Part shown: in pieces, positions 1 through 64,000 of the stretch
Layout: the number at the start of each line of letters is the position of its first letter
Numbering within the stretch: the first letter of the stretch is position 1
Virus record (IMG/VR): IMGVR_UViG_3300050132_000038
Coordinates: 62,001 to 126,000 of that record
Length of the DNA: 64,000 nucleotides
Direction: 5' to 3' (one strand)
Made by a program: the position numbers and the translations under genes
Notes under the pieces: generated by a model
The model's database searches: none
What the model saw: the letters and a program-made list of their open reading frames with translations, nothing else
What the model was told of the DNA's origin: nothing

Positions 1-9
1 CTATTTACA

Positions 10-417
10 TTAGTGCTGAATAGGAGTGGTCAGCGGAAGTGTTAATGTAATTGATTGACGGAAGACTGGACGCACATAAATGTCCTCACCACGTTCAAGC
101 ACACCATCGACGTGATAACCATTGCAGTACCACACGCCTCTAATCGGATCGCAGCTAACGTCTACAACACGAGGCCAGATCGTGCCTGCACTAGATTGCA
201 GTGGAAGATAACCAGGGACGTGATACAGGCCATCGGCAACAGGAGTTGCTGAGGAGTAACCGATAGTCTGTCCAAGGCTCGGCACACCAGAACCCATCGG
301 CACGTTAGCTACCAGGATGGATGGTGGATCGCCTGGAGGCATTCCACCATTGGTGAGTTCTTGTGCTTGCGCACTGAAGGCTACACCAAGCAGTGCTACT
401 AGTAAGAGTTGCTTCAT
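10..417 (-). CDS. Exported protein (Sec signal peptide, two Cys)
   Basis: N-terminus MKQLLLVALLGVAFSAQA is a classic signal peptide; mature part contains YHVPGY...IWPRVVDVSC...CNGY. Confidence 0.75.
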   Translation of the reverse strand: MKQLLLVALLGVAFSAQAQELTNGGMPPGDPPSILVANVPMGSGVPSLGQTIGYSSATPVADGLYHVPGYLPLQSSAGTIWPRVVDVSCDPIRGVWYCNGYHVDGVLERGEDIYVRPVFRQSITLTLPLTTPIQH

Positions 418-426
418 CGTTGCTCC

Positions 427-600
427 CTACTCCGTAGTTGAGTCCTTAGATGCATCGGCCTCTACACTAAGCTTGGCAACCAGTGCATCAACCTGATCCT
501 GCGTTGCGTGACCTTCTGCACGCGCTTCATCAGCCCGGTCCAGCCACTTTGCGTCTTCATTACCTCCGCTCGGGTCTTCATTACTATTATTTTCAGACAT
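427..600 (-). CDS. Small acidic hypothetical protein
   Basis: Packed ORF, start taken at MSENNS; no motif recognised. Confidence 0.6.
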   Translation of the reverse strand: MSENNSNEDPSGGNEDAKWLDRADEARAEGHATQDQVDALVAKLSVEADASKDSTTE

Positions 601-629
601 GATTAGTTCCTTTATGAGTTTATTCAAAA

Positions 630-1328
630 TTACTTGGTAACAGACTGCGCACGCATTTCCGCATTGGCTTTGATGATAGCGGCGTGTGCTTGAATTTCTT
701 CGGCGGTCTTCATCTGCGGCGTTACCGTCATCAGCACACCCTTCGAGTCCAACAAAGCGAGAGGGCGTTGAACAACGGCTGCTGCTACGGGTGCCGGAGT
801 AACGACCGAGCCAGGAGCAACTGCTTGGCCGGTATCAGGATCAATTAGAGGACGACCGGCTGCAACCCACTCGGCCTTCGTCATTGGGCAACCACGGCGA
901 ATGGTGGCCCCATCTTTGCGACGATCAATAACACCACCCGACACAGAGATCGAATAGCGAATGTCGTCATTGGTACAGAGAAGGGCCATTGCTGCGGAGT
1001 GCTCGCCCATGTTCCATTCTTCACGCGCGTTCTTCAACATCGTGCAATTGGAATCTGTCCAGGTCGAACCAAGGGCTACACCGAACGACATACCGGTCGC
1101 ACCCATCGACGAACTACCCATACACGTATCATTTGAAGAGGTGAGCGAGGGAGCGAATGCCGAGGAGGTTGCGTAGCGAACGGTACTATCAGAAACAGGG
1201 GCGAACAACAGGGAACCACCTTGTGCTGCACTCTGCGTACTTGCATTCGATGCCGTGCTTGCAGTCTGTGCAAAGGCTACAGCTGACGATAGAGAAAGTA
1301 CAGTTGCTACTAGGAGCTTCTTATTCAT
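630..1328 (-). CDS. Exported Cys-containing protein
   Basis: Signal peptide MNKKLLVATVLSLSSAVAFA; core TCMGSSSMG...DSNCTMLKNAREEWNMG...ALLC. Confidence 0.75.
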   Translation of the reverse strand: MNKKLLVATVLSLSSAVAFAQTASTASNASTQSAAQGGSLLFAPVSDSTVRYATSSAFAPSLTSSNDTCMGSSSMGATGMSFGVALGSTWTDSNCTMLKNAREEWNMGEHSAAMALLCTNDDIRYSISVSGGVIDRRKDGATIRRGCPMTKAEWVAAGRPLIDPDTGQAVAPGSVVTPAPVAAAVVQRPLALLDSKGVLMTVTPQMKTAEEIQAHAAIIKANAEMRAQSVTK

Positions 1329-1362
1329 GTTTTCGTCCAATTAAGGAGGGCAAATGTGAAAA

Positions 1363-1396
1363 GAGGTGGATAGGGAACTTAATCCCTATCCACCTC
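1363..1396 (-). terminator. Rho-independent terminator after 1432..2175
   Basis: 14-bp inverted repeat gaggtggataggga/tccctatccacctc followed by TTTT on the - strand. Confidence 0.8.
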
Positions 1397-1431
1397 AGTC
1401 TAGCTAGATGTTACGTGTGAAGCTTTGTTGA

Positions 1432-2175
1432 TTACGGGTTGTTGCTGACTGGGTTGTTGATAAGCGTTGCGCCTGCGCCTTCACCCGTCGTGATAGCACC
1501 GCCGAAGTTGAAACCACCATTCGTGTTAACAGTGATGGTGCTCGGATCGCTAAGAGCTGTACTACCAACCGTCAATCCCGAACCTTGGGTGGTAGCCGTT
1601 GCGCCCCAGGCGTCGCCCGTCAGCGTCGACGTAATATCCGTGGTGGACGTCGAACCGGTGGTCTTGTTTACGCTAGAGCTATTCGTGGACGAGAGGCTCG
1701 TGGTGTAGCTACCACCCTCAGCTGAACCAACAGCCCCACCTTGGTTTCTACCAGCAACAATGTTATTGCCACTGACCAGCGTAATATTACCGGAGCTGCT
1801 ACCGCCGTTTACTGTGGTATTCTCACTGGTGTTGGCGTCAGCCGAACCAGTCGAGACTGCGCTACCCGTGCCTGCGCCCGAGCTGAGGTTCCAGCCGTAT
1901 GCGCTACCGCTATTAGCAATAGTACCGGAGGTGGTTGCTACGCCGCTCTTGCTGATACCTGCCGTCGAGGTAACTGCAGAACTTTCGCTATTGAAAGCTT
2001 GAGACTCGCTCGATCCACCATTGAAAGAACTAAAGCTACCGCTAATCGTGTTAGCAACTCCTGCGCCACCACCAGTACTGGCCGAGACACCAGCAGGAAT
2101 AGTCGAAGGGCTACCTGCAAAAGCCGAAGCTGCGAACATTGCGGAAATAGCTGCGGCGATAATGATCTTGTTCAT
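1432..2175 (-). CDS. Exported Ser/Thr/Gly/Asn-rich low-complexity protein
   Basis: Signal peptide MNKIIIAAAISAMFAASAFA; mature chain has no Cys and very few charged residues. Confidence 0.8.
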   Translation of the reverse strand: MNKIIIAAAISAMFAASAFAGSPSTIPAGVSASTGGGAGVANTISGSFSSFNGGSSESQAFNSESSAVTSTAGISKSGVATTSGTIANSGSAYGWNLSSGAGTGSAVSTGSADANTSENTTVNGGSSSGNITLVSGNNIVAGRNQGGAVGSAEGGSYTTSLSSTNSSSVNKTTGSTSTTDITSTLTGDAWGATATTQGSGLTVGSTALSDPSTITVNTNGGFNFGGAITTGEGAGATLINNPVSNNP

Positions 2176-2325
2176 GTGTGTGATATTCCAAATTGGATTT
2201 TGAATGAAGGTTTGTTTTCTCTACAGCTTACTGCGATCTATACTACGGGTGCTGCTAATCAGTGAAGCTATAGAGTCAAAAGATCTTAATCATTACTTTT
2301 CTATTTGTTGGAATTCGTTACTTGT

Positions 2326-2333
2326 TATTTACA
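2326..2333 (-). promoter_or_regulatory. TGTAAATA putative late promoter upstream of the exported-protein operon
   Basis: Exact motif in intergenic DNA on the coding strand. Confidence 0.6.
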
Positions 2334-2347
2334 GCAGTGAAAAACTT

Positions 2348-2422
2348 TGGCAGGGGAGGAAGGGATCGAACCTTCGCGTGCTAGTGTCAAAGACTAGTGC
2401 CGTACCACTTGGCTACTCCCCT
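2348..2422 (-). tRNA. tRNA-Gln (anticodon TTG)
   Basis: Cloverleaf: AGGGGAG/CTCCCCT acceptor, GCC/GGC D stem, CTAGT-CT TTG AC-ACTAG anticodon arm, GAAGG TTCGATC CCTTC T arm, encoded CCA. Confidence 0.95.
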
Positions 2423-2435
2423 ACTTCATACTCTT

Positions 2436-2443
2436 TATTTACA
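2436..2443 (-). promoter_or_regulatory. TGTAAATA motif directly upstream of tRNA-Gln
   Basis: Exact motif 13 nt before tRNA position 1 and right after the stop of 2444..2704. Confidence 0.65.
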
Positions 2444-2704
2444 CTAGTACGAACAGCGACTAGCAATGGTCTTGCCATTCTCGTTCATAACGTAGGCGTT
2501 ACCTACTAGTGGATAGGGCATCTCGGAACCATCACGGCGTTTGATAAGTGCCACTACCTTGCAGGTGTACTCACGATATGTTTCAGACTCACCTGTACGA
2601 AGGAACTGCAATACTTCGTCATCGGTGATCTGGACGAGGGTGAAATCCTTGGCTGGATCGTCGTCAGGCATATCTTGTTCTGACATTAACTTCAATGTAA
2701 GCAT
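2444..2704 (-). CDS. Hypothetical protein
   Basis: Packed ORF with RBS; no motif recognised. Confidence 0.7.
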   Translation of the reverse strand: MLTLKLMSEQDMPDDDPAKDFTLVQITDDEVLQFLRTGESETYREYTCKVVALIKRRDGSEMPYPLVGNAYVMNENGKTIASRCSY

Positions 2705-2757
2705 TTTCCTACTCCTAGTAATTGAGCATCTCTGCTCATTGATAAACCTTGCACTCT

Positions 2758-2859
2758 TTAGTTACAGTGTATACCCGATACTATGTCGAACAGCACTATG
2801 CCAACCATTGCTACGAATAGAATAGCCTCTAGCCAGCTACCACCATCAGAATCACGCAT
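2758..2859 (-). CDS. 33-aa membrane peptide (not in ORF track)
   Basis: MRDSDGGSWLEAILFVAMVGIVLFDIVSGIHCN preceded by AAGGAATAAGG. Confidence 0.55.
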   Translation of the reverse strand: MRDSDGGSWLEAILFVAMVGIVLFDIVSGIHCN

Positions 2860-2908
2860 CCTTATTCCTTATTTGAAGGTCTAGCAAAAGTAGGAATCTA
2901 CTCTTTAT

Positions 2909-3310
2909 TTACAGTTGAGCCTCAGAAAACTTTTTACGGAACTCCAGGGGCTTCGAGATACCCAGGAACGGCTCTTGGGGATTACCAGCACCTGCCACAA
3001 CCACCGAACCGTAATTCAAGATGCGACCCATGAAGGTTTGATCCACGCGAATCGTTTCAACTTTTGACAACGGGATCTCGATCACTCTACGACTGATAAA
3101 ACCTTTCTTCGACACCAACCGCTTGTTTGTAATCACCAACTCAGTTGTGGCAAAGTTGCAGAACACCAGCAATAGCAAGATCAAGCCGATACCAAACACT
3201 GGAATAAGGATGATGCCGAGGACGATCATCCAGAAGGAATTCCACAAACTAAGTGATGCGGTGTAGACAACGTGCTCGCCTTGCGTGAGTGTCTTTTCAG
3301 TGTACGTCAT
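2909..3310 (-). CDS. Membrane protein with bacterial PH domain (YdbS/bPH_2-like)
   Basis: TM hairpin followed by ELVITNKRLVSKKGFISRRVIEIPLSKVETIRVDQTFMGRILNYGSVVV. Confidence 0.8.
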   Translation of the reverse strand: MTYTEKTLTQGEHVVYTASLSLWNSFWMIVLGIILIPVFGIGLILLLLVFCNFATTELVITNKRLVSKKGFISRRVIEIPLSKVETIRVDQTFMGRILNYGSVVVAGAGNPQEPFLGISKPLEFRKKFSEAQL

Positions 3311-3319
3311 GTTCTTTAT

Positions 3320-3610
3320 TTACAGGGGGTAATCAGGTGCAGCTGCAAGTATGGCACGGTAAGCAGCTTCCATACTACTGTATCGTCCAGTATGTTCCGC
3401 CTGTTCACAGTGAACACCTGCGATAACCATCTTGTCTGTAGGCTCCAGAGGTACCAACTTCCATCCGGCTAACAGAGCTTGATGCGCACGCCAGAATCGC
3501 TGCAGCACGGCACGTTCAGTAGGACAACCGTCGGCTTCTTTACATACACTGTCGGCACTCTCTGCATCACACGATACACAAGCCTTCGGGAACTCGACAA
3601 CATTGCTCAT
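3320..3610 (-). CDS. Hypothetical phage protein
   Basis: WKLVPLEPTDKMVIAG...AYRAILAAAP phage-type C-terminus. Confidence 0.7.
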   Translation of the reverse strand: MSNVVEFPKACVSCDAESADSVCKEADGCPTERAVLQRFWRAHQALLAGWKLVPLEPTDKMVIAGVHCEQAEHTGRYSSMEAAYRAILAAAPDYPL

Positions 3611-3645
3611 CTTACGTCCTTGTTGGTAATACGCATACAGGTTAT

Positions 3646-3867
3646 TTACAGTAGGTTTCCGTTTTCATCGTAGGTGGCGACTATGCCGCGGGTATCCCAC
3701 TTTATCTTTGCTTGCTGATCCCTAGCTACTTGGTGTTTGACGTGATCTTCAGCGTCACCCCTATAGAAGAACGGTTTACTGCAGGTACACCAGAAGAAGA
3801 ACTCGCGTCGCTGTACTACATGATACCCGTCTGCTCTACGCTTAATTCGATACTTTGGTTTGTTCAT
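3646..3867 (-). CDS. Hypothetical protein
   Basis: Start taken at MNKPKY; no motif recognised. Confidence 0.6.
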   Translation of the reverse strand: MNKPKYRIKRRADGYHVVQRREFFFWCTCSKPFFYRGDAEDHVKHQVARDQQAKIKWDTRGIVATYDENGNLL

Positions 3868-4153
3868 AGTTTGCGGTGATTGGACATACGTGGAGAGGGC
3901 ACACAATACGCAGCCACGACTTCTCAATCTTATACTCGAAGGTTGAACTCTCGTTGAATAACTCGTGCTCCTGCCCACTTGCATGAAGCATCCGCATACT
4001 ATTTACAGTGAGTGCAAGTGTCTCAGGGGTGTGCGGTTGAGTAGATAATTCATACAGCACTTCCTTCACCGTTGGGTTCGAGTCAAACCTCAACGTGAAG
4101 TGCTGGGTGCGTACTGGCGTTACCATCACCACATAGTATACATGCTGCTCCAT
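3842..4153 (-). CDS. Hypothetical protein
   Basis: Packed ORF on local coding strand. Confidence 0.6.
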   Translation of the reverse strand: MEQHVYYVVMVTPVRTQHFTLRFDSNPTVKEVLYELSTQPHTPETLALTVNSMRMLHASGQEHELFNESSTFEYKIEKSWLRIVCPLHVCPITANYEQTKVSN

Positions 4154-4188
4154 TTTCGACTCCTCAGAATCCGAAGAGCCGAAGCTCC

Positions 4189-4506
4189 TCAGTAATGAAC
4201 AGTAGGGAGTGAATAGCGGATCTTCCAGGTCGGCCTACATCTTTCAAACTCCCAGATGTTTAACGGCTTTCCTATAGCGCTCTCGTTGCCCACCCACTCC
4301 CTAACCTTACGCGCACAGTGCGCTCTACTTTGAGACTTGAATGTTGAAACCCGCAAGAGTTCCAGAACTGTTATTGCTTCATCGGTATTACAAGCACGTA
4401 CAATCTTAAGGTACTGCTCAAGTGTGAGATCAACCTGGGCAGCGAACAGTGCTTGTCGTTCTCTCAATACACTAACAATATCAACACCCTCAATAGCGGC
4501 ATACAT
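4189..4506 (-). CDS. Hypothetical protein
   Basis: ORF with RBS AGGAGG. Confidence 0.7.
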   Translation of the reverse strand: MYAAIEGVDIVSVLRERQALFAAQVDLTLEQYLKIVRACNTDEAITVLELLRVSTFKSQSRAHCARKVREWVGNESAIGKPLNIWEFERCRPTWKIRYSLPTVHY

Positions 4507-4564
4507 AGCGATCCTCCTGTGTTACTGGGAAGGGCTTGTACCGATGACCTACAGTTCTGTTTTT

Positions 4565-5524
4565 TTATACTAACTCTGTGCGGAGCTTCTCGAACAGGTT
4601 TTGAACTTGCGTCTCAGTAAAGCTAAAGTATTTTGAAGCCTTGCGTAAGTATCGTGGATAGGAAATCTCCTCTATCAAACTTGAGTTATCGACCTCTAAG
4701 TAATCCGAAAACCCTTCGTCGTGGTGCCCTGCACAACACATTAAAAATCGTTGAACGTCCTCACGCATACCCTTCTTCTCTGCCAGGGATACCAAGGTCT
4801 CCAACTTGTCTTTGAGGTCACGCTGCGGTTCATCGTCAACCGCTACGTGTGCCAGTGTGTCGTATGCAACATGGCGAGCTTCAAACAATCCCTCTGCCGT
4901 CTTTTGCAATCTATTGCGAGACGGTGCCGTGTAATACTGAATCTGATTCTGCCCGCAGTTGTGAATCGCAGACTTCGCTACGTTGGTTACGTGAAGCAGC
5001 GATTCAAAACGAGGATACGTTACATAGATGGCTCGCATCGCCCACGTGGTCATCTCTGTTTCCAGAAGCGACCGTTCAATGCCATAGGACCGAATCAGGA
5101 ACAGCAAACACTTTGAAATGTATTTACCAATGTACTGAGACATTGCCTGGCAGTTCAACGTGTCACCAACGATTGCGTCCAGGTCGTCAGGGGTCCACGC
5201 GTCAAACTTGATACTCAGGTGCTTCAGGTTCAGCTTCGATAGCAAACGATAATCGGAGGAGGCGATGCCATACGCTTTATACTTCGGTGCCTCTGTGTTG
5301 TAGTGCCGTGCTTTATGCACAGCCCACGCATACGTCTTGCAGTTCTTGAGAACGTAACCATCCTTGCGAATGGAGTGCAACACCTTATCTGAAATCTCAC
5401 GGTCGTCGATGAAGTGAACGAGTTGGATCTGAGTGATACGGTGAAACAGGTAGGCGAATACTGCACCGCCTACCTTGAGCACAGTCTTCTGATCTAGGTT
5501 CCAAAGTTTCGACAGTGAAGTCAT
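4565..5524 (-). CDS. Hypothetical protein, possibly a divergent sigma-factor-like protein
   Basis: 319-aa helical ORF; central segment loosely resembles sigma region 2 (function confidence low). Confidence 0.75.
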   Translation of the reverse strand: MTSLSKLWNLDQKTVLKVGGAVFAYLFHRITQIQLVHFIDDREISDKVLHSIRKDGYVLKNCKTYAWAVHKARHYNTEAPKYKAYGIASSDYRLLSKLNLKHLSIKFDAWTPDDLDAIVGDTLNCQAMSQYIGKYISKCLLFLIRSYGIERSLLETEMTTWAMRAIYVTYPRFESLLHVTNVAKSAIHNCGQNQIQYYTAPSRNRLQKTAEGLFEARHVAYDTLAHVAVDDEPQRDLKDKLETLVSLAEKKGMREDVQRFLMCCAGHHDEGFSDYLEVDNSSLIEEISYPRYLRKASKYFSFTETQVQNLFEKLRTELV

Positions 5525-5527
5525 GGC

Positions 5528-6205
5528 TTACCTCCCCTTGATAGTGAACTCAAGCGGATCAGTCTTGCGCCGCGTCTTCTTTTCTTCTTTGTTGTACCAG
5601 TCAGAGGGGACTGAGTCGATGCTCGGTGGTTCATAGTTATCGACGACCGATGCCTTCTTGATAATCTTGTTCTGTGGATCGAATATCAATCCAGCCTCAG
5701 TCAGCTCTGCTTTCTTTTTCTTCCACTCCGAGAACACCATAAGGTCTTCACTGGAAGTGAGAAACGATGTGAACCGTGATCCCCTGGTTTTCATACTGGG
5801 TGAACCAATCAACATCAGCTCACCACTGCTGGTATACCCTGCTGAATACGCTGCCAAGTAATTCGAGATGTAATCGCGACCAACACGGAAGAACAACTTG
5901 GTGCCAATCGGAAACTTCTTTTTCTTCTGACCACGAAACATGCCTAAGAGAATTCGACGCTGCTTGTGCGTCGTGCTTTGGAACAGTGCTGCGATTTGAA
6001 CAAACTGATCGGTGTTCGTTGCCAATGCCGTGATGTCAGGTGTGAAGCACTTTGGTGCTAAACCAACTGCTCGTACTCCTTCCGCTGAACAAACTGCCTC
6101 TCGGGTTGAATGAGCATGATGACGGAAATGGAGGCACTCGCCACAGCGAAACGCCTCATCCAAAGATTTAGCACTAGCTGTGCCGAGCACGTTCTTTTTC
6201 AACAT
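5528..6205 (-). CDS. Hypothetical protein with N-terminal Cys cluster
   Basis: CGECLHF...VC...KCF. Confidence 0.75.
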   Translation of the reverse strand: MLKKNVLGTASAKSLDEAFRCGECLHFRHHAHSTREAVCSAEGVRAVGLAPKCFTPDITALATNTDQFVQIAALFQSTTHKQRRILLGMFRGQKKKKFPIGTKLFFRVGRDYISNYLAAYSAGYTSSGELMLIGSPSMKTRGSRFTSFLTSSEDLMVFSEWKKKKAELTEAGLIFDPQNKIIKKASVVDNYEPPSIDSVPSDWYNKEEKKTRRKTDPLEFTIKGR

Positions 6206-6306
6206 ATTGGGATAGGGTTTTCTATAATTCTAGTTGATGGAAATTTCGTTATTCCGTCAGTAGCGTGAGTCCGTTCACGCTAGGTTCTCCGTTGTGCCGA
6301 CACCTT

Positions 6307-6336
6307 ATTATCGCATGAAAATGGGGGTCATGTCAA
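6307..6336 (-). promoter_or_regulatory. Sigma70-like promoter
   Basis: TTGACA-18 nt-GATAAT with extended -10 TG. Confidence 0.7.
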
Positions 6337-6359
6337 TACCCCCACTTTTCGGGGTATTG
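6334..6359. terminator. Hairpin overlapping the -35 box
   Basis: caatacccc/ggggtattg 9-bp inverted repeat. Confidence 0.5.
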
Positions 6360-6366
6360 CACAGAA

Positions 6367-6531
6367 TTATTCAGTGATCTCGCCTTCTGGGTAGTGAATA
6401 GCTTCCCAGGCCATCATAGCATCAGTGATCTCGATGAACTCAGGATTCACCCAGGGATCCTCGTCCGTGTCCACAATAGCGTTGCCCTTAGCTGTGGCCT
6501 GCCTGTACTCTTCTTCAGTACTGATAATCAT
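6367..6531 (-). CDS. 54-aa hypothetical protein (not in ORF track)
   Basis: MIISTEEEYRQATAKGNAIVDTDEDPWVNPEFIEITDAMMAWEAIHYPEGEITE, preceded by GGAGG. Confidence 0.65.
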   Translation of the reverse strand: MIISTEEEYRQATAKGNAIVDTDEDPWVNPEFIEITDAMMAWEAIHYPEGEITE

Positions 6532-6809
6532 AAGACCTCCCTGGTATCTGTAAAATCCTTTGCGAGCAGGATCGGCTTGTCTAGTGCTTCGAGCATTCTA
6601 TGCAGAACTCTTTTAGCACCGTCATCCCCTGCATCTACGTCCCACACAATAGTGGCCGGGCGCGTACTGTACGACTGTGGAACATCATTATAGTAAGAGA
6701 CTTCGTGTACTGCTCTCCAAGTCTCTTTCTCGCCCCCAACTAAGGCAGTGCTCTCCACTACGCGATAATTCCAACTACTCTTGGGTTCGGTCGTATCAAT
6801 GATCGTCAT
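6528..6809 (-). CDS. Hypothetical phage protein
   Basis: WNYRVV...AVHEVSYY...LHRMLEALDKPIL phage-type motif. Confidence 0.7.
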   Translation of the reverse strand: MTIIDTTEPKSSWNYRVVESTALVGGEKETWRAVHEVSYYNDVPQSYSTRPATIVWDVDAGDDGAKRVLHRMLEALDKPILLAKDFTDTREVL

Positions 6810-6824
6810 TCAGGCCCCTAGTGG

Positions 6825-7151
6825 TTAGCGAACGATTGCAATGCCTGAGGTGTTCTCGAGGTAGATGTCTTCCAGCTGCTTGGGTACCGGACGCATGAGA
6901 ATGTACATCTCCGTGTCAAAGTCGATCTCGTCTAGTGCAGGGAATACACCGAGCGTTAGGTAAGGCATCATCGAGATTGACAGTTGACCTTGTTGACCCG
7001 TGCCTTGAACAATCAATGACATTGGCTTCTTGAGGGTTGCATACAGCATATCGTTTACTACTAGGCGCCCCAGTACGGTACTACCATTAGTAAGGTGAAT
7101 GGCAACTACGTCGTTGAGTTTCGGCTGGTGGGTGTTATTGATTTCAGTCAT
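6825..7151 (-). CDS. Hypothetical protein, Sm-like fold suspected
   Basis: VVAIHLTNGSTVLGRL...LKKPMSL...SMMPYL pattern. Confidence 0.7.
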   Translation of the reverse strand: MTEINNTHQPKLNDVVAIHLTNGSTVLGRLVVNDMLYATLKKPMSLIVQGTGQQGQLSISMMPYLTLGVFPALDEIDFDTEMYILMRPVPKQLEDIYLENTSGIAIVR

Positions 7152-7155
7152 TGTG

Positions 7156-7611
7156 TTACTCCTGGGAACAGTGTTTGTTGTAGAGGGTATCGATAGCGAA
7201 GCTCACAATCGCTTCTCTGCTCTTAAGTTGTGGGTAGATCTTTTTCAGGTAATCCAGCTTGCTTTGTAGTTCTCGGTCTAGTGTTAGGAGCACCGAGGTA
7301 GTCTTATTCGGATCTCCCTTTACTAACTCGAAGGCATTGAACACGCGGGTCGCTAACCAGAGCAACTTCTTAGTGTGCTCACTAGACTCTCCTGCTAGTA
7401 AATCAAAGTACGGCTTCTTTGAAGAAAGCCGATTTGCAATCTTATGCAGCTTCGCATGATGGGAGTCGCACAGGCTCACTAACGGCCCATCTGTACCACC
7501 CGCCTTCCTCGGGATTATGTGGTGTTCCTCTCGGAGGCAGGGGCCAGGAGGAACTGAATCTACGAAGCGTCTCTCGCAGACCCAGCAATACGGCAATGTG
7601 ATACTTTCCAT
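7156..7611 (-). CDS. HNH endonuclease-family protein
   Basis: CWVC...EEHHIIPRKAGGTD...VSLCDSHHAKLH zinc-HNH motif. Confidence 0.75.
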   Translation of the reverse strand: MESITLPYCWVCERRFVDSVPPGPCLREEHHIIPRKAGGTDGPLVSLCDSHHAKLHKIANRLSSKKPYFDLLAGESSEHTKKLLWLATRVFNAFELVKGDPNKTTSVLLTLDRELQSKLDYLKKIYPQLKSREAIVSFAIDTLYNKHCSQE

Positions 7612-7654
7612 TTGGAATTGTCCAGCTAGAAAACGGTTTCAGTGCCGCTGTGTA

Positions 7655-7924
7655 TCATTCCATTACTACATGCACACCGGCTTGCGCCAAGATGTTGCGG
7701 AGAACCGTGATTGAGATGTCAGCGGTGGTTTTGCGACCACCCAAGAATTCTTGAACCTCCATCGTGTACTTATCTGCATCTTCGTGATCGCTAGGGTACG
7801 CGCTGACGCCGATAGCTGCACCGTTTACGAACAGATACACGATAGGCTTGGCGTCCTTCTTGGCTTCATGCTGTTCGACCTTACCCGAACCCCAAGGGGT
7901 TGCCCACTCTTTATTCATGTTCAT
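7655..7924 (-). CDS. Hypothetical protein
   Basis: Packed ORF with RBS. Confidence 0.65.
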   Translation of the reverse strand: MNMNKEWATPWGSGKVEQHEAKKDAKPIVYLFVNGAAIGVSAYPSDHEDADKYTMEVQEFLGGRKTTADISITVLRNILAQAGVHVVME

Positions 7925-7932
7925 TCCTTAAC

Positions 7933-8433
7933 TTAAACAAGGGTTGCCATTTGGGACACGTAGAAATCAGTGTCGGGTACGTATTCAAAATTCTGAGACA
8001 TTACGAACTCAGCGTCGAACACTAGAGGCATTCGATTGGCGTACAACACATCCGACACACTGTTAAGAAAGCCTCGGAAGTGTTTAGCCTTCGGTGGCAT
8101 GTATCGCTTCAATACTAAGAAGGGGTGGTAGTAATCACCGTAGAACAGTGACGGGGCATTCTCCCGTACCACCTGACACCGCTTACTCAATTCCGAACTA
8201 ACTAAGGGAAGTAGTAGGGACGATGACTGGGTAGACGAGTCATACCAGATGTTCATCGAACCAGCTTCTGCAATGTACACGTTTGAAGCTTCGGCCTGCA
8301 TGTTACCTAGCGAACTGTTGACTTCCACGTACGCCTGACTAAGATCAAGCTCGAAGGGACACGCGCTGAATATCTGCCGGAGGTAATTCAGTGTCCCTTC
8401 ATCCGGCAACACAAGCAATTGATTAACTAGCAT
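7933..8433 (-). CDS. Hypothetical protein
   Basis: Packed ORF with RBS AGGAG. Confidence 0.7.
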   Translation of the reverse strand: MLVNQLLVLPDEGTLNYLRQIFSACPFELDLSQAYVEVNSSLGNMQAEASNVYIAEAGSMNIWYDSSTQSSSLLLPLVSSELSKRCQVVRENAPSLFYGDYYHPFLVLKRYMPPKAKHFRGFLNSVSDVLYANRMPLVFDAEFVMSQNFEYVPDTDFYVSQMATLV

Positions 8434-8441
8434 TACTACTC

Positions 8442-8747
8442 CTAGAGTCTACTAACCATAGTAAGTTTGTAGTGGCGAATTGCACCGTACAAGATACCTG
8501 ATTCAAATCCTTGTCTGTTAGCGAATGGTGCTTCTAGTTTCTTTGTAAGCGAGTCTGCGTATTCTGCGTACAGCTCTACTAGACCCGAGGAACTAAGCTT
8601 AGACGCACAGCTATACCCTGCTAGAAAGCCTGCCCTGAATTCATTCTTGCACCTACCGAAGATACGACAGGTGTACGGGTATCCATACTGCTGGAGATAC
8701 CGGGATAATGCCTCTTCTGGCGTGGGTTCTTTCTTAGTAAATTCCAT
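8442..8747 (-). CDS. Hypothetical protein
   Basis: Start taken at MEFTKK. Confidence 0.6.
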   Translation of the reverse strand: MEFTKKEPTPEEALSRYLQQYGYPYTCRIFGRCKNEFRAGFLAGYSCASKLSSSGLVELYAEYADSLTKKLEAPFANRQGFESGILYGAIRHYKLTMVSRL

Positions 8748-8748
8748 G

Positions 8749-9771
8749 TTAACCGCCACTCGCAAATCCCCAGTTAAGTAATGTCACTGCCTTGCCCGGG
8801 AACGCCGAGGCAAATAGATCGAGTTCACGTTCAGGCATCAACCAGAACCATGCACCACCGGCTGCGCCGTATGCGCGCTCATCCACGAATTGATACTTCT
8901 GCTTGGTTTGCTTTTGCACAAGTTTGCGAATCGAGTCTGCGACTTCCAACCACTTCTCACGCGGGATCGATTTGCCCTCAGCCTTCTGCTTTTCGGTTAG
9001 CCCAACTGCCTTGGGGTTAATACCGATCACCAATTGATTGTGCAACACGGGATAACCACCCAAGGACTCTGCTTTCAATCCCGCACGTTGCAGCGCTTGC
9101 ACAGAGAGGAATCCGGTTGCTGCTTTGTTCGATGCTTTGGCGAGAGGGATAACAGGCATACGTGACACCACGAAGTCTTTGTCTTTCAGTGACGCGAGCT
9201 TCTTTGACTCCTCTGCAGTCTGCTGGATAACCTTTGTGATTTCCTCAGTCCACAGTGCATCGTCTGGCCCTGCCGTTACCTTCTTCGCTTCATAGCTTGC
9301 GGTGGCCTTCACAATCAATTCATCTACGTGCGTCAGGGCATCCGTGCAACTGACGATGGACAGCGCCTTCTGCGATGTTGCGGCTCCTACGTACACACCC
9401 TCACGCAAACTCGTGAGTTCATTCATTGCTGCCTTCAGATGCTTCGACACTCCGACGGGTGGCTTGCTTTGTGCAATAGTCTGAATCGTTTTCAATGCAG
9501 CGGTCAGCTTCTTCAATTGCTGTGGCTTCTCCACAACATACAGACGGGAGACTGCAGTGGTCGCCTTAGCTAACGATATGCGTAACTCCTTCAATGCAGT
9601 AACACGATTCTCGGCCTTGAGCAGAATCTGTGCGTCGTCCGGGCCAGCCTTACTCCCGATCTGCAACATGGCCGTAATCTTTTCCATCTGTGAGTTGTTC
9701 TTGGTGGCCGTGCCCTTGCGTGCTTGAAGCCGGTCAAAGTTTGAGTCTACGATACGCATGGGGTTCTTCAT
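8749..9771 (-). CDS. Hypothetical coiled-coil-rich protein
   Basis: 340-aa ORF with RBS; no motif recognised. Confidence 0.8.
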   Translation of the reverse strand: MKNPMRIVDSNFDRLQARKGTATKNNSQMEKITAMLQIGSKAGPDDAQILLKAENRVTALKELRISLAKATTAVSRLYVVEKPQQLKKLTAALKTIQTIAQSKPPVGVSKHLKAAMNELTSLREGVYVGAATSQKALSIVSCTDALTHVDELIVKATASYEAKKVTAGPDDALWTEEITKVIQQTAEESKKLASLKDKDFVVSRMPVIPLAKASNKAATGFLSVQALQRAGLKAESLGGYPVLHNQLVIGINPKAVGLTEKQKAEGKSIPREKWLEVADSIRKLVQKQTKQKYQFVDERAYGAAGGAWFWLMPERELDLFASAFPGKAVTLLNWGFASGG

Positions 9772-9858
9772 GACTGCTCCTACTTGGTAACTTGATAAAA
9801 GGTAGAGGATTATCCGAGAACAAGCCTCTAACTTCTAACTTCTAGAGCGCAAAACGAC

Positions 9859-9907
9859 AAAAGGGAACAGAGCAAACTAGTGAGACTAGAATACGCTGTT
9901 CCCTTTT
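9859..9907 (-). terminator. Long hairpin terminator after the histone-like gene
   Basis: aaaagggaacag/ctgttccctttt 12-bp stem with inner ctag/ctag stem. Confidence 0.7.
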
Positions 9908-9939
9908 AACTAAACTACGATTTGACTGTTACTTCTGGA

Positions 9940-10416
9940 TTACGGAATCAGGAAGTCGTCATTGCCAGCCTTTGCCTTCTTCACCGGCTTTGCTGCAACC
10001 TTCGCTTTACCTGCCTTAGCAGCCGGTTTTGCTTTCGGGCCTTTGGCGGTTGCTGCCTTGACCGGTGCCTTGCCAGCCTTGGCTGCTTTCGCCACAACCT
10101 TACCAGCCTTTGCGACCTTGCCTACAACCTTCTTCGTTTTGGCCGGTGCTTCGTCGGCTGCTGCGGCCTTCGCTTTCGGACCCTTCGTTGCCTTCACTGC
10201 CTTGGCGGTAGCGCCGGCCTTTGCTTTCTGCGTGCGAGGTGCCTTAGCGACCTTCCCTGCTGCCTTCGCTTCCTTTGCGGCTTCAATGCGAGCTTGTGCG
10301 CGCTCCAGTTGCGTCGTCAATCGTGCAATCGTGCGGTCGCCAGTTGCGATCATCTTTGCTGCGGCCTTCAATGCGGTTGCGATTTGTTTGGCTTGGGAGA
10401 TTTGTGCGGTTGCCAT
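9940..10416 (-). CDS. Histone H1-like Lys/Ala-rich DNA-binding protein
   Basis: Repetitive KAAKAGKAPVKAATAKGPKAKPAAK composition. Confidence 0.8.
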   Translation of the reverse strand: MATAQISQAKQIATALKAAAKMIATGDRTIARLTTQLERAQARIEAAKEAKAAGKVAKAPRTQKAKAGATAKAVKATKGPKAKAAAADEAPAKTKKVVGKVAKAGKVVAKAAKAGKAPVKAATAKGPKAKPAAKAGKAKVAAKPVKKAKAGNDDFLIP

Positions 10417-10465
10417 TTTATGTGTTTCCTTTGTTTCAGTTTGGGAGGGTTAAGACTACAGGTTA

Positions 10466-10494
10466 ATTGTATCACACTTTTTATGTTTGTGAAA
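10466..10494 (-). promoter_or_regulatory. Sigma70-like promoter for the histone-like gene
   Basis: TTTCAC-17 nt-TACAAT with extended -10; a TGTAAATA also lies at 10514-10521. Confidence 0.6.
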
Positions 10495-10561
10495 TACAAA
10501 TTACTACATTGTATATTTACAACAGTTTGCGAAAAACTTTACTACATTTTGAATAGTTAAA

Positions 10562-10585
10562 TTGGGAGTTGGTTAAAACTCCCAA
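10562..10585 (-). terminator. Hairpin terminator
   Basis: ttgggagtt/aactcccaa stem 8 nt after the stop of 10594..11670. Confidence 0.65.
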
Positions 10586-10593
10586 CCAGGGAA

Positions 10594-11670
10594 TTACTTG
10601 GTAATCGGGTAAATCGGGAATACCTTCGTGGACTTCTTGAAACGACATTTGACACTTAGGTCTATAGTTGTTGCGTGTGCTAGATATATAAACGGGTCGC
10701 GAATTTCGCGCTGTGGGTAGTCGTCAAAGGCTACCGGAACTGCGATGGCCGAAGTGTTGCCGACTTTTACGTAACTCACCGGACGAGGATATTCAAGAGT
10801 CGCACGATTCAACTTGGCCTCTTCCATGTAGAAGCCACACAGCAAAGGGAGTGAGTCGAAACGAACTGGCTCACGCTTAGTCTCGACGACCTCCGTGAAC
10901 TCTACCAGGTTAGAAGCATTAAAGACTGCCATACCACCTACTGCGACCAGCGAGACAGTCGCAAGATCATCTCCATCAGGGTGCTTCTGAATCCTTACCA
11001 CATTACCGAGCAGTGTGTCAGGAACATCAACGTGTGCGACGTTCGTACCGATCGAGAACACAGGGGCGGGTTCGATCTTATCGAAGACTGGCTTCTCGGC
11101 TTCGATCTGTGCCGGGACCAGCTCGAGCTCATCAAGATCCCACTCCTCGCCATCGTCTGCCTCTGGATCAACTGCTACCGCCGCAGTGTTACTCATATCG
11201 TCGATAAAAAATATCGTACCCAGAAACTTGCGGTTTATAACCAAGCGCACTGCGTCACCGACTTTGAATTTGGGCTCAACTACTTTCACTTCTGTGGGAG
11301 CCTCGACCTTGTTGAGATCGATAATCTCAAACGTGTAGGCCCAACCCTCATGGTAGAAGTTTGCGTTCCCTGCTTTCTTCAACGAGCGTCGAAAGTCTTG
11401 GTGCTGCCGATCCGGCAACTTGTGGGAGGTGAATGCCTTGCGAAGTGACGTGTGTTCCGTGGTGCATCCGTTAACCGTGACTCGCACGCCATCACGTTTG
11501 GTGCGGGCTGCACGGGTTGCAGGATCTTCCCAGCTCGTTTTGACACTGTTGGCAATCTTCTGATTGATAGACTTGGTGGTCGGGAATGCAAAGGCCTTCA
11601 CTTGCTCTTGGTTCTTTGCGATCTTCGCTTGCGTGTTCTTTGTTGCTGCTTGTGCTTTCTTCGATGCCAT
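10594..11670 (-). CDS. Multidomain hypothetical protein with SH3/KOW-like modules
   Basis: Basic N-terminus, then FKVGDAVRL and FSIGTNVAHV barrel-type starts. Confidence 0.75.
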   Translation of the reverse strand: MASKKAQAATKNTQAKIAKNQEQVKAFAFPTTKSINQKIANSVKTSWEDPATRAARTKRDGVRVTVNGCTTEHTSLRKAFTSHKLPDRQHQDFRRSLKKAGNANFYHEGWAYTFEIIDLNKVEAPTEVKVVEPKFKVGDAVRLVINRKFLGTIFFIDDMSNTAAVAVDPEADDGEEWDLDELELVPAQIEAEKPVFDKIEPAPVFSIGTNVAHVDVPDTLLGNVVRIQKHPDGDDLATVSLVAVGGMAVFNASNLVEFTEVVETKREPVRFDSLPLLCGFYMEEAKLNRATLEYPRPVSYVKVGNTSAIAVPVAFDDYPQREIRDPFIYLAHATTIDLSVKCRFKKSTKVFPIYPITK

Positions 11671-11737
11671 GATGATAATTCCTAGAAGTGCGCGGGACGT
11701 TTGGCAAGGGAGCCCCGCTAAAGCCCTGTGAGACAAG

Positions 11738-12118
11738 TTACGCGTGACAGAATGTCCGGAAGATAACTACTGATTCTTTAGGGTTGCGTTTAATGACGAG
11801 CGCTGAGTGCGTGAGACCGAACGTAATAGTTACACCAATGTCTTCAATATCGGATTGTACGAAGGGTAGTGCCTTACTCCACAGCTTCTCGGTCGCTTTC
11901 TGCTTAGGGATTTTTAAGAGGCGCTTTATAGCTTTCTTCTGACTGCAATCTACGACAACAGAGACCATCGTCCGCGCTGCATTCGACTCAAACTGAAGCC
12001 AGGCGGTGACCGGATTTAAACCTGCGTCCCGTGCGAACATAAAGGCACGGCCTACTACGTCAGTCTCAAAACCGGGTGTCTGCTCCCGTAGTGGGATTGC
12101 CTGTTTGAATTTCTGCAT
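11738..12118 (-). CDS. Hypothetical protein
   Basis: ORF with RBS. Confidence 0.7.
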   Translation of the reverse strand: MQKFKQAIPLREQTPGFETDVVGRAFMFARDAGLNPVTAWLQFESNAARTMVSVVVDCSQKKAIKRLLKIPKQKATEKLWSKALPFVQSDIEDIGVTITFGLTHSALVIKRNPKESVVIFRTFCHA

Positions 12119-12167
12119 GTTCTGTTTCCTTTTTCGTTAGGTTAGGGGCCGAAGCCCCGTATCAGAA

Positions 12168-12395
12168 TTACTGGGTTACGAAGGGTACGAGGAATTCGGC
12201 GAGGGCACATCTATGCTCAGGGCCAAAGTCCATATCGAGTGAAAGCAAAACCATATAGTCATCGGTCAGCACTCGGCCTACAACCCCGATGCGCTTTTCA
12301 GGTTTCGATTTCAATGCCACCTGGGTTCCCACCGTGAATTCCGGGAAGCGATAGTCAACAGTGACTTTCTTGAGATGGGAAGTGCTTACTTTCAT
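12168..12395 (-). CDS. Small SH3-like hypothetical protein
   Basis: FTVGTQVALKSKPEKRIGVV; first gene after a sigma70 promoter. Confidence 0.65.
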   Translation of the reverse strand: MKVSTSHLKKVTVDYRFPEFTVGTQVALKSKPEKRIGVVGRVLTDDYMVLLSLDMDFGPEHRCALAEFLVPFVTQ

Positions 12396-12440
12396 TTGAT
12401 TTCCTTTTCGTTGGGATTTTCTATCCTTCACCTACACCCT

Positions 12441-12469
12441 ATTGTAACACGTTTTCCCAGTCTGTGCAA
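12441..12469 (-). promoter_or_regulatory. Sigma70-like (early) promoter
   Basis: TTGCAC-17 nt-TACAAT with AT-rich upstream region. Confidence 0.75.
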
Positions 12470-12538
12470 ATTATTTTCAATTATTTTGTTGTATTTTCAC
12501 GACACCTGGGTTTGCCTAAATTTTTTTGTGCAAACTAC

Positions 12539-13735
12539 CTACGCACCCTTGACGCACATTACCTGCTTCAACACATGTACCACGTCTATCAGATCCTTTG
12601 AATTCTCGATCACGGTATCAATGTTCTTGTAGGCTGCTGGAATCTCATCGAGGACAGAATCATCCTTCAAGCATTCCACGCCCTCAGTTTGCCTCACCAG
12701 ATCAGCAACGGTGAAACGCCTACGAGCTTCCGTCCTGGACATCGAACGTCCCGCGCCATGCGAGCATGAGCAGTAACTCAGCTTGTTTCCCTTACCCTTA
12801 ACGATGTAAGATTTCTGGCCCATCGATCCAGGAATGATCCCTAGCTCACCTTCCTTCGCGGAGATAGCGCCCTTACGAGTGATCCACAGATTCTTCCCGA
12901 AGTGGTTCTCCTTCGTGACGTAATTGTGGTGGGTGTTAATGGCTTCCTGGGTTACAGAGAACTCGATTGGTATGTGCCGCTGTAATGCAGATATAACACT
13001 CAACATCATTACCTTGCGATTCAACAAGGCGTAGTCTTGTGCCCACCCTACAGCTTCCATGTATGCGTTGAAGTCTTCGCTGTCTTCGGGAAGGTACGCC
13101 AGATCCTCATCCGGGAGATTGATGAACCATCCTTGCATTGCCTTCTTCGCCTTCTCGATGAAGTGAGAAGCAATCATGTTGCCTATACCACGAGAACCAG
13201 AGTGGAGCATAATCCACACGTCCTGATTCTCGTCTATGCAGATTTCGATGAAGTGATTACCAGAACCAAGGGTACCTACTTGTTGTGCTGCCTTACGTGT
13301 AAGCCTATCGATTTTTCCGATCCCAGGGCTGCGTTCTTGGATAGAGGACAGTTCGGAACTATGAGTATCAGACCACTCCCTAGGAATTCGATCCTCCTTG
13401 TGTTCATAGCGACCAGTTGGTACATCCCGTTCGATCTGGTTCCGAATCTCTTTCAGGTTATCTGGTAGGTCTGAAGCTTTGAGCGACAGGCGGACAGCGT
13501 TCATGCCACACCCAAGATCTACGCCGACTGCCGCAGGGATGACTGCCTTCTCAGTTGCGATCACCGTACCGATTGTTGACCCCTTACCTGCGTGTACATC
13601 GGGCATGAGTGCCACACCGTTGTGGTGGATGAAGGGCAGACGCGCAATGTTCTTCGCCTGGTTTAACGCCGCGTCTTCAATATCGTCAGTCCACAACCTA
13701 ATCAACCTAGACCCTTCGTCAGCAATAACTTTCAT
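12539..13735 (-). CDS. rtcB: RtcB-family RNA 3'-phosphate/5'-OH ligase
   Basis: MPDVHAGKG, AVGVDLGCG, GTLGSGNHFIE, HSGSRG, THHNYV, HRKGA-like TRKGA, IPGSMG, SHGAGR, LDEIPAAYK motifs. Confidence 0.95.
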   Translation of the reverse strand: MKVIADEGSRLIRLWTDDIEDAALNQAKNIARLPFIHHNGVALMPDVHAGKGSTIGTVIATEKAVIPAAVGVDLGCGMNAVRLSLKASDLPDNLKEIRNQIERDVPTGRYEHKEDRIPREWSDTHSSELSSIQERSPGIGKIDRLTRKAAQQVGTLGSGNHFIEICIDENQDVWIMLHSGSRGIGNMIASHFIEKAKKAMQGWFINLPDEDLAYLPEDSEDFNAYMEAVGWAQDYALLNRKVMMLSVISALQRHIPIEFSVTQEAINTHHNYVTKENHFGKNLWITRKGAISAKEGELGIIPGSMGQKSYIVKGKGNKLSYCSCSHGAGRSMSRTEARRRFTVADLVRQTEGVECLKDDSVLDEIPAAYKNIDTVIENSKDLIDVVHVLKQVMCVKGA

Positions 13736-13736
13736 C

Positions 13737-13874
13737 TCAGTCCTCGTTACGATTCTTATGTTTGCCGTACCCTTGCTTCTGCAAGTGCTTGCGATTGGCA
13801 AACCTAGAGCATCGGTTAATCTTCAACCCATATCTTGCTACTGGGTTACGAACCGAAGTCCGTACCTTAGTCAT
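13737..13874 (-). CDS. 45-aa basic peptide (not in ORF track)
   Basis: MTKVRTSVRNPVARYGLKINRCSRFANRKHLQKQGYGKHKNRNED fills the gap exactly between flanking genes. Confidence 0.65.
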   Translation of the reverse strand: MTKVRTSVRNPVARYGLKINRCSRFANRKHLQKQGYGKHKNRNED

Positions 13875-13877
13875 ATG

Positions 13878-14213
13878 CTACTCCTTGTCGAATTGGTGCA
13901 GCATTTCAAGCATCGTGGCATACCGTGATTCAATCGCCCAATGGTCAACCAGCACCCTCTGGTTTGCGGAACCCCAGGGAAACCGCATGAACACCCAATC
14001 GAAGTCCCGCTCATCTGCTTGAGCTGCAGGCATAACCCGAACCTCGTGGCCATCTAGCTTAGTTAAGTCCTCTAGCATTATTCGGAGCATATTCGCGTGG
14101 CTATGGCTATGGGTAATCACGCACACCTCGTAGCCCTCGCTGGATAATCGAATTGCCTCCTCTAACATTCGAGTTGTGCGCCCTGTCCCACGTTGCGTAT
14201 CAACATCGTACAT
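13878..14213 (-). CDS. Small P-loop-like phage protein
   Basis: QRGTGRTTRML and VLVDHW motifs. Confidence 0.7.
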   Translation of the reverse strand: MYDVDTQRGTGRTTRMLEEAIRLSSEGYEVCVITHSHSHANMLRIMLEDLTKLDGHEVRVMPAAQADERDFDWVFMRFPWGSANQRVLVDHWAIESRYATMLEMLHQFDKE

Positions 14214-14225
14214 AAAAGATTCTCC

Positions 14226-15740
14226 TTAGACCACTGTCAGGGTTTCATTATCCTTGGCGTGTTTGAAGCTTCGATCCTTCTCGATTGCTGCCCGTGTGTC
14301 AGCCAGGTCTAACAGGATTTTCGACTTCGGCTTCTTTTGCCACGCCTGTAATTGTTTCAATACGCCTTGCTGCTCCTTCATCTTGGTATTTAGCGCCTGC
14401 TCTTCCAAACGTGTTAACTGGTCGAGCCGCAAAGCCAAGATTTGCTTCACTTGTTCGACAGTGAGTTTCAGCTTTTTCACAATGTACGCCGTAGGATCTG
14501 GTGTCTTCCGCACCGCGTAGATAACCGTATCCAACTTGTCCACTGCGAAGATCAACAGCTTGGAGTAGGCAATCGCTGCCTCCTGCTTATGCACACGATA
14601 CGCCAAACTCTTGAGTTCCAACTCGATACGCATCTTCAGCCATTGCACAATCAGCTGTGGAACAGACAAGGCCAAGAACTTGGTCTCGAACGTTGTAATG
14701 CCATCGACTGTTTGTGCTTCTCGCTTCGTTACGTTGATCTTGAACGAGCATGACTGACGAGTTGCCAGTTGCACCTTCTCCACATACTTATCGAACTGGG
14801 TAAAGTTGTATGCAGCTTTGCATTCGATGGTGAGGGTGGCTGAACCTTTAGAGTTATAGCACCGTTGGGTTTCAGGCATAGCCCTAACCTTATCAATGAA
14901 GCGTTGCAGGTTGGTACCTGGAGGCCAGTCAGAGATCACCATCTTCTTATGATCCCGGTCTACCTCAATGTCAGATTCAAACTTCACGTTCGTTTCCGAC
15001 TCCCTGAACATCTTGATCCACGCTTCCTTGTTCTCCTTGGTATTGAGAAGATGCCCGCCCCACTTGTGGGCGAACTTCAACGCTTTGGCGAAGTCTAAAG
15101 ATTGAAGCTTCTCACCTTTCAACAAACGTTCGAGTACACCGATCACTGATTCGGGAGTGAACGTTGGTAGTGAGGTAGTGATACCCACACCGATACCCTC
15201 ACCTCCGTTGATAATGACATTAGGCAACTGTGCAGGTAATGTTACTGGCTCAATATCCTTGTCGTCGTAGTTAGGCACAAATGTTGTAACATCTTTGTGG
15301 ATGTAGTCCGACAGGAAGAACGATTGACCGTACGCAGAGAGGCGCATATTCGTATAACGCATCGCAGCTGCGTCGTCGATCATGTTACCCCAGTTCCCCT
15401 TACCGTGAATGGCAGGCGTGGGGTGATTGACGATTGTAGTGATTGCACCTGCGATGGAACTATCTCCGTGAGGGTGCCACCTACCCATAACCAACCCCAC
15501 TACACGCGCTGTCTTCTCAAACGTGGAGAAGGACTCCTTAGACGCTCCCCACAGGATACGCCTCTGCACCGGCTTGAGACCGTCGTACAAGTCAGGCACT
15601 GACCGATCAAGATTAACTGCTATGGCGTACGTTGTCATGTTACGCTTACCGAAGTCGCGCAGTGCCTCGTCCTTCACATGCTTATCAGCAGCAGGTACCA
15701 GACCACCAGTAGGTGCCTTAGTTTTCTTCTTCGTTACCAT
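14226..15740 (-). CDS. gyrA: Type IIA topoisomerase subunit A (GyrA/ParC-like, no CTD)
   Basis: DGLKPVQRRILW, KTARVVG, HPHGDSSI, AAAMRYT (catalytic Tyr); only 504 aa. Confidence 0.92.
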   Translation of the reverse strand: MVTKKKTKAPTGGLVPAADKHVKDEALRDFGKRNMTTYAIAVNLDRSVPDLYDGLKPVQRRILWGASKESFSTFEKTARVVGLVMGRWHPHGDSSIAGAITTIVNHPTPAIHGKGNWGNMIDDAAAMRYTNMRLSAYGQSFFLSDYIHKDVTTFVPNYDDKDIEPVTLPAQLPNVIINGGEGIGVGITTSLPTFTPESVIGVLERLLKGEKLQSLDFAKALKFAHKWGGHLLNTKENKEAWIKMFRESETNVKFESDIEVDRDHKKMVISDWPPGTNLQRFIDKVRAMPETQRCYNSKGSATLTIECKAAYNFTQFDKYVEKVQLATRQSCSFKINVTKREAQTVDGITTFETKFLALSVPQLIVQWLKMRIELELKSLAYRVHKQEAAIAYSKLLIFAVDKLDTVIYAVRKTPDPTAYIVKKLKLTVEQVKQILALRLDQLTRLEEQALNTKMKEQQGVLKQLQAWQKKPKSKILLDLADTRAAIEKDRSFKHAKDNETLTVV

Positions 15741-15748
15741 TTTAGTCC

Positions 15749-18292
15749 TTACGCTGCTTTACGTTTAATGAGGGCCTTCTTAACGGCTACCACTTTCTTT
15801 ACGGGAGCTTCCTCGGCGTCATTGCCCGTAGAACTGGAAGGTAAGCCTAGCATGTCTCTTCGGTACTGAACATTATCGTCCATCAACTTTACAAAATCCA
15901 CCTTATCATCGGATTCGATAGCTTTGATACGTATCACCTTACGAGTCTCTGGATTCATTGCGAGGATCCGCATGAGATTTGCGTCTAGCTCACCCCACCC
16001 TTTAATATGATTTACAAGGACCGTGGAGGGGGCTTTGAACTTCAGCAGTTTCTTCTGCGTCTCGGATACAGTGTCTCCTGTAATCAACTGCCCTTTGTGA
16101 ACTGCATAGAACTCAGGGGCATTTGACACGTACACCATACCCTTCTTGAATAGTTCGGGTAGGTAACGGTAGAATAGGGTTAGCAGCAGACTATTGATGT
16201 GACAGTTACTGGAGACGATACCAGAAGGTAGAATGAAGTTATGATAACGCGGGACCGTCAAACAGTAAACAGGTACAGGCTCCTTCAACTTCTGAATCCG
16301 CATCTTCGACACAGGGGCAAACCCAAGGCCGGTCAGCTTGTCACAGCTCGAGGGATTGCGTGACTTGTTGGACGAGGGAAGGAATACCCGATCGCCAATC
16401 TTCAAGTCCTCTGATGCAACATACACCAGATTATCGAAGTTTGTCGGCTGAGTACGACGACCATACATTGCATTGGTGACCAAACACATCCACTTATGCG
16501 ACATATCCACTTTGTACTTGGTACCTCCGATCTCCAAGGCAACGAGCGTGTCCACATTCTTAACTAGCTCTGCTGTTGCAGGTGCCCATGTCTCTTTAGC
16601 GCCAGTCCACACCGGAACTTCGAAGATGGGAGCTGCTACAGAGTACGGGCCACCGCGGTCTACGGCAGTAAGTTCGTAAATCTCCCGCTCATACTCTGAA
16701 CCATTTATACGAACTCGAATTTTGGTGTCACGCACAAACGGGCCGTCTGGGTCCGGGTCGGCCAAGCAGATGATCTTACCGATAGTCAGCTTCGAGTAGG
16801 GATCACTTGCTTTCACGTCGTAGCCAATTGCTGCCAGAATGTTAATCACTTCCTCTGACTCTAATGCCTTGCCCTTATTATCCTTTAAGCTGTTGAGAAT
16901 TTTCCCGCGAAGTGGAAGCACCCCTTGATATGGAAAACGAGCCTCCTTGGTCGTGCCCCCGGCACTGTCTCCCTCTACTAAGAACAGCTCCCGGTCCTGC
17001 GGTTTAGTCCGACTGTCGAATGCGGCATACTTTGCGGGTAGCCCATTGCGCTTTACCGCGTTGAGCTTGCCTGCTGCCTTCTTCGACATTGTGAACTTGG
17101 TCTTCAACTCATTCATCTGCGTAGCGCGGTCTGCAATGCGCTGAGCCAATGCCTTGTTCTCTTTGAAGAACTTCGTTGTCGCAAGCGTGAGGGCCGTTTC
17201 AAAGTCCTTACCCACTCGATCGTCAGTCAGCTTTGCCTTATCCTGGGAACTGAACTGTGCCTTGTGCAACTTTGCATTCACGAGGCCCACCAAACCTTCC
17301 TTCAAGTCGGCCTCACGGAATACCGGAACCTGCTTGCCGTCCACCTTCTTCGTTTTGATGAATGGCTTCAAGCCTGCATACAGAGCACCCGTTACTGAAT
17401 CAACGTGCTTACCGCCCTGCCCGTTGTTCAAACCATTAGTGAAGCCTCGCACATCACAGCCATCATAGTTTGAGAATGCGACAACCACATCAGCAAGGCT
17501 TGAGCTGTTCTCAAACATCTGACGCTCGCCCTCAGTCTTTAGCTTCAGCATACGCTGGGCTACGTACTCCGTCGGACCCTTCTTCGACAGAAATTGTTTT
17601 GCACCCTTTGCGCTACTTATAGTGATGGAGAACCCAGGGTTGAGGTATGACATAATCTCAGCCCACTCTACCGCCATTGATGCAGGAAATGACTTGGCTG
17701 AGAAGATGGTGGAGTCAGGCTTGAAATGGATCACCGTACCAGATGTAGGGCGCTTACCATTCCACAGCTTAGGTGCTGTCTTAGCCGCAGCAACAGGGGA
17801 CGTAAGTTTACCTTTCTTGAAACCAATCGTGTGCCATTTGCCTTTGAAGAAGGTACACGCGTCGAAGAAGTCAGCCGTGGCATTCGTGCCCTTCGCGCCT
17901 ACGCCGTGCGTGCCCACTGAAATCTTGTAAGCGTCATCACGATATTTGCCTGACGTATGCAATTCCCCGAACACTGCTTGCATAGTGGACATGGTGAAAA
18001 TCTTTTCACCGCTTCCCGTAGTTGCTTCCCACTTCTTAATGCCCTGCGGAATGCCGTGTCCATTGTCCGTCACCCAGTACGAACCGTCTGAGTCAACATG
18101 GAGATGCACCGAGTCGTTACGCCCAGCCAAGTGCTCGTCCAGTCCATTGTCGAGGAGCTCTCGGGCGCAAAGCCATACCCCGGAGGCATCCACACTGCCA
18201 AGATACATAGAGGGGTTTCGGCGGATTGATTCCGGGAATCGTAATGTCTCGATGTGACTGCTATCGTACTCTGCTACCTTCTTGGTTGCCAT
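15749..18292 (-). CDS. gyrB: Type IIA topoisomerase subunit B (GyrB/ParE-like) with intein
   Basis: ELLDNGLDE, DNGHGIP, GTHGVG, LFLVEGDSAGG, PLRGKILN, ADPDPDG...HINSLLLTLF. Confidence 0.95.
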   Translation of the reverse strand: MATKKVAEYDSSHIETLRFPESIRRNPSMYLGSVDASGVWLCARELLDNGLDEHLAGRNDSVHLHVDSDGSYWVTDNGHGIPQGIKKWEATTGSGEKIFTMSTMQAVFGELHTSGKYRDDAYKISVGTHGVGAKGTNATADFFDACTFFKGKWHTIGFKKGKLTSPVAAAKTAPKLWNGKRPTSGTVIHFKPDSTIFSAKSFPASMAVEWAEIMSYLNPGFSITISSAKGAKQFLSKKGPTEYVAQRMLKLKTEGERQMFENSSSLADVVVAFSNYDGCDVRGFTNGLNNGQGGKHVDSVTGALYAGLKPFIKTKKVDGKQVPVFREADLKEGLVGLVNAKLHKAQFSSQDKAKLTDDRVGKDFETALTLATTKFFKENKALAQRIADRATQMNELKTKFTMSKKAAGKLNAVKRNGLPAKYAAFDSRTKPQDRELFLVEGDSAGGTTKEARFPYQGVLPLRGKILNSLKDNKGKALESEEVINILAAIGYDVKASDPYSKLTIGKIICLADPDPDGPFVRDTKIRVRINGSEYEREIYELTAVDRGGPYSVAAPIFEVPVWTGAKETWAPATAELVKNVDTLVALEIGGTKYKVDMSHKWMCLVTNAMYGRRTQPTNFDNLVYVASEDLKIGDRVFLPSSNKSRNPSSCDKLTGLGFAPVSKMRIQKLKEPVPVYCLTVPRYHNFILPSGIVSSNCHINSLLLTLFYRYLPELFKKGMVYVSNAPEFYAVHKGQLITGDTVSETQKKLLKFKAPSTVLVNHIKGWGELDANLMRILAMNPETRKVIRIKAIESDDKVDFVKLMDDNVQYRRDMLGLPSSSTGNDAEEAPVKKVVAVKKALIKRKAA
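16205..16741 (-). mobile_element. 179-aa class 3 mini-intein in GyrB
   Basis: Insert PFVRDTKI...SHKW...VYCLTV...HNFILPSGIVSSN followed by +1 Cys; removing it restores DPDG-CHINSLLL. Confidence 0.88.
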
Positions 18293-18294
18293 TC

Positions 18295-19071
18295 TTATTC
18301 TGCCGGGTTATCAAAATTATGTTGATCGAAGTTTGGGATGGACATGAGTGCTGCAATCAATGGCTTGACCGTTGAGAGCTCTGTGTATGTACACCGGGTG
18401 CTATGTAACGGCTTGTAGACACCGCCCTGGGATACCTCAATCAAGAGATGCACATACCCAATGCGATGTTCCTTGCCACGCTCTTGAGACATAGGCGGAG
18501 GTGCCACACTGACCGTCTTCGATTTATAATTGTCGAAGGTGAATGTCAATCGGGTGAACCCGAGCTTCAAACGAATCGGGGTCAATTCCTCAGGATCTTG
18601 CTCTAATTCTATGACTGGCAACTTCTCTGAGTCCAACCAATAGTTTACATTGAGCCGCATACGGGTTTTCACTTGCGACAGCTCGAACGTAAATCCATAG
18701 CCCCAGCGGGTGAAGAACTTCTCCAACACTGCTTGCAGCTTGGGTATCGTTTCCGTAGCCTCAGCGAATGACTCAGGCTTCACCGCGTCGAACCGCATGG
18801 ACGTCGCTTGAATGTCACAGCGCCTATTGTCTTTGCGTAACCACGATGCACCAACCTTATCGAGGAAGGGTTCAAGTATAGTTGTCTTGAAGTTTACTTC
18901 CTTGGCCCTGATCTTGTTCTTGACCATGAGACCAAGGGTGGGGATGAAGTCTTGATGAATTCTTAGTAAGGGGACGCCCGCTTTTCTTAGGGCTAGATAG
19001 GACTCAGTGTTAGCCGGTATGTACCATTGTTTGATTTTGGTTAGCTGAATTTCTTTGACAGGAGCTTTCAT
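18295..19071 (-). CDS. Hypothetical protein
   Basis: 258-aa ORF coupled to gyrB. Confidence 0.75.
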   Translation of the reverse strand: MKAPVKEIQLTKIKQWYIPANTESYLALRKAGVPLLRIHQDFIPTLGLMVKNKIRAKEVNFKTTILEPFLDKVGASWLRKDNRRCDIQATSMRFDAVKPESFAEATETIPKLQAVLEKFFTRWGYGFTFELSQVKTRMRLNVNYWLDSEKLPVIELEQDPEELTPIRLKLGFTRLTFTFDNYKSKTVSVAPPPMSQERGKEHRIGYVHLLIEVSQGGVYKPLHSTRCTYTELSTVKPLIAALMSIPNFDQHNFDNPAE

Positions 19072-19400
19072 TGCTCTATGATCTCCGAGGGATTTTCTAA
19101 CGCTGCGTAGAATCGCTCTTGGAATGCGGGACTCTGCTTTGCAACAGTAGCCAGGATGCGTGCCTCCGCCTCTGCGTCTCTTGAGTTGCGGGCTTGCAGT
19201 ACGTGCTGGGCGTATCGGTATGCCTTACCGACTACGACTATTTGAATCTCTGCAGCAGGGCAATGCTGGTTGCCCTTGGTGTAATGACAGTTGGTGAACT
19301 TCTTTGTTGCTTGTGCATCTAGATACTTACATTCTTTGCACTGATTCGAGTACAGTGCTACGAATTCTTTCTCTGTGCTTCTAATTTTGTTTTTGTCCAC
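19068..19400 (-). CDS. Cys-cluster hypothetical protein
   Basis: CKEC...CH...HCP. Confidence 0.7.
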   Translation of the reverse strand: MDKNKIRSTEKEFVALYSNQCKECKYLDAQATKKFTNCHYTKGNQHCPAAEIQIVVVGKAYRYAQHVLQARNSRDAEAEARILATVAKQSPAFQERFYAALENPSEIIEQ

Positions 19401-19430
19401 TTCGCTCTTCCATGTGAGAAAAACGCAAAT

Positions 19431-19456
19431 AGGCCCAGGGATTTCTCCCCAGGCCC
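19431..19456 (-). terminator. Hairpin with GAAA loop
   Basis: GGGCCTGGGGA-GAAA-TCCCTGGGCCT followed by a T-rich tail on the - strand. Confidence 0.65.
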
Positions 19457-19470
19457 GTAGTCACTACATA

Positions 19471-20331
19471 TTAGAACAGTGCATCTTCATCGTCGTCTTC
19501 TGCTTCGTCGTCTTCATCATCTTCCTCTTCCGACTCGTCATCTTCGTCGTCTTCTTCCGACTCGTCATCTTCGTCGTCTTCTTCCGACTCGTCGTCTTCT
19601 TCTTCCTCTTCTTCTTCCTCGACTACCTTCTTAGCCTTACCGCGCTTCTTCGGTGCCGGCTCTTCCTCTTCCTCTTCCTCTTCTTCGTCGTCCTCTTCTT
19701 CCTCTTCTTCCTCGGCTTCATCATCTTCCGACTCGTCGTCAGCTTCGTCTTCCTCGTCAGCTTCGTCTTCTTCGGATTCGTCGTCAGCCTCTTCTTCGGC
19801 TTCGGCTTCGACTGCACCACCGAACGGGTTGATACTACTGATGAACACTGCTGCCGGGTCCAACACGCCAACCGCACCCTGGTCCGTCACGTACACAGTC
19901 TTGCCGCGCACTTCCTTGACTTCCTGGATGATACCGATTGCAACCAATGCCTCATGCACAATCGTTGTGCCCACAACAGCCTTCACCGTAGCCATCGGGA
20001 TAATCGAACCGTCTGCGCCAAAGTATGCTGCTGCCGTCGGCTTGTTACCACCAGCTTCGGTCTGCACGGTCATCTTGATGAACACCTGTGCGCCAATCGG
20101 ACTTGCTGCTTCGGCTGCTGCCGCGGCTTCCGCCTCTTCCTTCGCTGCTAGGCGCGCTGCTTTCTTTGCGGCCAGTGCTTCCTTCTTCGCTGCTGCTTCT
20201 TTCGCTGCGATACGTGCTGCTTTCTTTTCTGCGAGTGCCATTGCTTTTGCCTTTGCTGCGTTTACCGGAACCTTCTTTGCTGCAACAGTCTTAGCCGCAA
20301 CCTTACCTGCTACTTTCTTTTGAATCGCCAT
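19471..20331 (-). CDS. Protein with Lys/Ala-rich N-terminus and about 85-aa poly-acidic tail
   Basis: KKVAGKVAAK...; C-terminal E/D tracts interrupted by one KKRGKAKK patch. Confidence 0.8.
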   Translation of the reverse strand: MAIQKKVAGKVAAKTVAAKKVPVNAAKAKAMALAEKKAARIAAKEAAAKKEALAAKKAARLAAKEEAEAAAAAEAASPIGAQVFIKMTVQTEAGGNKPTAAAYFGADGSIIPMATVKAVVGTTIVHEALVAIGIIQEVKEVRGKTVYVTDQGAVGVLDPAAVFISSINPFGGAVEAEAEEEADDESEEDEADEEDEADDESEDDEAEEEEEEEDDEEEEEEEEEPAPKKRGKAKKVVEEEEEEEEDDESEEDDEDDESEEDDEDDESEEEDDEDDEAEDDDEDALF

Positions 20332-20470
20332 GTTTGATAACTTCCTAGGATGTTGGAAAAATTCCAGTGTTGCGCGAGCACCGGAAACTCGTTTACTTAT
20401 ACAACGTATTTACAAGAGAACTTTAAAAGTGAAAATGCTGAACTACGTATTGCATATTTACAGTCTGAAT

Positions 20471-21277
20471 TTATTCTTCGTCTGCGTCAGCTTCAACCTT
20501 CTTGCCTCGCACCTTTTTCGGGGGCATGAGGACAGTCTTGAATGCTGCCGGGAGGATACGCGAGGCTTTACGGAATGCACGATACACCGGATCATTCTTC
20601 TCCAGGTCAACTGCGGACATGCGACCAGTCTTCGCCGACTTCACGCCCTGGGCAATCGACTTCACAATAACCGAGATCGAACCATCCGCTGCTTTACGAT
20701 TGATACGCAAAAGAAGCTTGAAGCTCGTGTTAGCCGGGAGGCGCATTGCTGCACGATGCACCAGACGCGTTTTCTTTTCGCCGTCAGTTGCCGTGAACTT
20801 CTCCGTTGTCATACGCTCTTTCAAGTCAGCCGGGTACTTCTTGTCATTCGTTGCCTTGAACGTGACTGCCGAGAAACGCGACATGATACCGATCATCGTC
20901 ACGGGGTCGTAACCCATCAGATCAAACTTCTTCTTGTCGTCAGCGTTCGGATCATATCGACCTACATAACGAGTGGCCTTGATTTGCGAACCCAGGAGGC
21001 CGTCCTTCTCAGTACGCAGCGATACTTCCAAGAAGTGCGGCTTGAAGTCTGCAGGTGCTTCAAACGTCGGCAGTGCATTCTTCTTTGCTTTGGCCTTCGG
21101 CTTAGCCGTACCGTTTGCGCGAGCGATACGCGCCTTCTCCAGCGGCGTCATATCCTTGGTTGCCTTCGCAGGTGCCTTCGTGGACTTCACCATCGTGCCA
21201 ACCTTCTTGATCGGGATAACCTTTGCCTTGGTTTTAACGGGTGCCTTTGCTGCTACTTTCTTAGTTGCGATTGCCAT
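20471..21277 (-). CDS. Basic DNA-binding-like protein with histone-like N-terminus
   Basis: K/A/P-rich first 70 aa, then a basic globular region. Confidence 0.8.
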   Translation of the reverse strand: MAIATKKVAAKAPVKTKAKVIPIKKVGTMVKSTKAPAKATKDMTPLEKARIARANGTAKPKAKAKKNALPTFEAPADFKPHFLEVSLRTEKDGLLGSQIKATRYVGRYDPNADDKKKFDLMGYDPVTMIGIMSRFSAVTFKATNDKKYPADLKERMTTEKFTATDGEKKTRLVHRAAMRLPANTSFKLLLRINRKAADGSISVIVKSIAQGVKSAKTGRMSAVDLEKNDPVYRAFRKASRILPAAFKTVLMPPKKVRGKKVEADADEE

Positions 21278-21405
21278 TTGATGCTCCGGGTTTGGTGAGT
21301 CTTGAAATTGGGTGTGTGGCTCTTTGCTGCATATCAGTGAAGCTACCTACTCGATGAATCTAAATTCCCCTTGCTGCCACTTATATTGAATTCGTATTTA
21401 CAGGG

Positions 21406-21699
21406 CTACCAGCAGATTAAAAATTCTACCTCGCGGCGTCCATCTTTGCCAGGGACTGAAACAAATTCGTCTTCGTACTTGAATTCTTCGTACTTGAATC
21501 CGGCACTCCTCAATCCCTGAACGACCGCAGTGAACTCTGCGTCATTAAGAAACTCGATGTACTCAAGCTCGCGTCCAGTAGACGCGTGGGCTCGGATCTG
21601 TGTATCCAGCCTAGACAGAATCCGGGCTATACGTTCTTCCTGAGATTCATCTTCATTAGAGCGATGGTGCAGATCAGTTGCTTCTTGTGCGGTAATCAT
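21406..21699 (-). CDS. Hypothetical protein
   Basis: Packed ORF. Confidence 0.65.
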   Translation of the reverse strand: MITAQEATDLHHRSNEDESQEERIARILSRLDTQIRAHASTGRELEYIEFLNDAEFTAVVQGLRSAGFKYEEFKYEDEFVSVPGKDGRREVEFLICW

Positions 21700-21722
21700 C
21701 TGCTATTTCCTTTAGCTGGTTA

Positions 21723-22394
21723 TCAAAGGTCTGCAAGCTCTCGCTGCAATTCAACAATCGACGCCCTGAGGCGCTGCTCGGCGTACTCTGCTGCCTTCTT
21801 CGGTTTACCTAACACATGCTGCCTCACGATTTGAAACTCGGCCGTGTTTTGCAAAAGATTCAGGGAAAGCCTGGGGCGCTCCTTTTCCTGTTCACAATAA
21901 TCAACAGATTCCTGGGAACTCCTCCAGAACAGACTGTCCCGTGTAAGGATTATATACAGTTCTTGCAAAAATGTATAGTCTTTTAACCGATATGCCGTTA
22001 AAACTTGCTGAAATAACTCGTTTGACCCCCCTCTGTCAGGGTGAACCAGGGGGGCAAGCATTCGATACGCGGTTTTCAACAGGTGGGCTTGGGCATTATA
22101 AAGCTGCTCCGTGCCATTCGGTATGAAGCCTGCTGCCGTTATCGAATCCTGGGCAATCGTTGCGGGGGTTCCCTTAGTGTTGATTCGGATTTCATACCGC
22201 AGATGCTTAACCAGCTTGGTTAGTCCTTCGTGCTCTGCATAATACAAATTGCAAACTGTCAGAACCTGCTGATATAGCTTCTTGAACTTTTGACGTTCCT
22301 TTTCAACTTGAGACCACAGGACGGTGTATCGATGAACGTTACCTAAGTCAATCACCGCCTTATCGGAACATACTAACGCGGTACACTTACTCAC
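21723..22394 (-). CDS. J-domain-containing protein (start uncertain)
   Basis: AYRMLAPLVHPDRGGSNELFQQVLTAY, HPD motif. Confidence 0.75.
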   Translation of the reverse strand: MSKCTALVCSDKAVIDLGNVHRYTVLWSQVEKERQKFKKLYQQVLTVCNLYYAEHEGLTKLVKHLRYEIRINTKGTPATIAQDSITAAGFIPNGTEQLYNAQAHLLKTAYRMLAPLVHPDRGGSNELFQQVLTAYRLKDYTFLQELYIILTRDSLFWRSSQESVDYCEQEKERPRLSLNLLQNTAEFQIVRQHVLGKPKKAAEYAEQRLRASIVELQRELADL

Positions 22395-22668
22395 GCTCGT
22401 TCTCCCCCTTCTTAAATCCACACCAGTTACAGCGGGTACAGCCAGGAGGATGGACACACGGCCTCTCGTTCTCCTCCTTCTCCAAGAGTTCCGCGTACTC
22501 CGTGAAGTCTATCTCGTCCTGTGCAAACTTTCTAAAAGCGGGATCAAACGGCCTCATACCTTGTTTGAACTGTGATGCATCGAGGGCAATAAGCAGTGCT
22601 TCACTGCTCGTCATTGCGCCGAACTTACCACGATAGCGATTGATTCGCATCAAGTCGAACTTAGTCAT
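22387..22668 (-). CDS. Hypothetical protein with C-terminal Cys motif
   Basis: CVHPPGCTRCNWCG. Confidence 0.6.
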   Translation of the reverse strand: MTKFDLMRINRYRGKFGAMTSSEALLIALDASQFKQGMRPFDPAFRKFAQDEIDFTEYAELLEKEENERPCVHPPGCTRCNWCGFKKGENERE

Positions 22669-22951
22669 AGTAACCCTGCGCCTCATGCGTCATTGCAACC
22701 GGATCAGCCCACGCGCCTTTACCAGTTGGTTGAATTGCGGAAATCCTTATATGAGTGGTATACATCGTCGGCTCGTCATTCAGAAACACAATGAAGCCGC
22801 GACGTACATCTGCGGGGTTACTCACCCACTGCTGTTCCTTCTCAGAATACACAATGCGGCAGATGTGTGTATGTTCGTCTGCGGAAACCACGGTGTCACC
22901 CTCTTGAACTGCAACCAGCGTGCCGACTGGCGGGATCATATACTTGTTCAT
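22661..22951 (-). CDS. Hypothetical protein
   Basis: Packed ORF. Confidence 0.65.
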   Translation of the reverse strand: MNKYMIPPVGTLVAVQEGDTVVSADEHTHICRIVYSEKEQQWVSNPADVRRGFIVFLNDEPTMYTTHIRISAIQPTGKGAWADPVAMTHEAQGYYD

Positions 22952-23274
22952 GCTGATTGTCCTTGCAAGAATTGATCTGGGGTAGAGAAAGAAAACAGGG
23001 AGCGCAAACCACCTTCCTGCGGACGTGCTTTCCGAACATTATTCGGGACGTTGAGTTCTACCCATTGTTCGGCTGCTGCTTGCGTAGGGAAGGGCTCGAT
23101 CGCCGCATACGTTTTAATCGCGGTTCCAAATTCATTCTGCACCGTAACCTTGCGAGTTGCAGAGCGCACGGGTATCCACTTGGATTGTCCAGGGCTACGG
23201 ATCAACACGATGAAATGAGGGGCGCGGTATTCAATAGCGACTGCGGGGAGATGTGATTTGTTTGTGTTGAACAT
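22948..23274 (-). CDS. Hypothetical protein
   Basis: Packed ORF; TGTAAATA upstream at 23321-23328. Confidence 0.65.
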   Translation of the reverse strand: MFNTNKSHLPAVAIEYRAPHFIVLIRSPGQSKWIPVRSATRKVTVQNEFGTAIKTYAAIEPFPTQAAAEQWVELNVPNNVRKARPQEGGLRSLFSFSTPDQFLQGQSA

Positions 23275-23331
23275 TTTCGTGTGTTCCTTATATCATTGAA
23301 AATTTAAATTGTGAAACTTGTATTTACAGTG

Positions 23332-23688
23332 CTAATAAGTGTAGCCCTTCGGTTTCTTGATTGCGCCTTCGATATAGGCGGTCTCCACACGCTCAAGTCG
23401 GAGTTCAAGCACTACTACCCAACCATCGCCCTGAGTCTTCTTGTTACACAGGCCAAGTGCTGAGTGCTTCATCACGTTAGGGGACAGCCCACCATCAGAG
23501 AACACACGATCAGGACCGTTAATAATGCTGTTCAGCTCAGTCCGCATACGCCGATGATCTTCTTCGCTGTCTGAATACTGCTCGGCGCTCCGGAGATGAT
23601 TTGACCAGTAAGGATAACCACCACTCTGTGAATCAATGGCGAGGTACTGATACGTTTTGTTGTCAAGAGTACAGGCAATGACTTTCAT
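23332..23688 (-). CDS. Hypothetical protein
   Basis: ORF with RBS. Confidence 0.7.
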   Translation of the reverse strand: MKVIACTLDNKTYQYLAIDSQSGGYPYWSNHLRSAEQYSDSEEDHRRMRTELNSIINGPDRVFSDGGLSPNVMKHSALGLCNKKTQGDGWVVVLELRLERVETAYIEGAIKKPKGYTY

Positions 23689-23738
23689 TTGGTTTTCCTT
23701 TAGTTTAATTTAACGTGCGAAACGCTGAGCGAGGGCTT

Positions 23739-23966
23739 TTAGAAAAAGTGGATGTGTTGTTCTGGACCTTCTTTAGGCTTGAAAACGATTGCGGTCCCTT
23801 CGGCCTGCTTAGACATGATTAGTTGATAGACAGCTAAGGCACGACGTACGACTTCCGACAGGCTCTCGATGCCGTGGGCGTCACGCAAAGCCTCGATCTT
23901 CTCTTTGACCTCAACAGGCATATCGAGGTTTAGGCGAACCTTAGGAAGCTTCTTCTCCGGGCGCAT
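23739..23966 (-). CDS. Ribbon-helix-helix (CopG/Arc-like) DNA-binding protein
   Basis: VRLNLDMPVEVKEKIEALRDAHGIESLSEVVRRALAVY. Confidence 0.8.
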   Translation of the reverse strand: MRPEKKLPKVRLNLDMPVEVKEKIEALRDAHGIESLSEVVRRALAVYQLIMSKQAEGTAIVFKPKEGPEQHIHFF

Positions 23967-23977
23967 GATTTATTCCT

Positions 23978-24424
23978 TTACAGTGGTGTCGTGAACTTCA
24001 GCTTATACTTACGTGCAACCCTCGCAAACTCTTTAATCCAGTAAGCCCGGACTCGGTTTCGATAGTCTTGGTTCTTTGGACCTTGCTCTAAATTCCCCTT
24101 GTGGGGAGCACCGTCGTGTGCATCTTGCAAGCTCTGTATTACATTCTCATGGGTCTTTAGTGCATTGAAGTAATCAACATGCCTGGCGTGGTAAGCGCGG
24201 CCGTCGCGTATCACGTCCTGGGATAGAACGTTCTCCATTCTCCAGTGGTAGATAGAGTCAGGAATAACACAACCAAAAGCGCACATAAGGCCTCCGTTGC
24301 CACGGTACGCACAATTACCATCGCCATCTACTGATGGCTCGCCTTGCTTAAACAAGAAGGTCGTGATGTAGTCGAACAGCTCTTGTTTTGTAGTGTTAGC
24401 AGTCAGTTCAGTAATCATAGTCAT
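23978..24424 (-). CDS. Hypothetical phage protein
   Basis: CAYRG...MCAFGCVIPD...LQDAHD. Confidence 0.75.
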   Translation of the reverse strand: MTMITELTANTTKQELFDYITTFLFKQGEPSVDGDGNCAYRGNGGLMCAFGCVIPDSIYHWRMENVLSQDVIRDGRAYHARHVDYFNALKTHENVIQSLQDAHDGAPHKGNLEQGPKNQDYRNRVRAYWIKEFARVARKYKLKFTTPL

Positions 24425-24433
24425 CCCTTTAGT

Positions 24434-24880
24434 TTAGCGTGCGAAACGCTGAGCGAGGGCTGCGAGCTTATCAGCAGCTGCAGGAACTTTGTATGCTTCA
24501 TCAATCGTCTGGAGAGTGCTCGACTGTGAAGTACGAATAAGGTATTGATTGTCGATGTACGCCGTGACTTTCACTTCCGGGTTTGCCCGTAACATCAGCA
24601 GCCGCAACTCCTGAACACGCTGAGCGTCGTACTCACGATACCACTTGCGAATAATCGACGTCGCAAGCTTCAACTTCTCTGAAGCACGGAACGTGTTAGA
24701 GGCATTGAGACGATACCAGCCCATCGAGCGGTAGAACATACGAACACCATGCGGGAATGCCACTCGGCCATTCAGCTCTTCGACGTGCATGAAGGCGCGC
24801 AAGCTTAATTCTTCGTCTTTGGTGAGACGCAGAGTAACGTGAGCAACTTCGTCGTTTTGGAAGTGGGGGAACATTTGCAT
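24434..24880 (-). CDS. Hypothetical protein
   Basis: ORF with RBS. Confidence 0.7.
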   Translation of the reverse strand: MQMFPHFQNDEVAHVTLRLTKDEELSLRAFMHVEELNGRVAFPHGVRMFYRSMGWYRLNASNTFRASEKLKLATSIIRKWYREYDAQRVQELRLLMLRANPEVKVTAYIDNQYLIRTSQSSTLQTIDEAYKVPAAADKLAALAQRFAR

Positions 24881-24926
24881 TTTTGAATCTCCGTTTCTTA
24901 GGGAGTTTGAAATCGGTGATACTAGT

Positions 24927-25232
24927 TTACCGGCAGAACTCAGAGAGGAAATCCGACAGCTTCATACCCATACTACGGTTGCGGCTTGAGTCAAAACCAA
25001 TGCCCTTACTATTAAGGTACGCTTGCAGTGCAAGGCCGTTAGCATCATCCGTGACACCGTGACAGCTCATCATCTTGATGTATATGTCGTCTTCATAACC
25101 ATCACACTCAAGAACCATAGTGGATCCGTGATCCGGGGTCAGTCCCGGTAATGCCAGAATTGCGGCGTCTGCTTTATCCAGAATAGCAGCCTGTTCAGAG
25201 TCATCGAGTGCGTAGAATTGAGCGATGTTCAT
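24927..25232 (-). CDS. Hypothetical protein
   Basis: ORF with RBS. Confidence 0.7.
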   Translation of the reverse strand: MNIAQFYALDDSEQAAILDKADAAILALPGLTPDHGSTMVLECDGYEDDIYIKMMSCHGVTDDANGLALQAYLNSKGIGFDSSRNRSMGMKLSDFLSEFCR

Positions 25233-25271
25233 TTGAGAATTCCTTTTCGTTAGGGATAATCAGTTTAAAAC

Positions 25272-25658
25272 TTAACGGGTAACTGAGTGCTTGTTGATTG
25301 GGAGATACACACCGTATGCGTCTTTGTGTCGGCACGAGCGATTGCAGGAGGCATCAACCAACTCGATGTGAACTTCACGCTCGCCACTGTATTGAGTAAG
25401 TCGAACTTGGTTGCCAGCAAACCAGATCTCGATGATATTGGCAGCGCCGTAGTTTGCCTTCTTGAGGCGCTTTACTGTTGCACCCTTCACACTAGCGAGC
25501 ACAAGCTTGGCGTGTGCGAACAACTCGTCCATAGGAACATGTTTGATAAACGTAGCAGCAAACAAAGCATTGCTGTTCTTCTCATTACGAACAAGTGTTG
25601 CTTCAACTGCGAACACCATCTTGATAAACTTCTTAGCTTGCTTTACATTGGCTTTCAT
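25272..25658 (-). CDS. Hypothetical protein
   Basis: ORF with RBS. Confidence 0.7.
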   Translation of the reverse strand: MKANVKQAKKFIKMVFAVEATLVRNEKNSNALFAATFIKHVPMDELFAHAKLVLASVKGATVKRLKKANYGAANIIEIWFAGNQVRLTQYSGEREVHIELVDASCNRSCRHKDAYGVYLPINKHSVTR

Positions 25659-25700
25659 TTGTTTTCCTTTTCGGTGGGAGTGTGAAATCAGTTTACAGTA

Positions 25701-26063
25701 TTAAACTTTCTGGAGCTCGTCACGCATATCATCATCTAGGAACGTGTCATCGTCCCAGAAGCGCTGAATGACTTCCCTGTTCAACGCTATCCAATCTCGA
25801 ACCTTGGACAACTCCGACTGGGAAATCTTTACATCACCATTTCGATGGACACCCTCAAGATCAAGAGTGAAGTTATCGTCGGGTGAATAAGTGTTTCGTA
25901 TGTTTGAAACTTTAACGCGACAAGCATGTTGGGGGTAGCGTTTTGAAATCCAAACCAGAATGTTACCCAAGCCTGTTCGCTTACCTTGCAACGTTGCCAT
26001 TGCCTCAATTCTGAATGACGCTTCAAGTCTTTGCGCCGCATTCAATTCTATTTTCTTGTCCAT
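25701..26063 (-). CDS. Hypothetical protein (DUF4160-like C-terminus, tentative)
   Basis: WIALNREVIQRFWD; AGGAGG RBS. Confidence 0.7.
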   Translation of the reverse strand: MDKKIELNAAQRLEASFRIEAMATLQGKRTGLGNILVWISKRYPQHACRVKVSNIRNTYSPDDNFTLDLEGVHRNGDVKISQSELSKVRDWIALNREVIQRFWDDDTFLDDDMRDELQKV

Positions 26064-26090
26064 TCTGAACCTCCTTTGCCTTACGCTTTC

Positions 26091-26121
26091 AGTATATCAC
26101 AGTTTTAGGGGTTTTGTACAA
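26091..26121 (-). promoter_or_regulatory. Extended -10 sigma70-like promoter
   Basis: TGnTATACT; TTGTAC lies 19 nt upstream (long spacer). Confidence 0.5.
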
Positions 26122-26180
26122 TAAATATCGTCTGGAAGGTCAAATTTGCGTAAAAACAACAGAAAAACGACCTCTTTTGC

Positions 26181-26390
26181 TCAGAATTTAGGCGGGTATT
26201 TGAGGGTTAGCCATGCCTCAAACTTGCGGATTGCCTCCCTCCGGCCCTCTGCGGGGAAATAGTGAACCGATTGACCGTTGACCGACACCCTATAGAGGAC
26301 ACCATCGAAGAATGCTAACACTACATGGGTGTTCGGGTAATGTTTCAGATTCAGATGCCTTAGCGAACTCATGGGAAGACCCTCCTGCAT
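26181..26390 (-). CDS. Hypothetical protein
   Basis: Packed ORF. Confidence 0.5.
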   Translation of the reverse strand: MQEGLPMSSLRHLNLKHYPNTHVVLAFFDGVLYRVSVNGQSVHYFPAEGRREAIRKFEAWLTLKYPPKF

Positions 26391-26707
26391 CCGCGCTTTG
26401 CGTAAAAGCGACGCATCATAGTCAGATCGTTAACTCGGGCAAAGACAAAGTTATAACGTAGGAAGCGAGACGTTCGCCGCTGACCGAGTAGCTTGCGATC
26501 TGAGCCTAGTGGGCCGAAGGAAGAGAAGCGACCGTCATTGCCTAGAGACGCTACTTGGTGAGCACTAAGTTGAAACAATAGGGTGAGCTTTGACGCTTTA
26601 GCACCACGCTTACGTAGGACGAAACGATATACTGCCTCCAGCTTATGAATACCCATGTCAGGTAGGGTTTTAAAGTCACGACGGTTGAGCTTACTTAGTA
26701 TTCTCAT
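26369..26707 (-). CDS. Basic hypothetical protein
   Basis: Packed ORF. Confidence 0.6.
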   Translation of the reverse strand: MRILSKLNRRDFKTLPDMGIHKLEAVYRFVLRKRGAKASKLTLLFQLSAHQVASLGNDGRFSSFGPLGSDRKLLGQRRTSRFLRYNFVFARVNDLTMMRRFYAKRGCRRVFP

Positions 26708-26946
26708 TGCTTATCATCCCTAACATGAGTGTACGGTTTATCCACGGCACCCCTGTCGATGACCTCCAGCAGGTTGATACCCAGCTTGTCAGAGATGACA
26801 CCAACTAATTGTGCCAAGCGTTGTACCTGCTCCTCTAGGCAGGGGGCTTTCTCCCAGGATCTTGAGTGAGTAATATAATCTTGTACTATGTCGGCCCCAC
26901 TAGCACTTTGTTCCCAGGCGGAATTAGGGTAAGTTATTTTGTACAT
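26704..26946 (-). CDS. Hypothetical protein
   Basis: Packed ORF. Confidence 0.65.
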   Translation of the reverse strand: MYKITYPNSAWEQSASGADIVQDYITHSRSWEKAPCLEEQVQRLAQLVGVISDKLGINLLEVIDRGAVDKPYTHVRDDKQ

Positions 26947-26949
26947 AAG

Positions 26950-27237
26950 TTAGCCCCGTATAATTACGAGAGGTGCCACCTGCTCCTCGTGCTTAAGCCT
27001 GTAGCTTGGATCAACTGTGTCGAAGTCTATAGAGGCGAGCAGCGTGTCCTTCCTGTTCTGACGGAACACAACTAGGATAGCGTGGGCTACATCCTCTACA
27101 CCGTCGACCTTCTCCGCACAACGAACGATAACCGTGGAACCCAGTTCCATGTCACCTACATTGTACTTGTGCGACTGATCGTACCGGTCCTTCAACGTGT
27201 TAGCGAGAAGCTCTTTCTCTTTCTGTGTGAGTTGCAT
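26950..27237 (-). CDS. Hypothetical protein
   Basis: Packed ORF with RBS. Confidence 0.65.
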   Translation of the reverse strand: MQLTQKEKELLANTLKDRYDQSHKYNVGDMELGSTVIVRCAEKVDGVEDVAHAILVVFRQNRKDTLLASIDFDTVDPSYRLKHEEQVAPLVIIRG

Positions 27238-27246
27238 GATCGTTCC

Positions 27247-27441
27247 TTACACTTTCGTACATAGTAAGTCATAGACGGTATGACGAAACAGATCATGTGC
27301 CGCTATGATCTTCTCAGCAACGTCCTTTGGTATACCATCAAAAATATCCCCACGTTGGTCTGCCACGTCTACAGTACCGTCAGGACGTGTTCCCCAGATC
27401 ATGTAGATGCCAATCTTCTCGTCCACATACTTTTCACGCAT
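27247..27441 (-). CDS. Hypothetical protein
   Basis: Packed ORF with RBS. Confidence 0.65.
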   Translation of the reverse strand: MREKYVDEKIGIYMIWGTRPDGTVDVADQRGDIFDGIPKDVAEKIIAAHDLFRHTVYDLLCTKV

Positions 27442-27450
27442 CGTTATTCC

Positions 27451-27663
27451 TTAATCTTCAAGTCGAAGACGTGCGTCCTTAACCCGATCGAGATTGCGTT
27501 CACTTAGATTCTCTATGATGAAGCACCCATGACCGTCCTCATGCGAAAGGGTAAGGCCATGCACACGACATAGTTCGTCGTACGCCGCTATGAAGTCCTC
27601 AACCTTCTGCGGAGACTCCACTCGCGCACCCTGTATTTTATCCCACCGCTTAACTTTACTCAT
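27451..27663 (-). CDS. Hypothetical protein
   Basis: Packed ORF; LSHEDGHGCFIIE. Confidence 0.65.
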   Translation of the reverse strand: MSKVKRWDKIQGARVESPQKVEDFIAAYDELCRVHGLTLSHEDGHGCFIIENLSERNLDRVKDARLRLED

Positions 27664-28370
27664 GATCTTTCCTTTGCCAGAGTAGAGACTACAGGTAGTC
27701 CATCTTTACGAGGGCGGCCTCGGGACAGCTCGTCAATTCGACGGTTAGCTTTTGGTGCCACGGTAGCACGGTACTCCTCGCCACCCAGTACCCAGCCTGC
27801 GTGAGCATACTTGATAATTGTCTTGGCGTGCTGCTCAGATACAGACTCCGCTACAAGCTTCGAGTATGCCGCCTGGCGCGCGAAGGGAGTATTGCCCAAG
27901 GCCCAGTACTCAGCGTGAGGCGTCAAATTTGTATCTAGGGAAACGCCTAGGTTGTGTAGCTGACTAGATGCTTTGCTAGGTAACTGATGCGTAGCAGCCT
28001 CTGCGTCAATTAGAACAGAGCAACGTAGGAACCACTCAGCGGAGTCTACAACGGTAGCGCGATAACGGCCTTGCCACAGCGTGCCACTCCGCTTGTAGGC
28101 CCTATTGTATAGAGCAACATATGTGCGGCCTACACCTTGAATTGTTTTCGATAAACTTTGATCGTTACCTGGGGTAACAAGTAGTTGAACACCGCTAGGG
28201 AGCATAGAGTACGCATGGATCTTCAAGTCGTGGCGTTTGGCATTCGCTACGAGCAGATTATAAAACTTTGCTTGATCGGCCAGGGCAGGGAACGGATTGA
28301 CTCCAGATATGGTGTCAAGAATCACGTACTGTACTTCGTTAGGAATGAATAGACGGGGAAGGCGTGCCAT
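27660..28370 (-). CDS. RAYT/Y1 transposase-like protein, catalytically degenerate
   Basis: MARLPRL, IHAY.ML, LLVTP, YNRAYKRSGTLWQGRY, YWALGNTP, GWVLG, RGRPRK are retained; HUH reads SGVQLL and the catalytic Tyr is absent. Confidence 0.85.
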   Translation of the reverse strand: MARLPRLFIPNEVQYVILDTISGVNPFPALADQAKFYNLLVANAKRHDLKIHAYSMLPSGVQLLVTPGNDQSLSKTIQGVGRTYVALYNRAYKRSGTLWQGRYRATVVDSAEWFLRCSVLIDAEAATHQLPSKASSQLHNLGVSLDTNLTPHAEYWALGNTPFARQAAYSKLVAESVSEQHAKTIIKYAHAGWVLGGEEYRATVAPKANRRIDELSRGRPRKDGLPVVSTLAKERS

Positions 28371-28421
28371 TTGTTTTCTCTTTTTATGTTGTTAGTTAGC
28401 GCCTCTCGGGGCGCCAGCATG

Positions 28422-28805
28422 TTACGCTTTGAGTTGACCTTCGACTGCACGCTTGATACGATCTTCAGTGCGCTGCTTCAACCAGTTAAGTGCTTGAACT
28501 ACGTGATGCAGTGCCATATCATTCTCAGCGCAGGGATAGGGACCAATCTGAAATGAGTTAAGCCGATCTGCTACGATTGCCAACAGGACTTCGTGAGTAA
28601 CGCCGTTGATACCATTCACAGGGATCGGCCCGTTCTGGAAATTGATATTCACAATAGGGCTTGCGTATTCTATACCTTCTGGGTCTGGAGAGTAGTACGC
28701 AACATACTCGTGGCTAGCACCGCCGGCACCTGGCTCGTCTGTTACGGCAATAAATAGTTCATTCTTTTCGTTGCCTGCTACTTTGTGGCTCGTGACTTGT
28801 CGCAT
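28422..28805 (-). CDS. tad1: Tad1-family anti-defence sponge protein
   Basis: GAGGASHEY...INFQNGP...GVTHEVLLAIVADRLNSFQIGPYPCAENDMALHHVVQALNWLKQRTEDRIKRAVEG follows the recalled Tad1 consensus over its full length. Confidence 0.8.
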   Translation of the reverse strand: MRQVTSHKVAGNEKNELFIAVTDEPGAGGASHEYVAYYSPDPEGIEYASPIVNINFQNGPIPVNGINGVTHEVLLAIVADRLNSFQIGPYPCAENDMALHHVVQALNWLKQRTEDRIKRAVEGQLKA

Positions 28806-28825
28806 TTTTTTTAATTCTCCAGGGG

Positions 28826-29407
28826 TTAAGCTGCAATTACAAAACGATAGTAGAAGTGTTTCTGTAGATTATGTCCCCAGGCTTCTGACTCGATGCACCG
28901 TAGCCACAGCCTAAAGGATGAATCGTCCTGCCAGTCAACCGGATTCGTATCAAACATAACACCTACTTTATGTCCAGACTTTGTTGCTTTGCCCAATAGG
29001 TCTAGCCAGAAGCGCTTCCCATCATCACTCTGAGACGCATCTGAGACTATATAGTTATACCTATGCAGAAGAATCTCGAACACTACAAACTTCGCTAATC
29101 CGGTAACGGCTGAGTTACCTGCGCGGCGCCACACCGCTACTTGGGTAACGCTATTTGAGGGTAGCTGAAGTAACTTCTCTGCTTTGAGATGTACTAGATA
29201 CACGATCTCCGCTTCATCGGAAATCGCAACAATGTACGATTCTTTACTAGAGATCTTAAACTCTACCAGTGGTAACTCATTATAAATCGAGATTTGCTCA
29301 TGTGTGTACTTCGTGTACAGCTCTTGTAACTTACGTCTGTTGTCTTCAAAATCTTTTAGACCGAACTGAACTGGGTCTACTAGATATGGGGCCGAAGTTA
29401 CTTCCAT
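28826..29407 (-). CDS. GNAT-fold-like hypothetical protein (paralog of 36837..37415)
   Basis: VWRR...GLAKFVVF..LLHRY.YIVSD.SQS..GKRFW.DLL. Confidence 0.75.
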   Translation of the reverse strand: MEVTSAPYLVDPVQFGLKDFEDNRRKLQELYTKYTHEQISIYNELPLVEFKISSKESYIVAISDEAEIVYLVHLKAEKLLQLPSNSVTQVAVWRRAGNSAVTGLAKFVVFEILLHRYNYIVSDASQSDDGKRFWLDLLGKATKSGHKVGVMFDTNPVDWQDDSSFRLWLRCIESEAWGHNLQKHFYYRFVIAA

Positions 29408-29418
29408 GATTTTTCCTT

Positions 29419-29841
29419 TTAGGTTTTCTTAACTAGCTTAGAGAGCAGGGATGATACTTTCGGTTTGTCTTTCTTGTGTAGACGCGCTTCGAGTTGCTTC
29501 TTTGGGGTCTTCGCCTTGTTGAAGTCTTGCTCAGGTCCATCACCGAGCCACTCCTCAGTCGGAGTGCAGTCGCGGTCGCTGAATCGTAGATACTCTGTTT
29601 GCATCCGCAGGAGTTTATCAGGGAAGGGATTAGGATTACTGTAACGTTCCGTAAACAAGATGGTCTTCTCGAGGCTTCGACTGAAAGCATTCTGAAACAT
29701 GGAGTTGATCGTCTTTCCCGAGAGGGGAACAGGTTGTAGCTCAGGTTCCGGTTTTACTGTTCTACCAGTAGGGCTTAATCCTTTTTCTTTCAACATAGCC
29801 ATTATGCGTTGCTGGTGCGGCTGAATTTTATCGTCGGTCAT
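29419..29841 (-). CDS. Hypothetical protein
   Basis: TGTAAATA at 29871-29878 upstream. Confidence 0.65.
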   Translation of the reverse strand: MTDDKIQPHQQRIMAMLKEKGLSPTGRTVKPEPELQPVPLSGKTINSMFQNAFSRSLEKTILFTERYSNPNPFPDKLLRMQTEYLRFSDRDCTPTEEWLGDGPEQDFNKAKTPKKQLEARLHKKDKPKVSSLLSKLVKKT

Positions 29842-30083
29842 CGCCTACTCCGTTGGTGGGGTATATGCTATATTTACAGGAATTCGCATATCGCATTTTT
29901 AATGTGTAAGAGGAATTCACACATTCCACAATTTTACACAAATCCAAAACACAGGATTTATCTTTAGACTGACAGATAGCCATAGAATTATAGAACAAGG
30001 CTCTGTTACGTATCTTAGCCTCGGGACTAGCCGGATTGATAGCTGTATTGATCTCTCCTAAACTAGTTAAAGAGGAACTCAAA

Positions 30084-31136
30084 ATGGCTGATCTTGTTAA
30101 TCCCACGGTACTGAGCACTGGCGGTCTCATGGGTAGTGGTTATGGCAACAACGGTGGCTTGATGGGCGGGGATGGTATTGGCTCCTTGCTTATCGGTGCT
30201 CTTCTGTTTGGCGGTGGCCTGGGTGGTGGCTTTGGTGGCCGTAATGGTTTGGCTGCTACTGCTGGGGATACTGTGACTACTGCTCATCTTCAATCGGCAT
30301 TGAATCAACAAACCCAGAGCCAGAATACCAACAACATTCTGCAAAGCTTGGCTACCATCCAGCAGCTGATCCCTGAGAACGAGGGTCGCGTTCAAGCGGC
30401 TATCGCCGGTGCTCAGATCGCTTTGGGCAATCAAGCTTCACAAGGTCAACTGGCGGCAGCTAACCAAGCTTCGCAAGGGCAGTTGCAAGTTGCTGCTTCC
30501 ACGGCCCTGCTGACCAACAACGTTGCAGACGCACGCCACAACATCAACGATAACATCCATGCAGGTGTGCTTTCCCAACTCGCAGGGCAAGCCGCGATTA
30601 CGGCAGGTGTAGTTGAAGCCCGCAAGGATATTAACGATAACATTCACCTGGGTCGCTCGGAAGCAGCAAACGGTTTCTCTAGTGCTTCGTTGCAAGCTGC
30701 AAACTATAGTGCCGCAACCCAGTTGGGTATTGCTAACCTGGGTCTTCAGACTGCTCAACAAACGTCTGTTCTTACGGATCAAATCCGTGATGACGGCGAT
30801 AAGACTCGTTCCCTCATTGTTGCTCAGTACGAAGCTAACCTGCAACGGTTGCTCACGACTGCTCAGAATGAGATTATCGAACTGCGCGGTGATCGCAACA
30901 TGCGTGAAGCACATCGTGGCACGGAAGTTACTGTTAGCCAGAACGTGTCGCAAGCTTCTGCTCAGGCTCAACAGCAACAACAGCAACAACAGCAGTTTGC
31001 TATCCTTTCGCAAATTGCAGCTAGCTTGTCCGGTCTTACCCAGATCGCTCATGCTACGAACCAGAATGTGATTTCTGGTAACAGTGGTGCTGTGCAGACT
31101 GGTCCCCAGAATGCCAATCCCACGAACGTCGCCTAG
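30084..31136 (+). CDS. Gly-rich/hydrophobic N-terminus plus Gln/Asn/Ala-rich coiled-coil protein
   Basis: AGAGGA RBS; GSLLIGALLFGGGLGGGFGG; DGDKTRSLIVAQYE; poly-Q; C-terminal NQNVISGNSGAVQTGPQNANPTNVA. Confidence 0.85.
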   Translation: MADLVNPTVLSTGGLMGSGYGNNGGLMGGDGIGSLLIGALLFGGGLGGGFGGRNGLAATAGDTVTTAHLQSALNQQTQSQNTNNILQSLATIQQLIPENEGRVQAAIAGAQIALGNQASQGQLAAANQASQGQLQVAASTALLTNNVADARHNINDNIHAGVLSQLAGQAAITAGVVEARKDINDNIHLGRSEAANGFSSASLQAANYSAATQLGIANLGLQTAQQTSVLTDQIRDDGDKTRSLIVAQYEANLQRLLTTAQNEIIELRGDRNMREAHRGTEVTVSQNVSQASAQAQQQQQQQQQFAILSQIAASLSGLTQIAHATNQNVISGNSGAVQTGPQNANPTNVA

Positions 31137-31167
31137 TCTGTAAGTAGATTAGGTGTATGGAGGATCA

Positions 31168-31196
31168 GGGGTTCAGTCTCACGAGGGTTGAACCCC
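31168..31196 (+). terminator. Intergenic hairpin
   Basis: ggggttcagtctc-acga-gggttgaacccc. Confidence 0.65.
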
Positions 31197-31218
31197 ATCT
31201 GAAAGACGGAGGACTAAT

Positions 31219-31401
31219 ATGTTAAGCGCACCACTGTTTGCAGCTCGTCAGGACCAGCTGTTGTTTCAACTACGTAACATGAGCCTGCTTAGTGCTATGC
31301 GTCTGCAGGCGTCAAAAGCAACTAACCAGACTGTCATCACCGGCAACTACGGAGCGGTGCAGACGGGCTACCAGAACGCGAATCCTACGAACGTAGGTTG
31401 A
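31219..31401 (+). CDS. 60-aa protein sharing the C-terminal motif of 30084..31136
   Basis: GGAGG RBS; ends NQTVITGNYGAVQTGYQNANPTNVG. Confidence 0.75.
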   Translation: MLSAPLFAARQDQLLFQLRNMSLLSAMRLQASKATNQTVITGNYGAVQTGYQNANPTNVG

Positions 31402-31441
31402 ATTCATTTATACACACGTAAGTACCTTATAAGGAGTTATC

Positions 31442-31771
31442 ATGCCTAATGTTATTGGTGGTTCAATTCATGGGGACGGCCCCAGTGTGATTGGTGGATC
31501 GATTGGTGAGGAGCATCATTACGAAGGGGTGGCTACGCCCGCACCGGTGCGTACCTACGCGCAAACTATTGGTGATGGTGTTACCACAGTGTTTGCAATT
31601 ACTCACAACCTGGGAACTTTGGACACGCAGACTCAAGTGTACAATCCGATCACGGGTCTTCAAGTACCGCCGACGGCGTACACTGCTGTTCACACGAGTG
31701 CTAACGTTACGACGTTGACCTTCACCACAGCACCTGCTGCCGGTGCTGCACGGGCTGTTATCGAAGCCTAA
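31442..31771 (+). CDS. THNL-motif small beta protein with two VIGGSI repeats
   Basis: AQTIGDG...ITHNLGT.D. Confidence 0.8.
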   Translation: MPNVIGGSIHGDGPSVIGGSIGEEHHYEGVATPAPVRTYAQTIGDGVTTVFAITHNLGTLDTQTQVYNPITGLQVPPTAYTAVHTSANVTTLTFTTAPAAGAARAVIEA

Positions 31772-31772
31772 G

Positions 31773-31800
31773 TGAAGCCGGGAGGATCCTCCCGGCTTCA
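31773..31800. repeat. 28-bp perfect palindrome / hairpin
   Basis: TGAAGCCGGGAGGATCCTCCCGGCTTCA. Confidence 0.85.
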
Positions 31801-31852
31801 TCGTTAGACGCCAGTTCTCCCCACTGAGCCAGTTCCAATCTATGGAGTTACC

Positions 31853-32164
31853 ATGGCTGACGTTATTGGTGGTTCAATTAGCGGTGAAGGTCCTTCTGTT
31901 ACCGGCGGATCGATTGGTAGCGGATCAGGTACCAGTGGACCTGTAGTACCTACCGTACCAGTAGATGTAACTTCGTTCACCTTTAGTCAACCTACTCCTG
32001 CAGCCTCTTGGTTGATTACGCATAACTTAAATGGGTTCCCTTCGGTCACTACCACCGACTTAGCAGGTAATGTAATAGTTGGGCAGGTGCAGTATCTAAA
32101 CGCTAATACTGTATTGGTTGTATTCTCTACACCAGTAGCAGGGGTAGCATATTTGAATATGTAG
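31853..32164 (+). CDS. THNL-motif small beta protein with GGSI repeats
   Basis: VIGGSISGEGPSVTGGSIG; WLITHNLNGFPSV. Confidence 0.8.
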   Translation: MADVIGGSISGEGPSVTGGSIGSGSGTSGPVVPTVPVDVTSFTFSQPTPAASWLITHNLNGFPSVTTTDLAGNVIVGQVQYLNANTVLVVFSTPVAGVAYLNM

Positions 32165-32223
32165 TGATGTAAAAGAGCCTTATTGAGTTAGCAGCATTGA
32201 ATCTAACTTAATGGAGTTCTATC

Positions 32224-32622
32224 ATGGCACTTCAAATTTATGCAGCTCTTGGTCTGAACCAAAACCAGATCAATAGCATGGCTTTGGACAACCAAGCCAC
32301 AGCTCCCTTAACACCTGTTGTAGGGCAGATTTACTACAATACAGTTAGCAACACCCCATTTGTGTGGGACGGCACGGCCTGGACATCTATGTTCTCTACA
32401 GGCGGTGCGAGATTCGCGCAGACGATTGGCGATGGTGTAGCTCTATCCTATGCTATAACGCACAACTTGGGAACTCAGGATACAGTTGAATCAGTGTACT
32501 CATCAGCAGCCCCGTTCGCTGAGATCATATCTGTAATTCAGCATACAAGTATAAATACGACAACCTTCATCTTTACCATACCTCCTGTTCTTAACTCAAT
32601 TCGGGTTGTTATCCATTCGTGA
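32224..32622 (+). CDS. THNL-motif protein with fibre-type N-terminal module
   Basis: GQIYYNT...FVWDGTAW then AQTIGDG...ITHNLGTQD. Confidence 0.8.
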   Translation: MALQIYAALGLNQNQINSMALDNQATAPLTPVVGQIYYNTVSNTPFVWDGTAWTSMFSTGGARFAQTIGDGVALSYAITHNLGTQDTVESVYSSAAPFAEIISVIQHTSINTTTFIFTIPPVLNSIRVVIHS

Positions 32623-32680
32623 ACGTCTATCGAAATACCTAGCCTTCCTGATCGATAAATACTTTCTAGGAATTTCACAA

Positions 32681-32992
32681 ATGGCACGTAATGTAACCTT
32701 CACCGTAACAACCGCTCCTGCTGTACTCCCAGCTGGTGTAGCAGATGGTGCTATGCTGCTAATGCAGATTCTTAGTACGGACGCTACGCCAGTTGTAGTG
32801 GCCACCGCTAACGTACCTGCTCCTCTGCTGACTTATACGTTTACCGGTATCGAAGATGGATCGTACATCGCGAGTGTCACAGCGCTGGACTCTACAGGGG
32901 CACCTCTGGGTATAGCAGTACCCCAGCCGTTTGACGTATCTGATCTGTTGTTCAACCAACCGGTATCCCCTATCGCCATCGTGGTGACGTGA
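32681..32992 (+). CDS. Ig/FnIII-like beta-sandwich protein (tentative)
   Basis: YTFTGIEDGSYIASVTALDSTG pattern. Confidence 0.7.
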   Translation: MARNVTFTVTTAPAVLPAGVADGAMLLMQILSTDATPVVVATANVPAPLLTYTFTGIEDGSYIASVTALDSTGAPLGIAVPQPFDVSDLLFNQPVSPIAIVVT

Positions 32993-32993
32993 T

Positions 32994-33149
32994 ATGCCAG
33001 GGCCACTAGTACACCAGGTAGAAGATATTATCGAGGATGTGGTACACCTGGTAGAAGAGTTTGTAAAAGAGTTTGTAAAAGAGGTTGTGGAGTGTGTTGG
33101 GGGCTCGACCTACGCACAACCCATAACGTTGAACGTATCAATAGTCTGA
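32994..33149 (+). CDS. 51-aa Val/Glu-rich peptide (not in ORF track)
   Basis: MPGPLVHQVEDIIEDVVHLVEEFVKEFVKEVVECVGGSTYAQPITLNVSIV, coupled to the previous stop (TGA-T-ATG). Confidence 0.6.
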   Translation: MPGPLVHQVEDIIEDVVHLVEEFVKEFVKEVVECVGGSTYAQPITLNVSIV

Positions 33150-33156
33150 GGAGGAC

Positions 33157-33185
33157 AGGGCAGAAGCATTGCCCTTTCTCTTTTT
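33157..33185 (+). terminator. Rho-independent terminator
   Basis: agggca/tgccct stem plus T-rich tail. Confidence 0.55.
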
Positions 33186-33204
33186 AAGATAGTGGGAGGA
33201 AACT

Positions 33205-33405
33205 ATGAGAAGGCCCTGGGTGCCCCCAACACCAGAACCTAACCAACTTGAGAACTTGATTCAGCAACATCAGTGTTGCACCAATCGGAGTCCTAGCTTC
33301 CTTGAAGGTAATGGGTTGGCCTTACTTGCCGTTGCCTACTTGCTAGGGCGTAGTAGTGCTCCCCGTCCACAGGTGTGGATTATAGACGGAGCGATCAGGA
33401 GGTAA
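33205..33405 (+). CDS. Small protein with a hydrophobic segment
   Basis: GGGAGG RBS; GLALLAVAYLLG. Confidence 0.65.
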   Translation: MRRPWVPPTPEPNQLENLIQQHQCCTNRSPSFLEGNGLALLAVAYLLGRSSAPRPQVWIIDGAIRR

Positions 33406-33406
33406 T

Positions 33407-33616
33407 ATGTACCCGTACGGATTTGGTTTCGGTGGCTTTGGTGGCCCGTTCGTAGGAGGCTTTGGCTCCCCGTTCGGTTTTGGTTTCAATGGATTAGCGT
33501 TCCCCACTCCGTATGTGCGTCGGTCGTTCTTCCCTGGGCCGTTCCTTGGTGGGTACCTTGCACCATATGGACCCTACCTTGCAGCAAGTGGATGGGGTAG
33601 AGGTTGTCGTTGTTGA
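33407..33616 (+). CDS. Gly/Phe/Pro/Tyr-rich 69-aa protein
   Basis: AGGAGG RBS; GFGFGGFGGPF repeats, ends GRGCRC. Confidence 0.75.
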   Translation: MYPYGFGFGGFGGPFVGGFGSPFGFGFNGLAFPTPYVRRSFFPGPFLGGYLAPYGPYLAASGWGRGCRC

Positions 33617-33621
33617 AAGCA

Positions 33622-33664
33622 GAAGAGGGCCACCTAACTTTTATTAGCTTAGGTGGCCCTCTTC
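33622..33664. terminator. Hairpin between convergent genes
   Basis: 16-bp stem gaagagggccacctaa/ttaggtggccctcttc. Confidence 0.85.
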
Positions 33665-33670
33665 CATTTG

Positions 33671-34246
33671 TTACTCAGTCTTCAATTCAGGATTCAGATG
33701 CAGTGGAATCTGAAACTCACTCAGGGGAATCATCACCACTGCCCCTGCTGCGTTCTTAACCTCAACGTTCTTCCAGTTATTATACAAGTCGCGGTCGAAC
33801 TTCTTGACTACCTCAACGGGTTCTCCGTTGTAGAATCCCTTATCTGCCAGTAGCTGCGAACCATAGGCTACTGTATAGTAGTCGTCCTGCTCCTCCTCAG
33901 GATCAATGATACTGAATTTAGGCTTTGGTCGGGTGCTTTCCAGGTAGGACCGCAATTCAAGCGCAAGCTCTTCACTAACGAACTCATACTCGGTATCACT
34001 CTTGCGGGCTGTTTGCCACGAGTAACCTGCTAGGCGGTCATCGAAGTAGATTGCCATGAGGCCAACCCACGTATCAGTGCAATTCCACTTGATTACATAG
34101 TAAGCCTTAACACGGTCATCGAAGTCCTTTGGCAGGTCGTGGTAATAGAGGTCAGGCGGCAAGCCTAGCTCTCGGGCAAGCTCCTCACCGTCTGCGTACT
34201 GGGAATCACTGCGGTCTACATTGCGTAGTGCGTCGATTAGTTTCAT
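33671..34246 (-). CDS. Hypothetical phage protein
   Basis: [10 protein letters not shown] motif. Confidence 0.75.
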
Positions 34247-34692
34247 TTTCTGCTGGCCTCCACAAGGGTGCGAATACGATCTTTAAATTCTTTATGTGAC
34301 TTGCTGTGTGCTTCCGGATCGCGTGCGGCAGCCTCGTAGCCTACGGCGAAGAAGTAAGCCTGTAGCATTATGCTTTCCACCTCCTCTTCTACAGAAGGAA
34401 CTTTAACCACAGAGGCAATTGCCTCTGTGGGCCTAGGTTTTATTACCCAGGAGCTGTTTGCGATTGTGTTGATAATCGATTGCACAGTAGAGCACTGTTC
34501 GGCCTCCTCATCGCTAACCTCTATGTTGAATTCATCTTCGAGAGCCATGATGAGTTCAGCACAGTCCAGACTATCAGCCCCTAAGTCATCGATGATCCTA
34601 GCGTCGTTCTTTATCTCAAGACGGGAGGTACCGAGTTGGAACTCGATAACTTTCTTAACCCGCTCTTCAATGCCTTCTTTAGTATCGTTCAT
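34243..34692 (-). CDS. acpP: Acyl carrier protein with C-terminal extension
   Basis: [12 protein letters not shown]...[36 protein letters not shown]; phosphopantetheinylation Ser intact. Confidence 0.88.
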
Positions 34693-34889
34693 GCTTCATC
34701 TCCTTTCTTTGATGCGTCGCCATGACGCTCTTCTCGAATCTGATATTTAGCAAAATTAGTAAGGACTCTACCCAAGATCGACATAAGTTCACCACACGTC
34801 AGCTCATTTGCATCTGCAATTTTCAATATTCCCAGCTCAATATCACACTGGGCGATGGCTACCATACGTGTACGATCATGTAGTTTCAT
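34689..34889 (-). CDS. Hypothetical protein
   Basis: Packed ORF. Confidence 0.65.
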
Positions 34890-35518
34890 TTGCTTTCCTT
34901 GGTGGTATTCTTCCAGTTGGCGAAACCTAGGAGCTCTCGTTCTACTGCAGTCAGGCGACTCAGTATGATATTGCGTGCCTCTTCCTTAATCTTCTCTTCC
35001 TCGTGCTCCTGTTTCAACTTATTGAGTTCGGCTTCTAGTTCATCGAACTCCCAGTCAGGACTATCTACACGCACGTAGAATTCAAGCGGGCCTTTGGCGT
35101 GTGGGTGGCGTATGTGGATAACAATGGCGAGACCTGGCAACTTGAGATCACCGGTGCGTCCCCTGAACTCCATCTCCGGATCGAACCGCCACGTCACCGT
35201 AGTGGAGTAGTGCTCGCCAGCTAGTATTGCATGGGTGAGAATATCGAACAGGCGAGCTTTGTTATCCCGTAGGTGCGCTGCTTCCGCATCTCGGTCTTTG
35301 GTTTTCCTCGGGTTAAATGGCTCGTCCTCAGTACCAAGCGATTCAAGAGATGCCTCTTTGGGCATGTAGTCATCTATCCCTTCGCCCTCCGCAGTCCCTT
35401 GTATGAAAATCTCACGGCTCGGTGGCCAGGGCTTAAGTGTCGTTAGCTTCTTTGCTTTATGCTCCGGCCGTTGATCTATCGTCGGGCCTACTACCTTGCG
35501 TTTCTTTTCGAGTTCCAT
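34886..35518 (-). CDS. Hypothetical protein
   Basis: Packed ORF. Confidence 0.7.
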   Translation of the reverse strand: MELEKKRKVVGPTIDQRPEHKAKKLTTLKPWPPSREIFIQGTAEGEGIDDYMPKEASLESLGTEDEPFNPRKTKDRDAEAAHLRDNKARLFDILTHAILAGEHYSTTVTWRFDPEMEFRGRTGDLKLPGLAIVIHIRHPHAKGPLEFYVRVDSPDWEFDELEAELNKLKQEHEEEKIKEEARNIILSRLTAVERELLGFANWKNTTKESK

Positions 35519-35522
35519 TCTA

Positions 35523-36326
35523 TTATTCCTTGGTTAGCTTACGTTCGATGAATGCGCGGAGCTGCGTCAACAGTCCGCCGAGGGTTACAAAGTTATCAAT
35601 CTTGTTTGTGCCTTTGACGTGGTTCGAGTATTTAATCATTTGCACCACAAAGTGATAATGGTTAGCGGTCTGCTGTATCTTGTGTAGACCAGGAGTCTGC
35701 TCCATGAATAGGAAGTCCACACGGTCCTTATACTCTTGAGTAATCAAATCCTTCTGACCATTTAGCAATCCGATAACACATATCTTGAGTTTGAAGACTT
35801 CGGCCGTAACCACTGCTTCCTCCACGGGTTCAACGTCCGGGGCCAGGATACCAGGGAGGCGACGATCCAACACTGCATTAACTTCTTGGCGTATTAGCGA
35901 TTGCAAGCGATCGGCACTAGTGGCTTCTTCAATGCGGCGACCTAACTCTGCCCACAGATCAGCCAAGGGGAATTCAGATAACTTGGGAACAGGTGCTGCT
36001 GCCTTCTCCACCTCGGGGTTGAACACTGGCTTGATTGCTTGAGGGTGCCGTGCCTCTACAGATACTACTTTGAGTGCGCTTGTACTGCGCTTCCGCTGAG
36101 GCCTAGGTGCGTCCTCATTGATCGTTACAGCACCTAGACTAGTAATAGCCACTACCGTCTCCGGTTTGGGAGCAGGCTCGACCCCCGCCGTGCCGTTAGC
36201 CATACGACCCAACGTGTTATGGACAGCATGAGCACGAAACTCAGTCATCAGCTCAACCCAGTAGGGACGTATCCATTCAATCTTCTGCGTGGAGTTGAGA
36301 ACTCGATGCTCTTCAATAGGAATCAA
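35523..36326 (-). CDS. Hypothetical protein
   Basis: 267-aa ORF. Confidence 0.75.
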   Translation of the reverse strand: MIPIEEHRVLNSTQKIEWIRPYWVELMTEFRAHAVHNTLGRMANGTAGVEPAPKPETVVAITSLGAVTINEDAPRPQRKRSTSALKVVSVEARHPQAIKPVFNPEVEKAAAPVPKLSEFPLADLWAELGRRIEEATSADRLQSLIRQEVNAVLDRRLPGILAPDVEPVEEAVVTAEVFKLKICVIGLLNGQKDLITQEYKDRVDFLFMEQTPGLHKIQQTANHYHFVVQMIKYSNHVKGTNKIDNFVTLGGLLTQLRAFIERKLTKE

Positions 36327-36495
36327 TTCGTCCTATGCTTGCCGCACGCAATGAAGGTCGGACACTTCTACGTTCTGGGGATCGTTGCGGAGTTCAAAGC
36401 TACGACGTGCTACACTATTCTTCTGCTCGTTTGACCAGTGGTTGCGGTTGCTCATTTGTTCGTTCCTTTTCGTTAGGGGATATATCAGTTACTAT

Positions 36496-36654
36496 TTACG
36501 GTTGTTTCTGCTCAACTGCTTTGCGGAGTTCCTTGCGTAACTCACGTTGAATCTGTCCAAAGTCTGCGAAGGGCTTACCTAATGCTTTTAGGTACGAAGC
36601 CACAGCCCAATCGTGAGCCAGCTGCATACAACGTTCAACCCATTCCTCGTTCAT
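36496..36654 (-). CDS. 52-aa hypothetical protein (not in ORF track)
   Basis: MNEEWVERCMQLAHDWAVASYLKALGKPFADFGQIQRELRKELRKAVEQKQP. Confidence 0.55.
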   Translation of the reverse strand: MNEEWVERCMQLAHDWAVASYLKALGKPFADFGQIQRELRKELRKAVEQKQP

Positions 36655-36827
36655 TTCTTTTCTCCGTAGTGCAAGTCTTTGCGCCAGGGTTTCTGGAGGC
36701 TATTGCCTGTTAGATACGCAGATATTGCCCAAAACGGCCAGTCCCCTACCGATCGCCTAAGATCCTTAGATTGAGCCCGGCGACCTAACGCCTCGAAGTA
36801 ACGCTTCCCTGCTAGTGGCTTTCTCAT
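36651..36827 (-). CDS. 58-aa basic hypothetical protein (not in ORF track)
   Basis: MRKPLAGKRYFEALGRRAQSKDL...; ATGA overlap with the next gene. Confidence 0.55.
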   Translation of the reverse strand: MRKPLAGKRYFEALGRRAQSKDLRRSVGDWPFWAISAYLTGNSLQKPWRKDLHYGEKK

Positions 36828-36836
36828 TGTTTGCTC

Positions 36837-37415
36837 CTAGGCTGCTATAACGAAACGAGTGTAGAAGTGTTTATTTCCCGTACCCCATGACTCCGTCTCG
36901 ACAAGTCGCATCCATTGCACGTAGGATGTGTCACCCTTCCACTCTACTGGATCATCGTCAATAGTAACTCCAACCTTGTGGCCTAGACTAGCAGCGTCAC
37001 CAAGTAGGTCTATCCAGAAATCCCGGCCGCGTTCTGTTTGTGACTTGTCCGACACAATGTATTTATAGCGATGGAGAAGAATACTGAACACCACAAACTT
37101 TGCCAGTCCACGAGCTTGTGGGGCGCCCAGCCTACGCCAAACTTCAACTTGAGTTATGCTACTAGAAGTTAGCTGCGGGAGCTTCTCCGCTTTGAGATGC
37201 ACCAAATATAGAATCGCTGATGTAGGATGCACCAGTACAATGTACGATTCTTTTTCCGATACGGTAAACTCGATGAGTGGTAGTTCACGGTGCAACCCAA
37301 TCTTCTTGTTCGGGTATTTGTCGTAGAAGTCCTGAAGCCTACGCTTGTTAGACTCAGGGTCCTTGAGGTTGAAGTGGGTTGGGTCTAGGAGATACGGTGC
37401 AGAGGTTATTTCCAT
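36837..37415 (-). CDS. GNAT-fold-like hypothetical protein (paralog of 28826..29407)
   Basis: Collinear with 28826..29407 from MEITSAPYL to RFVIAA. Confidence 0.75.
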   Translation of the reverse strand: MEITSAPYLLDPTHFNLKDPESNKRRLQDFYDKYPNKKIGLHRELPLIEFTVSEKESYIVLVHPTSAILYLVHLKAEKLPQLTSSSITQVEVWRRLGAPQARGLAKFVVFSILLHRYKYIVSDKSQTERGRDFWIDLLGDAASLGHKVGVTIDDDPVEWKGDTSYVQWMRLVETESWGTGNKHFYTRFVIAA

Positions 37416-37657
37416 GATTTATCCTTGTTGTAGAAGTCGATCGGTGTGCCCTGAGCGTCTACGATGCACACAGCTTTTCGTTTCAGCACCGCGATGAGAA
37501 TGTGTGGGTCAATCGTTATAGTCACTACGTGCCTCAGCTAAATCTTTAATTACTACATAGGCAACGGCGATCACGCAAATGGTGATGCCAACTAAAATGA
37601 ATGCTACTGTCATATGTTAATCCTCAGTGAAGCTACAAGCCCAGTGTACGGGGTTAT

Positions 37658-38074
37658 TTACCCAGGGAAACGCCACTTGGCGGGAGGGGCATCGGGATCA
37701 GCCTTTGCCCGCTCTTCAATCTCTTTGTCGGTGAATGGGCCACCGCCGAACATATCCTCTTCGTCCTCGTCTTCCTCTTCGTCGTACTCGCCGTAGTCCT
37801 CTTCATCGTCATCATCGACTTCACTGTTCGTGAAGTCTTGCCTAGGCGTAGGGAAGGGCCACACGGCCGCCGCGTTTACTTTCTTGTCTTCGATTGTCAT
37901 GCTCACTCCTTGGTCGGTAAGGGGAGTAGGCTCGTGTAATTGCGAGCCTTGGTTCTCAGGGGTCGTACGGCAGTACTGTGCGAAGATAAGGCAGTCATCG
38001 CGCCATATCCTACCGTGACAGTGGGTAATTGCCACGCCACAGTGGCGGCATATTGATTGTTCTACCATGTTCAT
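37658..38074 (-). CDS. Hypothetical protein with acidic tract (start uncertain)
   Basis: AVWPFP...DDDDEEDY...KWRFPG; internal start MTIEDK likely. Confidence 0.6.
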   Translation of the reverse strand: MNMVEQSICRHCGVAITHCHGRIWRDDCLIFAQYCRTTPENQGSQLHEPTPLTDQGVSMTIEDKKVNAAAVWPFPTPRQDFTNSEVDDDDEEDYGEYDEEEDEDEEDMFGGGPFTDKEIEERAKADPDAPPAKWRFPG

Positions 38075-38217
38075 ACTTACCCCTGGTTACTTGATCTGAC
38101 GCCAATCCGGTGTCAGCTTGTCTCGTACCCAGACGTACGCGGAATGCAATAGAGTGGCTGCTGCCACTAGCGGTGCGAATAAGCACCCGAAGAGTGCTAT
38201 TCCAACAGCAAGATCGC

Positions 38218-38529
38218 TCATATTTTCTCCCGGTAGAATAGTGGAGCAACTCGGTAAGGGTCAACCTGAATGAGTGAACCGAAGTCGTCCATCACATAGG
38301 TTCCAGGCTTGGCGTCATGTTGGTGATACAGCCACCACGTCACACGGGAGTGGCTGATTGCGGGGTTGCGAATTGGATGGAACATAGGTTCTGACATTTT
38401 CAAAATCCCAAGGGAACATAGGTGAACATAGGTTCTGACATTTTCTTGCTCCTCGTCCGGTACGTCTTCGTCTTCGAGCCACTCCTGAGTGTCATCTTCA
38501 AAATCCCAGGGGAACACAGGTTCTGACAT
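38218..38529 (-). CDS. Hypothetical protein containing internal DNA repeats
   Basis: Start MSEPVF with RBS CTAAGGAATAAGAAA. Confidence 0.55.
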   Translation of the reverse strand: MSEPVFPWDFEDDTQEWLEDEDVPDEEQENVRTYVHLCSLGILKMSEPMFHPIRNPAISHSRVTWWLYHQHDAKPGTYVMDDFGSLIQVDPYRVAPLFYREKI

Positions 38530-38533
38530 TTTC
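38380..38533. repeat. Three copies of a 22-nt repeat
   Basis: gaaca(t/c)aggttctgacattttc at 38380-38401, 38424-38445, 38512-38533. Confidence 0.85.
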
Positions 38534-38649
38534 TTATTCCTTAGATTTTCTTGCGGCGTGGACGATCTGCTAACTCTTCGTCCACTGAGTGATCGTCGAT
38601 GATTTCCTCTTCCAATGGAAGCCACGGACGCTCCCACCTGTCAATCATG

Positions 38650-38994
38650 TTATTCCTCGTCTGTGTAGGCTAGGGGAACTAGCTTTGGCGCCTCAATCTG
38701 ATACAGCAGGGCTTCGCGGTTAGTCTTGCATACAATCGACCAACCACCGGCACACCCAGGCTCTAGAAGGTACACCCGAGTAAACCGTGCGACTTCACCA
38801 TGTGCGGTCGCAGCGTTTGATGCAGAGGCTAACCTTGAGTAGAATACGGTGGGGCACTCATACGCTACGTACTCCTCATCCGGATACGTGATTTCACAAT
38901 AGTGCGCACCCGGCGCAGGTTCATGCAACACACCCTTCTCGCTTTCGAGAACCCGGATGAGGTCCATCATTTCAGTAAGAATCTTGGTCTTCAT
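38650..38994 (-). CDS. Hypothetical protein
   Basis: Start MKTKIL with RBS CTAAGGAATAAGAAA. Confidence 0.65.
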   Translation of the reverse strand: MKTKILTEMMDLIRVLESEKGVLHEPAPGAHYCEITYPDEEYVAYECPTVFYSRLASASNAATAHGEVARFTRVYLLEPGCAGGWSIVCKTNREALLYQIEAPKLVPLAYTDEE

Positions 38995-39005
38995 TTTCTT
39001 ATTCC

Positions 39006-39683
39006 TTAGTAGCTGATTAGTGTATCGCGTATATCCGGGCGACCGTAGTGCTTGACCGGCAACAGCGGGTTCTGTGTACACGTGTCGTCTTCAATTTCCA
39101 CAGGGACGAATGAGATACGAAAGAACGTGCGCTGTGTCCCTGCTGTTACAGGTGGCCGACGATGTACGATGTACGGATCAATCTGATACAGACGTTTGGG
39201 TTTGAGCACCCGTATGTTTTGTTCCCCAGCACGGTCTTGGAAGAACGTGTGTACGTTATGTTTGAATGGGTCGAAGTCTTCCGGGAATTCAAAACGCTGG
39301 TCCAACACTTCGGTAGGCTGAACGTCAGTCCAAATGTAATTCTGTTCGGGTGCGTGGGGTACGCGCATTGAGAACCCATCGCCGTGCCATTGATCGTCTG
39401 TCACTGACCGTACTTCACCAGAGCGCACAGTCACGTACACGAATGGGTGATCCACGCACAACTGGTTCTGCTGATACACACAACGGGCGATGGTATGGCT
39501 GAGCCAGTGGAGTTCTTTGGGAATCTGCAATCCCTTCGACCACGGCGACTTCACCATCATGCGAAGTATGTATTGATCCTTCGGTGTGGTAGGATCACAC
39601 GCGAAAGATTGCAATGTTTGATCGGCCACAGCATAAGTGGCGAGACTAAGATTTTGTTTAGCGCGCTGTGCAAGAGTTAGCAT
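39006..39683 (-). CDS. 2OG-Fe(II) dioxygenase-like protein
   Basis: WHGDG (HxD), distal VHRRPP His, RTFFRISF Arg. Confidence 0.65.
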   Translation of the reverse strand: MLTLAQRAKQNLSLATYAVADQTLQSFACDPTTPKDQYILRMMVKSPWSKGLQIPKELHWLSHTIARCVYQQNQLCVDHPFVYVTVRSGEVRSVTDDQWHGDGFSMRVPHAPEQNYIWTDVQPTEVLDQRFEFPEDFDPFKHNVHTFFQDRAGEQNIRVLKPKRLYQIDPYIVHRRPPVTAGTQRTFFRISFVPVEIEDDTCTQNPLLPVKHYGRPDIRDTLISY

Positions 39684-39686
39684 GGC

Positions 39687-40022
39687 TTATTCCTCCGAGA
39701 CGTAACTGATTTTCGTTTGAACCCATTCCGAAGTCTTCATCGGAACTGCCTTACCCAACTTTGCAAATATCGCCTGCACCTTCGTGGCGTCAATATCCTT
39801 GCGAGTACGATGTGAGAATTCCAATTGCATGAGATACCCTTCATCGCCGTTGAACTGGAAATTTTCATTTGCTGATTTCGCCGCCAGAAAGTCTGTCAGC
39901 GATTCTTCCTCGGCCTTCAATGCTTTGAGCTTCTCGCGCAACTCAGCGAGCTCTTGTTTAACTCCGTTCAAGCGGTTGGCGTACTCGCGAGGTTTTTTAC
40001 TATTTACAAATTTATACGACAT
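39687..40022 (-). CDS. Hypothetical coiled-coil protein
   Basis: ORF with RBS. Confidence 0.7.
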   Translation of the reverse strand: MSYKFVNSKKPREYANRLNGVKQELAELREKLKALKAEEESLTDFLAAKSANENFQFNGDEGYLMQLEFSHRTRKDIDATKVQAIFAKLGKAVPMKTSEWVQTKISYVSEE

Positions 40023-40054
40023 GATGTTTTTCCTTTTCGATGGGGGTTATCAGT

Positions 40055-40312
40055 TTACACGCGGTCGTTCTGGGAGATAACAATACTAGCCGTACCTCTG
40101 GGGTGAACCTTCGCCATGTGCTCGCGGAACTTGCGACAACTCCTGACAACATTGCGAATCTCGTTACGGACCACAGTGACGTTACCAAAATTCTCCTGAC
40201 GGCGCAGACGTTTTAGGGTCGCGTTAAGGGCACGCTTTAACTTACGCGGCTCGCCTTTCTTAAGAGCCCGATTGATAAGCCACTCGGCGTACTGGATGGC
40301 AGTTCTTGTCAT
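40055..40312 (-). CDS. Basic hypothetical protein
   Basis: Start MTRTAIQ with RBS. Confidence 0.65.
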   Translation of the reverse strand: MTRTAIQYAEWLINRALKKGEPRKLKRALNATLKRLRRQENFGNVTVVRNEIRNVVRSCRKFREHMAKVHPRGTASIVISQNDRV

Positions 40313-40334
40313 GATCTTTCCTTTTCGATGGGGG

Positions 40335-40649
40335 TTAATCGAGATATTCAATTTGGTCGCGCCGCACCATTGCGTACTTGCCGTCGCAGTGGATAACAAC
40401 ATCACGACCCTTGCTAAGTTCAATGTTGTGACGAATCCAGCTTGGTACGTCGCCGCAGACGTCATTGTGGACACGTACAAAATCGTACACATCTTCTTTC
40501 TCGTAAATCTTGTCGGACTTCGTGGTGTACGGCTTCCAAGGTGCCGTGTCAGTCAGTGAACAGTCGCCGCTGTTCACTGTGCGAGGGCCATTGATTTTGC
40601 CAAAAGGCGCATTTATGCGAATAACTGTATTTGCTTTGACGAGCCACAT
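40335..40649 (-). CDS. Hypothetical protein
   Basis: First ORF after a sigma70 promoter. Confidence 0.65.
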   Translation of the reverse strand: MWLVKANTVIRINAPFGKINGPRTVNSGDCSLTDTAPWKPYTTKSDKIYEKEDVYDFVRVHNDVCGDVPSWIRHNIELSKGRDVVIHCDGKYAMVRRDQIEYLD

Positions 40650-40699
40650 TTTCTATTCTCCGTTTTCTATCGGTTTTCTATCTTGTGCCTCTACACCTC

Positions 40700-40728
40700 A
40701 TTTTAACACGTATTTCGACAGGAAACAA
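40700..40728 (-). promoter_or_regulatory. Sigma70-like (early) promoter
   Basis: TTGTTT-17 nt-TAAAAT; -10 context nearly identical to that at 12441. Confidence 0.65.
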
Positions 40729-40981
40729 CAATTTTGTTGCAAATAACACGAATCTGCCTAAATTTTGTGCAGCGTTTAAGCCTTTTTGACCCTCTTTTAA
40801 CCATTTTCCGTGATTCATGGGTATTTCATCAAAAGCCTGTATTTTGGCCCGCCAGAGGGTGCCTACGACGCTGTAGCCTACCTGCAATGGAAGGTTTCCC
40901 TGATATGAATTTAGCCCATGAAATGCAAAGAGCCCCGCACCGATCATTTAAGACCAGAGCAGGGCTCGCTTGAAACTTGAA

Positions 40982-41428
40982 TTACAGGATGACCTGATTG
41001 CGAAGGTATTTAATACGATCGATCAGGCGCTCAAGATTGTCTAAGGAAATGTTTAACGCAACCTGCGTAGGGGACAAGGTCGAGCCTACAGTGGGACGAT
41101 AAACACTCGTGTCAGCTTCGGCCTTATCATTGTTCTCCTCAAACAGGAAACGCGGTAGATAGGGCTCGAGCGTGTTCATAAGGTTAAGCAGTTCGCCGTG
41201 ACCAGTAGCTATCAGCTGGTCGAGCTGCTTCAGGGCTTCGGCAACTGGTGCTTCATCTTTAGCCACGTCAGCTACTGGAGCAGGTGCCTGCGTAATTATC
41301 GAGGGCGGTACCCGATTAATCTTGTCTGCGAAAGCCTGCGCTGCCATATCAGGGGGTAGCTTGGTACTGCTCAGGGTGCGCTTAACGTCATCAGCTGTTC
41401 GGGTCTTCTTACTGGATGAGGTTGCCAT
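40982..41428 (-). CDS. Hypothetical protein
   Basis: Packed ORF. Confidence 0.65.
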   Translation of the reverse strand: MATSSSKKTRTADDVKRTLSSTKLPPDMAAQAFADKINRVPPSIITQAPAPVADVAKDEAPVAEALKQLDQLIATGHGELLNLMNTLEPYLPRFLFEENNDKAEADTSVYRPTVGSTLSPTQVALNISLDNLERLIDRIKYLRNQVIL

Positions 41429-41873
41429 CTGCGGTTGCTCCTTGTTGGTAGGTTTCGATAATCTGGTCGAGATCGATAAGTGCTTGCTCTAGGCACTTCG
41501 TGTAGGTCGGAATCTTTAGCGAGTCCAAAAGGTTCATGTACAACTCACGCACAGGTGAACCGACGGCCTCTACATCTATTACACGGTCGATCAAATCGAA
41601 GTGTCGTTCAGTAAGATCTGGGTTGGACACCACATCTCGGCCACTGGGCGTAGTAGCGCATAGAGTAATGAGGCGGGTGATCTCACGATTGATATACTCC
41701 TTCGCGGTGTTCAAGTCCTTAAGAGGTTCCGGAGAGGCATCAAGGTGAAAAACATAGGTGAAGGCAAAGCCTACATTGAACGATAGGACTTCGGAGATCC
41801 AACCGCTCCTTACACCTGACTTATGCTGAGGAGAGCTCGACGTCGCAATGACAGAATTAGTATTGTCTTGCAC
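41409..41873 (-). CDS. Degenerate DUF3310-like protein (tentative)
   Basis: FNVGFAFTYVF...DLNTAKEYINREI. Confidence 0.55.
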   Translation of the reverse strand: MQDNTNSVIATSSSPQHKSGVRSGWISEVLSFNVGFAFTYVFHLDASPEPLKDLNTAKEYINREITRLITLCATTPSGRDVVSNPDLTERHFDLIDRVIDVEAVGSPVRELYMNLLDSLKIPTYTKCLEQALIDLDQIIETYQQGATADGNLIQ

Positions 41874-42221
41874 TTACGCCTCCAGTTGAGGTTGGTTGCC
41901 TGCTTCATTCTCGCGCTTGCGTAGAATACGTTTTGCGTAGTGTACGATTTTCTGAGCACCATACAAGGAACCGTGTCCTGGCTTGCCGTTGCCACTGCGT
42001 GCGTTAGCCGACCGCCAAATCTCTTTGAAGATGTTCGCTTCATCGAACGTCAAGTTCAGGGCGTCGATAATATCTTCGCACTCTGCGGTGTACGCGGGTT
42101 GGGTTTCACGCTGAGGGTTGGGCACCTGCACTAGGTAGTAATTCGTGCGGCCGCCTTTAACTTCGGTCTCGGCTACTATAGCAGGGGCAGTGGGTACTGG
42201 TGGGGATTCGGTGGTGGTCAT
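41874..42221 (-). CDS. DUF3310-like phage protein
   Basis: ECEDIIDALNLTFDEANIFKEIWR...AQKIVHY. Confidence 0.7.
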   Translation of the reverse strand: MTTTESPPVPTAPAIVAETEVKGGRTNYYLVQVPNPQRETQPAYTAECEDIIDALNLTFDEANIFKEIWRSANARSGNGKPGHGSLYGAQKIVHYAKRILRKRENEAGNQPQLEA

Positions 42222-42403
42222 GGGGAACCTAAATTACGGATTGCGTTAATTACCAGTCGGGGAACTAGCGTAGGAGTTCTGTTCTTTGCAAGGGCAACCA
42301 ACATCGATGCCCTGGTCTTAGGTAGACCGTTAGGCAGCGAGTTGAGTGCTTTGTGAACTTCTTCGATACGTGACTGCTGGGTAATTGCGAACCTCTGAGT
42401 CAT
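42218..42403 (-). CDS. Hypothetical protein
   Basis: Packed ORF. Confidence 0.55.
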   Translation of the reverse strand: MTQRFAITQQSRIEEVHKALNSLPNGLPKTRASMLVALAKNRTPTLVPRLVINAIRNLGSP

Positions 42404-42437
42404 TCTACTTCACTTAACGGAGGAGGTGAAATCCGTC

Positions 42438-43157
42438 CTACACTGCAGCCGACTTGGAAGCCTTAGACATAGCACTCAGCTTGGTCTTGACTGCTGCTAC
42501 AGTCTTCGGATGGTTCTTCAGGTTGTCACGCAGATACTTCAGCTCACGGCGATTGAAACGGGCACGGGTACGCAAAGCATTCAATGCCTTAATATCCGCT
42601 TCCGTTGCAACCTTGTCGGCAAACATAACGAAAGAAGCGGTGAGGCCGTTCTCGTCAGTTTCCAATCCTGCCTTAGCTGCCGAAGCCAGTGTGATTTCCT
42701 GATTGGGTCCGATCACCGAAACTGGGTTCTCTTCGTCTTCTTTGAAACCATCAGTGCGAGTAATCGACACGTTGGAATCAGCGATAGTACGAGGAGCACC
42801 TGCTTCCTTGATGTGCTGCGTGATGGCGAACAAACGTTGACGTTCTTCCTTGGCACCATCTTCACGGAGAATCTTTTGTGCGGTAGGTTCGTCGATGATA
42901 GTCAACAAACCATTACGCACTGCTGCCCGAAAATCTGTTGATTCGAGGATACGATGCTTCGGGAAGTTGGTGGTCAAGTCAACAGGCAACCAAGTCGAGG
43001 GAACCTTGAGAGCTTGTCCTTGTTGACCAACGTTACCTGGGATGGACAACAAGATGTCTCCGTTGATTTCCAGGAGGGACTCTGCGCCAGTGTTACGAAC
43101 CCAAACAGAACCCAGGGGGCCGAGAGTTTCCAATTGTGCAACGGTAAGCGTCTTCAT
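42438..43157 (-). CDS. Hypothetical protein (TWLP family)
   Basis: 239 aa; shares a domain with 47071..47763. Confidence 0.8.
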   Translation of the reverse strand: MKTLTVAQLETLGPLGSVWVRNTGAESLLEINGDILLSIPGNVGQQGQALKVPSTWLPVDLTTNFPKHRILESTDFRAAVRNGLLTIIDEPTAQKILREDGAKEERQRLFAITQHIKEAGAPRTIADSNVSITRTDGFKEDEENPVSVIGPNQEITLASAAKAGLETDENGLTASFVMFADKVATEADIKALNALRTRARFNRRELKYLRDNLKNHPKTVAAVKTKLSAMSKASKSAAV

Positions 43158-43230
43158 TTTGATTTTCCATTATAGTCCTGGGAAGGGTGGTTGACCGGGA
43201 TGGTCTTTGTGAACTCGTTGGTTCACGGGA

Positions 43231-43482
43231 TCACGAGTCTTGTAGCTCGTGTTTGATCTTGAATGCTAAACTATTGCGTAAGATATTTACAACAGCAGAA
43301 TCAATTGGTGGTAGACCTACTAAGGCTGCGAACTCAACTGGGGTAAAGTCTGAGTTTGCGAATACCTCACTATATTTACAGAGGCCGTTGACGCGGTGCT
43401 TCCACATACACTGAGAAGTCTCCAGTGGGCACTCTGCTACCGATAACTGTTTGTGGATGATAATGCAGTAGGCAGTCATCAC
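43231..43482 (-). CDS. Cys-rich hypothetical protein
   Basis: YCII...ECP...CMWKH...LCKY. Confidence 0.65.
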   Translation of the reverse strand: MMTAYCIIIHKQLSVAECPLETSQCMWKHRVNGLCKYSEVFANSDFTPVEFAALVGLPPIDSAVVNILRNSLAFKIKHELQDS

Positions 43483-44150
43483 GATACTCCATTAAGTATT
43501 TTTCGACGTTGATAGCGAATACGTTTTCTCAACTCTTCATCGACGTCCAAGGACTTCAACCACTCTTTGAACGGGAAGTCAACCTGCTTAGGCTGAACTA
43601 CCTTAGTTCCGTCATTAGCAAATTCCTTGTGTAGAACTTTTCGTTTAGCTTCAACGACAGCAGCCGCTTCATGAAGATCGTCGAAGTATCCTAGGTAGTA
43701 CAGAACACCGTTAGACCTAATCTGAGCGAACCACTTGTTCTTCCTAGCAGCCCAGCTAACACCTTTAATTCCAGATTTGTTATTTGATGCTAGAGAGGAG
43801 TTGGCTTGATTCTGTGCGTTAGTTGCTAGTCTGAGATTCTTCCAGCTGTTGTTAGTGTTATCTGTGTCGGCGTGATCCACTTCAAATTTCCCAGGGTCTT
43901 TACCAGTAACCAACTTCCAGATGATTCGGTGTATGTAGAAGTTAGAGTGGTTAAGCTGAACAATCGGGCGGCCTCCTGAGGTAGTACTGGATAACACTTT
44001 ACCGGAGAAGCGGGAATTCCAGCCATCCGCATTACCACTCGAAGGGAAATGACTATAAGGGCGAACTCTCCACACTAAGTTTCCCGTCTCTGGATCGTAG
44101 TCAAAGCACTCTTTGAGAAACTTCAGGCGAGGTAGTTTCTTAAAACGCAT
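43479..44150 (-). CDS. HNH homing endonuclease with AP2 domain
   Basis: FDYDPETGNL, IHRIIW, VDHADTDNTNNSWKNLRLAT..QN, SGIKGVSW...KWFAQI...YLGYFD. Confidence 0.9.
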   Translation of the reverse strand: MRFKKLPRLKFLKECFDYDPETGNLVWRVRPYSHFPSSGNADGWNSRFSGKVLSSTTSGGRPIVQLNHSNFYIHRIIWKLVTGKDPGKFEVDHADTDNTNNSWKNLRLATNAQNQANSSLASNNKSGIKGVSWAARKNKWFAQIRSNGVLYYLGYFDDLHEAAAVVEAKRKVLHKEFANDGTKVVQPKQVDFPFKEWLKSLDVDEELRKRIRYQRRKILNGVS

Positions 44151-44160
44151 GAGGGAGCTC

Positions 44161-45180
44161 CTAACTTACAGTGTTAAGAATCTTTCGTCTAATAGATTTT
44201 ATTTTCTTCCGCATAGCCTCGTCTACATCTAGGCTGGAAACCCAGGTGCGAAAGAAGTCTTCCGTCTTGAACGACACAGCCTGTCCCTCGGTTAAGTCTT
44301 CGGTGAGGACCATCTGCAGGTCCTCCTTCGACTTGAATGGCTTAATCATTACGATGTTTGAAAACTTACCGTAGTCCGATGCCGATACATCCGCCCCATC
44401 CTGGATGACTAGCTTCACTAGATTGAACCCACCCTCTGGAATAGTTGCCAGGTCATCTCGAGTGTTCAGTACGATAGTGTGCAGCTTGTATTTGGGGTCG
44501 TGCTTGACCAGCCGGATTTCGTAATCCTTCGGCCCGTTGAATTCTATGTGATGGAAATACTTTGGAAGGCTTTCTCCAAAGTTTTGTTGATATAGTGTTC
44601 CGCTGTAATACGTGTTACGGACTCTATGAGCGGTATGCAAATGTCCAGCGACGATAACGGACTTGGAGTCTGTAAGATCATCTGATCCCATGACACGCCC
44701 CGCGTCGTTCTTACTTCCGCGAACTTCTTTATGGTAGACATTGAGAGCCTTACTATCGAAGGATTCGTGAGGGTACGGGAGGAACCGAACTGGAGCACCG
44801 TCGATCTCTACCGTCTTTGGTTTAGTGTAGAACTTCACGTTAGACTTAGAGTACAAGAGCTTCAACAGTTCTAGGGAATGCCCGGTGTCCGGTGTTTCTC
44901 CATAGAGGTCATGGTTCCCTAGGATGATATGGAACGTGAAGTCATCGTTTGATGCAAGGAATCTTGAGAGGGCCATCATCCCCTGATACGAACCCCTGGG
45001 TGAATCAAAAATATCCCCGTACAGCAGAGTGGTATTGATCCCATGCTTCCTCCCGTATTGTAAAACCTTTTCCATCTCCTCCGTTACCATTTGATCGGAG
45101 TCCTGCACGTACTTCGATAGTCCACCCGACCCGTCTGCGCTCGACAGGTGCAGGTCCCCGATGCCCAAAAATTCAGCCAC
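44161..45180 (-). CDS. SbcD/Mre11 (T4 gp47-like) recombination nuclease subunit
   Basis: GDLHL, GDIFD, LGNHD, AGHLH, YSGTL..NFGE metallophosphoesterase motifs. Confidence 0.8.
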   Translation of the reverse strand: MAEFLGIGDLHLSSADGSGGLSKYVQDSDQMVTEEMEKVLQYGRKHGINTTLLYGDIFDSPRGSYQGMMALSRFLASNDDFTFHIILGNHDLYGETPDTGHSLELLKLLYSKSNVKFYTKPKTVEIDGAPVRFLPYPHESFDSKALNVYHKEVRGSKNDAGRVMGSDDLTDSKSVIVAGHLHTAHRVRNTYYSGTLYQQNFGESLPKYFHHIEFNGPKDYEIRLVKHDPKYKLHTIVLNTRDDLATIPEGGFNLVKLVIQDGADVSASDYGKFSNIVMIKPFKSKEDLQMVLTEDLTEGQAVSFKTEDFFRTWVSSLDVDEAMRKKIKSIRRKILNTVS

Positions 45181-45190
45181 AGCAATTCTC

Positions 45191-45382
45191 CTACTTCTTT
45201 AACTTAATACGAATCTCTACAGTTTCTTTCTTAGAGAAGTTTTCAGTTCCTACGTGATAGCGCCTACGAAGTACGATAGGGTCTAGGTTATCGCAAGCCT
45301 GTATCCAGCTGGAGGAAACAACATCGAGTTCCAGAGTGGAAGCACCGTCCTCGTCTAAACAGCTAATACTGAATACGCTCAT
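45191..45382 (-). CDS. Hypothetical protein
   Basis: Packed ORF. Confidence 0.55.
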   Translation of the reverse strand: MSVFSISCLDEDGASTLELDVVSSSWIQACDNLDPIVLRRRYHVGTENFSKKETVEIRIKLKK

Positions 45383-45594
45383 ATCAATACGCCACTAGGC
45401 CATGCTTTAGCTTCATTAAGACACCAGCCTAGGTAAAGACCCTCTACATAATCATCTAGATATCTACCGGCAGTGTCCTGAGTAAAATCAATTTTGGCGT
45501 CTGGGTAGTTGTCCTCAATCATAGATATGAATTTCTTCTGATTGTCCTCAGAGCCTAGTAGGGTTTTCCAACGCACACTACGATTAACTCTCAT
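45379..45594 (-). CDS. Hypothetical protein
   Basis: Packed ORF. Confidence 0.6.
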   Translation of the reverse strand: MRVNRSVRWKTLLGSEDNQKKFISMIEDNYPDAKIDFTQDTAGRYLDDYVEGLYLGWCLNEAKAWPSGVLI

Positions 45595-45778
45595 TAGTAT
45601 TCCTCCTCGTCAAACTCTAGTTCAAATCTAGCTTTGTGCTCTGTGCAGAACGTGTTGTACTTGCGATACTTGTTACCATCGTCGTCAGTAGGTAAAGTAT
45701 ATCCTACAGGTGCTCACAGTATTTGGCAACTACACCAGGAGAGTTAGGTATGAGGACCCATCTACAATTGTGAACCAT
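45594..45778 (-). pseudogene. Frameshifted Cys/His microgene
   Basis: MVHNCRWVLIPNSPGVVAKYCE continues in another frame as APVGYTLPTDDDGNKYRKYNTFCTEH...; 185 nt, one base short of a triplet multiple. Confidence 0.5.
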
Positions 45779-45779
45779 A

Positions 45780-46043
45780 TCAAATACCAATCAGTGTGTA
45801 GCCGTTCTCAAAAGCTTCGGCAGGACTGTAGGAGGTGTAGCCGTCTTCGTACACAACGTAGTAACCACCGGCTTGCGGTCTGTGTTTATAGTACCAGTCA
45901 TAGTCTATATACACAGGAGATAAGTTTGGGTCTGTAGGTACTATACACACGAGTGAGATACCATCCGGTGTTTCTTCATAGCTAACAGCGAGGATTTTGA
46001 AGGCGTGTACTTTCTTGTGGCTCTGGTATTGTGGCAAGTTCAT
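45780..46043 (-). CDS. Conserved small phage protein (GGYYVVYEDGY.S.SP..AFE type)
   Basis: LPQYQSHKKVHAFKI...GGYYVVYEDGYTSYSPAEAFENGY. Confidence 0.75.
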   Translation of the reverse strand: MNLPQYQSHKKVHAFKILAVSYEETPDGISLVCIVPTDPNLSPVYIDYDWYYKHRPQAGGYYVVYEDGYTSYSPAEAFENGYTLIGI

Positions 46044-46411
46044 TTCGATTCTCCGGTAAATAATTCCAAGATCTCATTCATCGTCGAACGAGAGAATGCT
46101 GTGTTACTTTTATCAGCGGCATGAATACGAAGGCGTTCAATTAAACTTGCATCTGGAACTTTGTTGGACAGGGGTTCCCAATCACGTTCAAAGACTTCAG
46201 CTGAGACAATCACTGCTTCCTCGCCGGATACAACGTAGTAGCTACCGGCCTCTATGTTGTGCCATTCTCGACGGCATAATGCCTTACTTATGTCGATATG
46301 CTCGCCGTCCTCTACTATAAGAACACCACGAAACGAATCTGGACCCGAGGCAATCTCTATGCGGGTAATCTTTGCGGCCATTACCCGTTCTTTCTGTTGG
46401 TACTCTTTCAT
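46040..46411 (-). CDS. Diverged paralog of 45780..46043
   Basis: AAKIT...GSYYVV...SAEVFERDW. Confidence 0.65.
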   Translation of the reverse strand: MKEYQQKERVMAAKITRIEIASGPDSFRGVLIVEDGEHIDISKALCRREWHNIEAGSYYVVSGEEAVIVSAEVFERDWEPLSNKVPDASLIERLRIHAADKSNTAFSRSTMNEILELFTGESK

Positions 46412-46425
46412 TTTAGCTTTCCTGG

Positions 46426-46659
46426 TTAGCCGAAGCGGTTACGCTGTTCCGTAACTGCGTAGTCAGCCCATAGACCTGCTAACTTCACTTTCCCCTCACC
46501 GGAGGTTACTAGTGTACCTTCTATCTTCCAGCCAGATGCTGAGATAGCAGTGGGGAGTAGTTTAAGAAAGGCAGCTGTCCAGAGCGTCTTGTCAGCGTGA
46601 TCCATCCCGTTTGTGGATACTGCTAGGTTAGGTATAGCTTCTTGAGCAGCGGTATTCAT
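46426..46659 (-). CDS. Hypothetical protein
   Basis: Packed ORF. Confidence 0.6.
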   Translation of the reverse strand: MNTAAQEAIPNLAVSTNGMDHADKTLWTAAFLKLLPTAISASGWKIEGTLVTSGEGKVKLAGLWADYAVTEQRNRFG

Positions 46660-46937
46660 TTTAGTTTCTTCTCCTCGTTCAACATCTCTGCCATGATCTC
46701 CTGCTTCGTACTGAGGAAATCTTGCATCGCCACGTTCCGGTCTGCATGGTGTTTCGCCCAGATGTCCTCCACCTGGTACATACGGAAGTCCTCAGGAGCA
46801 CGGAAGAACACGCTATACATTGATCTATGTGGGACGTGGGTGATAGAGATAACTGTTGCGCCTTCGTCCTCAACTATGTTGGCGAGGATTGCGGCGTCGT
46901 GTGTATCACTCGCAAACATCAAGTGTATCTTACTCAT
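46656..46937 (-). CDS. Hypothetical protein
   Basis: TGTAAATA at 46958-46965, 20 nt upstream of the ATG. Confidence 0.65.
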   Translation of the reverse strand: MSKIHLMFASDTHDAAILANIVEDEGATVISITHVPHRSMYSVFFRAPEDFRMYQVEDIWAKHHADRNVAMQDFLSTKQEIMAEMLNEEKKLK

Positions 46938-47070
46938 GGCTTCTCCGGTAACTAAGTTATTTACAGTGAATCCAGGAACATCTGGCCTATGTCTTCCAGT
47001 GAGGGCATAGTGGGCTGTGCGTCGGATTCTTGTAGAGCTTGTGCCTCATCTTCAGTTAGGATATTGTCCA

Positions 47071-47763
47071 TTACTTACTCCCGGAGGTCATGTTGTTGAT
47101 CGTAGCCTGTGCATCTTTTAGAATTGAGAGCTCTTGCGTAAGTTGTTCCCGTGCAAGAGCAGACTCCGCAACGAGCATCTTCTTATCGGCTATAGTCTGA
47201 GCCAACCGATCTTTCTCAGCTTGTGCGGCAGGTTCCGATAGCAGGCGTCGCGCTACTGAGGGATCTATAATCAAGATGGACTTGTCATTAACTCGATCCC
47301 AGAAGCCAGAGATCAATGATAACTTCGCCGGGGACACTAGGGCATGAACGTTGATAGGCAACCACGTCTGCGGGATAGTGAAGAAATCCTGATTCTGTTT
47401 AGCCTCGACTAGGCTGGCTAGAAGGTGCTTCTGTGCAGCGTGGTAATCACCCCACTTGTGCGCCCAATCCTTTTCTGCTGGAGGGTAGGGGAATATGTGA
47501 TCGTCAATAGGACGGGAGGTCAACGAGAATACAAACTCACCTGCAGCACCTAGTACATCTATTGAGTTGTTGAGTATCCAGAGCTCTTTGAGCTCAACTA
47601 CAGCGAGGACTTCGGGCTCGGCTTCTTTAGCCATAGACTCTATTGTGTCCTGCAACCGCTTGGCGTCCCAGTCTGGAGCCCATTCTATTTTGGTGAGGGT
47701 AGTTGTGGGTTTGGGTTTACCAGTCAGCCACTGCTTGAACTTGTGGTGAATTTTCTTAATCAT
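47071..47763 (-). CDS. Hypothetical protein (TWLP family domain)
   Basis: TIPQTWLPIN...IIDPSVARRLLSEPAAQAEKDRL. Confidence 0.7.
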   Translation of the reverse strand: MIKKIHHKFKQWLTGKPKPTTTLTKIEWAPDWDAKRLQDTIESMAKEAEPEVLAVVELKELWILNNSIDVLGAAGEFVFSLTSRPIDDHIFPYPPAEKDWAHKWGDYHAAQKHLLASLVEAKQNQDFFTIPQTWLPINVHALVSPAKLSLISGFWDRVNDKSILIIDPSVARRLLSEPAAQAEKDRLAQTIADKKMLVAESALAREQLTQELSILKDAQATINNMTSGSK

Positions 47764-48212
47764 TTGTTTTTCTCGTTGAAGATCGTGATGTAGTTGTTGA
47801 GTGGTACGTCTTCCCACCGTTCATATCTAAGCTTAGTCGAGGGATCGAACAAGGCAGAGCCATCCCAATAGACGACGTGCATCTCGTTCTCAAGATTTAG
47901 GGAGGGCACCTGGATGATAGCTCGACGACCCCACAGTAGGAGCCGGAGCATCGTAGTCTTTAACTCTACTAGACCGTGTGCGTCGGTGAGAAGGTAGCCA
48001 GCGTGGATTGACTGGAAATCTTTCTCCCATGTGAACCCTGCAATGTTCATAATCTTTTCGAGAACAGGACCGGAGGTACCCTTGAGGTCCATCTCGGCTA
48101 GTTCCTCGTGGGTTAGCTTCCCTCTAATGTATGCGTGACTAACGGAAGCAGCCATCGACACACAGCAGAGGTAGCAGTCTCGGTCTCTTCGTTGAGTAAT
48201 TAGTTCAGTCAT
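47760..48212 (-). CDS. Papain-like (C39-type) peptidase-fold protein
   Basis: QRRDRDCYLCCVSM (Q...C) and MHVVYWDG..LFDP (H...D). Confidence 0.6.
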   Translation of the reverse strand: MTELITQRRDRDCYLCCVSMAASVSHAYIRGKLTHEELAEMDLKGTSGPVLEKIMNIAGFTWEKDFQSIHAGYLLTDAHGLVELKTTMLRLLLWGRRAIIQVPSLNLENEMHVVYWDGSALFDPSTKLRYERWEDVPLNNYITIFNEKNK

Positions 48213-48396
48213 TGTGCCCACCGTTGTTATACATGTTGAGTAGTGCCGTGGCAATCAGTGGTACGTCCCACTCACGAACCTGCTTAGTGGAAGCCATCAA
48301 CTGGTTAGCCATTCGCATAGCCCATGGAGGAATGCCTTTGTAGTTACCATCTTCGTCGGGAGTGAAGCCCTCAGGTAGTCGCATGTCCGTGCTCAT
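48205..48396 (-). CDS. Hypothetical protein
   Basis: Start MSTDMR. Confidence 0.6.
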   Translation of the reverse strand: MSTDMRLPEGFTPDEDGNYKGIPPWAMRMANQLMASTKQVREWDVPLIATALLNMYNNGGHND

Positions 48397-48415
48397 TGAC
48401 GTTCTCCTACGGTTC

Positions 48416-48607
48416 TCATTGCTGCTCCCATTTAACAACGTCAGCTTTACCAGTGAACACGAGGTATGCCAACTTGAATCGTCTGAACAGATAGAGACCA
48501 GAGTAGCCGAGAGGACGACAGGGTACCCAGCGGCCGTTTACAAGTCTCAGCAGTTCTTTAGTTATAGTCGCAACGGACTCAGGTGAGTATAGACTAGGTA
48601 CGTTCAT
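48416..48607 (-). CDS. Hypothetical phage protein
   Basis: WVPCRPLGY...AYLVFTGKADVVKW. Confidence 0.7.
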   Translation of the reverse strand: MNVPSLYSPESVATITKELLRLVNGRWVPCRPLGYSGLYLFRRFKLAYLVFTGKADVVKWEQQ

Positions 48608-48837
48608 TTAATGCTCCCTATACGGACAAGGTCTTCAACGAGAACCACGGAAGGTTTGTACATCTCCAAGAAAGTAGTCCAGTCGGCACCCGTCATTCTC
48701 TTCTCTGAGGCCGCCGCCTCCTCGTTGGCGTAGCGAACAGGAATACCTAACGCTTTCATTAAGATTTCGATCTCGCCGAGGATGGCAGACTTACCCGAGC
48801 CTACTCTACCCCTTACTGTAATTGTGATTTCACTCAT
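48604..48837 (-). CDS. Hypothetical phage protein
   Basis: ITITVRGRVGSGKSAILGEIEILMKALG. Confidence 0.7.
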   Translation of the reverse strand: MSEITITVRGRVGSGKSAILGEIEILMKALGIPVRYANEEAAASEKRMTGADWTTFLEMYKPSVVLVEDLVRIGSIK

Positions 48838-48953
48838 ACGATGTTCCAAAGAAACAGGAAAAGGTCTAGTCCCATTTTACCAACTAGAAGGAGAATCATA
48901 CCTAAAACTATAATACATATTACGGCGAACAGCGCATCCATCAGGTGTCTCCT

Positions 48954-49190
48954 TTAGACGATAGCGCCAAACCGCTGCATCACAAGCTTCTGGTGAGCAC
49001 ACGCTAATAGCTCACTAGCATTAACAGGATCTGCACTGCCAAATCCTAAGACTGGTAGACCGGTAGCCTCAAGGACAACCACAGCGCCTATCGCCTTGCC
49101 GTACTTCCCATTCTCAAGATCATCGGCTAGCTGACGTAGCATTGCCGGTACGTCGCTTAAGTCTGAGGTAGGTAATTTCGTAACTGTCAT
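48954..49190 (-). CDS. Hypothetical phage protein
   Basis: DVPAMLRQLADDLENG. Confidence 0.7.
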   Translation of the reverse strand: MTVTKLPTSDLSDVPAMLRQLADDLENGKYGKAIGAVVVLEATGLPVLGFGSADPVNASELLACAHQKLVMQRFGAIV

Positions 49191-49606
49191 TATTGAGGGT
49201 CTCCGTATTCGTTCCAGTCGCTATCATCGTCTTTATCTTTGTAGCCAAGTATTGATAACCAGTCTACGTGTAGAGCTCTTGGGATCATAGGCATCTCTTG
49301 ACGCTCTCCATCCTTATAGTATTCGTACTCCTTCACTATAAGACTCTCAGGTGGGTTAAAGCCTAGGCTCCCTCGAAGGTTCAAATCGAACTCAGCACCA
49401 AACATCTCGAGTGTTGTAGGGTTTAGCACGGACACAAAGATAGAGCACGCAGTCCAGTTGTGTTGGGGATCGTCTGATCCAGCGTACTTACGTAACAGGG
49501 GTATCAGGGCTTCGGCTAGATTGTTAGAGTCGGTATCTATTGTTCCCACAAGATCAGCAGCTCCTCCCTGTTGACCGTACTGATCGGCAATGAAAACTAA
49601 GTACAT
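49190..49606 (-). CDS. Hypothetical protein
   Basis: Packed ORF. Confidence 0.65.
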   Translation of the reverse strand: MYLVFIADQYGQQGGAADLVGTIDTDSNNLAEALIPLLRKYAGSDDPQHNWTACSIFVSVLNPTTLEMFGAEFDLNLRGSLGFNPPESLIVKEYEYYKDGERQEMPMIPRALHVDWLSILGYKDKDDDSDWNEYGDPQ

Positions 49607-49776
49607 TGTCTTAACTCCTGTAGAGACGAATTACGGTGTACCATTGATCAGTGTTTCGTGGCGCTGCCTGGAGTTGCTGTATTGCATCCTCAGCTAACTG
49701 CGGCGTGGAGAAGTCTACGACCACAGAGGAAACTGCGCAGCCGTGGCTATCGCCTACGTGAGTGCTGATAAGTAGT

Positions 49777-50112
49777 TTAAACATTGGAGTCCTTTAGCTG
49801 TTGAACTGCTTGGTCTATAACCGAATCCATATCTAAATCGATCAAAGGTTGTTTCTTCGGATCTAAGATAACTTCAGTGTCAGAGTCTTCGTGGAGGAAC
49901 CCTGCGATCTCTGCGTTTCTCTCTGCTTGCCTGAATGTCTGAAGGGGAACCATCGCCATTAGAGCCAGACTAGTTTGCAGAAAGTTATGCAGGCGATCTA
50001 TATCTTGTTCGTCTACAAGTCCTCGTCGAACGTTGTTCAAAGTTCGTATAGTGTTCTTACGGTAGAGACCTATGATGTGATCTTTACCTCGTGAATCTTT
50101 CTTTGTGCTCAT
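49777..50112 (-). CDS. Hypothetical protein
   Basis: TGTAAATA upstream at 50148-50155. Confidence 0.7.
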   Translation of the reverse strand: MSTKKDSRGKDHIIGLYRKNTIRTLNNVRRGLVDEQDIDRLHNFLQTSLALMAMVPLQTFRQAERNAEIAGFLHEDSDTEVILDPKKQPLIDLDMDSVIDQAVQQLKDSNV

Positions 50113-50146
50113 CTTCTAGGCAGTTCTCAGTGAGACTAGTTATGAT

Positions 50147-50656
50147 TTATTTACAAGGGTACTCTTCACCGTAGTCCTCATCGTCACCGAACGGATCATC
50201 TGTAGGTTCACCGATGGAGAGTACCTTGATAAACCTGTAGCCTTTGGGATCATCAACTAGCGTGAGCGTATACACTGCGTAATGCACTTTCGGGTACACA
50301 GTGTCCTGGTAGGGTTGGACTTGTACAGCTTGAACCTTATAGAGCTCTCCGTTACACAGCTTAAACATAGAGGGGTAGAAGTATGGATCCTGCTCGAAGC
50401 ACTCCAGGCCGGTTATTGTTGAATCCTCGTAGAATAAAGTACACATGAGCTTCTGTGAGAACCCTGAGGCTGGGTTCGTACGGGTGAAGCGGGCGTGCAC
50501 TGGGTATTGAGCACCACCAGTAGGTAACTTTGATTTGACCTCGGGCTCAGGGTTAATCCAGGACTTCAAGATCTGAATCTGCTCCTTGGCAAGCTTTACT
50601 TTGTTCCACGAGGCTTCAGCGACTACCATGTTGAAGTCTTCGTCGATGATTATCAT
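50147..50656 (-). CDS. Hypothetical protein
   Basis: Packed ORF. Confidence 0.7.
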   Translation of the reverse strand: MIIIDEDFNMVVAEASWNKVKLAKEQIQILKSWINPEPEVKSKLPTGGAQYPVHARFTRTNPASGFSQKLMCTLFYEDSTITGLECFEQDPYFYPSMFKLCNGELYKVQAVQVQPYQDTVYPKVHYAVYTLTLVDDPKGYRFIKVLSIGEPTDDPFGDDEDYGEEYPCK

Positions 50657-50660
50657 TTAG

Positions 50661-51617
50661 TTACTCCTTGGTTAGAGTTGGTTGGCAGTAAGCAATTTCT
50701 AAGAAGGCTGCCAAGGACGCCGCGGTCGCCCTAAGTTCTTGCTGTCGCTCTTTAGACTGTCCCGCTAGTATTCGAATCCGTTTTATATTAGGTGCTGAAA
50801 ACGGTTTAACTTTAAATGGGGCCTCGACCTGTAAGGCAATTGCGGTCATAGGGACCTGCTCTAAGTCATCCATGCTATAAATTTTGTGAAGGTAGCCGCT
50901 ATTCTTCTTAGCGGCCCTCTCTACTTTTTCTACAGTAACGATGGCAGGTTTAACTTTCTTAATGACCCGGGACAGGTGCCCCTCAGAGGTTACTTGAGAA
51001 TAGCCGAGCAGATTACATTTCTCGATCTTCCATAGCTCATCTGACTTGTAGTTTATGTAGTGGAAAGCGGGATCAGAATTATTTGCCAGTGTGCCCGCGT
51101 AGAAGGTGTTTCTAAATCGTAATTCTCTGTGCAGGTGTCCAGCTACAGTAACAGCATCACTCTTCTTCATTCCTACCTTAAAGTCCAAGCCTAACTTCTT
51201 TTCAACTTCGGGGACAGCAGCGTGGACTACATTCAGAGCATCGAACATTAGTCGCGCATGAGGCCACGGATTAAAGTTTACGTGAGCTCCGTCTATGTCT
51301 ACCACTTCGGCCCTAGAACTGAAGACGGTAACGTTATGAGCTCTGAGCAGATCTAGGCTACAGGAGGATGCTTCCCGATTGTTAAAGAGATCATGATTAC
51401 CAGCGATGATCCAGAAGCGTAGGTCATTGTACTCGGCAAATAGTTTTCGTAGCTTGCGGACAACGGTAAGGTCACCATCCTCTACAAGGTCCCCGTACTG
51501 AAAGATATTTTGTATCCTCCTCTTTCTCGCAATGTCACAGACGTGAGAAATCCTGAACAGGCGCGATTTCATGTTGGTAGGTTCGAGATGCAGATCTGCT
51601 ATCCCTAGTGCTCTCAT
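50661..51617 (-). CDS. Second SbcD/Mre11-like metallophosphoesterase
   Basis: ADLHL, YGDLVE, AGNHD, AGHLH, YAGTL. Confidence 0.75.
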   Translation of the reverse strand: MRALGIADLHLEPTNMKSRLFRISHVCDIARKRRIQNIFQYGDLVEDGDLTVVRKLRKLFAEYNDLRFWIIAGNHDLFNNREASSCSLDLLRAHNVTVFSSRAEVVDIDGAHVNFNPWPHARLMFDALNVVHAAVPEVEKKLGLDFKVGMKKSDAVTVAGHLHRELRFRNTFYAGTLANNSDPAFHYINYKSDELWKIEKCNLLGYSQVTSEGHLSRVIKKVKPAIVTVEKVERAAKKNSGYLHKIYSMDDLEQVPMTAIALQVEAPFKVKPFSAPNIKRIRILAGQSKERQQELRATAASLAAFLEIAYCQPTLTKE

Positions 51618-52921
51618 TTCGTTTGGTCCACGTAAGTAGGTTTAGAGAAGTCGAGCTTCAGTGTGGCAGCGGCCTGGGCTAATCTCTTCGACTCCCGCGT
51701 TTTAGTCAAGATACCTGATAGCTCTTCCAAGTATAACGCCGCCCCCTTCGCAGATGATAACCACCGCTTAGTATGATCCTTCGTATTGGTCAACAGCCCT
51801 GCCTGCCCCTGCAGCATAATCAGATGCGCGTCAGGTGAAATGTCTAAACTTAGGTTCAATGATTCCGCCCACGTTACTAACCGAGGATCCCACGCAACCT
51901 TCTTCTTCCCTGCGTTAGTCTTGTACTCCTCTTCCCATAGCTTCATCATCCCTCGATGCTGTAGAGCAAATGGATTGTCTACAGTCACCATGTAGGATAA
52001 GCACGTACGCTCTATAGCATAGGTCATCAACGCTTCCACCGCACCTTTCCAGCCACGCTCAGGATACTCCCGCTTCACGTAGTCATACAAACCTTTGATA
52101 GTAGGCTTGGCCCCTAAACTCCAATAGTTCTTTAGATAGTAGTTACTCACAGTAAGATCGAACCGCAATCGTTTCTCCAGGTCCTGCTCCTCTTCACTAC
52201 CCATTGCCTTCTCGTTATCACGCTTCTCCTGTGCTTTATTATAAAGACACAGATGCATTAGCTTGTTACCCTTCCCTAACTTATCGCCTTTAGCATAGAT
52301 CGCCAAGGCTATTGAATCATCGTACTGATCCCCTACGCTACGCTTCATAGCTAATTCTTGCAACAGTGATATGTAACGTTCTCCGGTGTGCAGCCGCGTC
52401 TCATACATAAAATACCAACGATCAATCAATTCTCTCATTAGCTTTTCATTCTTCAATGGTGAACTATACTGCGCGAACGTTACTGAATGAATGTTGATAT
52501 TCCCAATCTTTACCTGCTGCGTTAGCCGGGTAACGTCTACACCCTTCTTACCCAGGAACTCTAGTACAAAGTAGAATATATCCTGCACCTGTGTCCGTAG
52601 CTTCAAGTTACCGAACGTATTGTCCCCACTGAACACTGATGCTGGATTAGCTAACACATTGAAGAACCATGTGGATCCTGCACGACCATCCTGTCGTAGT
52701 GTTACTGTTATTGCTGAACCTAGCTTCTTGAACTTCCCTGGGTTCATAATGAATATGATTCCCCCATCCTTATCGCGCAGTCCTCCATTCTTTTCCATTA
52801 CAGCCATTAGCTTCTTACTTTCCTTATCAGAGCATTCAACACCATTACTCTCGAAGGTCGTATCATCAACATCTAGGTCTGTTCCCATATTGATATTGTC
52901 CACCATTGCGTATGTCTTCAT
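51614..52921 (-). CDS. Rep_trans / phage gene II-X-like replication initiator homolog
   Basis: ANPASVFSGDNTFG, LCLYNKAQEKRDN (resembles the catalytic IYNKKQERKDN of pT181-family Rep), LRFDLTV. Confidence 0.65.
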   Translation of the reverse strand: MKTYAMVDNINMGTDLDVDDTTFESNGVECSDKESKKLMAVMEKNGGLRDKDGGIIFIMNPGKFKKLGSAITVTLRQDGRAGSTWFFNVLANPASVFSGDNTFGNLKLRTQVQDIFYFVLEFLGKKGVDVTRLTQQVKIGNINIHSVTFAQYSSPLKNEKLMRELIDRWYFMYETRLHTGERYISLLQELAMKRSVGDQYDDSIALAIYAKGDKLGKGNKLMHLCLYNKAQEKRDNEKAMGSEEEQDLEKRLRFDLTVSNYYLKNYWSLGAKPTIKGLYDYVKREYPERGWKGAVEALMTYAIERTCLSYMVTVDNPFALQHRGMMKLWEEEYKTNAGKKKVAWDPRLVTWAESLNLSLDISPDAHLIMLQGQAGLLTNTKDHTKRWLSSAKGAALYLEELSGILTKTRESKRLAQAAATLKLDFSKPTYVDQTK

Positions 52922-52950
52922 TGCCCTATCCCTTACCTTGATCTATGAAT

Positions 52951-53121
52951 CTACACATACCTAAACTATGTGTAGTCTATTTACATGCGTATTCGTTACC
53001 TGCGTATTCACCCTGAGTTAAACTATGTGTAACTATTCATGCAATTAATACACTTACTCATATATATTGATATTGTTATATTATACCCAAACTCAGGGTT
53101 ACTCATAGTTAAACTATGTGT
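52951..53121. repeat. Iteron-like direct repeats, inverted repeats and AT-rich core at the strand switch
   Basis: TAAACTATGTGT at 52962, 53019, 53110; ccctgagtt/aactcaggg at 53011 and 53090; ctacacata/tatgtgtag hairpin at 52951-52975. Confidence 0.8.
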
Positions 53122-53222
53122 GAGATACCCATATCGAGATGACGTATCATTTAACGAAAATGAAATTGTAGGGTGTGGATTCCTGCGTACCTATAGTTTG
53201 GATATAAGTAAAAAAATCTACC

Positions 53223-53230
53223 TGTAAATA
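53223..53230 (+). promoter_or_regulatory. TGTAAATA promoter starting the + strand block
   Basis: Exact motif 28 nt before the ATG; its divergent partner is at 52978-52985 on the - strand. Confidence 0.65.
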
Positions 53231-53258
53231 ACTAGTGTTCAACGTGGAGACTTATACA

Positions 53259-53576
53259 ATGACTGATGAAGAAGCGTACCGAGGATGGTTAGCTCGCAAG
53301 AACGGAGTAGCAGCTACAGCACACGAGGCTTTCCTCGCAGGGGTCAAACGTTACAAGGAGTTGTGGCTTCGAGAGCAAGAACTCAACTTACAGATGGAAG
53401 CTGAACTTCAGAGCGGTAGTCTGCCCTCTAGTCGTTACACCTTCGATCCTCATAATGTATTCGATCAATGGTTGATCCGCAACTTCAAGACTGGTGACAT
53501 TACCTCACGAGAACATAACCTGATGTTTAGCGTGTGGTACGCTCTCAAATCTGATAAGGAGAATCACAATGATTGA
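53259..53576 (+). CDS. Hypothetical protein
   Basis: Start MTDEEA with RBS GGAG. Confidence 0.7.
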   Translation: MTDEEAYRGWLARKNGVAATAHEAFLAGVKRYKELWLREQELNLQMEAELQSGSLPSSRYTFDPHNVFDQWLIRNFKTGDITSREHNLMFSVWYALKSDKENHND

Positions 53577-53838
53577 ACTAACCGATGACCAGCTTGATGA
53601 CATTTGGGATGCAATACCTGACTCTATTGACTATCGTTCTTTTGAGGAAGCAGAACGAGACTTTCGCTTGAAGTTTGCACGAGCTGTACTGCGGGTAGCC
53701 TACCCCGAAGCACAATGGATTACAAGATTACGCGTTGAAGTTACGCTCTCCAAGATGACTCACAACTTTACGTTCACCCGCGATGAAGTCATCGAGTTGT
53801 TAGGTGGTAAATTCAATCTGTTAAAGGATTCAAAGTGA
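53569..53838 (+). CDS. Hypothetical protein
   Basis: MIELTDDQLDDIW...FARAV phage-type start. Confidence 0.65.
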   Translation: MIELTDDQLDDIWDAIPDSIDYRSFEEAERDFRLKFARAVLRVAYPEAQWITRLRVEVTLSKMTHNFTFTRDEVIELLGGKFNLLKDSK

Positions 53839-54083
53839 ATGAAGAATGGAAACAATCTGTTATCGAAGGGCTGATGATGCTGACGGGCACTGCTAGACGG
53901 GGTACCCCTCGTAAAGCTAAACTAGCACGGAAGTACAGCTATACCCGTACCACATTATCCTTCTGGTACAAGGGAGCAGTACCCAAAGTAAGCTGTAGTT
54001 CTGCTCGCATAGACATCAAACCCGTGGAGCTCCCTTTACAAGTAACTCAGGTGCAGCTAGAGTACACAGGAGAACGCAAGTGA
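53835..54083 (+). CDS. Hypothetical protein
   Basis: Packed ORF. Confidence 0.55.
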   Translation: MNEEWKQSVIEGLMMLTGTARRGTPRKAKLARKYSYTRTTLSFWYKGAVPKVSCSSARIDIKPVELPLQVTQVQLEYTGERK

Positions 54084-54373
54084 GTGATGACCAAATCATA
54101 CCTACTACCGTTATCAAACAGCTTCTAAACGTCTTAGCGTTCTACGGTAACGAACGCAACATCGAGTGGGTAACGTTTCAGAAGGGGAAGCGTGAGCAGC
54201 AACTTAAGCGGCTACAGAATGACTCCTCCTGGCAACAAACTGGTGAAGACCATCGGGGTCATGAGGAGTTTAGAGAGAATGGGAAACAAGCTCTCGACGT
54301 ACTATCCGCCCTTGAGCAAGCTCTACCCGATTCCTTCTGGGATAGCGTAGAAGTACAAAAGGAAACCATATGA
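54080..54373 (+). CDS. Hypothetical protein
   Basis: Packed ORF. Confidence 0.6.
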   Translation: MSDDQIIPTTVIKQLLNVLAFYGNERNIEWVTFQKGKREQQLKRLQNDSSWQQTGEDHRGHEEFRENGKQALDVLSALEQALPDSFWDSVEVQKETI

Positions 54374-54804
54374 TAGTTACATCTGACATGCTGCAAGTGT
54401 TTCTCGAACGTATGCAGTACAATCGCCACCGTCCGGTCTCGTATAAATATGCACTCTACACAGCAGTGCAAGCAGCAATTAAGTTAGACCCTACGTTAGA
54501 TCCGATGCTTGAGAGTGACCACCACGAACTTGAAGCATCTCTGGTAGCCGAATGTGTAATGAGCCATCTGTATGACTTTGCATCGTCCTACAACTCTGAA
54601 TCTATTAGTGATCCCATTCTCTACGCTAATAAGCACGAAGCCATTAAAGAGGTGTTAGCCCAATTAGCACATAAGCACGAAGCCATTAAAGAGGTGTTAG
54701 CCCAATTAGCACGAGGAACCTTCTCACTGTATGACAACCCGTACCAAGAGATCTGTTCAAGCAGTACCCACCTGACACCGAGGATTCAAAATGAGCAAGG
54801 GTGA
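54370..54804 (+). CDS. Hypothetical protein with internal 14-aa duplication
   Basis: KHEAIKEVLAQLA twice. Confidence 0.6.
   Translation: MIVTSDMLQVFLERMQYNRHRPVSYKYALYTAVQAAIKLDPTLDPMLESDHHELEASLVAECVMSHLYDFASSYNSESISDPILYANKHEAIKEVLAQLAHKHEAIKEVLAQLARGTFSLYDNPYQEICSSSTHLTPRIQNEQG
54629..54712. repeat. Perfect 42-nt tandem duplication
   Basis: ataagcacgaagccattaaagaggtgttagcccaattagcac x2. Confidence 0.9.
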
Positions 54805-55054
54805 CGCTCAAGTGTGGTATGCCAGTACCAAAGCACACAGGGTAGACAAGGAAGAAACCACGAGCATATTCGATGACATAGATTATGAAGGATTCATAAA
54901 GTTTGCGAAACTCCAAGGCTACAATCTCAAGCGTACTATAGAGACTTCAGGTATAACAACTGAACTAGGAATAGGTCCAGCAACCTTCTACTATGATAAC
55001 ACTGAACATGCATGGCGTGGTTGGGCCAACCGTACTCAGAAAACAAAGGAGTAA
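54791..55054 (+). CDS. Hypothetical protein
   Basis: Packed ORF. Confidence 0.6.
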   Translation: MSKGDAQVWYASTKAHRVDKEETTSIFDDIDYEGFIKFAKLQGYNLKRTIETSGITTELGIGPATFYYDNTEHAWRGWANRTQKTKE

Positions 55055-55057
55055 CAA

Positions 55058-55408
55058 ATGAAAACAGTAGAAGCTGTTCCATCACGTGGTAGACACTGGT
55101 TGATCTGGCCCACAGATGCAACTGAGTGGATGCTCACCTACAGCGAAGACTTGGCGAAGAAAGCTAAACAGTACTCTTGGGGCTGTATAGAGTACGCAGA
55201 AGTTGTAGAGTCTCCAGAGGTCTGTACGCCAGCAGATGCTCTGGTTCTACGCCAAGCAAACCACGCACTAGTAGACGAGCTTCAACAGGCTCGACAACTG
55301 CTAGCCGATGCTTGTGCCTACATTGCATCTCATTATGAGGAAGGCTACAAACAACCAGCGGCAGCACTAGCAGCTAAAATTATTAAATTCTTAGGAGAAC
55401 CAAAATGA
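55058..55408 (+). CDS. Hypothetical protein
   Basis: Packed ORF with RBS. Confidence 0.65.
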   Translation: MKTVEAVPSRGRHWLIWPTDATEWMLTYSEDLAKKAKQYSWGCIEYAEVVESPEVCTPADALVLRQANHALVDELQQARQLLADACAYIASHYEEGYKQPAAALAAKIIKFLGEPK

Positions 55409-55701
55409 GCAGCGATAGCAAACACGCTATGAAATCTATAGAGTCTCGCATCCAAACTATGTACGATGGTATTCCTGAGCACATAAAGGAGGACATCTGT
55501 GAGGCTACCGTGTGGGCTCGTGAAACGTTAACTAATTACGAAGGAGCAGGACATTGCATTTACGTTACTGCAAAGTCTAATGGCCTAGTTGTTTGTTCTT
55601 TTGCAAAGCCTGAGTGGCCAGGGGACCATTGCGGCCGAGGTATGGAGCACGGAGCAGAAGCTATAGTGATGGCAGTCTGCGAATATCTCTGCGGTGCCTA
55701 A
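55405..55701 (+). CDS. Hypothetical protein
   Basis: Packed ORF. Confidence 0.65.
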   Translation: MSSDSKHAMKSIESRIQTMYDGIPEHIKEDICEATVWARETLTNYEGAGHCIYVTAKSNGLVVCSFAKPEWPGDHCGRGMEHGAEAIVMAVCEYLCGA

Positions 55702-55715
55702 CAAGGAGAAACGAA

Positions 55716-55865
55716 ATGAGTGAGGACGAGTATCTGTGTAAACGTACACAGTTATACAATCAGAGGGAAGAGGGCTTTCGTATAATAAAGCGTGTTGACA
55801 CGGAACTTAAAGCACTAGACACCGAGTACAAAAGTTCTAAATCCCTCCTACCCAAAGTTAAATAA
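55716..55865 (+). CDS. Small hypothetical protein
   Basis: AAGGAGAAACGAAATG start. Confidence 0.6.
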   Translation: MSEDEYLCKRTQLYNQREEGFRIIKRVDTELKALDTEYKSSKSLLPKVK

Positions 55866-55898
55866 CTCATTGCTAAGATCAACTAACGGAGAAACGAA

Positions 55899-56108
55899 AT
55901 GAGTATTGCAGATGACCTAGCAGCAGAGGTGCGTTCTCAGTGTTTAGCAGCTGAACACTTCAAGAACTTGTGGATGGCAACCAATGATGAACTGGAGGCA
56001 GTGAAACAGAAGAATGCGTTACTCGTACAAGAGTTACGCAAGGCAAAGCAAGACGATGGAGATGACGACATGTACAAGGCTATGTACCCCGGAATATTCA
56101 AGGACTAA
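55899..56108 (+). CDS. Hypothetical protein
   Basis: CGGAGAAACGAAATGAGT start, same leader as 55716. Confidence 0.65.
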   Translation: MSIADDLAAEVRSQCLAAEHFKNLWMATNDELEAVKQKNALLVQELRKAKQDDGDDDMYKAMYPGIFKD

Positions 56109-56111
56109 AAA

Positions 56112-56267
56112 ATGACTAGTGATCGAGACTGGACTGAGGACTTCCATCACGAGAACGGACAATATATGAACGTCTGCATTAAGTGTGAGCAGACCTTCAT
56201 TGGGTACAAGCGACGCTTCATCTGCAAACTGTGCTACACACCACTAGAGACAGGAGAACACCTATGA
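56112..56267 (+). CDS. 51-aa zinc-finger microprotein (not in ORF track)
   Basis: DWTEDFHHENGQYMNVCIKC...KRRFICKLC. Confidence 0.7.
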   Translation: MTSDRDWTEDFHHENGQYMNVCIKCEQTFIGYKRRFICKLCYTPLETGEHL

Positions 56268-56752
56268 CACCAGAACGTGTTGAAGAAATTTGGAAATCAC
56301 TTCCGTACATAGACCTAATACCTCTAGGCCCGACGGAGTACAAGGCTGCACTACGGTTTAGGTTTGCTCAGGCTATGCTGGCAGCCCAGGCAACGGAAGA
56401 CGGTGTTCCTGCTCCCGCAGTAGAAGAAGGGCAGCGAGCTCGAGATCTAGAATTCGTGATGTTGCAGGAAGATCGTGATGGTGCATTCGCTAGACTTGCA
56501 GCACTCCAAGCAGAAGTTACGGCTTTGATAAAGGTTGCTGTGTATGCAGATAGTGTATGCCCTATTCTACGCAAGGCCGGGTACACTGGTAAAGCCCAAG
56601 CCCTGGAGCGTCGCATTAAAGAAGCGTATGACCTATCAACAGATAAACGGGTTTACGGCAAAGAGGAGGAGCAGTTCAAGATACTGGGTGAGATTGCAAA
56701 GAGTCTTGGAACTAAGACTGAAATAGGCCACAAGGAGAATCCAAATGAGTAA
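56264..56752 (+). CDS. Hypothetical protein
   Basis: Start MTPERV. Confidence 0.65.
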   Translation: MTPERVEEIWKSLPYIDLIPLGPTEYKAALRFRFAQAMLAAQATEDGVPAPAVEEGQRARDLEFVMLQEDRDGAFARLAALQAEVTALIKVAVYADSVCPILRKAGYTGKAQALERRIKEAYDLSTDKRVYGKEEEQFKILGEIAKSLGTKTEIGHKENPNE

Positions 56753-56993
56753 GCTAGTTAAGCAAAGATTCTATATCGACTTCGAGTACGACGTTAAGGC
56801 CATTCCCAAGAAGGAAGTTCAGGCGTGCATCAAACAGGCGTTACAAAATGAGCTAGTAGACCTAGCTCGTGACTTCCAGACCTCCATCAAGAGTTCTACT
56901 GTTACTGTCTCTAGTGAGCCTCGGCAGGTCCGAAAGTCTAGGCAAGCCAGTAAAGATTACGAGGTACAATACAAGCAGCGTTGGACCTACTAA
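56745..56993 (+). CDS. Hypothetical protein
   Basis: Packed ORF. Confidence 0.6.
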   Translation: MSKLVKQRFYIDFEYDVKAIPKKEVQACIKQALQNELVDLARDFQTSIKSSTVTVSSEPRQVRKSRQASKDYEVQYKQRWTY

Positions 56994-56994
56994 C

Positions 56995-57450
56995 ATGCGT
57001 GAGTACTTCATAGCGGCAACCCTAGTTATCTGTGTGTTCTTAATTATACGTCTCCACCAGAAAGAGAAGAAGCCAAAACAATCGCTATTCCATGTCACTG
57101 CTACTCCAGAGACACGAGCACGCGCTGAACTATGGAGACAACGAGAAGCCCCTCTCGTACCTGAAGATCTAGTAGTCCTATCCAAGCTATCGTACACCGT
57201 CGAAGATATAGACTTTGGGCATTGCGTAACCTTTCCAGGACGTAGGGTTTATAACCACGTTATCCTGGTGGACTTCGGTAGTGGTAGCCCTGAGTTCCAC
57301 CTCAATGATAACCATGACAAGGTGCCTGACAAGTACCCACCATTCACTCGTAACGGATGTTTGATCTATGGGATGTTTGTTACTTCTAAGGAACCCCTGT
57401 ATAACAATGTATGGGAATGCAACATTGACTACTTTGAGGAAACCAAATGA
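56995..57450 (+). CDS. Membrane-anchored hypothetical protein
   Basis: N-terminal TM YFIAATLVICVFLIIRL. Confidence 0.65.
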   Translation: MREYFIAATLVICVFLIIRLHQKEKKPKQSLFHVTATPETRARAELWRQREAPLVPEDLVVLSKLSYTVEDIDFGHCVTFPGRRVYNHVILVDFGSGSPEFHLNDNHDKVPDKYPPFTRNGCLIYGMFVTSKEPLYNNVWECNIDYFEETK

Positions 57451-57689
57451 CTAGTAGCTTTACTTTCTCTCTACCACAGTACACACCGTGTCTAGGACTC
57501 CCAGGTAACAAAGACTGGAGTCCTACAGATAAAATGACTATAAACTTTGAAGAGGTACCAGATGCTACTAGTTACCGAGTGTACTTCGGGGGTGCCCCGA
57601 GTCGCTATCAAGTTCAGAAACGTAAACTGCGTCTACAGTTCAACAAGCGCAAGAAACAACGTAGAGCAACTACCGGGAGACGCAAGTGA
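57447..57689 (+). CDS. Hypothetical protein
   Basis: Packed ORF. Confidence 0.55.
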   Translation: MTSSFTFSLPQYTPCLGLPGNKDWSPTDKMTINFEEVPDATSYRVYFGGAPSRYQVQKRKLRLQFNKRKKQRRATTGRRK

Positions 57690-58036
57690 CCGATAAGGAA
57701 ATCAGCGAATCGTCTAAGCTCCTGAAGGCAGCGCTGGATAGATCAGACGCAGGCTTCCGAAGCTACGCACGTAAATTGAAGAAAGCCGGTGAGGACGATT
57801 CTATAGAAGCGCAGTACGACGCCTGCTTAGAGGACATGCTAGGTTGCTATGATGCTGCAGTGGACGCTTACGTTAAAGAGAACCTTTGTTTGCTCCGGGA
57901 GATGGCAGCTGCTCAACGTATAGCGGAGCGTACTGCCTATGCTAAGGCCTATGACACTGCTACCCGGAGGCTCTGCCAATTCGCTATCGCTGCAGTTATC
58001 GTAATTTGTCTCGTAGTTCTAGTATGCAGATATTAA
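57686..58036 (+). CDS. C-terminally anchored membrane protein
   Basis: FAIAAVIVICLVVLVC. Confidence 0.65.
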   Translation: MTDKEISESSKLLKAALDRSDAGFRSYARKLKKAGEDDSIEAQYDACLEDMLGCYDAAVDAYVKENLCLLREMAAAQRIAERTAYAKAYDTATRRLCQFAIAAVIVICLVVLVCRY

Positions 58037-58441
58037 TTGAGGAAGACTATAATGTTAGATCCTACTATCGTTAAACCTAGCTATCGAGTTAGGCAACGTC
58101 TCCAGCACAAGCTGGTGAAGAAGACGATCAAACAATTGGAGGAGAGTATGCGCCGAACATCTGAGACTAGTTCCCAGCACTACCCGTTCATCAGTGGTGT
58201 CCAGCAGAATTATTCTACCCCGAACCAACTCCAACAGAATGCAGCGTACGAGGAGTGGCTAAACCAGAGTTTGCGAAACCAAGAACAGTTCCGTTCCAGG
58301 CAACCCGAGATTCCCAAACCAGAAAAACCTGAGGTAAAGTATTGTCCACCCAATACAGAAGGCACGTACTGGGATTCTTTGATTGGAGGCCTCGTGTTCC
58401 TCATAGCAGTGTCCACCATGCTTTGGGTACTTTTTCGTTGA
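58037..58441 (+). CDS. C-terminally anchored membrane protein
   Basis: LIGGLVFLIAVSTMLWVLF. Confidence 0.6.
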   Translation: MRKTIMLDPTIVKPSYRVRQRLQHKLVKKTIKQLEESMRRTSETSSQHYPFISGVQQNYSTPNQLQQNAAYEEWLNQSLRNQEQFRSRQPEIPKPEKPEVKYCPPNTEGTYWDSLIGGLVFLIAVSTMLWVLFR

Positions 58442-58442
58442 C

Positions 58443-58450
58443 TGTAAATA
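58443..58450 (+). promoter_or_regulatory. TGTAAATA putative late promoter
   Basis: Directly after a stop codon, 18 nt before the ATG at 58469. Confidence 0.65.
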
Positions 58451-58468
58451 AAAGGAAAGGGGAAACTA

Positions 58469-58699
58469 ATGAAAGTATGGTTGAGTGACGAACTAAGTGC
58501 CCGAGCGAAGGCCGCTGGTGTTCAAGACACGCTGAATCTGTACATAGGTCTAGAGTTTACTTTAGAACTTCTACTGGAGATCATACAGAATCCAAAGATG
58601 CCTACCGTCGTACCTACGATAATCCGTAAATACACTCTAGACGCACCGCCTGCAGCAACTATAGGTGACATACTTCTATGTCATGTTCATGAATGGTGA
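58469..58699 (+). CDS. Hypothetical protein
   Basis: ORF after the promoter motif. Confidence 0.6.
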   Translation: MKVWLSDELSARAKAAGVQDTLNLYIGLEFTLELLLEIIQNPKMPTVVPTIIRKYTLDAPPAATIGDILLCHVHEW

Positions 58700-58805
58700 T
58701 TGCAGGTAGGCTACGATAGCGTACGACCTATCCTACGGCCTGAAAATAGGGGTTATGCACAATTACCCACAAACCGGATAATATACCTAAAGAAGAGGTT
58801 TTCTA

Positions 58806-59516
58806 ATGTCAGATCTAGCAACTGTAGTTCACGAAATTCCAAAAGATTTAACTGACCTGTACGCAGTGTTAAATGTTCCACGGGATGCCACTGTTCAGGA
58901 AATTAAAGCAGCGTACCGTTTGGCTGCTATGCTGTATCATCCAGATAGGCAGAATGGTAGCTCAGAATTATTCCAAGCAGTTCAGCGGGCGTACGAAGTG
59001 TTGATGGACCCTAAGAAGCGTAAGCATTACGACGAAACTGGAAGGCTGCCCATCGACGACGAGAAGCTCAGGGAAGAAGCGTTGTCCGTTGTGAACTTCA
59101 ACCTGATCCAGGTGATCGACCAGATTGCACAATCCCCTGATCCTACTATGGAAGTGTGGCGTGTCAATCCGGTAGCTTCGGTGAAGTCTAAACTCAGCCA
59201 AGAACTTGTTAACGCTCGACAGAACCTACTGGGTATCCACAAAGCAATCAGACGCTACAAAGCAATGCTGAAGCGGTTCAAGAACAAGAAAGCTGAGAGC
59301 TTCGAGAACTCTCCTGTTGGTTTCCTAATGAATGAGAAGCTGACCAATCTCGAAGACACCATCGAGAAGGTGGAGAATATAATTAAGATTCATGAGTACG
59401 CAGTCGAGCTGTGTGACGACTACAACTACGATCAAGCCGACGATACACCTCCACCGCAGCCCCAGTCCTATCAGGATCTGCAAACCATTTTCTTTAATAC
59501 GTGGCCTACCCGGTAG
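58806..59516 (+). CDS. DnaJ-domain protein
   Basis: DLYAVLNVPRDATVQEIKAAYR..AMLYHPDR...LFQAVQRAYEVLMDPKKRKHYD. Confidence 0.9.
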   Translation: MSDLATVVHEIPKDLTDLYAVLNVPRDATVQEIKAAYRLAAMLYHPDRQNGSSELFQAVQRAYEVLMDPKKRKHYDETGRLPIDDEKLREEALSVVNFNLIQVIDQIAQSPDPTMEVWRVNPVASVKSKLSQELVNARQNLLGIHKAIRRYKAMLKRFKNKKAESFENSPVGFLMNEKLTNLEDTIEKVENIIKIHEYAVELCDDYNYDQADDTPPPQPQSYQDLQTIFFNTWPTR

Positions 59517-59533
59517 CCCAAGGAGAATTGCAA

Positions 59534-60403
59534 ATGAAAGTCCAACGATACTTACAGATTGGTAGTGCAATGTGCCCTGCCGTAGACTCAGGTAGCTGGG
59601 TGTCAGCTTTTGACTACGATGCCTTGGCCTCAAAGCTAGAGCAGTACAAAGATCTGTGTGCAGCACTGTACCAGATGGCAGGACTTGTAGGAGCCCCGGT
59701 ACGTTTCCTAGACGCACTACACGATGCAGCCTCTGGTGAGATTTTAGTTAATCCTATTGACGCACTGCTTCCTACTACGATAGAGGAGTACACTGATCCT
59801 CGTGGTTGTGTCACAGCCTCCTATAACGAGGAAGGTTGTATCGTAGCAGTTACAAGACAAGATGAAGAAGGGAAGATCCTATCGGTCATCGCAGAGACTC
59901 ACACTGAGTGGAAGAGCGCTACACATTATACAATCCACGAGGTAGTTGTACACCCTGGCAATCTCCCCTGGATGCCTTCGCCTGACTATCCTGTAGATCC
60001 GTCACCTAATCACCCAGGTGCGCAGTTTCACATTGAAACTAACGTAGCAGACTTACAGAAGTGTCAGCGGTACTACTTAGATCCTGCTTTTAAAGAACAA
60101 GTTGAGGCACACACGCATATTGGTTCCAACTTCGATGAAGTTCTAAAGGAAGACGGGATACTGGAAGAAGTAACGGCTAAAGCTCAGGCACGAGTCGAAG
60201 CACTAAATAAAGGTTTATATCTAGGGAAGACCATATGCTACTCCGTGCCTACTGAGAAAGGAGACCGTTGGGTTCTAGGTAGCGTCCCCGGACGAGAATG
60301 GGAGTTCTTCTCCGACGCAGTGGCTTGGGGCAACGCTAACGGCTACCTAGTGGAGATGGAGAGCTCATTACCTAAGGAACATAGAGATGACGCAGCGGAT
60401 TAA
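59534..60403 (+). CDS. Mosaic hypothetical phage protein
   Basis: VQRY...GSWVSAFDYDAL N-terminus typical of Ead/Ea22-like proteins. Confidence 0.7.
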   Translation: MKVQRYLQIGSAMCPAVDSGSWVSAFDYDALASKLEQYKDLCAALYQMAGLVGAPVRFLDALHDAASGEILVNPIDALLPTTIEEYTDPRGCVTASYNEEGCIVAVTRQDEEGKILSVIAETHTEWKSATHYTIHEVVVHPGNLPWMPSPDYPVDPSPNHPGAQFHIETNVADLQKCQRYYLDPAFKEQVEAHTHIGSNFDEVLKEDGILEEVTAKAQARVEALNKGLYLGKTICYSVPTEKGDRWVLGSVPGREWEFFSDAVAWGNANGYLVEMESSLPKEHRDDAAD

Positions 60404-60611
60404 ATTTACTGAAGCAGAGATCAAGGCGTTATCAGAATCACCCACTGCCCTCAAAGCATTGGCCTACTGGCACGAGGTACAAGCAACTATCGGAGAAGCT
60501 TCGGGCTTCTCTTGCACAGCTAATGACGAGCGGAGTCAGCAGTTACTCGCTGAATCCCGACGTCTGTATAATCGCTATGATAATGGTGACGATCCAGGGT
60601 TCACCGAGTAA
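60387..60611 (+). CDS. Hypothetical protein
   Basis: Packed ORF. Confidence 0.6.
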   Translation: MTQRIKFTEAEIKALSESPTALKALAYWHEVQATIGEASGFSCTANDERSQQLLAESRRLYNRYDNGDDPGFTE

Positions 60612-60698
60612 CACGTAGTAGAGAATAGCAGCAGAGCACTAGAAGAGGATTACTATAACAACTAGCCTTACTGAGTATGCCCTTTAGAATTAATGAAC

Positions 60699-60706
60699 TA
60701 TAAATA
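60699..60706 (+). promoter_or_regulatory. TATAAATA (T4 late consensus) variant promoter
   Basis: Intergenic, 17 nt before the ATG at 60724. Confidence 0.55.
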
Positions 60707-60723
60707 ATCTACTGGAGTATCTC

Positions 60724-60936
60724 ATGGACCTTTTAGACGCACTTAGCATTATCGCCTCCTCGTATAACGCTCGCACTGCTGAAGAACAGCAGGTCTACAA
60801 TCGCGCACGAGACATAGCCGAAGCTCACGCAGAACAAGTAATGGCTCGAGAGTGCGGGAGAATGCAGCCTGTAGCTCGCACCGAATACCTAGAGGTAGAG
60901 TCGCACTACCACTACCAACCATTTCAACTACAGTAA
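60724..60936 (+). CDS. Hypothetical protein
   Basis: ORF with RBS GGAG. Confidence 0.6.
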   Translation: MDLLDALSIIASSYNARTAEEQQVYNRARDIAEAHAEQVMARECGRMQPVARTEYLEVESHYHYQPFQLQ

Positions 60937-60942
60937 GAACAG

Positions 60943-61701
60943 ATGACCCTATCATACGATTTTGAAGGTACAGGAGACTGGCCGGAATATAAAGCACTAG
61001 CTGAGACTGCGATGGCACTCGCTATAGCAGAGCAGCGTGAAGTGGTAGTAAAGTGGAATAACTGGGTAAAGCCTTATAACAACTATGGTGAAGTAGTTCC
61101 TGTCCAATACTTCAAGTTTAACCCTGGTATGCAGTCTCAGCATATACGAGGTCAATACCTAAACATACAAGTTAAAGAGGAGGCTGTATGGCCGCCTACT
61201 ACCCCACTGGTGAGTACAGGGCAGACCAAAGTGTATTGGACTAATGAAGATGTATTACGTTGGCTGGACTCTATAGTGCAGCAGATGATAGATGATGACT
61301 GGACTCCTGACTACATAGTAGGTGTAGCACGTGGTGGCCTAGTTCCAGCAGTTATGCTTTCACACTATTTCAAAGTCCCACTCCATGTCTTGAGTGTTTC
61401 GTTTCGGGATAACGCAAATCATAACCTATCGAAGCTGCCTGCAGTTGCTGAGGAGCTCTTCTGGCCGGCTGCTCTTGTTGTCGATGATATTAATGATTCA
61501 GGAAAGACCTTAAGCTACATCCAATCCAACTGGAGCACTGGCCTAGGGCTCCCCTGCCAGAATGTACACTACGCGGTACTCCTGAACAAGAAGAGTAGCA
61601 GCTTTAAAGATGTTGACTACTGTGGCCGTGTACTGAATAGTTTTCGCAGTGAGGTCCTGGATACCGACTGGCACGTCTTCCCTTGGGAGCAGTACCGATG
61701 A
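60943..61701 (+). CDS. Type I phosphoribosyltransferase (xanthine/guanine PRT-like) with N-terminal extension
   Basis: IVGVARGGLVPAVMLSH, LVVDDINDSGKTL (PRPP loop), WHVFPWE. Confidence 0.85.
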   Translation: MTLSYDFEGTGDWPEYKALAETAMALAIAEQREVVVKWNNWVKPYNNYGEVVPVQYFKFNPGMQSQHIRGQYLNIQVKEEAVWPPTTPLVSTGQTKVYWTNEDVLRWLDSIVQQMIDDDWTPDYIVGVARGGLVPAVMLSHYFKVPLHVLSVSFRDNANHNLSKLPAVAEELFWPAALVVDDINDSGKTLSYIQSNWSTGLGLPCQNVHYAVLLNKKSSSFKDVDYCGRVLNSFRSEVLDTDWHVFPWEQYR

Positions 61702-62294
61702 CTACTTGGTTTACTTCCGACCTTCACTTAGGTCACGAGCCTATTCTCGAATTCACCAACCGTAGGGCGCAGTGTCCGTTATCCGCAATGCGGCCTGCTA
61801 TTACTGAACACGATGAGTGGGTTATCGGAGAGCTTAACTACTACGTCAAGCCTACAGACGAACTGTACATCCTAGGTGACGTATCGTTTCACAAGAAGTG
61901 GCATTCAGGATCTCTCATTGAGTCGATCAACGGTAAGAAGCATCTAGTGTTAGGCAACCACGATCAACGTCTGGCTGACTTCTATCAAATGTCAGGACTG
62001 TTTGCTTCCGTTAGCATCCTCTCGGAGTTCAAGCTTAATAGGAAACGGGTTATCTGCTGTCACTACCCAATCGCCCAATGGAGTGCTGGCCACCACGGCT
62101 CTTGGATGTTGCATGGGCACACCCACGGAGACTTTGATTACGAGAAAGCCAACCTTGCAGATAAACGAATCTTGGACGTAGGCTTCGACAATGCCTATAG
62201 GGTACTGGGCACCCATCGCCCTTTCTCCTTTGAGGACATTACTATACTATTTGAAGATCGGGTATCGATCGAACACCACGGGAAGGCAGACTAA
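61698..62294 (+). CDS. Calcineurin-like metallophosphoesterase
   Basis: FTSDLHLGH, LGDVS, LGNHD, CHYP, LHGHTH, DVGFD. Confidence 0.9.
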   Translation: MTTWFTSDLHLGHEPILEFTNRRAQCPLSAMRPAITEHDEWVIGELNYYVKPTDELYILGDVSFHKKWHSGSLIESINGKKHLVLGNHDQRLADFYQMSGLFASVSILSEFKLNRKRVICCHYPIAQWSAGHHGSWMLHGHTHGDFDYEKANLADKRILDVGFDNAYRVLGTHRPFSFEDITILFEDRVSIEHHGKAD

Positions 62295-62296
62295 TC

Positions 62297-62647
62297 ATGG
62301 GTACTCTACACTACGGTATAAATCTTAGCCGTAAAGAAATCTTCTGCCTTGGTAAGTACAGTAAGTATTCCATAGTACAGCCAATGTGGGACGGGGCCAC
62401 AGATGAGGAGATTATCAAGCAGGCGATGGGAAGCGAGACTTCTGCTATTACGCGGACACACTTCACCTCCCTAGTTGCACGAATTCGGGTCTTTAATATT
62501 CACAAGGTAATTCATGAAGACGATCTGGATCTGGATGGTGCGTGCACTGAGTACGAGGACTACATCTACAAAGACTCTGTGTACGTCAACGACTCCGATA
62601 TGTTTGGCAAGACTGTTAGGCAACATAGTGATGAAAACGGGTATTAA
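62297..62647 (+). CDS. Hypothetical protein
   Basis: Packed ORF. Confidence 0.65.
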   Translation: MGTLHYGINLSRKEIFCLGKYSKYSIVQPMWDGATDEEIIKQAMGSETSAITRTHFTSLVARIRVFNIHKVIHEDDLDLDGACTEYEDYIYKDSVYVNDSDMFGKTVRQHSDENGY

Positions 62648-62669
62648 GATCACTACATAGGAGGGTAGT

Positions 62670-62942
62670 ATGAACCACCAGATACTAATAGACTTTGCAG
62701 TTGTAGTGGCCGGAACCTGCTTATACATAGTGGTCACCCGGCTGTTCTCTATGAACAGCACTACCAGCAAGGTCAACTTATACAACCGAGGTTACGTCCA
62801 CGCCGCGTCAACACTACTCCGGAACGAGAGTACCCCAGACTCCCTGCTAGAGCTTGCACATAATCCCTTCCACCAAAATGAATTCGACGAAGGTATAAAA
62901 CAAGCAGTGCATGACTTTATACACTATAGGGATATCTCATGA
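62670..62942 (+). CDS. Membrane-anchored hypothetical protein
   Basis: N-terminal TM. Confidence 0.65.
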   Translation: MNHQILIDFAVVVAGTCLYIVVTRLFSMNSTTSKVNLYNRGYVHAASTLLRNESTPDSLLELAHNPFHQNEFDEGIKQAVHDFIHYRDIS

Positions 62943-63433
62943 CTGATCTTGAATTCAATCAAGATGGTTGCCCTCTGCTACCCGACACCGTCGCCGAGAT
63001 ACAGCGTAGAATTACCGAAGCGCTTGCTGTCCCTAACATCATGCTAGAGCCTTCCCACGGACCACTAACTGAATGGCTGATGGAAGTTTCTGAGCACTAC
63101 CTGGAGTCTATGAAGAACCAGAAGTCTATTGAGGACTTCTCAGTTAATGTGGGTACCCCTTACGTCGTCTACAAGTTTCGGATCACCAAGAAGGGTTATG
63201 TGATTGAGCACCGCCGGGATACCATAACGGGAGCTCTATCTGAACACCGTGCGGATTACTGGGCTTTGAAAGGCCGCCAAGGGCCGCATAAGAGTCGTAG
63301 GCTTCTACGTAGGCTTGCACGTCATACACTCGGTGAGTACGCACCTGTGGATATGTTTTTCACACCTGTAAAGCCTGCTGAGTATATTACCTTAAACCTA
63401 ACCATTGATAAAGACGGAGCAACGTATGAGTGA
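62939..63433 (+). CDS. Small protein resembling the tail-sheath C-terminal domain
   Basis: YLESMKNQKSIEDFSV...VDMFFTPVKPAEYITLNLTIDKDGATYE. Confidence 0.6.
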   Translation: MTDLEFNQDGCPLLPDTVAEIQRRITEALAVPNIMLEPSHGPLTEWLMEVSEHYLESMKNQKSIEDFSVNVGTPYVVYKFRITKKGYVIEHRRDTITGALSEHRADYWALKGRQGPHKSRRLLRRLARHTLGEYAPVDMFFTPVKPAEYITLNLTIDKDGATYE

Positions 63434-63713
63434 CGACGCTGGCCTAGCAAAGATTAACCTCCTGGGCGCCTTACCCTACTTTCGGCACGCTGTTTCCGAA
63501 GCGAAGAAGCTCGGTCCGGCGCAGCTAGGTATAATCGCTGTACTACCTGATGGTTCTAAGAAGCTTGAAATCAGTTTCGACTGCGAGGAGTTCTTTAAGG
63601 ACCTCGCAATTGTTTTAGGTGCCGGCCCACAGACTGAGGAAGAAACAGTCAAAGCCGACGCCCTAAAGTTCGTACAAATCCACAACATTACATCCGGAGA
63701 AGCACATGAGTAA
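63426..63713 (+). CDS. Hypothetical protein
   Basis: Start MSDDAG. Confidence 0.65.
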   Translation: MSDDAGLAKINLLGALPYFRHAVSEAKKLGPAQLGIIAVLPDGSKKLEISFDCEEFFKDLAIVLGAGPQTEEETVKADALKFVQIHNITSGEAHE

Positions 63714-64000
63714 CGCAAGTAACTTGACCGCAATGATCGACAAGCTGGTAACGGAAAAGACCTTCACGATGGATGCTCTCCAGGCAATCCAGGAGCTGAA
63801 GGTTAAGGCAGAGCACCTTGAAGACTCCAATCTAAAGTTGGAAGCTCAACTCAAGGATTCCAAGGCAGAACGTAGCACCCTCAGTAACCAACTCGCGATG
63901 GCTAATGGTCTAGTAATAGACTGGAAGACCCGTGAGCAAGAATTGGTTAAGCGTGAACTGAAGGTCACTGAGCACGAGAAGACTGCAGCTGTTGCTAACG
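63706..64000 (+). CDS. Coiled-coil protein, truncated by the window end
   Basis: MSNASNLTAMIDKLVTEKTFTMDAL... open to the end of the window. Confidence 0.7.
   Translation, partial: MSNASNLTAMIDKLVTEKTFTMDALQAIQELKVKAEHLEDSNLKLEAQLKDSKAERSTLSNQLAMANGLVIDWKTREQELVKRELKVTEHEKTAAVAN

What the first reader, a model, noticed from the sequence alone, without database searches (positions are those of the whole stretch)
2..60706. Strand-biased TGTAAATA motif: a T4-late-like phage promoter
Seen: by eye I found 21 exact copies. On the - strand at 2, 2326, 2436, 2906, 3317, 3643, 4000, 10514, 20407, 20455, 21395, 23321, 29871, 40001, 43284, 43373, 46958, 50148, 52978; on the + strand at 53223 and 58443. 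All lie on the locally transcribed strand, most at gene boundaries, and the orientation flips at the strand switch. A rough expectation is only 2-3 copies by chance. Established: the T4 late promoter is TATAAATA with no -35 box, read by gp55 sigma; an exact TATAAATA occurs intergenically at 60699. Inference: a phage sigma factor with one-base-shifted specificity.
Basis: partly seen in the sequence, partly recalled or inferred. Interest (0 to 1): 0.65.

Follow-up and report, generated by a model that had tools for sequence, protein, structure and literature searches.

The report
Phage middle-gene promoter TGTAAATA, not late
The repeated 8-mer TGTAAATA is real and is almost certainly this giant phage's own promoter, but it heads DNA-replication and accessory genes rather than the late virion genes, and its core GTAAATA is shared by the whole phiRSL1-like phage family.

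Summary
Observation confirmed. There are 21 exact TGTAAATA in the window against about 2 expected. The complete 218,861-bp phage genome, from peat metagenomes and related to phiRSL1, has 45 copies. All 45 lie on the transcribed strand, and 28 are intergenic. Most sit 18-60 nt before a start codon. Copies also sit at the heads of divergent gene blocks and 13 nt before a tRNA.

There is no -35 box. One-mismatch variants, including T4's TATAAATA, are not enriched.

Relatives carry the same core GTAAATA at orthologous positions. The base in front differs by lineage: T only here and in four contigs of close kin, A or C elsewhere.

"Late" is not supported. The motif precedes DNA polymerase, helicases, SSB, the topoisomerase II operon and many small genes. 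It precedes 0 of 63 genes in the virion-gene regions, where a different motif, CAATTTCAT, is found.

No gp55 or gp45 homolog was detected. The phage does encode two divergent sigma-like proteins. One lies in the window (4565-5524) behind a host-type promoter. The other lies behind a TGTAAATA.

Best reading: a -10-only middle-class promoter in a sigma cascade. Which sigma reads it is inferred, not shown. No RNA data exist.

The parts
2..9 (-). TGTAAATA site; next start lies 49 nt downstream, just left of the window
2326..2333 (-). TGTAAATA site just after the tRNA-Gln 3' end; 150 nt before ORF 1432-2175
2436..2443 (-). TGTAAATA site 13 nt upstream of the mature 5' end of tRNA-Gln (2348-2422)
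2906..2913 (-). TGTAAATA site whose internal TAA is the stop of ORF 2909-3310; upstream of ORF 2444-2704
3317..3324 (-). TGTAAATA site containing the stop of ORF 3320-3610; 6 nt before ORF 2909-3310
3643..3650 (-). TGTAAATA site 32 nt before ORF 3320-3610
4000..4007 (-). TGTAAATA site 15 nt before the alternative ORF 3646-3984
10514..10521 (-). TGTAAATA site 97 nt before ORF 9940-10416, in tandem with a sigma70-type promoter; the G001 ortholog has two AGTAAATA
20407..20414 (-). TGTAAATA site, proximal of a pair heading the operon that runs into topoisomerase II (15749-18292, 14226-15740)
20455..20462 (-). TGTAAATA site, distal of the pair; the G001 ortholog also has a pair of AGTAAATA
21395..21402 (-). 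TGTAAATA site 117 nt before ORF 20471-21277
23321..23328 (-). TGTAAATA site 46 nt before ORF 22948-23274
29871..29878 (-). TGTAAATA site 29 nt before ORF 29419-29841, at the head of a - strand block (divergent junction)
40001..40008 (-). TGTAAATA site inside the first codons of ORF 39687-40022 as called; the true start is probably further downstream
43284..43291 (-). TGTAAATA site 126 nt before ORF 42438-43157; orthologs in G001 and BcepSauron carry AGTAAATA
43373..43380 (-). TGTAAATA site, second copy before ORF 42438-43157
46958..46965 (-). TGTAAATA site 20 nt before ORF 46656-46937
50148..50155 (-). TGTAAATA site 35 nt before ORF 49777-50112, overlapping the end of ORF 50147-50656
52978..52985 (-). 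TGTAAATA site 56 nt before ORF 51614-52921; leftward promoter of the main divergent junction
53223..53230 (+). TGTAAATA site 28 nt before the first + strand gene; rightward promoter of the main divergent junction
58443..58450 (+). TGTAAATA site 18 nt before ORF 58469-58699
4565..5524 (-). Gene for sigma-like protein P0121 (319 aa): sigma2-like domain at residues 109-200 plus a C-terminal helical domain. Candidate reader of the motif.
6307..6336 (-). Host-type sigma70 promoter (TTGACA, 18 nt, GATAAT) heading the operon topoisomerase-IB-like (5528-6205), then P0121, then a 105-aa ORF
   Evidence: the same operon in relative L134 has TTGACA, 18 nt, TATAAT

Best explanation
TGTAAATA is the core of a phage-specific, -35-less, -10-type promoter. 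It drives the non-structural genes of an uncultured phiRSL1-like jumbo myovirus: replication, recombination, nucleotide metabolism, DNA-modification genes, a tRNA and many small accessory genes. The hexamer TAAATA would occupy -12 to -7. Transcription would start at the purine about 7 nt after the motif. Recognition most likely needs a phage-encoded specificity factor bound to host core RNA polymerase. Two divergent sigma-like proteins are encoded. P0121 (window 4565-5524) lies behind a host-type sigma70 promoter. P0001 (genome 149339-150307) lies behind a TGTAAATA. The simplest cascade has three steps. Host sigma70 promoters make P0121. P0121 then reads nGTAAATA, the middle class, which includes the P0001 operon. 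P0001 finally reads the distinct CAATTTCAT motif in front of virion genes. Shown here: the motif statistics, geometry, gene classes, family-wide and positional conservation, and the sigma-like folds. Inferred: that transcription starts there, the timing, and which sigma reads which motif. My split is about 0.45 for P0121, 0.25 for P0001 and 0.3 for something else.
For: Enrichment and total strand bias.
Position before starts, with 28 of 45 intergenic.
Motif present at 5 of the 8 heads of gene blocks whose upstream neighbour is on the other strand, where no co-directional upstream gene could supply a transcript.
nGTAAATA lies 6-22 nt before five tRNA genes in four genomes, so it is not a translation signal.
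Flat flanks apart from C at -1 and T,A 6-7 nt downstream, with no -35 and no repeat element.
Strict 8-mer, with variants not enriched.
Core GTAAATA is enriched and co-oriented in G001, G002, G007, G010, RSL1 and BcepSauron.
Orthologs of motif-preceded genes keep a GTAAATA within 200 nt: 12 of 19 against 10 of 101 (p 2e-6), 6 of 16 against 6 of 98, and 6 of 14 against 6 of 94.
Downstream genes are DNA polymerase, DnaB-like and other helicases, SSB, exonuclease, NMN adenylyltransferase-like and the topoisomerase II operon.
The motif precedes 0 of 63 genes in virion-gene regions against 33 of 257 others (p 8e-4).
P0001 fold: residues 3-254 align to sigma70 residues 95-451, Z 14.8, and all top-50 Foldseek hits are sigma70 chains.
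P0121 fold: the unbiased search puts sigma factors in ranks 1-13, with Z up to 9.1 and rmsd 2.5 A over 83 residues, and T4 gp55 at Z 7.1.
P0121 sits behind a consensus-like host promoter here and in a relative.
P0001 sits 453 nt behind a TGTAAATA.
Against: There is no transcript data. The genome is known only from peat metagenome DNA runs.
Neither sigma-like protein reaches a Pfam threshold. P0001 scores 16-18 bits against a cut-off of 24, and P0121 scores nothing.
The P0121 Z-scores of 7-9 are in the range that helical domains can reach by chance.
P0001's predicted DNA-reading helix is identical in lineages that use T and lineages that use A.
The T-lineage-specific residues of P0121 are not statistically concentrated in its sigma2 domain.
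Only about five host-type promoters were found. The early class is therefore thin, and unaided host reading of TGTAAATA is not excluded.
In RSL1 and BcepSauron the exclusion from virion-gene orthologs is not significant.
Confidence: 0.7

Rival explanations
1. One reading: a T4-type late promoter, read by a gp55-like sigma with gp33 and the sliding clamp, driving virion genes.
For: 7 of 8 bases match TATAAATA. There is no -35. The inferred start-site spacing is similar. P0121's sigma2-like domain superposes on T4 gp55 at Z 7.1.
Against: The motif precedes 0 of 63 genes in virion-gene regions and sits before replication genes instead. No match was found to T4 gp55, phrog_234, phrog_12791 or the gp45 clamp family phrog_223. 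hhalign of the P0001 family against gp55 gives probability 0.2. TATAAATA is not enriched.
Confidence: 0.05
2. An early promoter read directly by the unknown host's own RNA polymerase holoenzyme, with no phage factor.
For: It is by far the commonest promoter-like signal, and it precedes many small genes of the host-takeover type. Very few canonical sigma70 promoters exist.
Against: It has A rather than T at the -7 position, has no -35, and its TG is out of register for an extended -10. The same core is used by relatives of 38-58% G+C that infect Ralstonia and Burkholderia, whose housekeeping promoters are canonical. The phage's own host-type promoters look quite different: TTGACA-like plus TGnTAnAAT.
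Confidence: 0.12
3. An RNA-level signal, such as a processing, cleavage or stability site at cistron boundaries, rather than a start site.
For: It lies at gene boundaries, often touching the upstream stop codon, inside long co-directional gene arrays. Terminators precede it rarely, at 3 of 45 sites.
Against: It stands at the heads of divergent blocks, where no upstream co-directional gene exists. It sits 6-22 nt before tRNA genes. There is a purine preference 7 nt downstream. It is absent from the equally compact virion operons.
Confidence: 0.06
4. A DNA-level, non-transcriptional polar signal, such as a Chi-like, replication, packaging or base-modification site.
For: The strand polarity flips at one main point near genome position 115.1 kb, which carries iteron-like repeats. 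The genome encodes 7-deazaguanine synthesis genes.
Against: Orientation follows local gene direction even in small embedded blocks: the + sites at 190082 and 196921 head + blocks among - blocks. Intergenic enrichment is about 5.5-fold, with fixed spacing to starts. The sites are conserved before orthologous genes.
Confidence: 0.03

Closest known systems
T4 late promoter TATAAATA with gp55, gp33 and the gp45 clamp
   Same: Both are strict AT-rich 8-mers at the -10 position with no -35, present in tens of copies and strand-locked. The motif here differs from T4's at one base. The phage encodes sigma2-type proteins.
   Different: The motif drives replication and accessory genes, not virion genes. 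No gp55 or gp45 homologs were detected. The family-wide core is GTAAATA with a variable base in front. TATAAATA itself is not used.
Bacillus phage SPO1 sigma cascade (gp28 for middle genes, gp33/34 for late genes; from my own knowledge)
   Same: The layout is the same. A phage sigma gene sits behind a host-type promoter. A phage-specific promoter class sits before replication genes. A second sigma gene sits inside that class. A third, distinct motif sits before virion genes.
   Different: SPO1 middle and late promoters have two elements (-35 and -10), while both motifs here are single elements. The proteins are unrelated in sequence. Nothing has been tested biochemically.
T4 middle promoters (MotA box plus sigma70 appropriated by AsiA; from my own knowledge)
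   Same: Both serve the same gene class: replication and nucleotide metabolism.
   Different: The MotA box lies at -30 and needs a sigma70 -10 element. Here the motif lies too close to start codons (18-30 nt) to be at -30, and no downstream -10 element is conserved.
Sigma factors reported in RNAP-lacking jumbo phages (PMC13282480, PMC7824862; Matilda preprint 10.64898/2026.10.21.760668)
   Same: These sources state that such phages encode conserved sigma homologs presumed to redirect host RNAP to phage promoters. Matilda, a relative, is said to encode an additional sigma factor.
   Different: None of these sources gives a promoter motif for the phiRSL1/Sarumanvirus group. The word 'promoter' does not occur in the Matilda text. 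Text searches for TGTAAATA, AGTAAATA and GTAAATA found nothing relevant.

Membership tests
T4-type late transcription system | Promoter consensus TATAAATA | tested here: not met
   TGTAAATA has 45 copies. TATAAATA has 10 copies with no positional bias.
T4-type late transcription system | No -35 element | tested here: met
   Information content is flat from -40 to -3. No dyad motif was found.
T4-type late transcription system | gp55 ortholog | tested here: not met
   No match to the T4 gp55 protein, phrog_234 or phrog_12791 in the complete genome. hhalign gives probability 0.2. The only resemblance is at fold level, between the sigma2-like domain of P0121 and gp55 (Z 7.1).
T4-type late transcription system | gp45-type sliding clamp as activator | tested here: not met
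   phrog_223 gives no match in the genome at E up to 10. A very divergent clamp cannot be excluded.
T4-type late transcription system | gp33 co-activator | not tested
   I had no family accession to hand. The small conserved genes flanking P0001 are a SWIM-finger protein and an unassignable helical protein.
T4-type late transcription system | Drives virion (late) genes | tested here: not met
   0 of 63 against 33 of 257 genes (p 8e-4). Terminase, portal, baseplate, fibre and sheath genes all lie in motif-free regions.
Sigma70 family (P0001) | Sigma region 1.2 to 2.4 fold | tested here: met
   pLDDT 82. Residues 3-254 align to sigma70 residues 95-451 with Z 14.8. The Foldseek top 50 are all sigma70 chains.
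Sigma70 family (P0001) | Pfam Sigma70_r2 above the gathering score; a region 4 | tested here: not met
   16.3-18.2 bits against a cut-off of 24. No PF04545 or PF08281 anywhere in the genome.
Sigma70 family (P0121, window 4565-5524) | Sigma2 domain fold | tested here: inconclusive
   pLDDT 85. Ranks 1-13 of an all-PDB search are sigma factors, with rmsd 2.4-3 A over 72-90 residues. However, Z is only 7-9 and the Foldseek E-value is 0.14 or worse. No Pfam or PDB sequence hit.
Canonical bacterial sigma70 promoter | A -35 hexamer, and T at -7 of the -10 hexamer | tested here: not met
   No -35. The hexamer TAAATA ends in A.
phiRSL1-like jumbo phages (Mieseafarmvirus/Sarumanvirus group) | Shared core proteins and synteny | tested here: met
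   Topoisomerase II large subunit is 63% identical to RSL1 and 56% to BcepSaruman/Sauron. 108-120 of 320 predicted proteins have hits in each of G001, RSL1 and BcepSauron, and 59 have hits in all six compared genomes.
Sigma cascade of the SPO1 type | First phage sigma gene behind a host promoter, second sigma gene behind the phage middle promoter, and a distinct late motif | tested here: met
   This holds at sequence level only. Timing and biochemistry cannot be tested with these tools.

The most novel reading that the evidence does not exclude
The phiRSL1-like jumbo phages share an undescribed single-element promoter nGTAAATA whose 5' base has switched specificity between lineages. It is T only in this phage and its close kin. 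It is A, less often C, and rarely T in most relatives. It is C in the deepest branches. The switch occurs while the sites stay in front of the same genes. If one of the two sigma-like proteins reads it, this is a natural series of near-orthogonal sigma/promoter pairs. The pair operates in a three-tier cascade whose middle tier looks like T4's late promoter.
Probability: 0.35. Interest if true: 0.65.

Novelty: new variant of a known kind. Interest (0 to 1): 0.55.

Why it matters
Jumbo phages without their own RNA polymerase are assumed to reprogram the host enzyme with phage sigma factors. For the phiRSL1/Sarumanvirus group, no promoter has been described in the literature I could search.

This work gives a concrete, testable promoter, nGTAAATA. 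It also gives a candidate late motif, a handful of host-type promoters and two candidate sigma proteins. Together these allow operon maps and temporal classes to be predicted across dozens of cultured and uncultured genomes.

The lineage-specific switch of one promoter base at conserved sites is a clean natural experiment in the co-evolution of promoter and reader. It is also a possible source of compact orthogonal promoter parts.

Tried and rejected
- Megablast of 20 kb against the phage collection found no near relative.
- The exact 8-mer was searched in relatives and at first looked absent: 0-7 copies. De novo k-mer enrichment then showed that the relatives use A/C-GTAAATA.
- A search for gapped -35/-10 dyads found nothing.
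- The tool's sigma70 scan of 44-64 kb found 28 sites against 25.6 expected, mostly on the wrong strand.
- Terminators upstream of the motif: 3 of 45 sites, so this is not a general feature.
- Profile searches of both sigma-like families against PDB sequences gave nothing useful.
- hhalign of P0001 against T4 gp55, and of P0121 against P0001, was not significant.
- Covariation between the 5' base and sigma residues: P0001's reading helix is invariant between the T and A lineages. Its only T-specific residues are L81, E88, I107, K138, Q146, I269 and M291. P0121 has T-specific W161, V179 and N193 in its sigma2-like domain, but this is no more than chance expects. The result is inconclusive.
- The proteins of the operons behind host-type promoters have no recognisable family.
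- Late-motif conservation in relatives had low statistical power.
- A search for RNA runs found only peat metagenome DNA runs.
- The original phiRSL1 paper (Virology 2010) is not held. I cannot exclude that it mentions a motif.


Full report
**The observation**

Dinucleotide-preserving shuffles give a mean of 1.98 and a maximum of 6.

The window is bases 62001-126000 of a complete 218,861-bp virus genome with direct terminal repeats and 48% G+C. The genome is known only from peat metagenomes.

Genome-wide there are 45 copies, and TGTAAATA is the second most frequent of all 8-mers. All 28 copies on the - strand lie between 22641 and 114978. All 17 on the + strand lie between 115223 and 212943.

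I called 320 genes with a crude codon-bias and RBS caller. Against these calls, all 45 copies are on the locally transcribed strand. 28 of 45 are intergenic, although only 11.3% of the genome is (p 5e-16). No copy is antisense, where about 3.4 are expected (p 0.03).

The motif typically ends 18-60 nt before the next start codon. It often abuts the previous stop codon, and in five cases its internal TAA is that stop.

**Anatomy of the motif**

- The 8-mer is strict. No single-mismatch variant exceeds 11 copies or shows positional bias, and that includes TATAAATA with 10 copies.
- The flanks carry almost no information. There is C at -1 (25 of 45), A or C at -2, and T then A at 6 and 7 nt after the motif (26 and 23 of 45). 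Nothing resembles a -35 box, and there is no extended similarity that would mark a repeat element.
- Read as a -10 element, TAAATA sits at -12 to -7 and the preferred purine at +1.
- Terminators upstream are rare, at 3 of 45 sites.

**Why a promoter and not something else**

- Eight gene blocks have an upstream neighbour on the other strand, so no co-directional upstream gene could supply a transcript. Five of them begin 21-56 nt after a TGTAAATA: window 29871, 52978 and 53223, and genome 190082 and 196921. Two others begin after the second motif described below.
- One site lies 13 nt before the mature 5' end of tRNA-Gln. In relatives, nGTAAATA lies 6-22 nt before four more tRNA genes. This excludes a translational role.
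- Orientation follows local gene direction even for small + blocks embedded among - blocks. This argues against a replication-linked or Chi-like signal.

**What the genome is**

The proteins place it with Ralstonia phage phiRSL1 and Burkholderia phages BcepSauron and BcepSaruman. The topoisomerase II large subunit is 63% and 56% identical to theirs. Between 108 and 120 of the 320 predicted proteins have hits in each of three relatives, G001, RSL1 and BcepSauron.

**Comparative evidence**

The exact 8-mer is not enriched in the relatives. De novo k-mer enrichment in their upstream regions nevertheless returns the same core:

| Genome | Main form of the motif |
|---|---|
| G001 (217.6 kb IMG/VR genome) | AGTAAATA, 30 copies |
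| G002 | AGTAAATA, 47 copies |
| BcepSauron | AGTAAATA, 21 copies |
| phiRSL1 | A/C/G-GTAAATA: 17, 10 and 6 copies |
| G007 | CGTAAATA, 37 copies |
| G010 | CGTAAATA, 12 of 14 copies upstream of genes |

All or nearly all of these copies are co-oriented with genes.

In this genome the base before GTAAATA is T in 45 copies. The 11 copies with another base show no positional bias. Four contigs of close kin also use T only: 4 of 4, 5 of 5, 3 of 3 and 7 of 7 copies. Three were reached through homologs of the sigma-like protein P0001 (introduced below) that are 77-80% identical to it. The fourth was reached through a P0121 homolog 71% identical. The contig of a more distant P0001 homolog, 71% identical, uses A, C and one T.

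The sites are also positionally conserved. Orthologs of motif-preceded genes have a GTAAATA within 200 nt upstream as follows:

| Relative | Orthologs of motif-preceded genes | Orthologs of other genes | p |
|---|---|---|---|
| G001 | 12 of 19 | 10 of 101 | 2e-6 |
| phiRSL1 | 6 of 16 | 6 of 98 | 0.002 |
| BcepSauron | 6 of 14 | 6 of 94 | 0.001 |

This is the strongest evidence that the element is functional. It also shows that only the base in front of the core has changed.

**Which genes it serves**

PHROG scans of the genes directly downstream of the motif give:
- a large helicase
- a nucleotide pyrophosphohydrolase
- an NMN-adenylyltransferase-like enzyme
- DNA polymerase
- SSB
- a Cas4-like exonuclease
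- two further helicases, one of them DnaB-like
- the operon running into both topoisomerase II subunits

The motif also precedes 7-deazaguanine synthesis genes and thyX.

Terminase, portal, tail lysozyme, baseplate wedge, tail fibre and tail sheath lie in 1.9-17.9 kb and 152.6-197 kb. In these regions no gene has a TGTAAATA within 150 nt upstream: 0 of 63 against 33 of 257 elsewhere (p 8e-4). The motif is therefore not a late promoter.

**The other two promoter classes**

- A second motif, CAATTTCAT (looser form CAATTTnA), is enriched before genes of the virion regions: 10 of 63 against 7 of 257 (p 3e-4). It heads two - strand virion-gene blocks. phiRSL1 has the related AATTTGATGG.
- Canonical sigma70 promoters are very rare. 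Five long intergenic regions in the window carry good ones of the form TTGACA-like plus TGnTAnAAT: 6206-6366, 10417-10593, 12396-12538, 26064-26703 and 40650-40981.

The sequence thus suggests three tiers of promoters.

**Possible readers of the motif**

The complete genome has no detectable gp55, no sigma region 4 and no gp45 clamp. It does encode two divergent sigma-like proteins.

P0001 (322 aa, genome 149339-150307):
- It gives a sub-threshold Sigma70_r2 hit.
- It is a core gene of the family: 276 homologs, 60% identical in BcepSauron, where it is named 'RNA polymerase'.
- Its model has pLDDT 82. Residues 3-254 superpose on sigma70 regions 1.2 to 2.4 with Z 14.8, and all 50 top Foldseek hits are sigma70 chains.
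- Its C-terminal 70 residues are unassigned.
- It lies in a conserved three-gene cassette, between a SWIM-finger protein and a small helical protein.
- It lies 453 nt behind a TGTAAATA.

P0121 (319 aa, window 4565-5524):
- It has no family hit but is conserved in all six relatives.
- Its model has pLDDT 85. Residues 109-200 match sigma2 domains. In a search of all 48,161 PDB representatives, ranks 1-13 are sigma factors (sigma28, ECF sigmas, sigma32, pro-sigmaK and a sigma70 fragment), with rmsd 2.4-3 A over 72-90 residues. T4 gp55 appears at Z 7.1.
- Some alignments run on to residue 319, as in sigma2-plus-sigma4 factors.
- The Z-scores of 7-9 are moderate, so I hold this assignment at about 0.65.
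- The gene follows a topoisomerase-IB-like gene behind TTGACA-18-GATAAT. In a T-lineage relative the same operon has TTGACA-18-TATAAT.

**Mechanism proposed**

Host holoenzyme transcribes a few operons, including P0121. A phage factor then directs core RNAP to nGTAAATA. This switches on replication, nucleotide and DNA-modification genes, the tRNA and the P0001 operon. The late motif then switches on virion genes.

The wiring, meaning which sigma gene sits behind which promoter type, favours P0121 for nGTAAATA and P0001 for the late motif, as in the SPO1 cascade.

One point argues the other way. P0001 lacks a region 4, which suits a -35-less promoter, although both phage motifs are single elements.

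Covariation between the 5' base and sigma residues does not decide between them. No RNA data exist for this phage. The Matilda preprint missed early times and reports no promoters.

**Comparison and novelty**

The element works like T4's late promoter in form: a strict, AT-rich, -10-only 8-mer differing from T4's at one base. It fails the membership tests on consensus, on gp55 and gp45, and on gene class.

In logic it is closest to the middle tier of a phage sigma cascade. Reviews state that RNAP-less jumbo phages carry sigma homologs presumed to read phage promoters (PMC13282480, PMC7824862). I found no description of this motif. The original phiRSL1 paper could not be read.

I rate it a new variant of a known kind. 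The lineage-specific base switch at conserved sites is the most interesting part.

Noticed in passing
window 53160-53167 (- strand); genome 6104, 157668, 165286, 175657, 190064, 196903, 203630, 217170 and looser copies: A second strand-locked motif, CAATTTCAT (looser form CAATTTnA), lies 20-110 nt before genes of the virion-gene regions: 10 of 63 against 7 of 257 elsewhere. It sits at the heads of two - strand virion-gene blocks. phiRSL1 has the related AATTTGATGG. It is a candidate late promoter.
   Followed up: partly
window 6206-6366, 10417-10593, 12396-12538, 26064-26703, 40650-40981 (all - strand): Five long intergenic regions carry good host-type sigma70 promoters, four of them with an extended -10 (TGnTAnAAT). 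They are a candidate early class. The regions at 12396-12538 and 40650-40981 share a similar promoter-plus-leader sequence.
   Followed up: partly
window 4565-5524 (- strand): A 319-aa core protein of the family has no sequence-family hit. Its predicted fold contains a sigma2-like domain. It would be a second phage sigma-like factor, not annotated as such anywhere I could see.
   Followed up: yes
window 52880-53300: The main divergent junction, between the two outward-facing TGTAAATA, holds three copies of a 22-nt repeat ending in TAAACTATGTGT, two tandem 14-nt repeats, and inverted repeats. These may be operators or an origin.
   Followed up: partly
genome 139530-148856 (outside the window; L087/L088) and relatives L108, L109, L132, L133: A cluster of QueD-like (PTPS), radical-SAM QueE-like, GTP cyclohydrolase I, kinase, PNKP-phosphatase and ThyX-like genes lies just upstream of the P0001 cassette. 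QueC is present in some relatives. The cluster suggests 7-deazaguanine-type DNA modification. The Matilda preprint also measured a hypermodified base.
   Followed up: partly
genome 148913-151005 (L088:2913-5005): There is a conserved three-gene cassette: a 140-aa SWIM zinc-finger protein (57-69% identical across the family), then sigma-like P0001, then a helical protein of about 121 aa. It is syntenic in every relative examined. The flanking proteins could be sigma partners.
   Followed up: partly
window 12539-13801 (-), 5528-6205 (-), 44161-45180 and 50661-51617 (-): The window also encodes an RtcB-type RNA ligase, a topoisomerase-IB-like protein and two SbcD-like nuclease genes. From my own recollection, topoisomerase IB is a virion protein in phiRSL1.
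   Followed up: no
genome 163376-163475 and 171307-171411 (outside the window): Two paralogous genes of 368 and 353 aa share phrog_5356, and one also has homing-endonuclease-like hits. Both have near-identical leaders of about 100 nt that begin with a CAATTT-type motif.
   Followed up: no
BcepSauron genome (L069-L082): A longer repeated upstream element containing TATTGTTGACGG has about 20 copies, often with TAACCCC 13-20 nt upstream. It is absent from this phage and may be that lineage's host-type early promoter.
   Followed up: no

Follow-up and report, generated by a model that had tools for sequence, protein, structure and literature searches.

Why does a large phage carry an operon most of whose products seem destined for export, and what might these products build? 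Apart from lysis, phages seldom encode exported proteins, and where they do, these often point to interference with the host surface, for example exclusion, masking of receptors or stabilisation of the envelope. The question is raised by the operon A-B-(C)-D of a 219-kb phage from peat, which lies in a 64-kb stretch of DNA that was analysed as a whole and is called the window in the following (Table 1). The operon sequence is present in peat DNA metagenomes only. In the window it is surrounded by small genes without known function and by genes of replication type (ligase, topoisomerase II); no recognisable lysis genes lie near it there, nor does it sit in a structural block.

Table 1. Features of the A-B-(C)-D operon, with positions counted in the window.
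Feature	Position	Strand	Description
Gene A	1432..2175	-	247 aa; signal peptide and 226-aa chain; presumed major subunit
Gene B	630..1328	-	232 aa; ATG 1328 is the likely start, as called on the source contig
Gene B, full ORF	630-1340	-	ORF extent
Gene C	427..627	-	66 aa, acidic, without signal peptide, between B and D
Gene D	10..417	-	135 aa; signal peptide and small conserved domain
Stem-loop between A and B	1363..1396	-	14 bp, loop of 6, then UUUU
TGTAAATA promoter-like motif	2326..2333	-	about 150 nt upstream of gene A
Next TGTAAATA motif	2..9	-	at the end of D (overlaps the stop codon); unit boundary

All features of the operon that the initial annotation had described were found in place. 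Its observation that three of four co-oriented genes encode Sec signal peptides holds. Among about 130 ORFs of the 64-kb window, chosen so as not to overlap, a crude filter picked A, B and D and no others. By inspection as well as by this filter, each of the three has an N-terminal basic residue, a hydrophobic core and an A-x-A site, the N-termini reading M-[NK]-K, then a hydrophobic run, then AFA/G, AFA/Q or AQA/Q (the slash marking the site), and the family alignments of A, B and D each show the signal peptide to be conserved. The promoter-like motif noted upstream of A, TGTAAATA, is likewise borne out by its enrichment, with 21 copies in the window versus 2 expected, every copy in gene orientation and most of them 20-60 nt before start codons; copies flank the operon on both sides, a further one at 2436-2443 precedes tRNA-Gln, and the motif is also enriched in the closest relative (L071). 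The hairpin directly behind A, which had been called a strong terminator, has a perfect stem (dG -28.3 kcal/mol, z = -5.2) and is missing from a consensus terminator scan because its T run has four T instead of five. Its stem is compensated in L071, and of 38 loci 18 (47%) have a strong hairpin behind A, versus 1.3% of random windows. The hairpin probably acts either to terminate transcription in part or to stabilise the A transcript from its 3' side, and its recurrence and compensation support the earlier proposal that A is made in excess of the downstream genes; on these grounds, A looks like the over-expressed major component.

Composition also agrees with the description of A as a Cys-free, nearly uncharged S/T/G/N/A polymer: 74% of the mature protein consists of these five residues (S 20%, G 18%, T 16%, A 11%, N 9%), D, E, K and R together make up 5%, large hydrophobic residues account for about 17%, and Cys is absent. 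The protein evolves fast, a word-based homologue search giving 4 matches only, and apart from composition its family conserves only a small number of motifs, N-[VT]-S-T-G-x-G-x-G-x-A and A-G-T-N-Q-G, which stand at fixed positions in the alignment. No tandem repeats were seen in the sequence, and neither A nor any of 41 members of its family matched a Pfam family, even at E = 10. Given an alignment, AlphaFold predicts an all-beta, not a disordered, chain for A, arranged as a meander of eight to nine beta strands of about 20 residues instead of the beta-solenoid that had been considered (pLDDT 71, pTM 0.60; pLDDT about 80 over residues 30-160, no residue above 90), while single-sequence ESMFold reached a pLDDT of only 0.27. 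In the AlphaFold model the turns are Gly-rich, and the strands are weakly amphipathic, most of them having one face with large hydrophobic residues. Its only matches in the PDB (Foldseek) are pore-state hairpins of perforin, MAC, gasdermin, lysenin and aerolysin (probability up to 0.93, E down to 1e-4), with TM values of at most 0.24 and an rmsd of 30-40 Å, so that the modelled resemblance is one of long hairpins only. Look-alikes of A, B and D in the ESM Atlas are all unnamed; for A there was a weak lead to HfaD (0.81), which lies under the reliability line.

The product of gene B has a signal peptide, a short S/T/A/N-rich stretch, a conserved domain of about 90 aa and a clade-specific C-terminal extension that ends in a helix. 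The core carries the motifs DTCMGS ... W-T-D-x-N-C-x-M-L-K-N-A-R ... W-N-M-G, and its four Cys are invariant across 92 homologues. Two Cys are invariant in D, and the earlier description of both B and D as Cys-containing periplasmic-type proteins stands; such invariant Cys pairs fit periplasmic disulfides. B belongs to a family of about 2,900 clusters and matches phrog_20531 (function unknown), the sole named-family match when A, B, C and D were searched against Pfam, NCBIfam, PHROGs and PADLOC. Pfam gave no match for 10 long B homologues, the B profile gave none among PDB sequences, and the predicted structure, with a pLDDT of 80-90 in the core, matched nothing in the PDB (Foldseek, best E 2.4) and only uncharacterised members of the B family in BFVD. 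The N-terminal region of B, which is long in many homologues, is A-like (S/T/N/G-rich), a likeness of composition.

Megablast of the region and tblastn of the window B against a phage database gave no match; with a more typical B as the query (P0108), true homologues were found in cultured phages, namely Ralstonia phiRSL1 ORF070 and RSP15 ORF122, Achromobacter JWDelta gp25 and phiAxp-2 gp051, and Pelagibacter HTVC023P gp45. They share with the window B the DTCMGS/four-Cys core, the signal peptide and the low-complexity N-terminal region, and all are annotated as 'hypothetical protein'; in most cases B stands by itself or together with A, and both D and E (the latter a gene of relatives described below) are lacking. 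Long forms, including phiRSL1 ORF070 and JWDelta gp25, have an A-like G/S/N-rich region fused to the B core, and split A+B pairs occur in the Achromobacter phages phiAxp-2 and vB_Ade_ART. In the pelagiphages HTVC023P and HTVC115P a membrane/coiled-coil gene is found close to B, and HTVC023P has an M15 peptidase gene close by as well. A search of the literature on phiRSL1 ORF070, vB_Ade_ART or YkuD in jumbo phages found nothing on these genes. Gene C, which gave no match in the four family collections, is lacking in the closest relatives (L071 and L073) and in every other locus, where B and D are 0-30 nt apart, and by this comparison it is specific to the lineage of the window phage.

The domain of D reads G-S-G-x-P ... 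D-G-L-Y-H-V-P ... W-P-R-V-V ... R-G-E-x-I-x-V-R-P; its profile gave no match among PDB sequences, and D has a weak PHROG match to 'virion structural protein' (E = 0.57). In most relatives, D continues with a proline- or valine-rich spacer and ends in ...V-T-[RH]-K-K-P-L-G or ...V-P-V-K-K-K-G-E, and is followed by gene E, a putative mini YkuD (L,D-transpeptidase fold) of about 115 aa. These tails resemble known substrates of L,D-transpeptidases, VRTYKK of Lpp and VRTTKK of OutB (PMC12729407). A KK tail is present on D in 37 of 57 dereplicated D-bearing loci; tail and E occur together in 35 loci and both are lacking in 18, with 2 exceptions, although well-supported independent contrasts for this link are few (3/3 on starred branches, p = 0.25). 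The window D ends in ...TLPLTTPIQH, which has no Lys and hence no acceptor tail of the Lpp/OutB type, and the E profile found no match in six-frame ORFs of the 64 kb or in 9 kb downstream on the source contig. This tail-less, E-less form is also present in Polaromonas.

The tentative assignment of E to the YkuD fold draws on the His, Gly and Cys of the His ... [ST]-x-G-C motif, which are invariant in 24 sequences, on matches of all five sequences searched to Pfam YkuD (PF03734), each below the gathering score (E 3e-4 to 0.05), and on Bacillus subtilis YkuD as the best PDB match (E = 0.03). The protein also has four extra conserved Cys. At Cys+2 it has Asn, a position held by Arg in transpeptidases and by Ala in DpaA (PMC10653827). 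Periplasmic transpeptidation by E is uncertain, since the protein has no signal peptide, its N-terminus aligns to strands beta1-2 of YkuD and Asn replaces Arg. Export of E through a D-E stop-codon read-through fusion was considered and rejected, as D and E do not keep one frame relation from locus to locus.

About 60 loci show the A-B-D order, on IMG/VR phage contigs and on chromosomes of Oxalobacteraceae, Polaromonas and Ramlibacter; B is followed by D in 61 of 70 loci, and 40 loci have an A-like gene ahead of B. When the ORFs up to 4.5 kb away from B were clustered for about 65 loci, no recurrent families emerged besides A, B, D and E. Many large phages and some Burkholderiales chromosomes share this conserved module, which belongs to no named family. 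The initial annotation had pointed, correctly, to hypothetical proteins with TCMGS and WPRVV in Betaproteobacteria, where homologues were indeed found. Its suggestion of a host-derived module is doubtful: viral diversity exceeds bacterial diversity, the bacterial copies form a few tight clades nested among the viral ones, and the GC content of the module (0.53; GC3 0.50) is phage-like, a value for which recent capture from a high-GC host was also rejected. The bacterial copies are flanked by housekeeping genes and lie outside prophages.

From the sequence features and the models, we consider it a serious possibility, if somewhat short of probable, that the module encodes an abundant beta-sheet subunit and minor disulfide-bonded partners which form an envelope-associated assembly. 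A would be produced in excess, the hairpin behind it attenuating transcription or stabilising its message, and after export by Sec would fold or assemble to give beta sheets of long hairpins. B, whose new four-Cys periplasmic domain lies behind an A-like low-complexity stretch, could act as cap, nucleator or anchor of the sheet, and D as a second minor disulfide-bonded adaptor. The A-B fusions and the strict gene order argue for physical cooperation. In most versions, the Lys-Lys tail of D together with the dedicated E may serve the covalent coupling of D to peptidoglycan, or its release. This part does not apply directly to the window copy because tail and E are absent there, and the window phage would represent an untethered form. 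The product would probably be a layer or a fibre of protein, located either in the periplasm of the infected cell or on its wall and altering envelope properties, with stability, exclusion of other phages and stress tolerance as candidates; a surface fibre would need host machinery, since the module has no outer-membrane exporter. A broader claim, which we hold more tentatively, is that of a new envelope-building system, spread mainly by phages, with a beta polymer in the periplasm or on the wall and a four-Cys cap or anchor, fixed to peptidoglycan in most cases by a Lys tail through a signal-less mini YkuD; phages would employ it to remodel the envelope of the cells they infect, and some Burkholderiales would have domesticated it.

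Other readings of the locus share part of this evidence. A might not assemble at all and be a soluble, largely disordered periplasmic filler, a protectant against freezing or drying or a decoy, with B and D as unrelated, co-regulated periplasmic factors. The low ESMFold confidence and the fast evolution of A, with little beyond composition and some motifs conserved, would suit such a role, as would the cold-associated names of several bacterial hosts, for example Actimicrobium antarcticum and Polaromonas, whose habitats are cold or dry. It is nonetheless rather unlikely, given that AlphaFold with an alignment yields a consistent all-beta model at a pLDDT of about 80 over residues 30-160, that the motifs of A keep fixed positions, and that gene order is strict and A-B fusions occur. 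A secreted functional amyloid of the curli or Fap type, with A as the extracellular amyloid subunit and B and D as nucleator and chaperones, would account for the operon logic of major subunit, attenuator and minor exported proteins, and A is rich in polar-zipper residues and predicted to be beta-rich. We regard it as unlikely: the 41 A homologues include no Curlin or Fap Pfam match, a CsgG- or FapF-like channel or other such conserved neighbour is missing, A shows neither visible tandem repeats nor a solenoid in its model, and the Lys tail and YkuD gene of most versions point to the peptidoglycan side.

The pore-state hairpins that are the only structural matches of A raise a further option, namely that A oligomerises into a large beta-hairpin barrel which permeabilises a membrane, lysis and killing being examples, while B and D help or regulate it. 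The weak amphipathicity of the strands and the pelagiphage neighbourhoods with a membrane/coiled-coil gene and, in HTVC023P, an M15 peptidase gene are in line with this. Yet the matches extend to long hairpins only, at low TM and an rmsd of about 40 Å, the large hydrophobics of A are too few for a lipid-facing barrel, no obvious immunity gene accompanies the bacterial chromosomal copies, and the window operon is not near recognisable lysis genes, all of which makes a pore quite improbable. It is least credible, indeed very improbable, that A, B and D are ordinary parts of the virion, for instance a fibre or decoration protein; phage fibres do include low-complexity G/S/T-rich proteins and D has its weak 'virion structural protein' match, but cleavable signal peptides, chromosomal copies outside prophages and a setting among small unknown and replication-type genes speak against it.

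An envelope-associated assembly would be of interest on several counts. The operon is compact and comprises three families without annotation, and its marker B spans metagenomes, cultured Ralstonia, Achromobacter and Pelagibacter phages, and free-living Burkholderiales. Should A really assemble, it would represent a beta-sheet material of a new type, bacterial or phage, that comes with anchoring proteins of its own. The link between tail and mini YkuD in the relatives, if true, would be a new self-contained pair for coupling proteins to peptidoglycan, or uncoupling them, and is open to study in cultivable hosts (Noviherbaspirillum, Actimicrobium, Polaromonas aquatica).

Among known systems, curli (CsgA/B/C/E/F/G) and Fap (FapA-F), on which the initial annotation drew, resemble the module in placing an abundant, low-charge, Cys-free, beta-prone exported subunit beside minor exported proteins, in an operon arrangement that favours the subunit. 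Kinship with them was not upheld. A has no similarity to CsgA or FapC and lacks the Curlin repeats (PF07012) and beta-solenoid of the curli major subunit; B, C and D have no Csg matches in Pfam or NCBIfam. Of the Fap features, FapC-type repeats and the FapF beta-barrel exporter had no Pfam or NCBIfam match and no barrel-sized conserved neighbour was seen, and about 65 neighbourhoods contained neither a CsgG/FapF-like outer-membrane channel nor another exporter to carry A past the periplasm. The module thus differs from both in having no imperfect repeats, solenoid, outer-membrane secretion channel or lipoprotein, in its partners B and D, which appear to be new, disulfide-bonded domains, and, in most versions though not in that of the window, in its peptidoglycan-type tail and YkuD gene. 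Known anti-phage defence systems do not cover it either, PADLOC giving no match for any of the four window proteins, nor for the relatives' E and D. With the pore-state hairpins of MACPF/CDC proteins, gasdermin, lysenin and aerolysin, the A model shares antiparallel, Ser/Thr/Gly-rich hairpins of about 20 residues, whereas it has no globular head or pre-pore domain, stays at TM values of 0.24 or below and is too hydrophilic for a membrane-spanning barrel.

The remaining comparison concerns the relatives of the window module and the systems of Lpp and OutB with LdtA-C or Ldt03/84, together with the amidase DpaA (PMC12729407, PMC10653827). D differs from Lpp and OutB in being neither a lipoprotein nor a membrane protein and in having its Lys 2-3 residues from the end, and E differs from the Ldt enzymes and DpaA in its small size, its missing signal peptide, the Asn at Cys+2 and the four extra Cys. 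The D tails nevertheless resemble VRTYKK and VRTTKK, and a putative YkuD-fold gene is tightly linked to the Lys tail.

Genes A (the presumed major subunit), B (a four-Cys protein) and D (a small two-Cys protein) encode N-termini in which a basic residue is followed by a hydrophobic run and then AFA-G, AFA-Q or AQA-Q, and they are exactly the three of about 130 non-overlapping ORFs in the 64-kb window that pass a crude signal-peptide filter. Their clustering is therefore not due to chance, which bears out the initial annotation in its reading of three exported proteins in one operon. The window contains 21 copies of the motif TGTAAATA where 2 are expected, with (C)TGTAAATA enriched tenfold; all copies lie in gene orientation, mostly 20-60 nt 5' of a start codon and often overlapping the stop codon of the preceding gene. 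It is also enriched in L071, the closest relative, resembles the T4 late promoter, TATAAATA, and is probably the phage's own promoter element. Since one copy precedes A and the next overlaps the stop codon of D, A-B-C-D looks like one unit. The trio is apparently co-transcribed.

Coordinates of features in the window and in fetched homologous loci (L handles; L074, phiRSL1; L075, JWDelta)
Feature	Position	Strand	Remarks
A	1432-2175	minus	247 aa
B	ORF 630-1340, likely ATG at 1328	minus	232-aa product, as called on source contig
C	427-627	minus	66 aa, acidic, no signal peptide
D	10-417	minus	135 aa
A-B intergenic hairpin	1363-1396	minus	perfect 14-bp stem, 6-nt loop, then UUUU
TGTAAATA sites (examples of 21)	2-9 (at D stop), 2326-2333 (upstream of A), 2436-2443, 2906-2913, 3317-3324, 53223-53230	gene orientation	
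tRNA-Gln (anticodon TTG)	2348-2422	minus	
bPH_2 membrane protein	2909-3310	minus	133 aa
GyrB/topoisomerase II-like ORF	15749-18292	minus	847 aa
Phage_CRI/G2P-type ORF	51614-52921	minus	435 aa
D tail and E in relatives, e.g.	L001:8590-9433, L062:6400-7225		
Basic Cys-containing D tail	L071:6734-7219, L073:1422-1901, L038, L040, L058, L060, L063		
Second YkuD-like paralogue	L035:3901-4434, L045:9050-9310, L059:3529-3879		
C-terminal motif of B homologues, e.g.	L062, L047, L010, L074:2242-3327 (phiRSL1 ORF070), L075:2419-3351 (JWDelta gp25)		
Pelagiphage B loci	L076:3001-6056 (HTVC023P), L077:2887-5237 (HTVC115P)		

The hairpin between A and B (dG -28.3 kcal/mol, z = -5.2) has a counterpart at the matching place in L071, where A and B are 78% and 67% identical to those of the window and the stem differs in sequence with compensation. 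In 47% of 38 dereplicated loci, A is followed by a perfect stem of 8 bp or more; the control, random windows taken from these loci rather than other intergenic regions, gives 1.3%. This compensation and recurrence support the earlier proposal that A would be produced in larger amounts than B and D.

The window derives from an IMG/VR contig of 218,861 bp, its sequence is present in peat metagenomes, and the phage is large, encoding topoisomerase II subunits, RtcB and one tRNA-Gln. The latter, flanked by two TGTAAATA motifs, lies immediately upstream of the operon; L071 has a tRNA-like sequence at the matching position, a likeness that does not come from a tRNA finder. The GyrB/topoisomerase II-like ORF shows a weak Intein_splicing match below the Pfam threshold (residues 665-695), which may be an intein remnant or insertion. 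Another ORF begins with a Phage_CRI/G2P-type rolling-circle initiator domain (E 4e-5), unexpected for a 219-kb tailed-phage-like genome, and a membrane protein carries a bacterial PH domain (bPH_2, precomputed Pfam match on the source contig).

Mature A consists to 74% of S, G, T, A and N, with 5% charged residues and no Cys. It evolves fast, a word-based search having given only four hits (80, 78, 47 and 35% identity), and retains N-[VT]-S-T-G-x-G-x-G-x-A and A-G-T-N-Q-G as motifs at set positions, so that it is a true protein family. B and D contain new disulfide-type domains. The B alignment has four invariant Cys together with D-T-C-M-G, W-T-D-x-N-C, K-N-A-R and W-N-x-G, and the AlphaFold core comprises a beta hairpin and three helices (pLDDT 80-90 over residues 90-160), for which no PDB match was found by model structure or by sequence. 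In longer B homologues, the core is preceded by 100-200 residues of S/T/N/G sequence like that of A and followed by Ala/Pro/Glu repeats; A-like sequence is found both fused to the B core and split from it. Many of the longer homologues end in (Y)-T-D-P-[IY]-[VI]-R-x-R-[ML]-G-L-P-x-L, in place of which the window's clade has a C-terminal extension of about 70 aa ending in a helix. The conserved core of D spans about 70 aa and includes two invariant Cys; no known relatives of it were found.

A word-indexed search returned 284 homologues of B, and a profile search 2,886 clusters at E <= 1e-3 and 1,678 at E <= 1e-10 (50% identity clusters). They contain no Pfam domain, and the only database match of B is phrog_20531, of unknown function. 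The loci fetched include 27 from bacterial genomes and 39 from IMG/VR. The co-occurrence of the three families recurs, in conserved order across phages and bacteria: D directly follows B in 61 of 70 loci, and in 40 the upstream neighbour of B is a signal-peptide protein of 220-300 aa with 55-77% S/T/G/N/A. The cultured Achromobacter phages phiAxp-2 and vB_Ade_ART have the A+B pair, while Ralstonia phiRSL1 (ORF070) and RSP15 (ORF122), Achromobacter JWDelta (gp25) and Pelagibacter HTVC023P (gp45) have a long B alone, with a G/S/N-rich N-terminal region; every cultured-phage member found is annotated as hypothetical. In the pelagiphages HTVC023P and HTVC115P, B adjoins an acidic or Thr-rich protein of about 460 aa (with a signal peptide in HTVC023P) and lies near a membrane/coiled-coil gene; HTVC023P also has an M15 peptidase (endolysin-type) gene nearby, and HTVC115P B has a hydrophobic C-terminal segment.

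The bacterial copies come from Noviherbaspirillum, Actimicrobium, Herminiimonas, Polaromonas and Ramlibacter, with a few further Proteobacteria. Their housekeeping flanks (such as gmk, rpoZ, spoT and greB in Actimicrobium) rule out prophage cargo. In a maximum-likelihood tree of B, which is unrooted and hence does not prove the direction of transfer, they group in a small number of tight clades (12 Oxalobacteraceae, 7 Polaromonas-like, 3 Alphaproteobacteria) amid far more diverse viral lineages. Together with the base composition of the module, which matches the phage, this makes the suggested host derivation unlikely, at least as a recent event, for the window copy.

Neighbourhood clustering revealed one further recurrent family, E, of about 115 aa, directly 3' of D in 43 loci (14 bacterial, 29 viral). 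Its matches to YkuD are consistent and all sub-threshold, B. subtilis YkuD is its best match in the PDB, and its invariant residues include His68, Gly96, Cys97 and Asn99, besides four extra conserved Cys. At Cys+2, where E carries Asn, L,D-transpeptidases carry Arg and the amidase DpaA Ala (PMC10653827). In alignments, the N-terminus of E, which lacks a signal peptide, corresponds to strands beta1-2 of YkuD and to mature sequence of a paralogue that does bear a signal. Some phage loci contain a second YkuD-like paralogue, that of L035 having a normal signal peptide and none of the extra Cys.

In E-bearing loci, D continues through a Pro/Val-rich spacer into V-T-[RH]-K-K-P-L-G (bacteria) or V-P-V-K-K-[KI]-G-E (phages), whereas without E it is tail-less or has another basic tail containing Cys. 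Tail and E are linked: both occur in 35 loci, neither in 18, and each without the other in one. Phylogenetically independent support is thin: well-supported branches give 3/3 contrasts (p = 0.25), and the best tree offers 8 candidate pairs. Lys-Lys ends similar to these KK tails are known from Dickeya Lpp (VRTYKK) and OutB (VRTTKK), where L,D-transpeptidases join them to meso-DAP (PMC12729407). The basic tails with Cys near the C-terminus (e.g., KPKKQICN, LVCTK) always occur where the YkuD gene is absent.

The window phage has a reduced form of the module. E was not found in the window or in 9 kb downstream on the source contig, D is truncated, its stop codon lying inside the next TGTAAATA, and C is an extra gene missing from the closest relatives. 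Polaromonas likewise has an A-B-D form without E and tail.

We tentatively favour a reading in which A would be an abundant beta-sheet-forming subunit, B and D would be minor partners capping, nucleating or anchoring it in the envelope, and the full version in relatives would add a covalent or regulated link to peptidoglycan. Whether A is disordered or folded had been left to modelling, and the models diverge: ESMFold gives a pLDDT of 0.27, but AlphaFold with a 41-sequence alignment (pLDDT 71, pTM 0.60) predicts eight to nine antiparallel strands, each 17-27 residues long, with Gly-rich turns; most strands have their large hydrophobic residues mostly on one face. A non-assembling, disordered periplasmic polymer is an unlikely alternative in our estimate. 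That A forms pores is doubtful to a greater degree: in the PDB, its model finds only long hairpins of perforin, MAC, gasdermin, lysenin and aerolysin in the pore state, with TM <= 0.24, which indicates a likeness of hairpins, not of folds. A virion component is highly improbable, and what probability remains falls to something else.

A curli-like secreted amyloid, the system first proposed, ranks between the disordered polymer and the pore in likelihood; on every testable point the module departs from curli and Fap, lacking repeats and an exporter and showing no homology to either. The analogy with Lpp and L,D-transpeptidases is confined to the relatives, and even there the enzyme is atypical: it is minimal, lacks a signal peptide and has Asn in place of Arg. 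The module is therefore filed under no known system; at most, it would work like a fibre system of a major subunit plus helpers.

What the first reader, a model, noticed from the sequence alone, without database searches (positions are those of the whole stretch)
16205..16741. Class 3 mini-intein starting with Pro in the GyrB TOPRIM motif
Seen: a 179-aa insert between DPDG and CHINSLLL. Residue 1 is Pro (non-nucleophile), block B is SHKW (His then Trp), block F is VYCLTV (Cys in place of Asp), and the end is VSSN|C. There is no endonuclease domain. Established: class 3 inteins lack the N-terminal nucleophile and use a W-C-T triad with the block F Cys as first nucleophile. Here the block G Thr is Ser and the penultimate His is Ser, a doubly atypical end. 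It interrupts the metal-binding DxD region, so enzyme activity depends on splicing, and the Cys could make splicing redox-sensitive (inference).
Basis: partly seen in the sequence, partly recalled or inferred. Interest (0 to 1): 0.7.

Follow-up and report, generated by a model that had tools for sequence, protein, structure and literature searches.

The report
Class-3-type mini-intein in phage gyrase B
A 179-residue self-splicing protein insert (a mini-intein with no N-terminal nucleophile and a block F cysteine) interrupts the metal-binding TOPRIM motif of a jumbo phage's GyrB-like topoisomerase; it belongs to a family of more than 100 unrecognised members whose closest relatives are ordinary class 1 inteins in the same gene.

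Summary
Window 16205-16741 (minus strand) encodes a 179-aa in-frame insert between DPDPDG and CHINSLLL of an 847-aa GyrB-like topoisomerase subunit. The contig is a complete 218.9-kb phage related to phiRSL1.

The insert is a HINT-fold mini-intein: AlphaFold pLDDT 92, and Z 14-17 against about 50 solved inteins. It has Pro1, His82 and Trp84 in block B, Cys160 at block F position 4, and ends Ser-Ser-Asn before Cys+1.

I found 113 complete inteins at this site. His B:10, Cys F:4 and the terminal Asn are invariant. The +1 residue is Cys in 111 and position 1 is Pro in 107. Intein-less orthologues carry ten different residues at +1. Larger relatives carry an HNH endonuclease.

The best reading is an active intein that splices by the class 3 route, with Cys160 attacking first. 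This is not tested biochemically.

It is not a canonical W-C-T class 3 member. G:5 is Ser, the penultimate His is missing, +1 is Cys, and half the family has Phe at B:12. Profile comparison puts it next to class 1 inteins in the same gene (E 1.5e-20) rather than canonical class 3 inteins (E 9e-6). This suggests a separate origin of the class 3 design. The redox idea is untested.

The parts
15749..18292 (-). Host gene: GyrB/ParE-like type IIA topoisomerase subunit (GHKL ATPase + TOPRIM). The precursor is 847 aa and the predicted spliced product is 668 aa.
   Evidence: ORF. Pfam hits to DNA_gyraseB, Toprim, DNA_gyraseB_C and HATPase_c. Orthologues in phiRSL1 and BcepSaruman are annotated as type IIA topoisomerase.
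16742..18292 (-). N-extein coding part (residues 1-517), ending in the TOPRIM motif DPDPDG.
   Evidence: Alignment to the solved GyrB TOPRIM domain, DADVDG|AHI.
16742..16759 (-). TOPRIM DxDxDG motif (DPDPDG). Its Gly is the -1 residue of the intein.
   Evidence: Invariant D, D, D and G in 84 relatives. The role of DxDxxG in Mg(II) binding is stated in the PMC2241903 abstract.
16205..16741 (-). The mini-intein, 179 aa, Pro1 to Asn179, HINT fold, no endonuclease domain.
16712..16741 (-). Block A, PFVRDTKIRV. Pro1 (16739-16741) is not a nucleophile.
   Evidence: Position 1 is Pro in 107 and Cys in 6 of 113 family members.
16484..16525 (-). Block B, GTKYKVDMSHKWMC. His82 (B:10) is at 16496-16498 and Trp84 (B:12) at 16490-16492.
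   Evidence: His is present in 113/113. B:12 is Trp 55, Phe 54, Leu 4. In register with canonical class 3 block B.
16229..16273 (-). Block F, PVYCLTVPRYHNFIL. Cys160 (F:4, proposed first nucleophile) is at 16262-16264 and the block F His167 at 16241-16243.
   Evidence: Cys is present in 113/113. It aligns with Asp F:4 of the Pho RadA intein and with the F:4 Cys of canonical class 3 inteins.
16202..16225 (-). Block G and the C-terminal junction, SGIVSSN|C: Ser177 (G:5), Ser178 (G:6, in place of His), Asn179 (G:7), Cys+1 (16202-16204).
   Evidence: Asn is present in 113/113. The +1 residue is Cys 111, Ser 2. G:5 is Ser 102, Cys 7, Thr 4. G:6 is His in only 7.
15749..16204 (-). C-extein coding part (residues 697-847 plus the stop codon), starting CHINSLLL.
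14226..15740 (-). Partner gene directly downstream: the GyrA/ParC-like DNA-cleavage subunit (504 aa). It needs the spliced TOPRIM subunit.
   Evidence: Pfam DNA_topoisoIV, E 8.8e-74.

Best explanation
The insert is an active, endonuclease-less intein that removes itself from the topoisomerase precursor by the class 3 route.

Proposed steps, all inferred:
1. The 847-aa precursor folds its HINT domain.
2. Cys160 (block F position 4), activated by His82 (B:10) with Ser177 (G:5) standing in for the class 3 Thr, attacks the Gly517-Pro518 peptide bond. This forms a branched thioester at Cys160.
3. The N-extein is passed to Cys+1 (Cys697).
4. Asn179 cyclises, probably helped by the block F His167 because the penultimate His is missing, and releases the 20-kDa intein.
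5. An S-to-N shift makes the native Gly-Cys bond. This restores the TOPRIM sequence DPDPDG-CHINSLLL in a 668-aa subunit.

What is shown: the sequence anatomy, the fold, the exact insertion site, the family-wide conservation pattern, the existence of empty alleles, and the existence of endonuclease-bearing relatives.

What is inferred: that splicing happens, and the order of nucleophiles.
For: Fold:
- AF2 pLDDT 92.2, pTM 0.88.
- All top Foldseek and VIA-align matches are inteins, including class 3 structures 6zgq, 6riy and 6bs8 at Z 14.0-14.7.

Family:
- 113 complete inserts occupy the same site in jumbo-phage GyrB-like proteins, down to about 29% identity.
- His B:10, Cys F:4 and Asn G:7 are invariant. 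Cys+1 is in 111 and Pro1 in 107.

Constraint at +1 comes from the intein:
- 59 intein-less orthologues have H, W, S, R, A, C, Y, L, K or G at that position.
- Two of the three empty alleles that keep Cys sit next to occupied ones in the extein tree.

Mobility:
- Relatives of 418-455 aa carry an HNH_3 endonuclease and pass the Pfam Intein_splicing cut-off.
- Presence or absence changes at least 9 times on the extein tree.

Position 1 is dispensable as a nucleophile:
- Pro and Cys interchange inside one clade while Cys F:4 never changes.

Precedents from the literature:
- The Pro1 class 3 prototype splices efficiently and needs its F:4 Cys (PMC2807308).
- In Bvi IcmO, which also has Cys+1, Cys+1 cannot replace Cys F:4 (PMC5222942).
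- AceL NrdHF splices fast without Trp B:12 and without both assisting His residues (PMC7891396).
- A block F His can take over from a missing penultimate His (PMC5050341).

GC content of the insert equals its surroundings, so the insert is old and maintained.
Against: - No biochemical evidence exists for any member of this family.
- The strict class 3 W-C-T signature is not met (Ser at G:5). The +1 residue is Cys rather than Ser/Thr, and the penultimate His is absent.
- With Cys+1 and no N-terminal nucleophile, a class 2 route cannot be excluded from sequence alone.
- The family is closer in sequence to class 1 inteins than to proven class 3 inteins, so transferring the mechanism from the canonical clade is an analogy.
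- I could not read the model's coordinates. The placement of Cys160 between the two junctions rests on alignment to F:4, not on measured distances.
Confidence: 0.7

Rival explanations
1. The intein is active but uses the class 2 route. Cys+1 attacks the Gly-Pro junction directly, as in the Ala1 KlbA inteins. Cys160 would be a structural or assisting residue rather than the first nucleophile.
For: Both class 2 prerequisites are present: no nucleophile at position 1, and Cys at +1 in 111 of 113 members. Nearly all proven class 3 inteins have Ser/Thr at +1 (PMC5222942).
Against: Cys at F:4 is invariant in 113 copies, whereas the related class 1 inteins have Asp or Gly there. [quoted passage not shown] The His-x-aromatic block B and the Ser/Thr at G:5 fit the Cys-His-Thr triad described for MchDnaB1 (PMC7664689).
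Confidence: 0.1
2. The insert is a dead intein relic that stays in the mature protein, or the gene is a pseudogene and the phage relies on host topoisomerases.
For: Pfam scores this copy below threshold. The penultimate His and the G:5 Thr are missing. Decayed, free-standing relatives without the catalytic His, Cys or Asn do exist (P0102 and P0114).
Against: The frame is open, and all catalytic positions are kept across 113 copies at 29-68% identity. The +1 Cys is held only where the intein is present. A 179-aa domain placed one residue after the DxDxDG metal site would break the TOPRIM fold. The decayed relatives show what loss of constraint looks like, and this copy does not look like that.
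Confidence: 0.05
3. Splicing is conditional. The two catalytic cysteines (Cys160 and Cys+1) form a reversible disulfide under oxidising conditions, so the intein works as a redox gate on phage topoisomerase activity. This adds to the best explanation and does not exclude it.
For: The class 3 Msm DnaBi1 intein is reversibly blocked by a disulfide to its catalytic F:4 Cys (PMC6195587). Here two catalytic cysteines lie in one active site, and they are the only cysteines conserved in the family.
Against: There is no direct evidence. The partner cysteine of the Msm case has no conserved counterpart here: Cys86 is in 22/84 members and Cys133 in 11/84. A fixed mini-intein that lost its endonuclease needs no regulatory role to persist.
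Confidence: 0.2

Closest known systems
Class 1 mini-intein at the EGDSAGG|T TOPRIM site of related jumbo-phage GyrB-like proteins (for example P0002:449-605)
   Same: This is the closest relative by sequence. hhalign gives probability 99.3%, E 1.5e-20, over 151 columns, end to end with both junctions in register. BLASTP gives E 2e-11. It shares the block A xFVGxTK(I/V)R, the block B DHxW, and the block F PVPVYx.TVPKYHNF. It occupies the same host gene family.
   Different: It has Cys1, Asp at F:4, and ends Val-His-Asn|Thr, which is the standard class 1 set. It sits about 70 residues upstream. In the tree the 113 site-3 inteins separate from the class 1 inteins (SH-aLRT 97).
Mycobacteriophage Bethlehem 'DnaB' intein (MP-Be, class 3 prototype; encoded in gp11, now annotated terminase large subunit)
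   Same: It shares Pro1, His B:10, Trp B:12, Cys F:4 and the terminal Asn. No N-terminal nucleophile is needed, and it is of phage origin (PMC2807308; sequence read).
   Different: It ends Thr-His-Asn|Thr. It is 341 aa, and the PMC5050341 supplement legend lists LAGLIDADG endonuclease blocks for Bethlehem. The family profile scores only 1-3 bits against it. Against a nine-member canonical class 3 profile, hhalign gives only E 9e-6 over 90 columns.
Burkholderia vietnamiensis IcmO intein (class 3 mini-intein with Cys+1)
   Same: It is a mini-intein with no N-terminal nucleophile, a Cys at F:4 and a Cys at +1. It was shown to need Cys F:4 first and Cys+1 second (PMC5222942).
   Different: It is described as carrying the class 3 sequence signatures. 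It is a single case on a bacterial plasmid gene, whereas here Cys+1 is the rule in more than 100 phage copies. I did not compare the sequences.
AceL NrdHF split class 3 intein (PDB 6ZGQ)
   Same: It deviates from W-C-T (Met at B:12) and lacks the penultimate His, yet splices fast by the class 3 route (PMC7891396). The structural match to the model is Z 14.7.
   Different: It is naturally split, keeps Thr at G:5, and also lacks the block F His, which this intein keeps (His167).
Pyrococcus horikoshii RadA mini-intein (class 1; PDB 4E2T/4E2U/2LQM)
   Same: It is the best solved-structure match: profile E 1.7e-11, Foldseek E 1.5e-9, and Z 16.9 with 154 aligned residues. Its block F/[23 protein letters not shown] matches VYCLTVPRYHNFILPSGIVSSN.
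   Different: It has Asp at F:4 and a penultimate His, and it is archaeal.
Rare WCS / FCS / WCC entries in the 2020 census of 1702 class 3 inteins (Hoffmann et al., Table S1)
   Same: The same triplet patterns as this family were counted (WCS 3, FCS 1, WCC 1). phiRSL1's own copy is F-C-S, so a few members may already have been in nr.
   Different: They are listed only as counts of deviants. No host protein, site, family or kinship is described, and I cannot check that they are the same proteins.

Membership tests
Intein (HINT-fold protein-splicing element) | Hedgehog/intein (HINT) fold | tested here: met
   AF2 pLDDT 92.2. Foldseek probability 1.00 to inteins. VIA-align Z 14-17 to about 50 inteins.
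Intein (HINT-fold protein-splicing element) | In-frame insert at a conserved site of a host protein, with intein-less alleles that define exact boundaries | tested here: met
   59 orthologues read DPDPDG-x-HIN with no insert. The site is in register with solved GyrB TOPRIM domains.
Intein (HINT-fold protein-splicing element) | Block B His (B:10), C-terminal Asn (G:7) and a Cys/Ser/Thr at +1 | tested here: met
   His82, Asn179 and Cys+1 are present. His and Asn are in 113/113; +1 is Cys 111, Ser 2.
Intein (HINT-fold protein-splicing element) | Penultimate His (G:6) | tested here: not met
   The residue is Ser178. In the family it is S/A/G/K, and His in only 7 of 113. This is a common but not obligatory feature. 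Phage inteins often lack it, and a block F His can compensate (PMC5050341). His167 is present here.
Intein (HINT-fold protein-splicing element) | Demonstrated excision and extein ligation | not testable with these tools
   This needs a splicing reporter or proteomics.
Class 3 intein, signature of Tori et al. 2010 | No Cys/Ser/Thr nucleophile at position 1 | tested here: met
   Pro1, codon CCG at 16739-41. This is the same residue as in the prototype (PMC2807308).
Class 3 intein, signature of Tori et al. 2010 | Cys at block F position 4 | tested here: met
   Cys160, invariant in 113 copies. It aligns to the F:4 Cys of nine canonical class 3 inteins.
Class 3 intein, signature of Tori et al. 2010 | Trp at block B position 12 | tested here: met
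   Trp84 is present in this copy. Across the family the position is Trp 55, Phe 54, Leu 4, with at least 14 switches on the tree.
Class 3 intein, signature of Tori et al. 2010 | Thr at block G position 5 | tested here: not met
   The residue is Ser177. In the family it is Ser 102, Cys 7, Thr 4. This is a conservative change, and mutating this Thr can have minimal effect in tested class 3 inteins (PMC5222942).
Class 3 intein, signature of Tori et al. 2010 | Ser or Thr at +1 | tested here: not met
   The residue is Cys+1, in 111 of 113 members. Bvi IcmO is the one precedent (PMC5222942).
Class 3 intein, operational definition of Hoffmann et al. 2020 (no Cys at the N-end, Cys at C2:4) | Both criteria | tested here: met
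   Pro1 and Cys160 are present. That census counts WCS and FCS variants as class 3.
Class 3 intein, mechanism | Obligate block F branched intermediate formed before the block G branch | not testable with these tools
   This needs Cys160, Cys+1 and Asn179 mutants and thiol-lability assays.
Canonical class 3 clade (W-C-T, T-H-N end, mostly LAGLIDADG endonuclease) | Specific sequence kinship with proven class 3 inteins | tested here: not met
   No class 3 PDB entry appears at E<=10 with the family profile, while about 20 class 1 inteins do. The profile scores 1-3 bits against MP-Be. hhalign gives E 9e-6 to canonical class 3 and 1.5e-20 to class 1 kin. The endonuclease in relatives is HNH_3, whereas 82.5% of class 3 inteins carry LAGLIDADG (PMC7891396).
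Class 1 intein | Cys/Ser/Thr at position 1 as first nucleophile | tested here: not met
   Position 1 is Pro. Six family members have Cys1 but are nested inside Pro1 lineages and keep Cys F:4.
Class 2 intein (KlbA type) | No N-terminal nucleophile, with Cys+1 attacking the N-terminal junction directly | tested here: inconclusive
   The sequence prerequisites are present. The reaction itself cannot be tested here. The invariant F:4 Cys and the Bvi IcmO precedent argue against it.

The most novel reading that the evidence does not exclude
The DxDxDG-site inteins of jumbo-phage GyrB-like proteins may be a second, independently evolved lineage of class-3-mechanism inteins. Their features would be an aromatic-Cys-Ser triad, obligate Cys+1, no penultimate His, and an HNH rather than a LAGLIDADG endonuclease. 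The lineage would have arisen once from class 1 inteins living in the same gene. It would contain natural Pro1-to-Cys1 reversions and repeated Trp/Phe swaps. This would provide a natural class 1 / class 3 pair about 28% identical, on which the class switch can be retraced.
Probability: 0.45. Interest if true: 0.62.

Novelty: new variant of a known kind. Interest (0 to 1): 0.5.

Why it matters
Class 3 inteins are the least understood splicing class. Grafting W-C-T onto the class 1 gp41-1 intein failed. From this, Beyer et al. argued that a class 1 to class 3 transition is evolutionarily improbable and proposed convergence of the fold (PMC7664689).

This family offers three things:
- a large natural set in which the block F Cys and Cys+1 are fixed while the other signature residues (Trp, Thr, penultimate His, even position 1) vary;
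- close class 1 relatives in the same host gene;
- both mini and endonuclease-bearing forms.

That makes two questions directly testable: which residues are really needed for the class 3 route, and how the route can evolve.

There are practical points too. This is a small class-3-type intein that accepts Gly at -1 and Cys at +1, which is a candidate protein-engineering tool. For phage annotation, GyrB-like genes of phiRSL1, BcepSauron/Saruman and many metagenomic jumbo phages contain up to three unannotated inteins, so their predicted protein sizes and domain calls are wrong.

If the mechanism is not class 3, or the family's separate origin is not upheld, this is simply one more mini-intein in an essential replication gene.

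Tried and rejected
- Megablast of the gene against GenBank phages found nothing. Protein-level search was needed.
- Single-sequence phmmer against the PDB gave only weak block F/G hits. The family profile was needed.
- hhalign of the family profile against the full MP-Be intein gave nothing. That test is unfair because of MP-Be's endonuclease domain. I repeated it with split pieces and with nine canonical class 3 inteins whose endonuclease columns I cut by hand. That cut is my own judgement, and the profile is shallow.
- A scan of one genome per prokaryote species found no cellular relative. The patterns used were specific to this family, so distant cellular kin are not excluded.
- A looser motif for the C-terminal junction only produced false internal matches. 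Apart from four sequences in which no C-extein motif was found (P0066, P0103, P0123, P0132) and the truncated ORF P0080, no insert lacks Asn plus Cys/Ser at the junction.
- RNA-level removal was considered and rejected. The frame is open, the fold is HINT, and there is no Rfam hit.
- Flanking direct or inverted repeats: none of note.
- Recent horizontal arrival of this copy: the GC profile is flat.
- The context of the free-standing relic P0102 shows no neighbouring GyrB pieces, so it is not a split gyrB.
- Tori and Perler 2011 (class 3 phylogeny) is not held. What I say about a proposed single phage origin rests on its title and on citations in PMC5222942 and PMC5050341.
- Model coordinates are not exposed, so no active-site distances were measured.
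- Sequencing-read tools were not used, because protein splicing leaves no trace in DNA or RNA.
Full report
**1. What is there**

The window lies at 62001-126000 of a 218,861-bp viral contig with direct terminal repeats. The contig is rated complete and has 48% G+C.

An ORF on the minus strand, 15749..18292, encodes 847 aa with the GHKL ATPase, GyrB, TOPRIM and GyrB C-terminal domains. It is followed at once by a 504-aa GyrA/ParC-like gene at 14226..15740. This is the two-subunit phage type IIA topoisomerase that Iyer et al. describe for jumbo phages (PMC7824862).

Residues 518-696, encoded by window 16205-16741 on the minus strand, form a 179-aa stop-free insert between DPDPDG and CHINSLLL.

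The plus strand carries no ORF of 80 aa or more here. There is no Rfam family in the region and no flanking repeat of note.

**2. It is an intein**

Pfam sees only blocks F and G, and below threshold (25.6 against 35.8 bits). Stronger tests settle the question:
- A profile of 84 relatives matches the Pho RadA mini-intein at E 1.7e-11, and about 20 further inteins.
- An AlphaFold model built on that alignment has pLDDT 92.2 and pTM 0.88.
- Foldseek returns only inteins and HINT domains at the top, best E 1.5e-9.
- VIA-align gives Z 14-17 to about 50 inteins of all classes. This includes the class 3 structures 6zgq, 6riy and 6bs8 at Z 14.0-14.7.

The fold therefore says 'intein' but does not tell the class.

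**3. The site**

Intein-less orthologues read DPDPDG-x-HIN. One of them aligns in register with solved GyrB and ParE TOPRIM domains, D-A-D-V-D-G|A-H-I.

The -1 residue is therefore the conserved Gly of the TOPRIM DxDxxG metal-binding motif (PMC2241903 abstract). A 179-aa domain at that point should prevent TOPRIM function until it is removed. That last step is inference.

The spliced length, 668 aa, fits the 620-690 aa of the empty alleles.

**4. The family**

A search restricted to the insert region found 97 proteins. With the other searches I extracted 113 complete inserts at this site. Named members are Ralstonia phage phiRSL1 and Burkholderia phages BcepSauron and BcepSaruman. IMG/VR loci are mostly on contigs of 215-262 kb. 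No cellular copy was found, and this genome has only this one intein.

Key positions across the 113 inserts:

| Position | Residues |
|---|---|
| His B:10 | 113/113 |
| Cys F:4 | 113/113 |
| Asn G:7 | 113/113 |
| +1 | Cys 111, Ser 2 |
| Position 1 | Pro 107, Cys 6 |
| B:12 | Trp 55, Phe 54, Leu 4 |
| G:5 | Ser 102, Cys 7, Thr 4 |
| G:6 | Ser, Ala, Gly or Lys; His in only 7 |
| Block F His | 81 His, 32 Gly |

My extraction required Asn (or Gln/Asp) plus Cys/Ser/Thr before HI, so the last two junction positions are partly fixed by construction. A looser search found no exception: it flagged only four sequences with no C-extein motif and internal false matches, one of them in the truncated ORF P0080.

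Relatives of 418-455 aa carry an HNH_3 endonuclease inside the intein and pass the Pfam Intein_splicing cut-off. The window's copy is therefore the endonuclease-less form of a once-mobile element. Its G+C content does not differ from its surroundings.

**5. Evidence that it splices**

This evidence is indirect.
- The catalytic positions are kept across copies that are only 29-68% identical.
- In 59 empty alleles the +1 position is H, W, S, R, A, C, Y, L, K or G, while occupied alleles have Cys. The constraint therefore comes from the intein, not from the enzyme.
- On the extein tree, empty alleles are nested among occupied ones, with at least 9 changes. Two of the three empty alleles that still have Cys (P0136, P0138) sit next to occupied ones, as expected soon after a precise loss.
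- Decayed relatives exist as free-standing ORFs that have lost the His, Cys or Asn (P0102, P0114). They show what relaxed selection looks like.

**6. Which mechanism**

Class 3 inteins use the F:4 Cys as the first nucleophile and do not need a nucleophile at position 1. The prototype starts with Pro1 (PMC2807308).

The window's intein has Pro1, His B:10, Trp B:12 and Cys F:4. The family profile aligns these in register with nine canonical class 3 inteins that I collected from phage records.

Inside the family, Pro1 and Cys1 interchange within one clade while Cys F:4 never changes. When the tree is rooted on class 1 relatives, the Cys1 forms are derived. This fits a position 1 that is not the nucleophile.

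Deviations from the class signature:

| Deviation | Precedent |
|---|---|
| Ser for Thr at G:5 | Conservative change; the Thr can be mutated with little effect (PMC5222942) |
| Cys at +1 | Bvi IcmO, where Cys+1 could not replace Cys F:4 (PMC5222942) |
| No penultimate His | Tolerated in AceL NrdHF and in many phage inteins; a block F His can compensate (PMC7891396, PMC5050341); His167 is present here |
| Phe for Trp at B:12 in half the family | AceL NrdHF works with Met there (PMC7891396) |

By the operational definition of Hoffmann et al. (no Cys at the N-end, Cys at C2:4) this is class 3. Their census of 1702 class 3 inteins lists WCS 3, FCS 1 and WCC 1 as rare deviants, without description.

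I put 0.7 on 'active, class 3 route'. I put 0.1 on a class 2 route through Cys+1 and 0.05 on a dead relic.

**7. Kinship**

This was the unexpected part. The family profile finds no class 3 entry of the PDB at E<=10 and scores 1-3 bits against the class 3 prototype.

The related phage GyrB-like proteins carry inteins at two further sites:
- after SVG|THGVG in the ATPase domain;
- after EGDSAGG|T in TOPRIM.

Both of these are ordinary class 1 inteins, with Cys1, Gly or Asp at F:4, and +1 Thr or Ser. They share the block F motif PVPVY-x. The long ATPase-site forms carry the same HNH_3 endonuclease.

Profile comparisons:

| Comparison | Probability | E-value | Columns |
|---|---|---|---|
| This family vs EGDSAGG-site class 1 inteins | 99.3% | 1.5e-20 | 151, end to end |
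| This family vs canonical class 3 set | 83% | 9e-6 | 90 |

The comparison against the class 1 inteins was also run against P0002 alone.

In a joint tree, the 113 F:4-Cys inteins form one side of a branch against the 10 class 1 inteins (SH-aLRT 97).

The simplest reading is that the class-3-type design arose once in this lineage from class 1 kin, apart from the canonical W-C-T / T-H-N / LAGLIDADG clade.

Caveats:
- The canonical profile has nine members, and I removed the endonuclease columns by hand.
- All inteins are ultimately homologous.
- The direction of the switch is inferred from an outgroup of only ten sequences.
- The mechanism is unproven.

**8. Redox idea**

Msm DnaBi1 shows that a class 3 catalytic Cys can be locked by a disulfide (PMC6195587). 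Here only Cys160 and Cys+1 are conserved; Cys86 and Cys133 are lineage-specific. Any family-wide redox switch would therefore have to be a Cys160-Cys+1 disulfide. This is possible but untested.

**9. Verdict**

It is wrong to treat Pro1 as the oddity, and it misses Cys+1 and the class 1 kinship.

I found no paper describing inteins in these phage topoisomerases. I rate it a new variant of a known kind, with interest 0.5.

Noticed in passing
window 17911/17912 (after residue 127, SVG|THGVG) and 16954/16955 (after residue 446, EGDSAGG|T): Related phage GyrB-like genes carry class 1 inteins at these two further sites. The first group has Cys1, Gly or Asp at F:4, and ends ..VSN|T; some members are 494 aa with an HNH_3 endonuclease. 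The second group has Cys1, Asp at F:4, and ends VHN|T. Both sites are empty in this window. Some relatives hold two inteins in one gene (for example P0002, P0082, P0110).
   Followed up: partly
L004:4001-4543 (P0102); also P0114: These are free-standing ORFs of 177-180 aa in phage contigs that match the whole intein (38% identity for P0102). They have lost the block B His. P0114 has also lost the block F Cys, and neither ends in a terminal Asn. The neighbours of P0102 are not GyrB pieces. They may be decayed or domesticated HINT domains.
   Followed up: partly
P0100: This 2094-aa metagenomic protein has no Pfam family. It matches intein residues 95-123, the region around LVYVxAxDLKxGD, in 24 separate stretches. 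It is an unexplained repeat protein.
   Followed up: no
P0066 (693 aa, cluster of 80 member sequences), sister of the BcepSaruman protein in the extein tree: This allele's reading frame departs from the family just before block F and ends soon after. It could be a frameshift, a pseudogene or an assembly error inside the intein.
   Followed up: no
L002:7680-8702 (Mycobacterium phage Bethlehem, AY500153): The class 3 prototype known as the 'MP-Be DnaB intein' lies in gp11. The RefSeq record annotates that gene as terminase large subunit. The gene annotated as DnaB-like helicase (gp62) has no intein.
   Followed up: yes
L022 (Salmonella phage vB_SalM_SA002, MN445183 217804-219012): A canonical class 3 intein region is annotated there as two separate CDS ('RAD2/SF2 helicase 1' and '2'). 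The gene call appears to have been split at the intein.
   Followed up: no
window 14226-15740 (-) and 15749-18292 (-): The GyrB-like and GyrA-like genes are 8 bases apart on the same strand. The GyrA-like subunit is short (504 aa) and matches only the DNA_topoisoIV core domain in Pfam.
   Followed up: no
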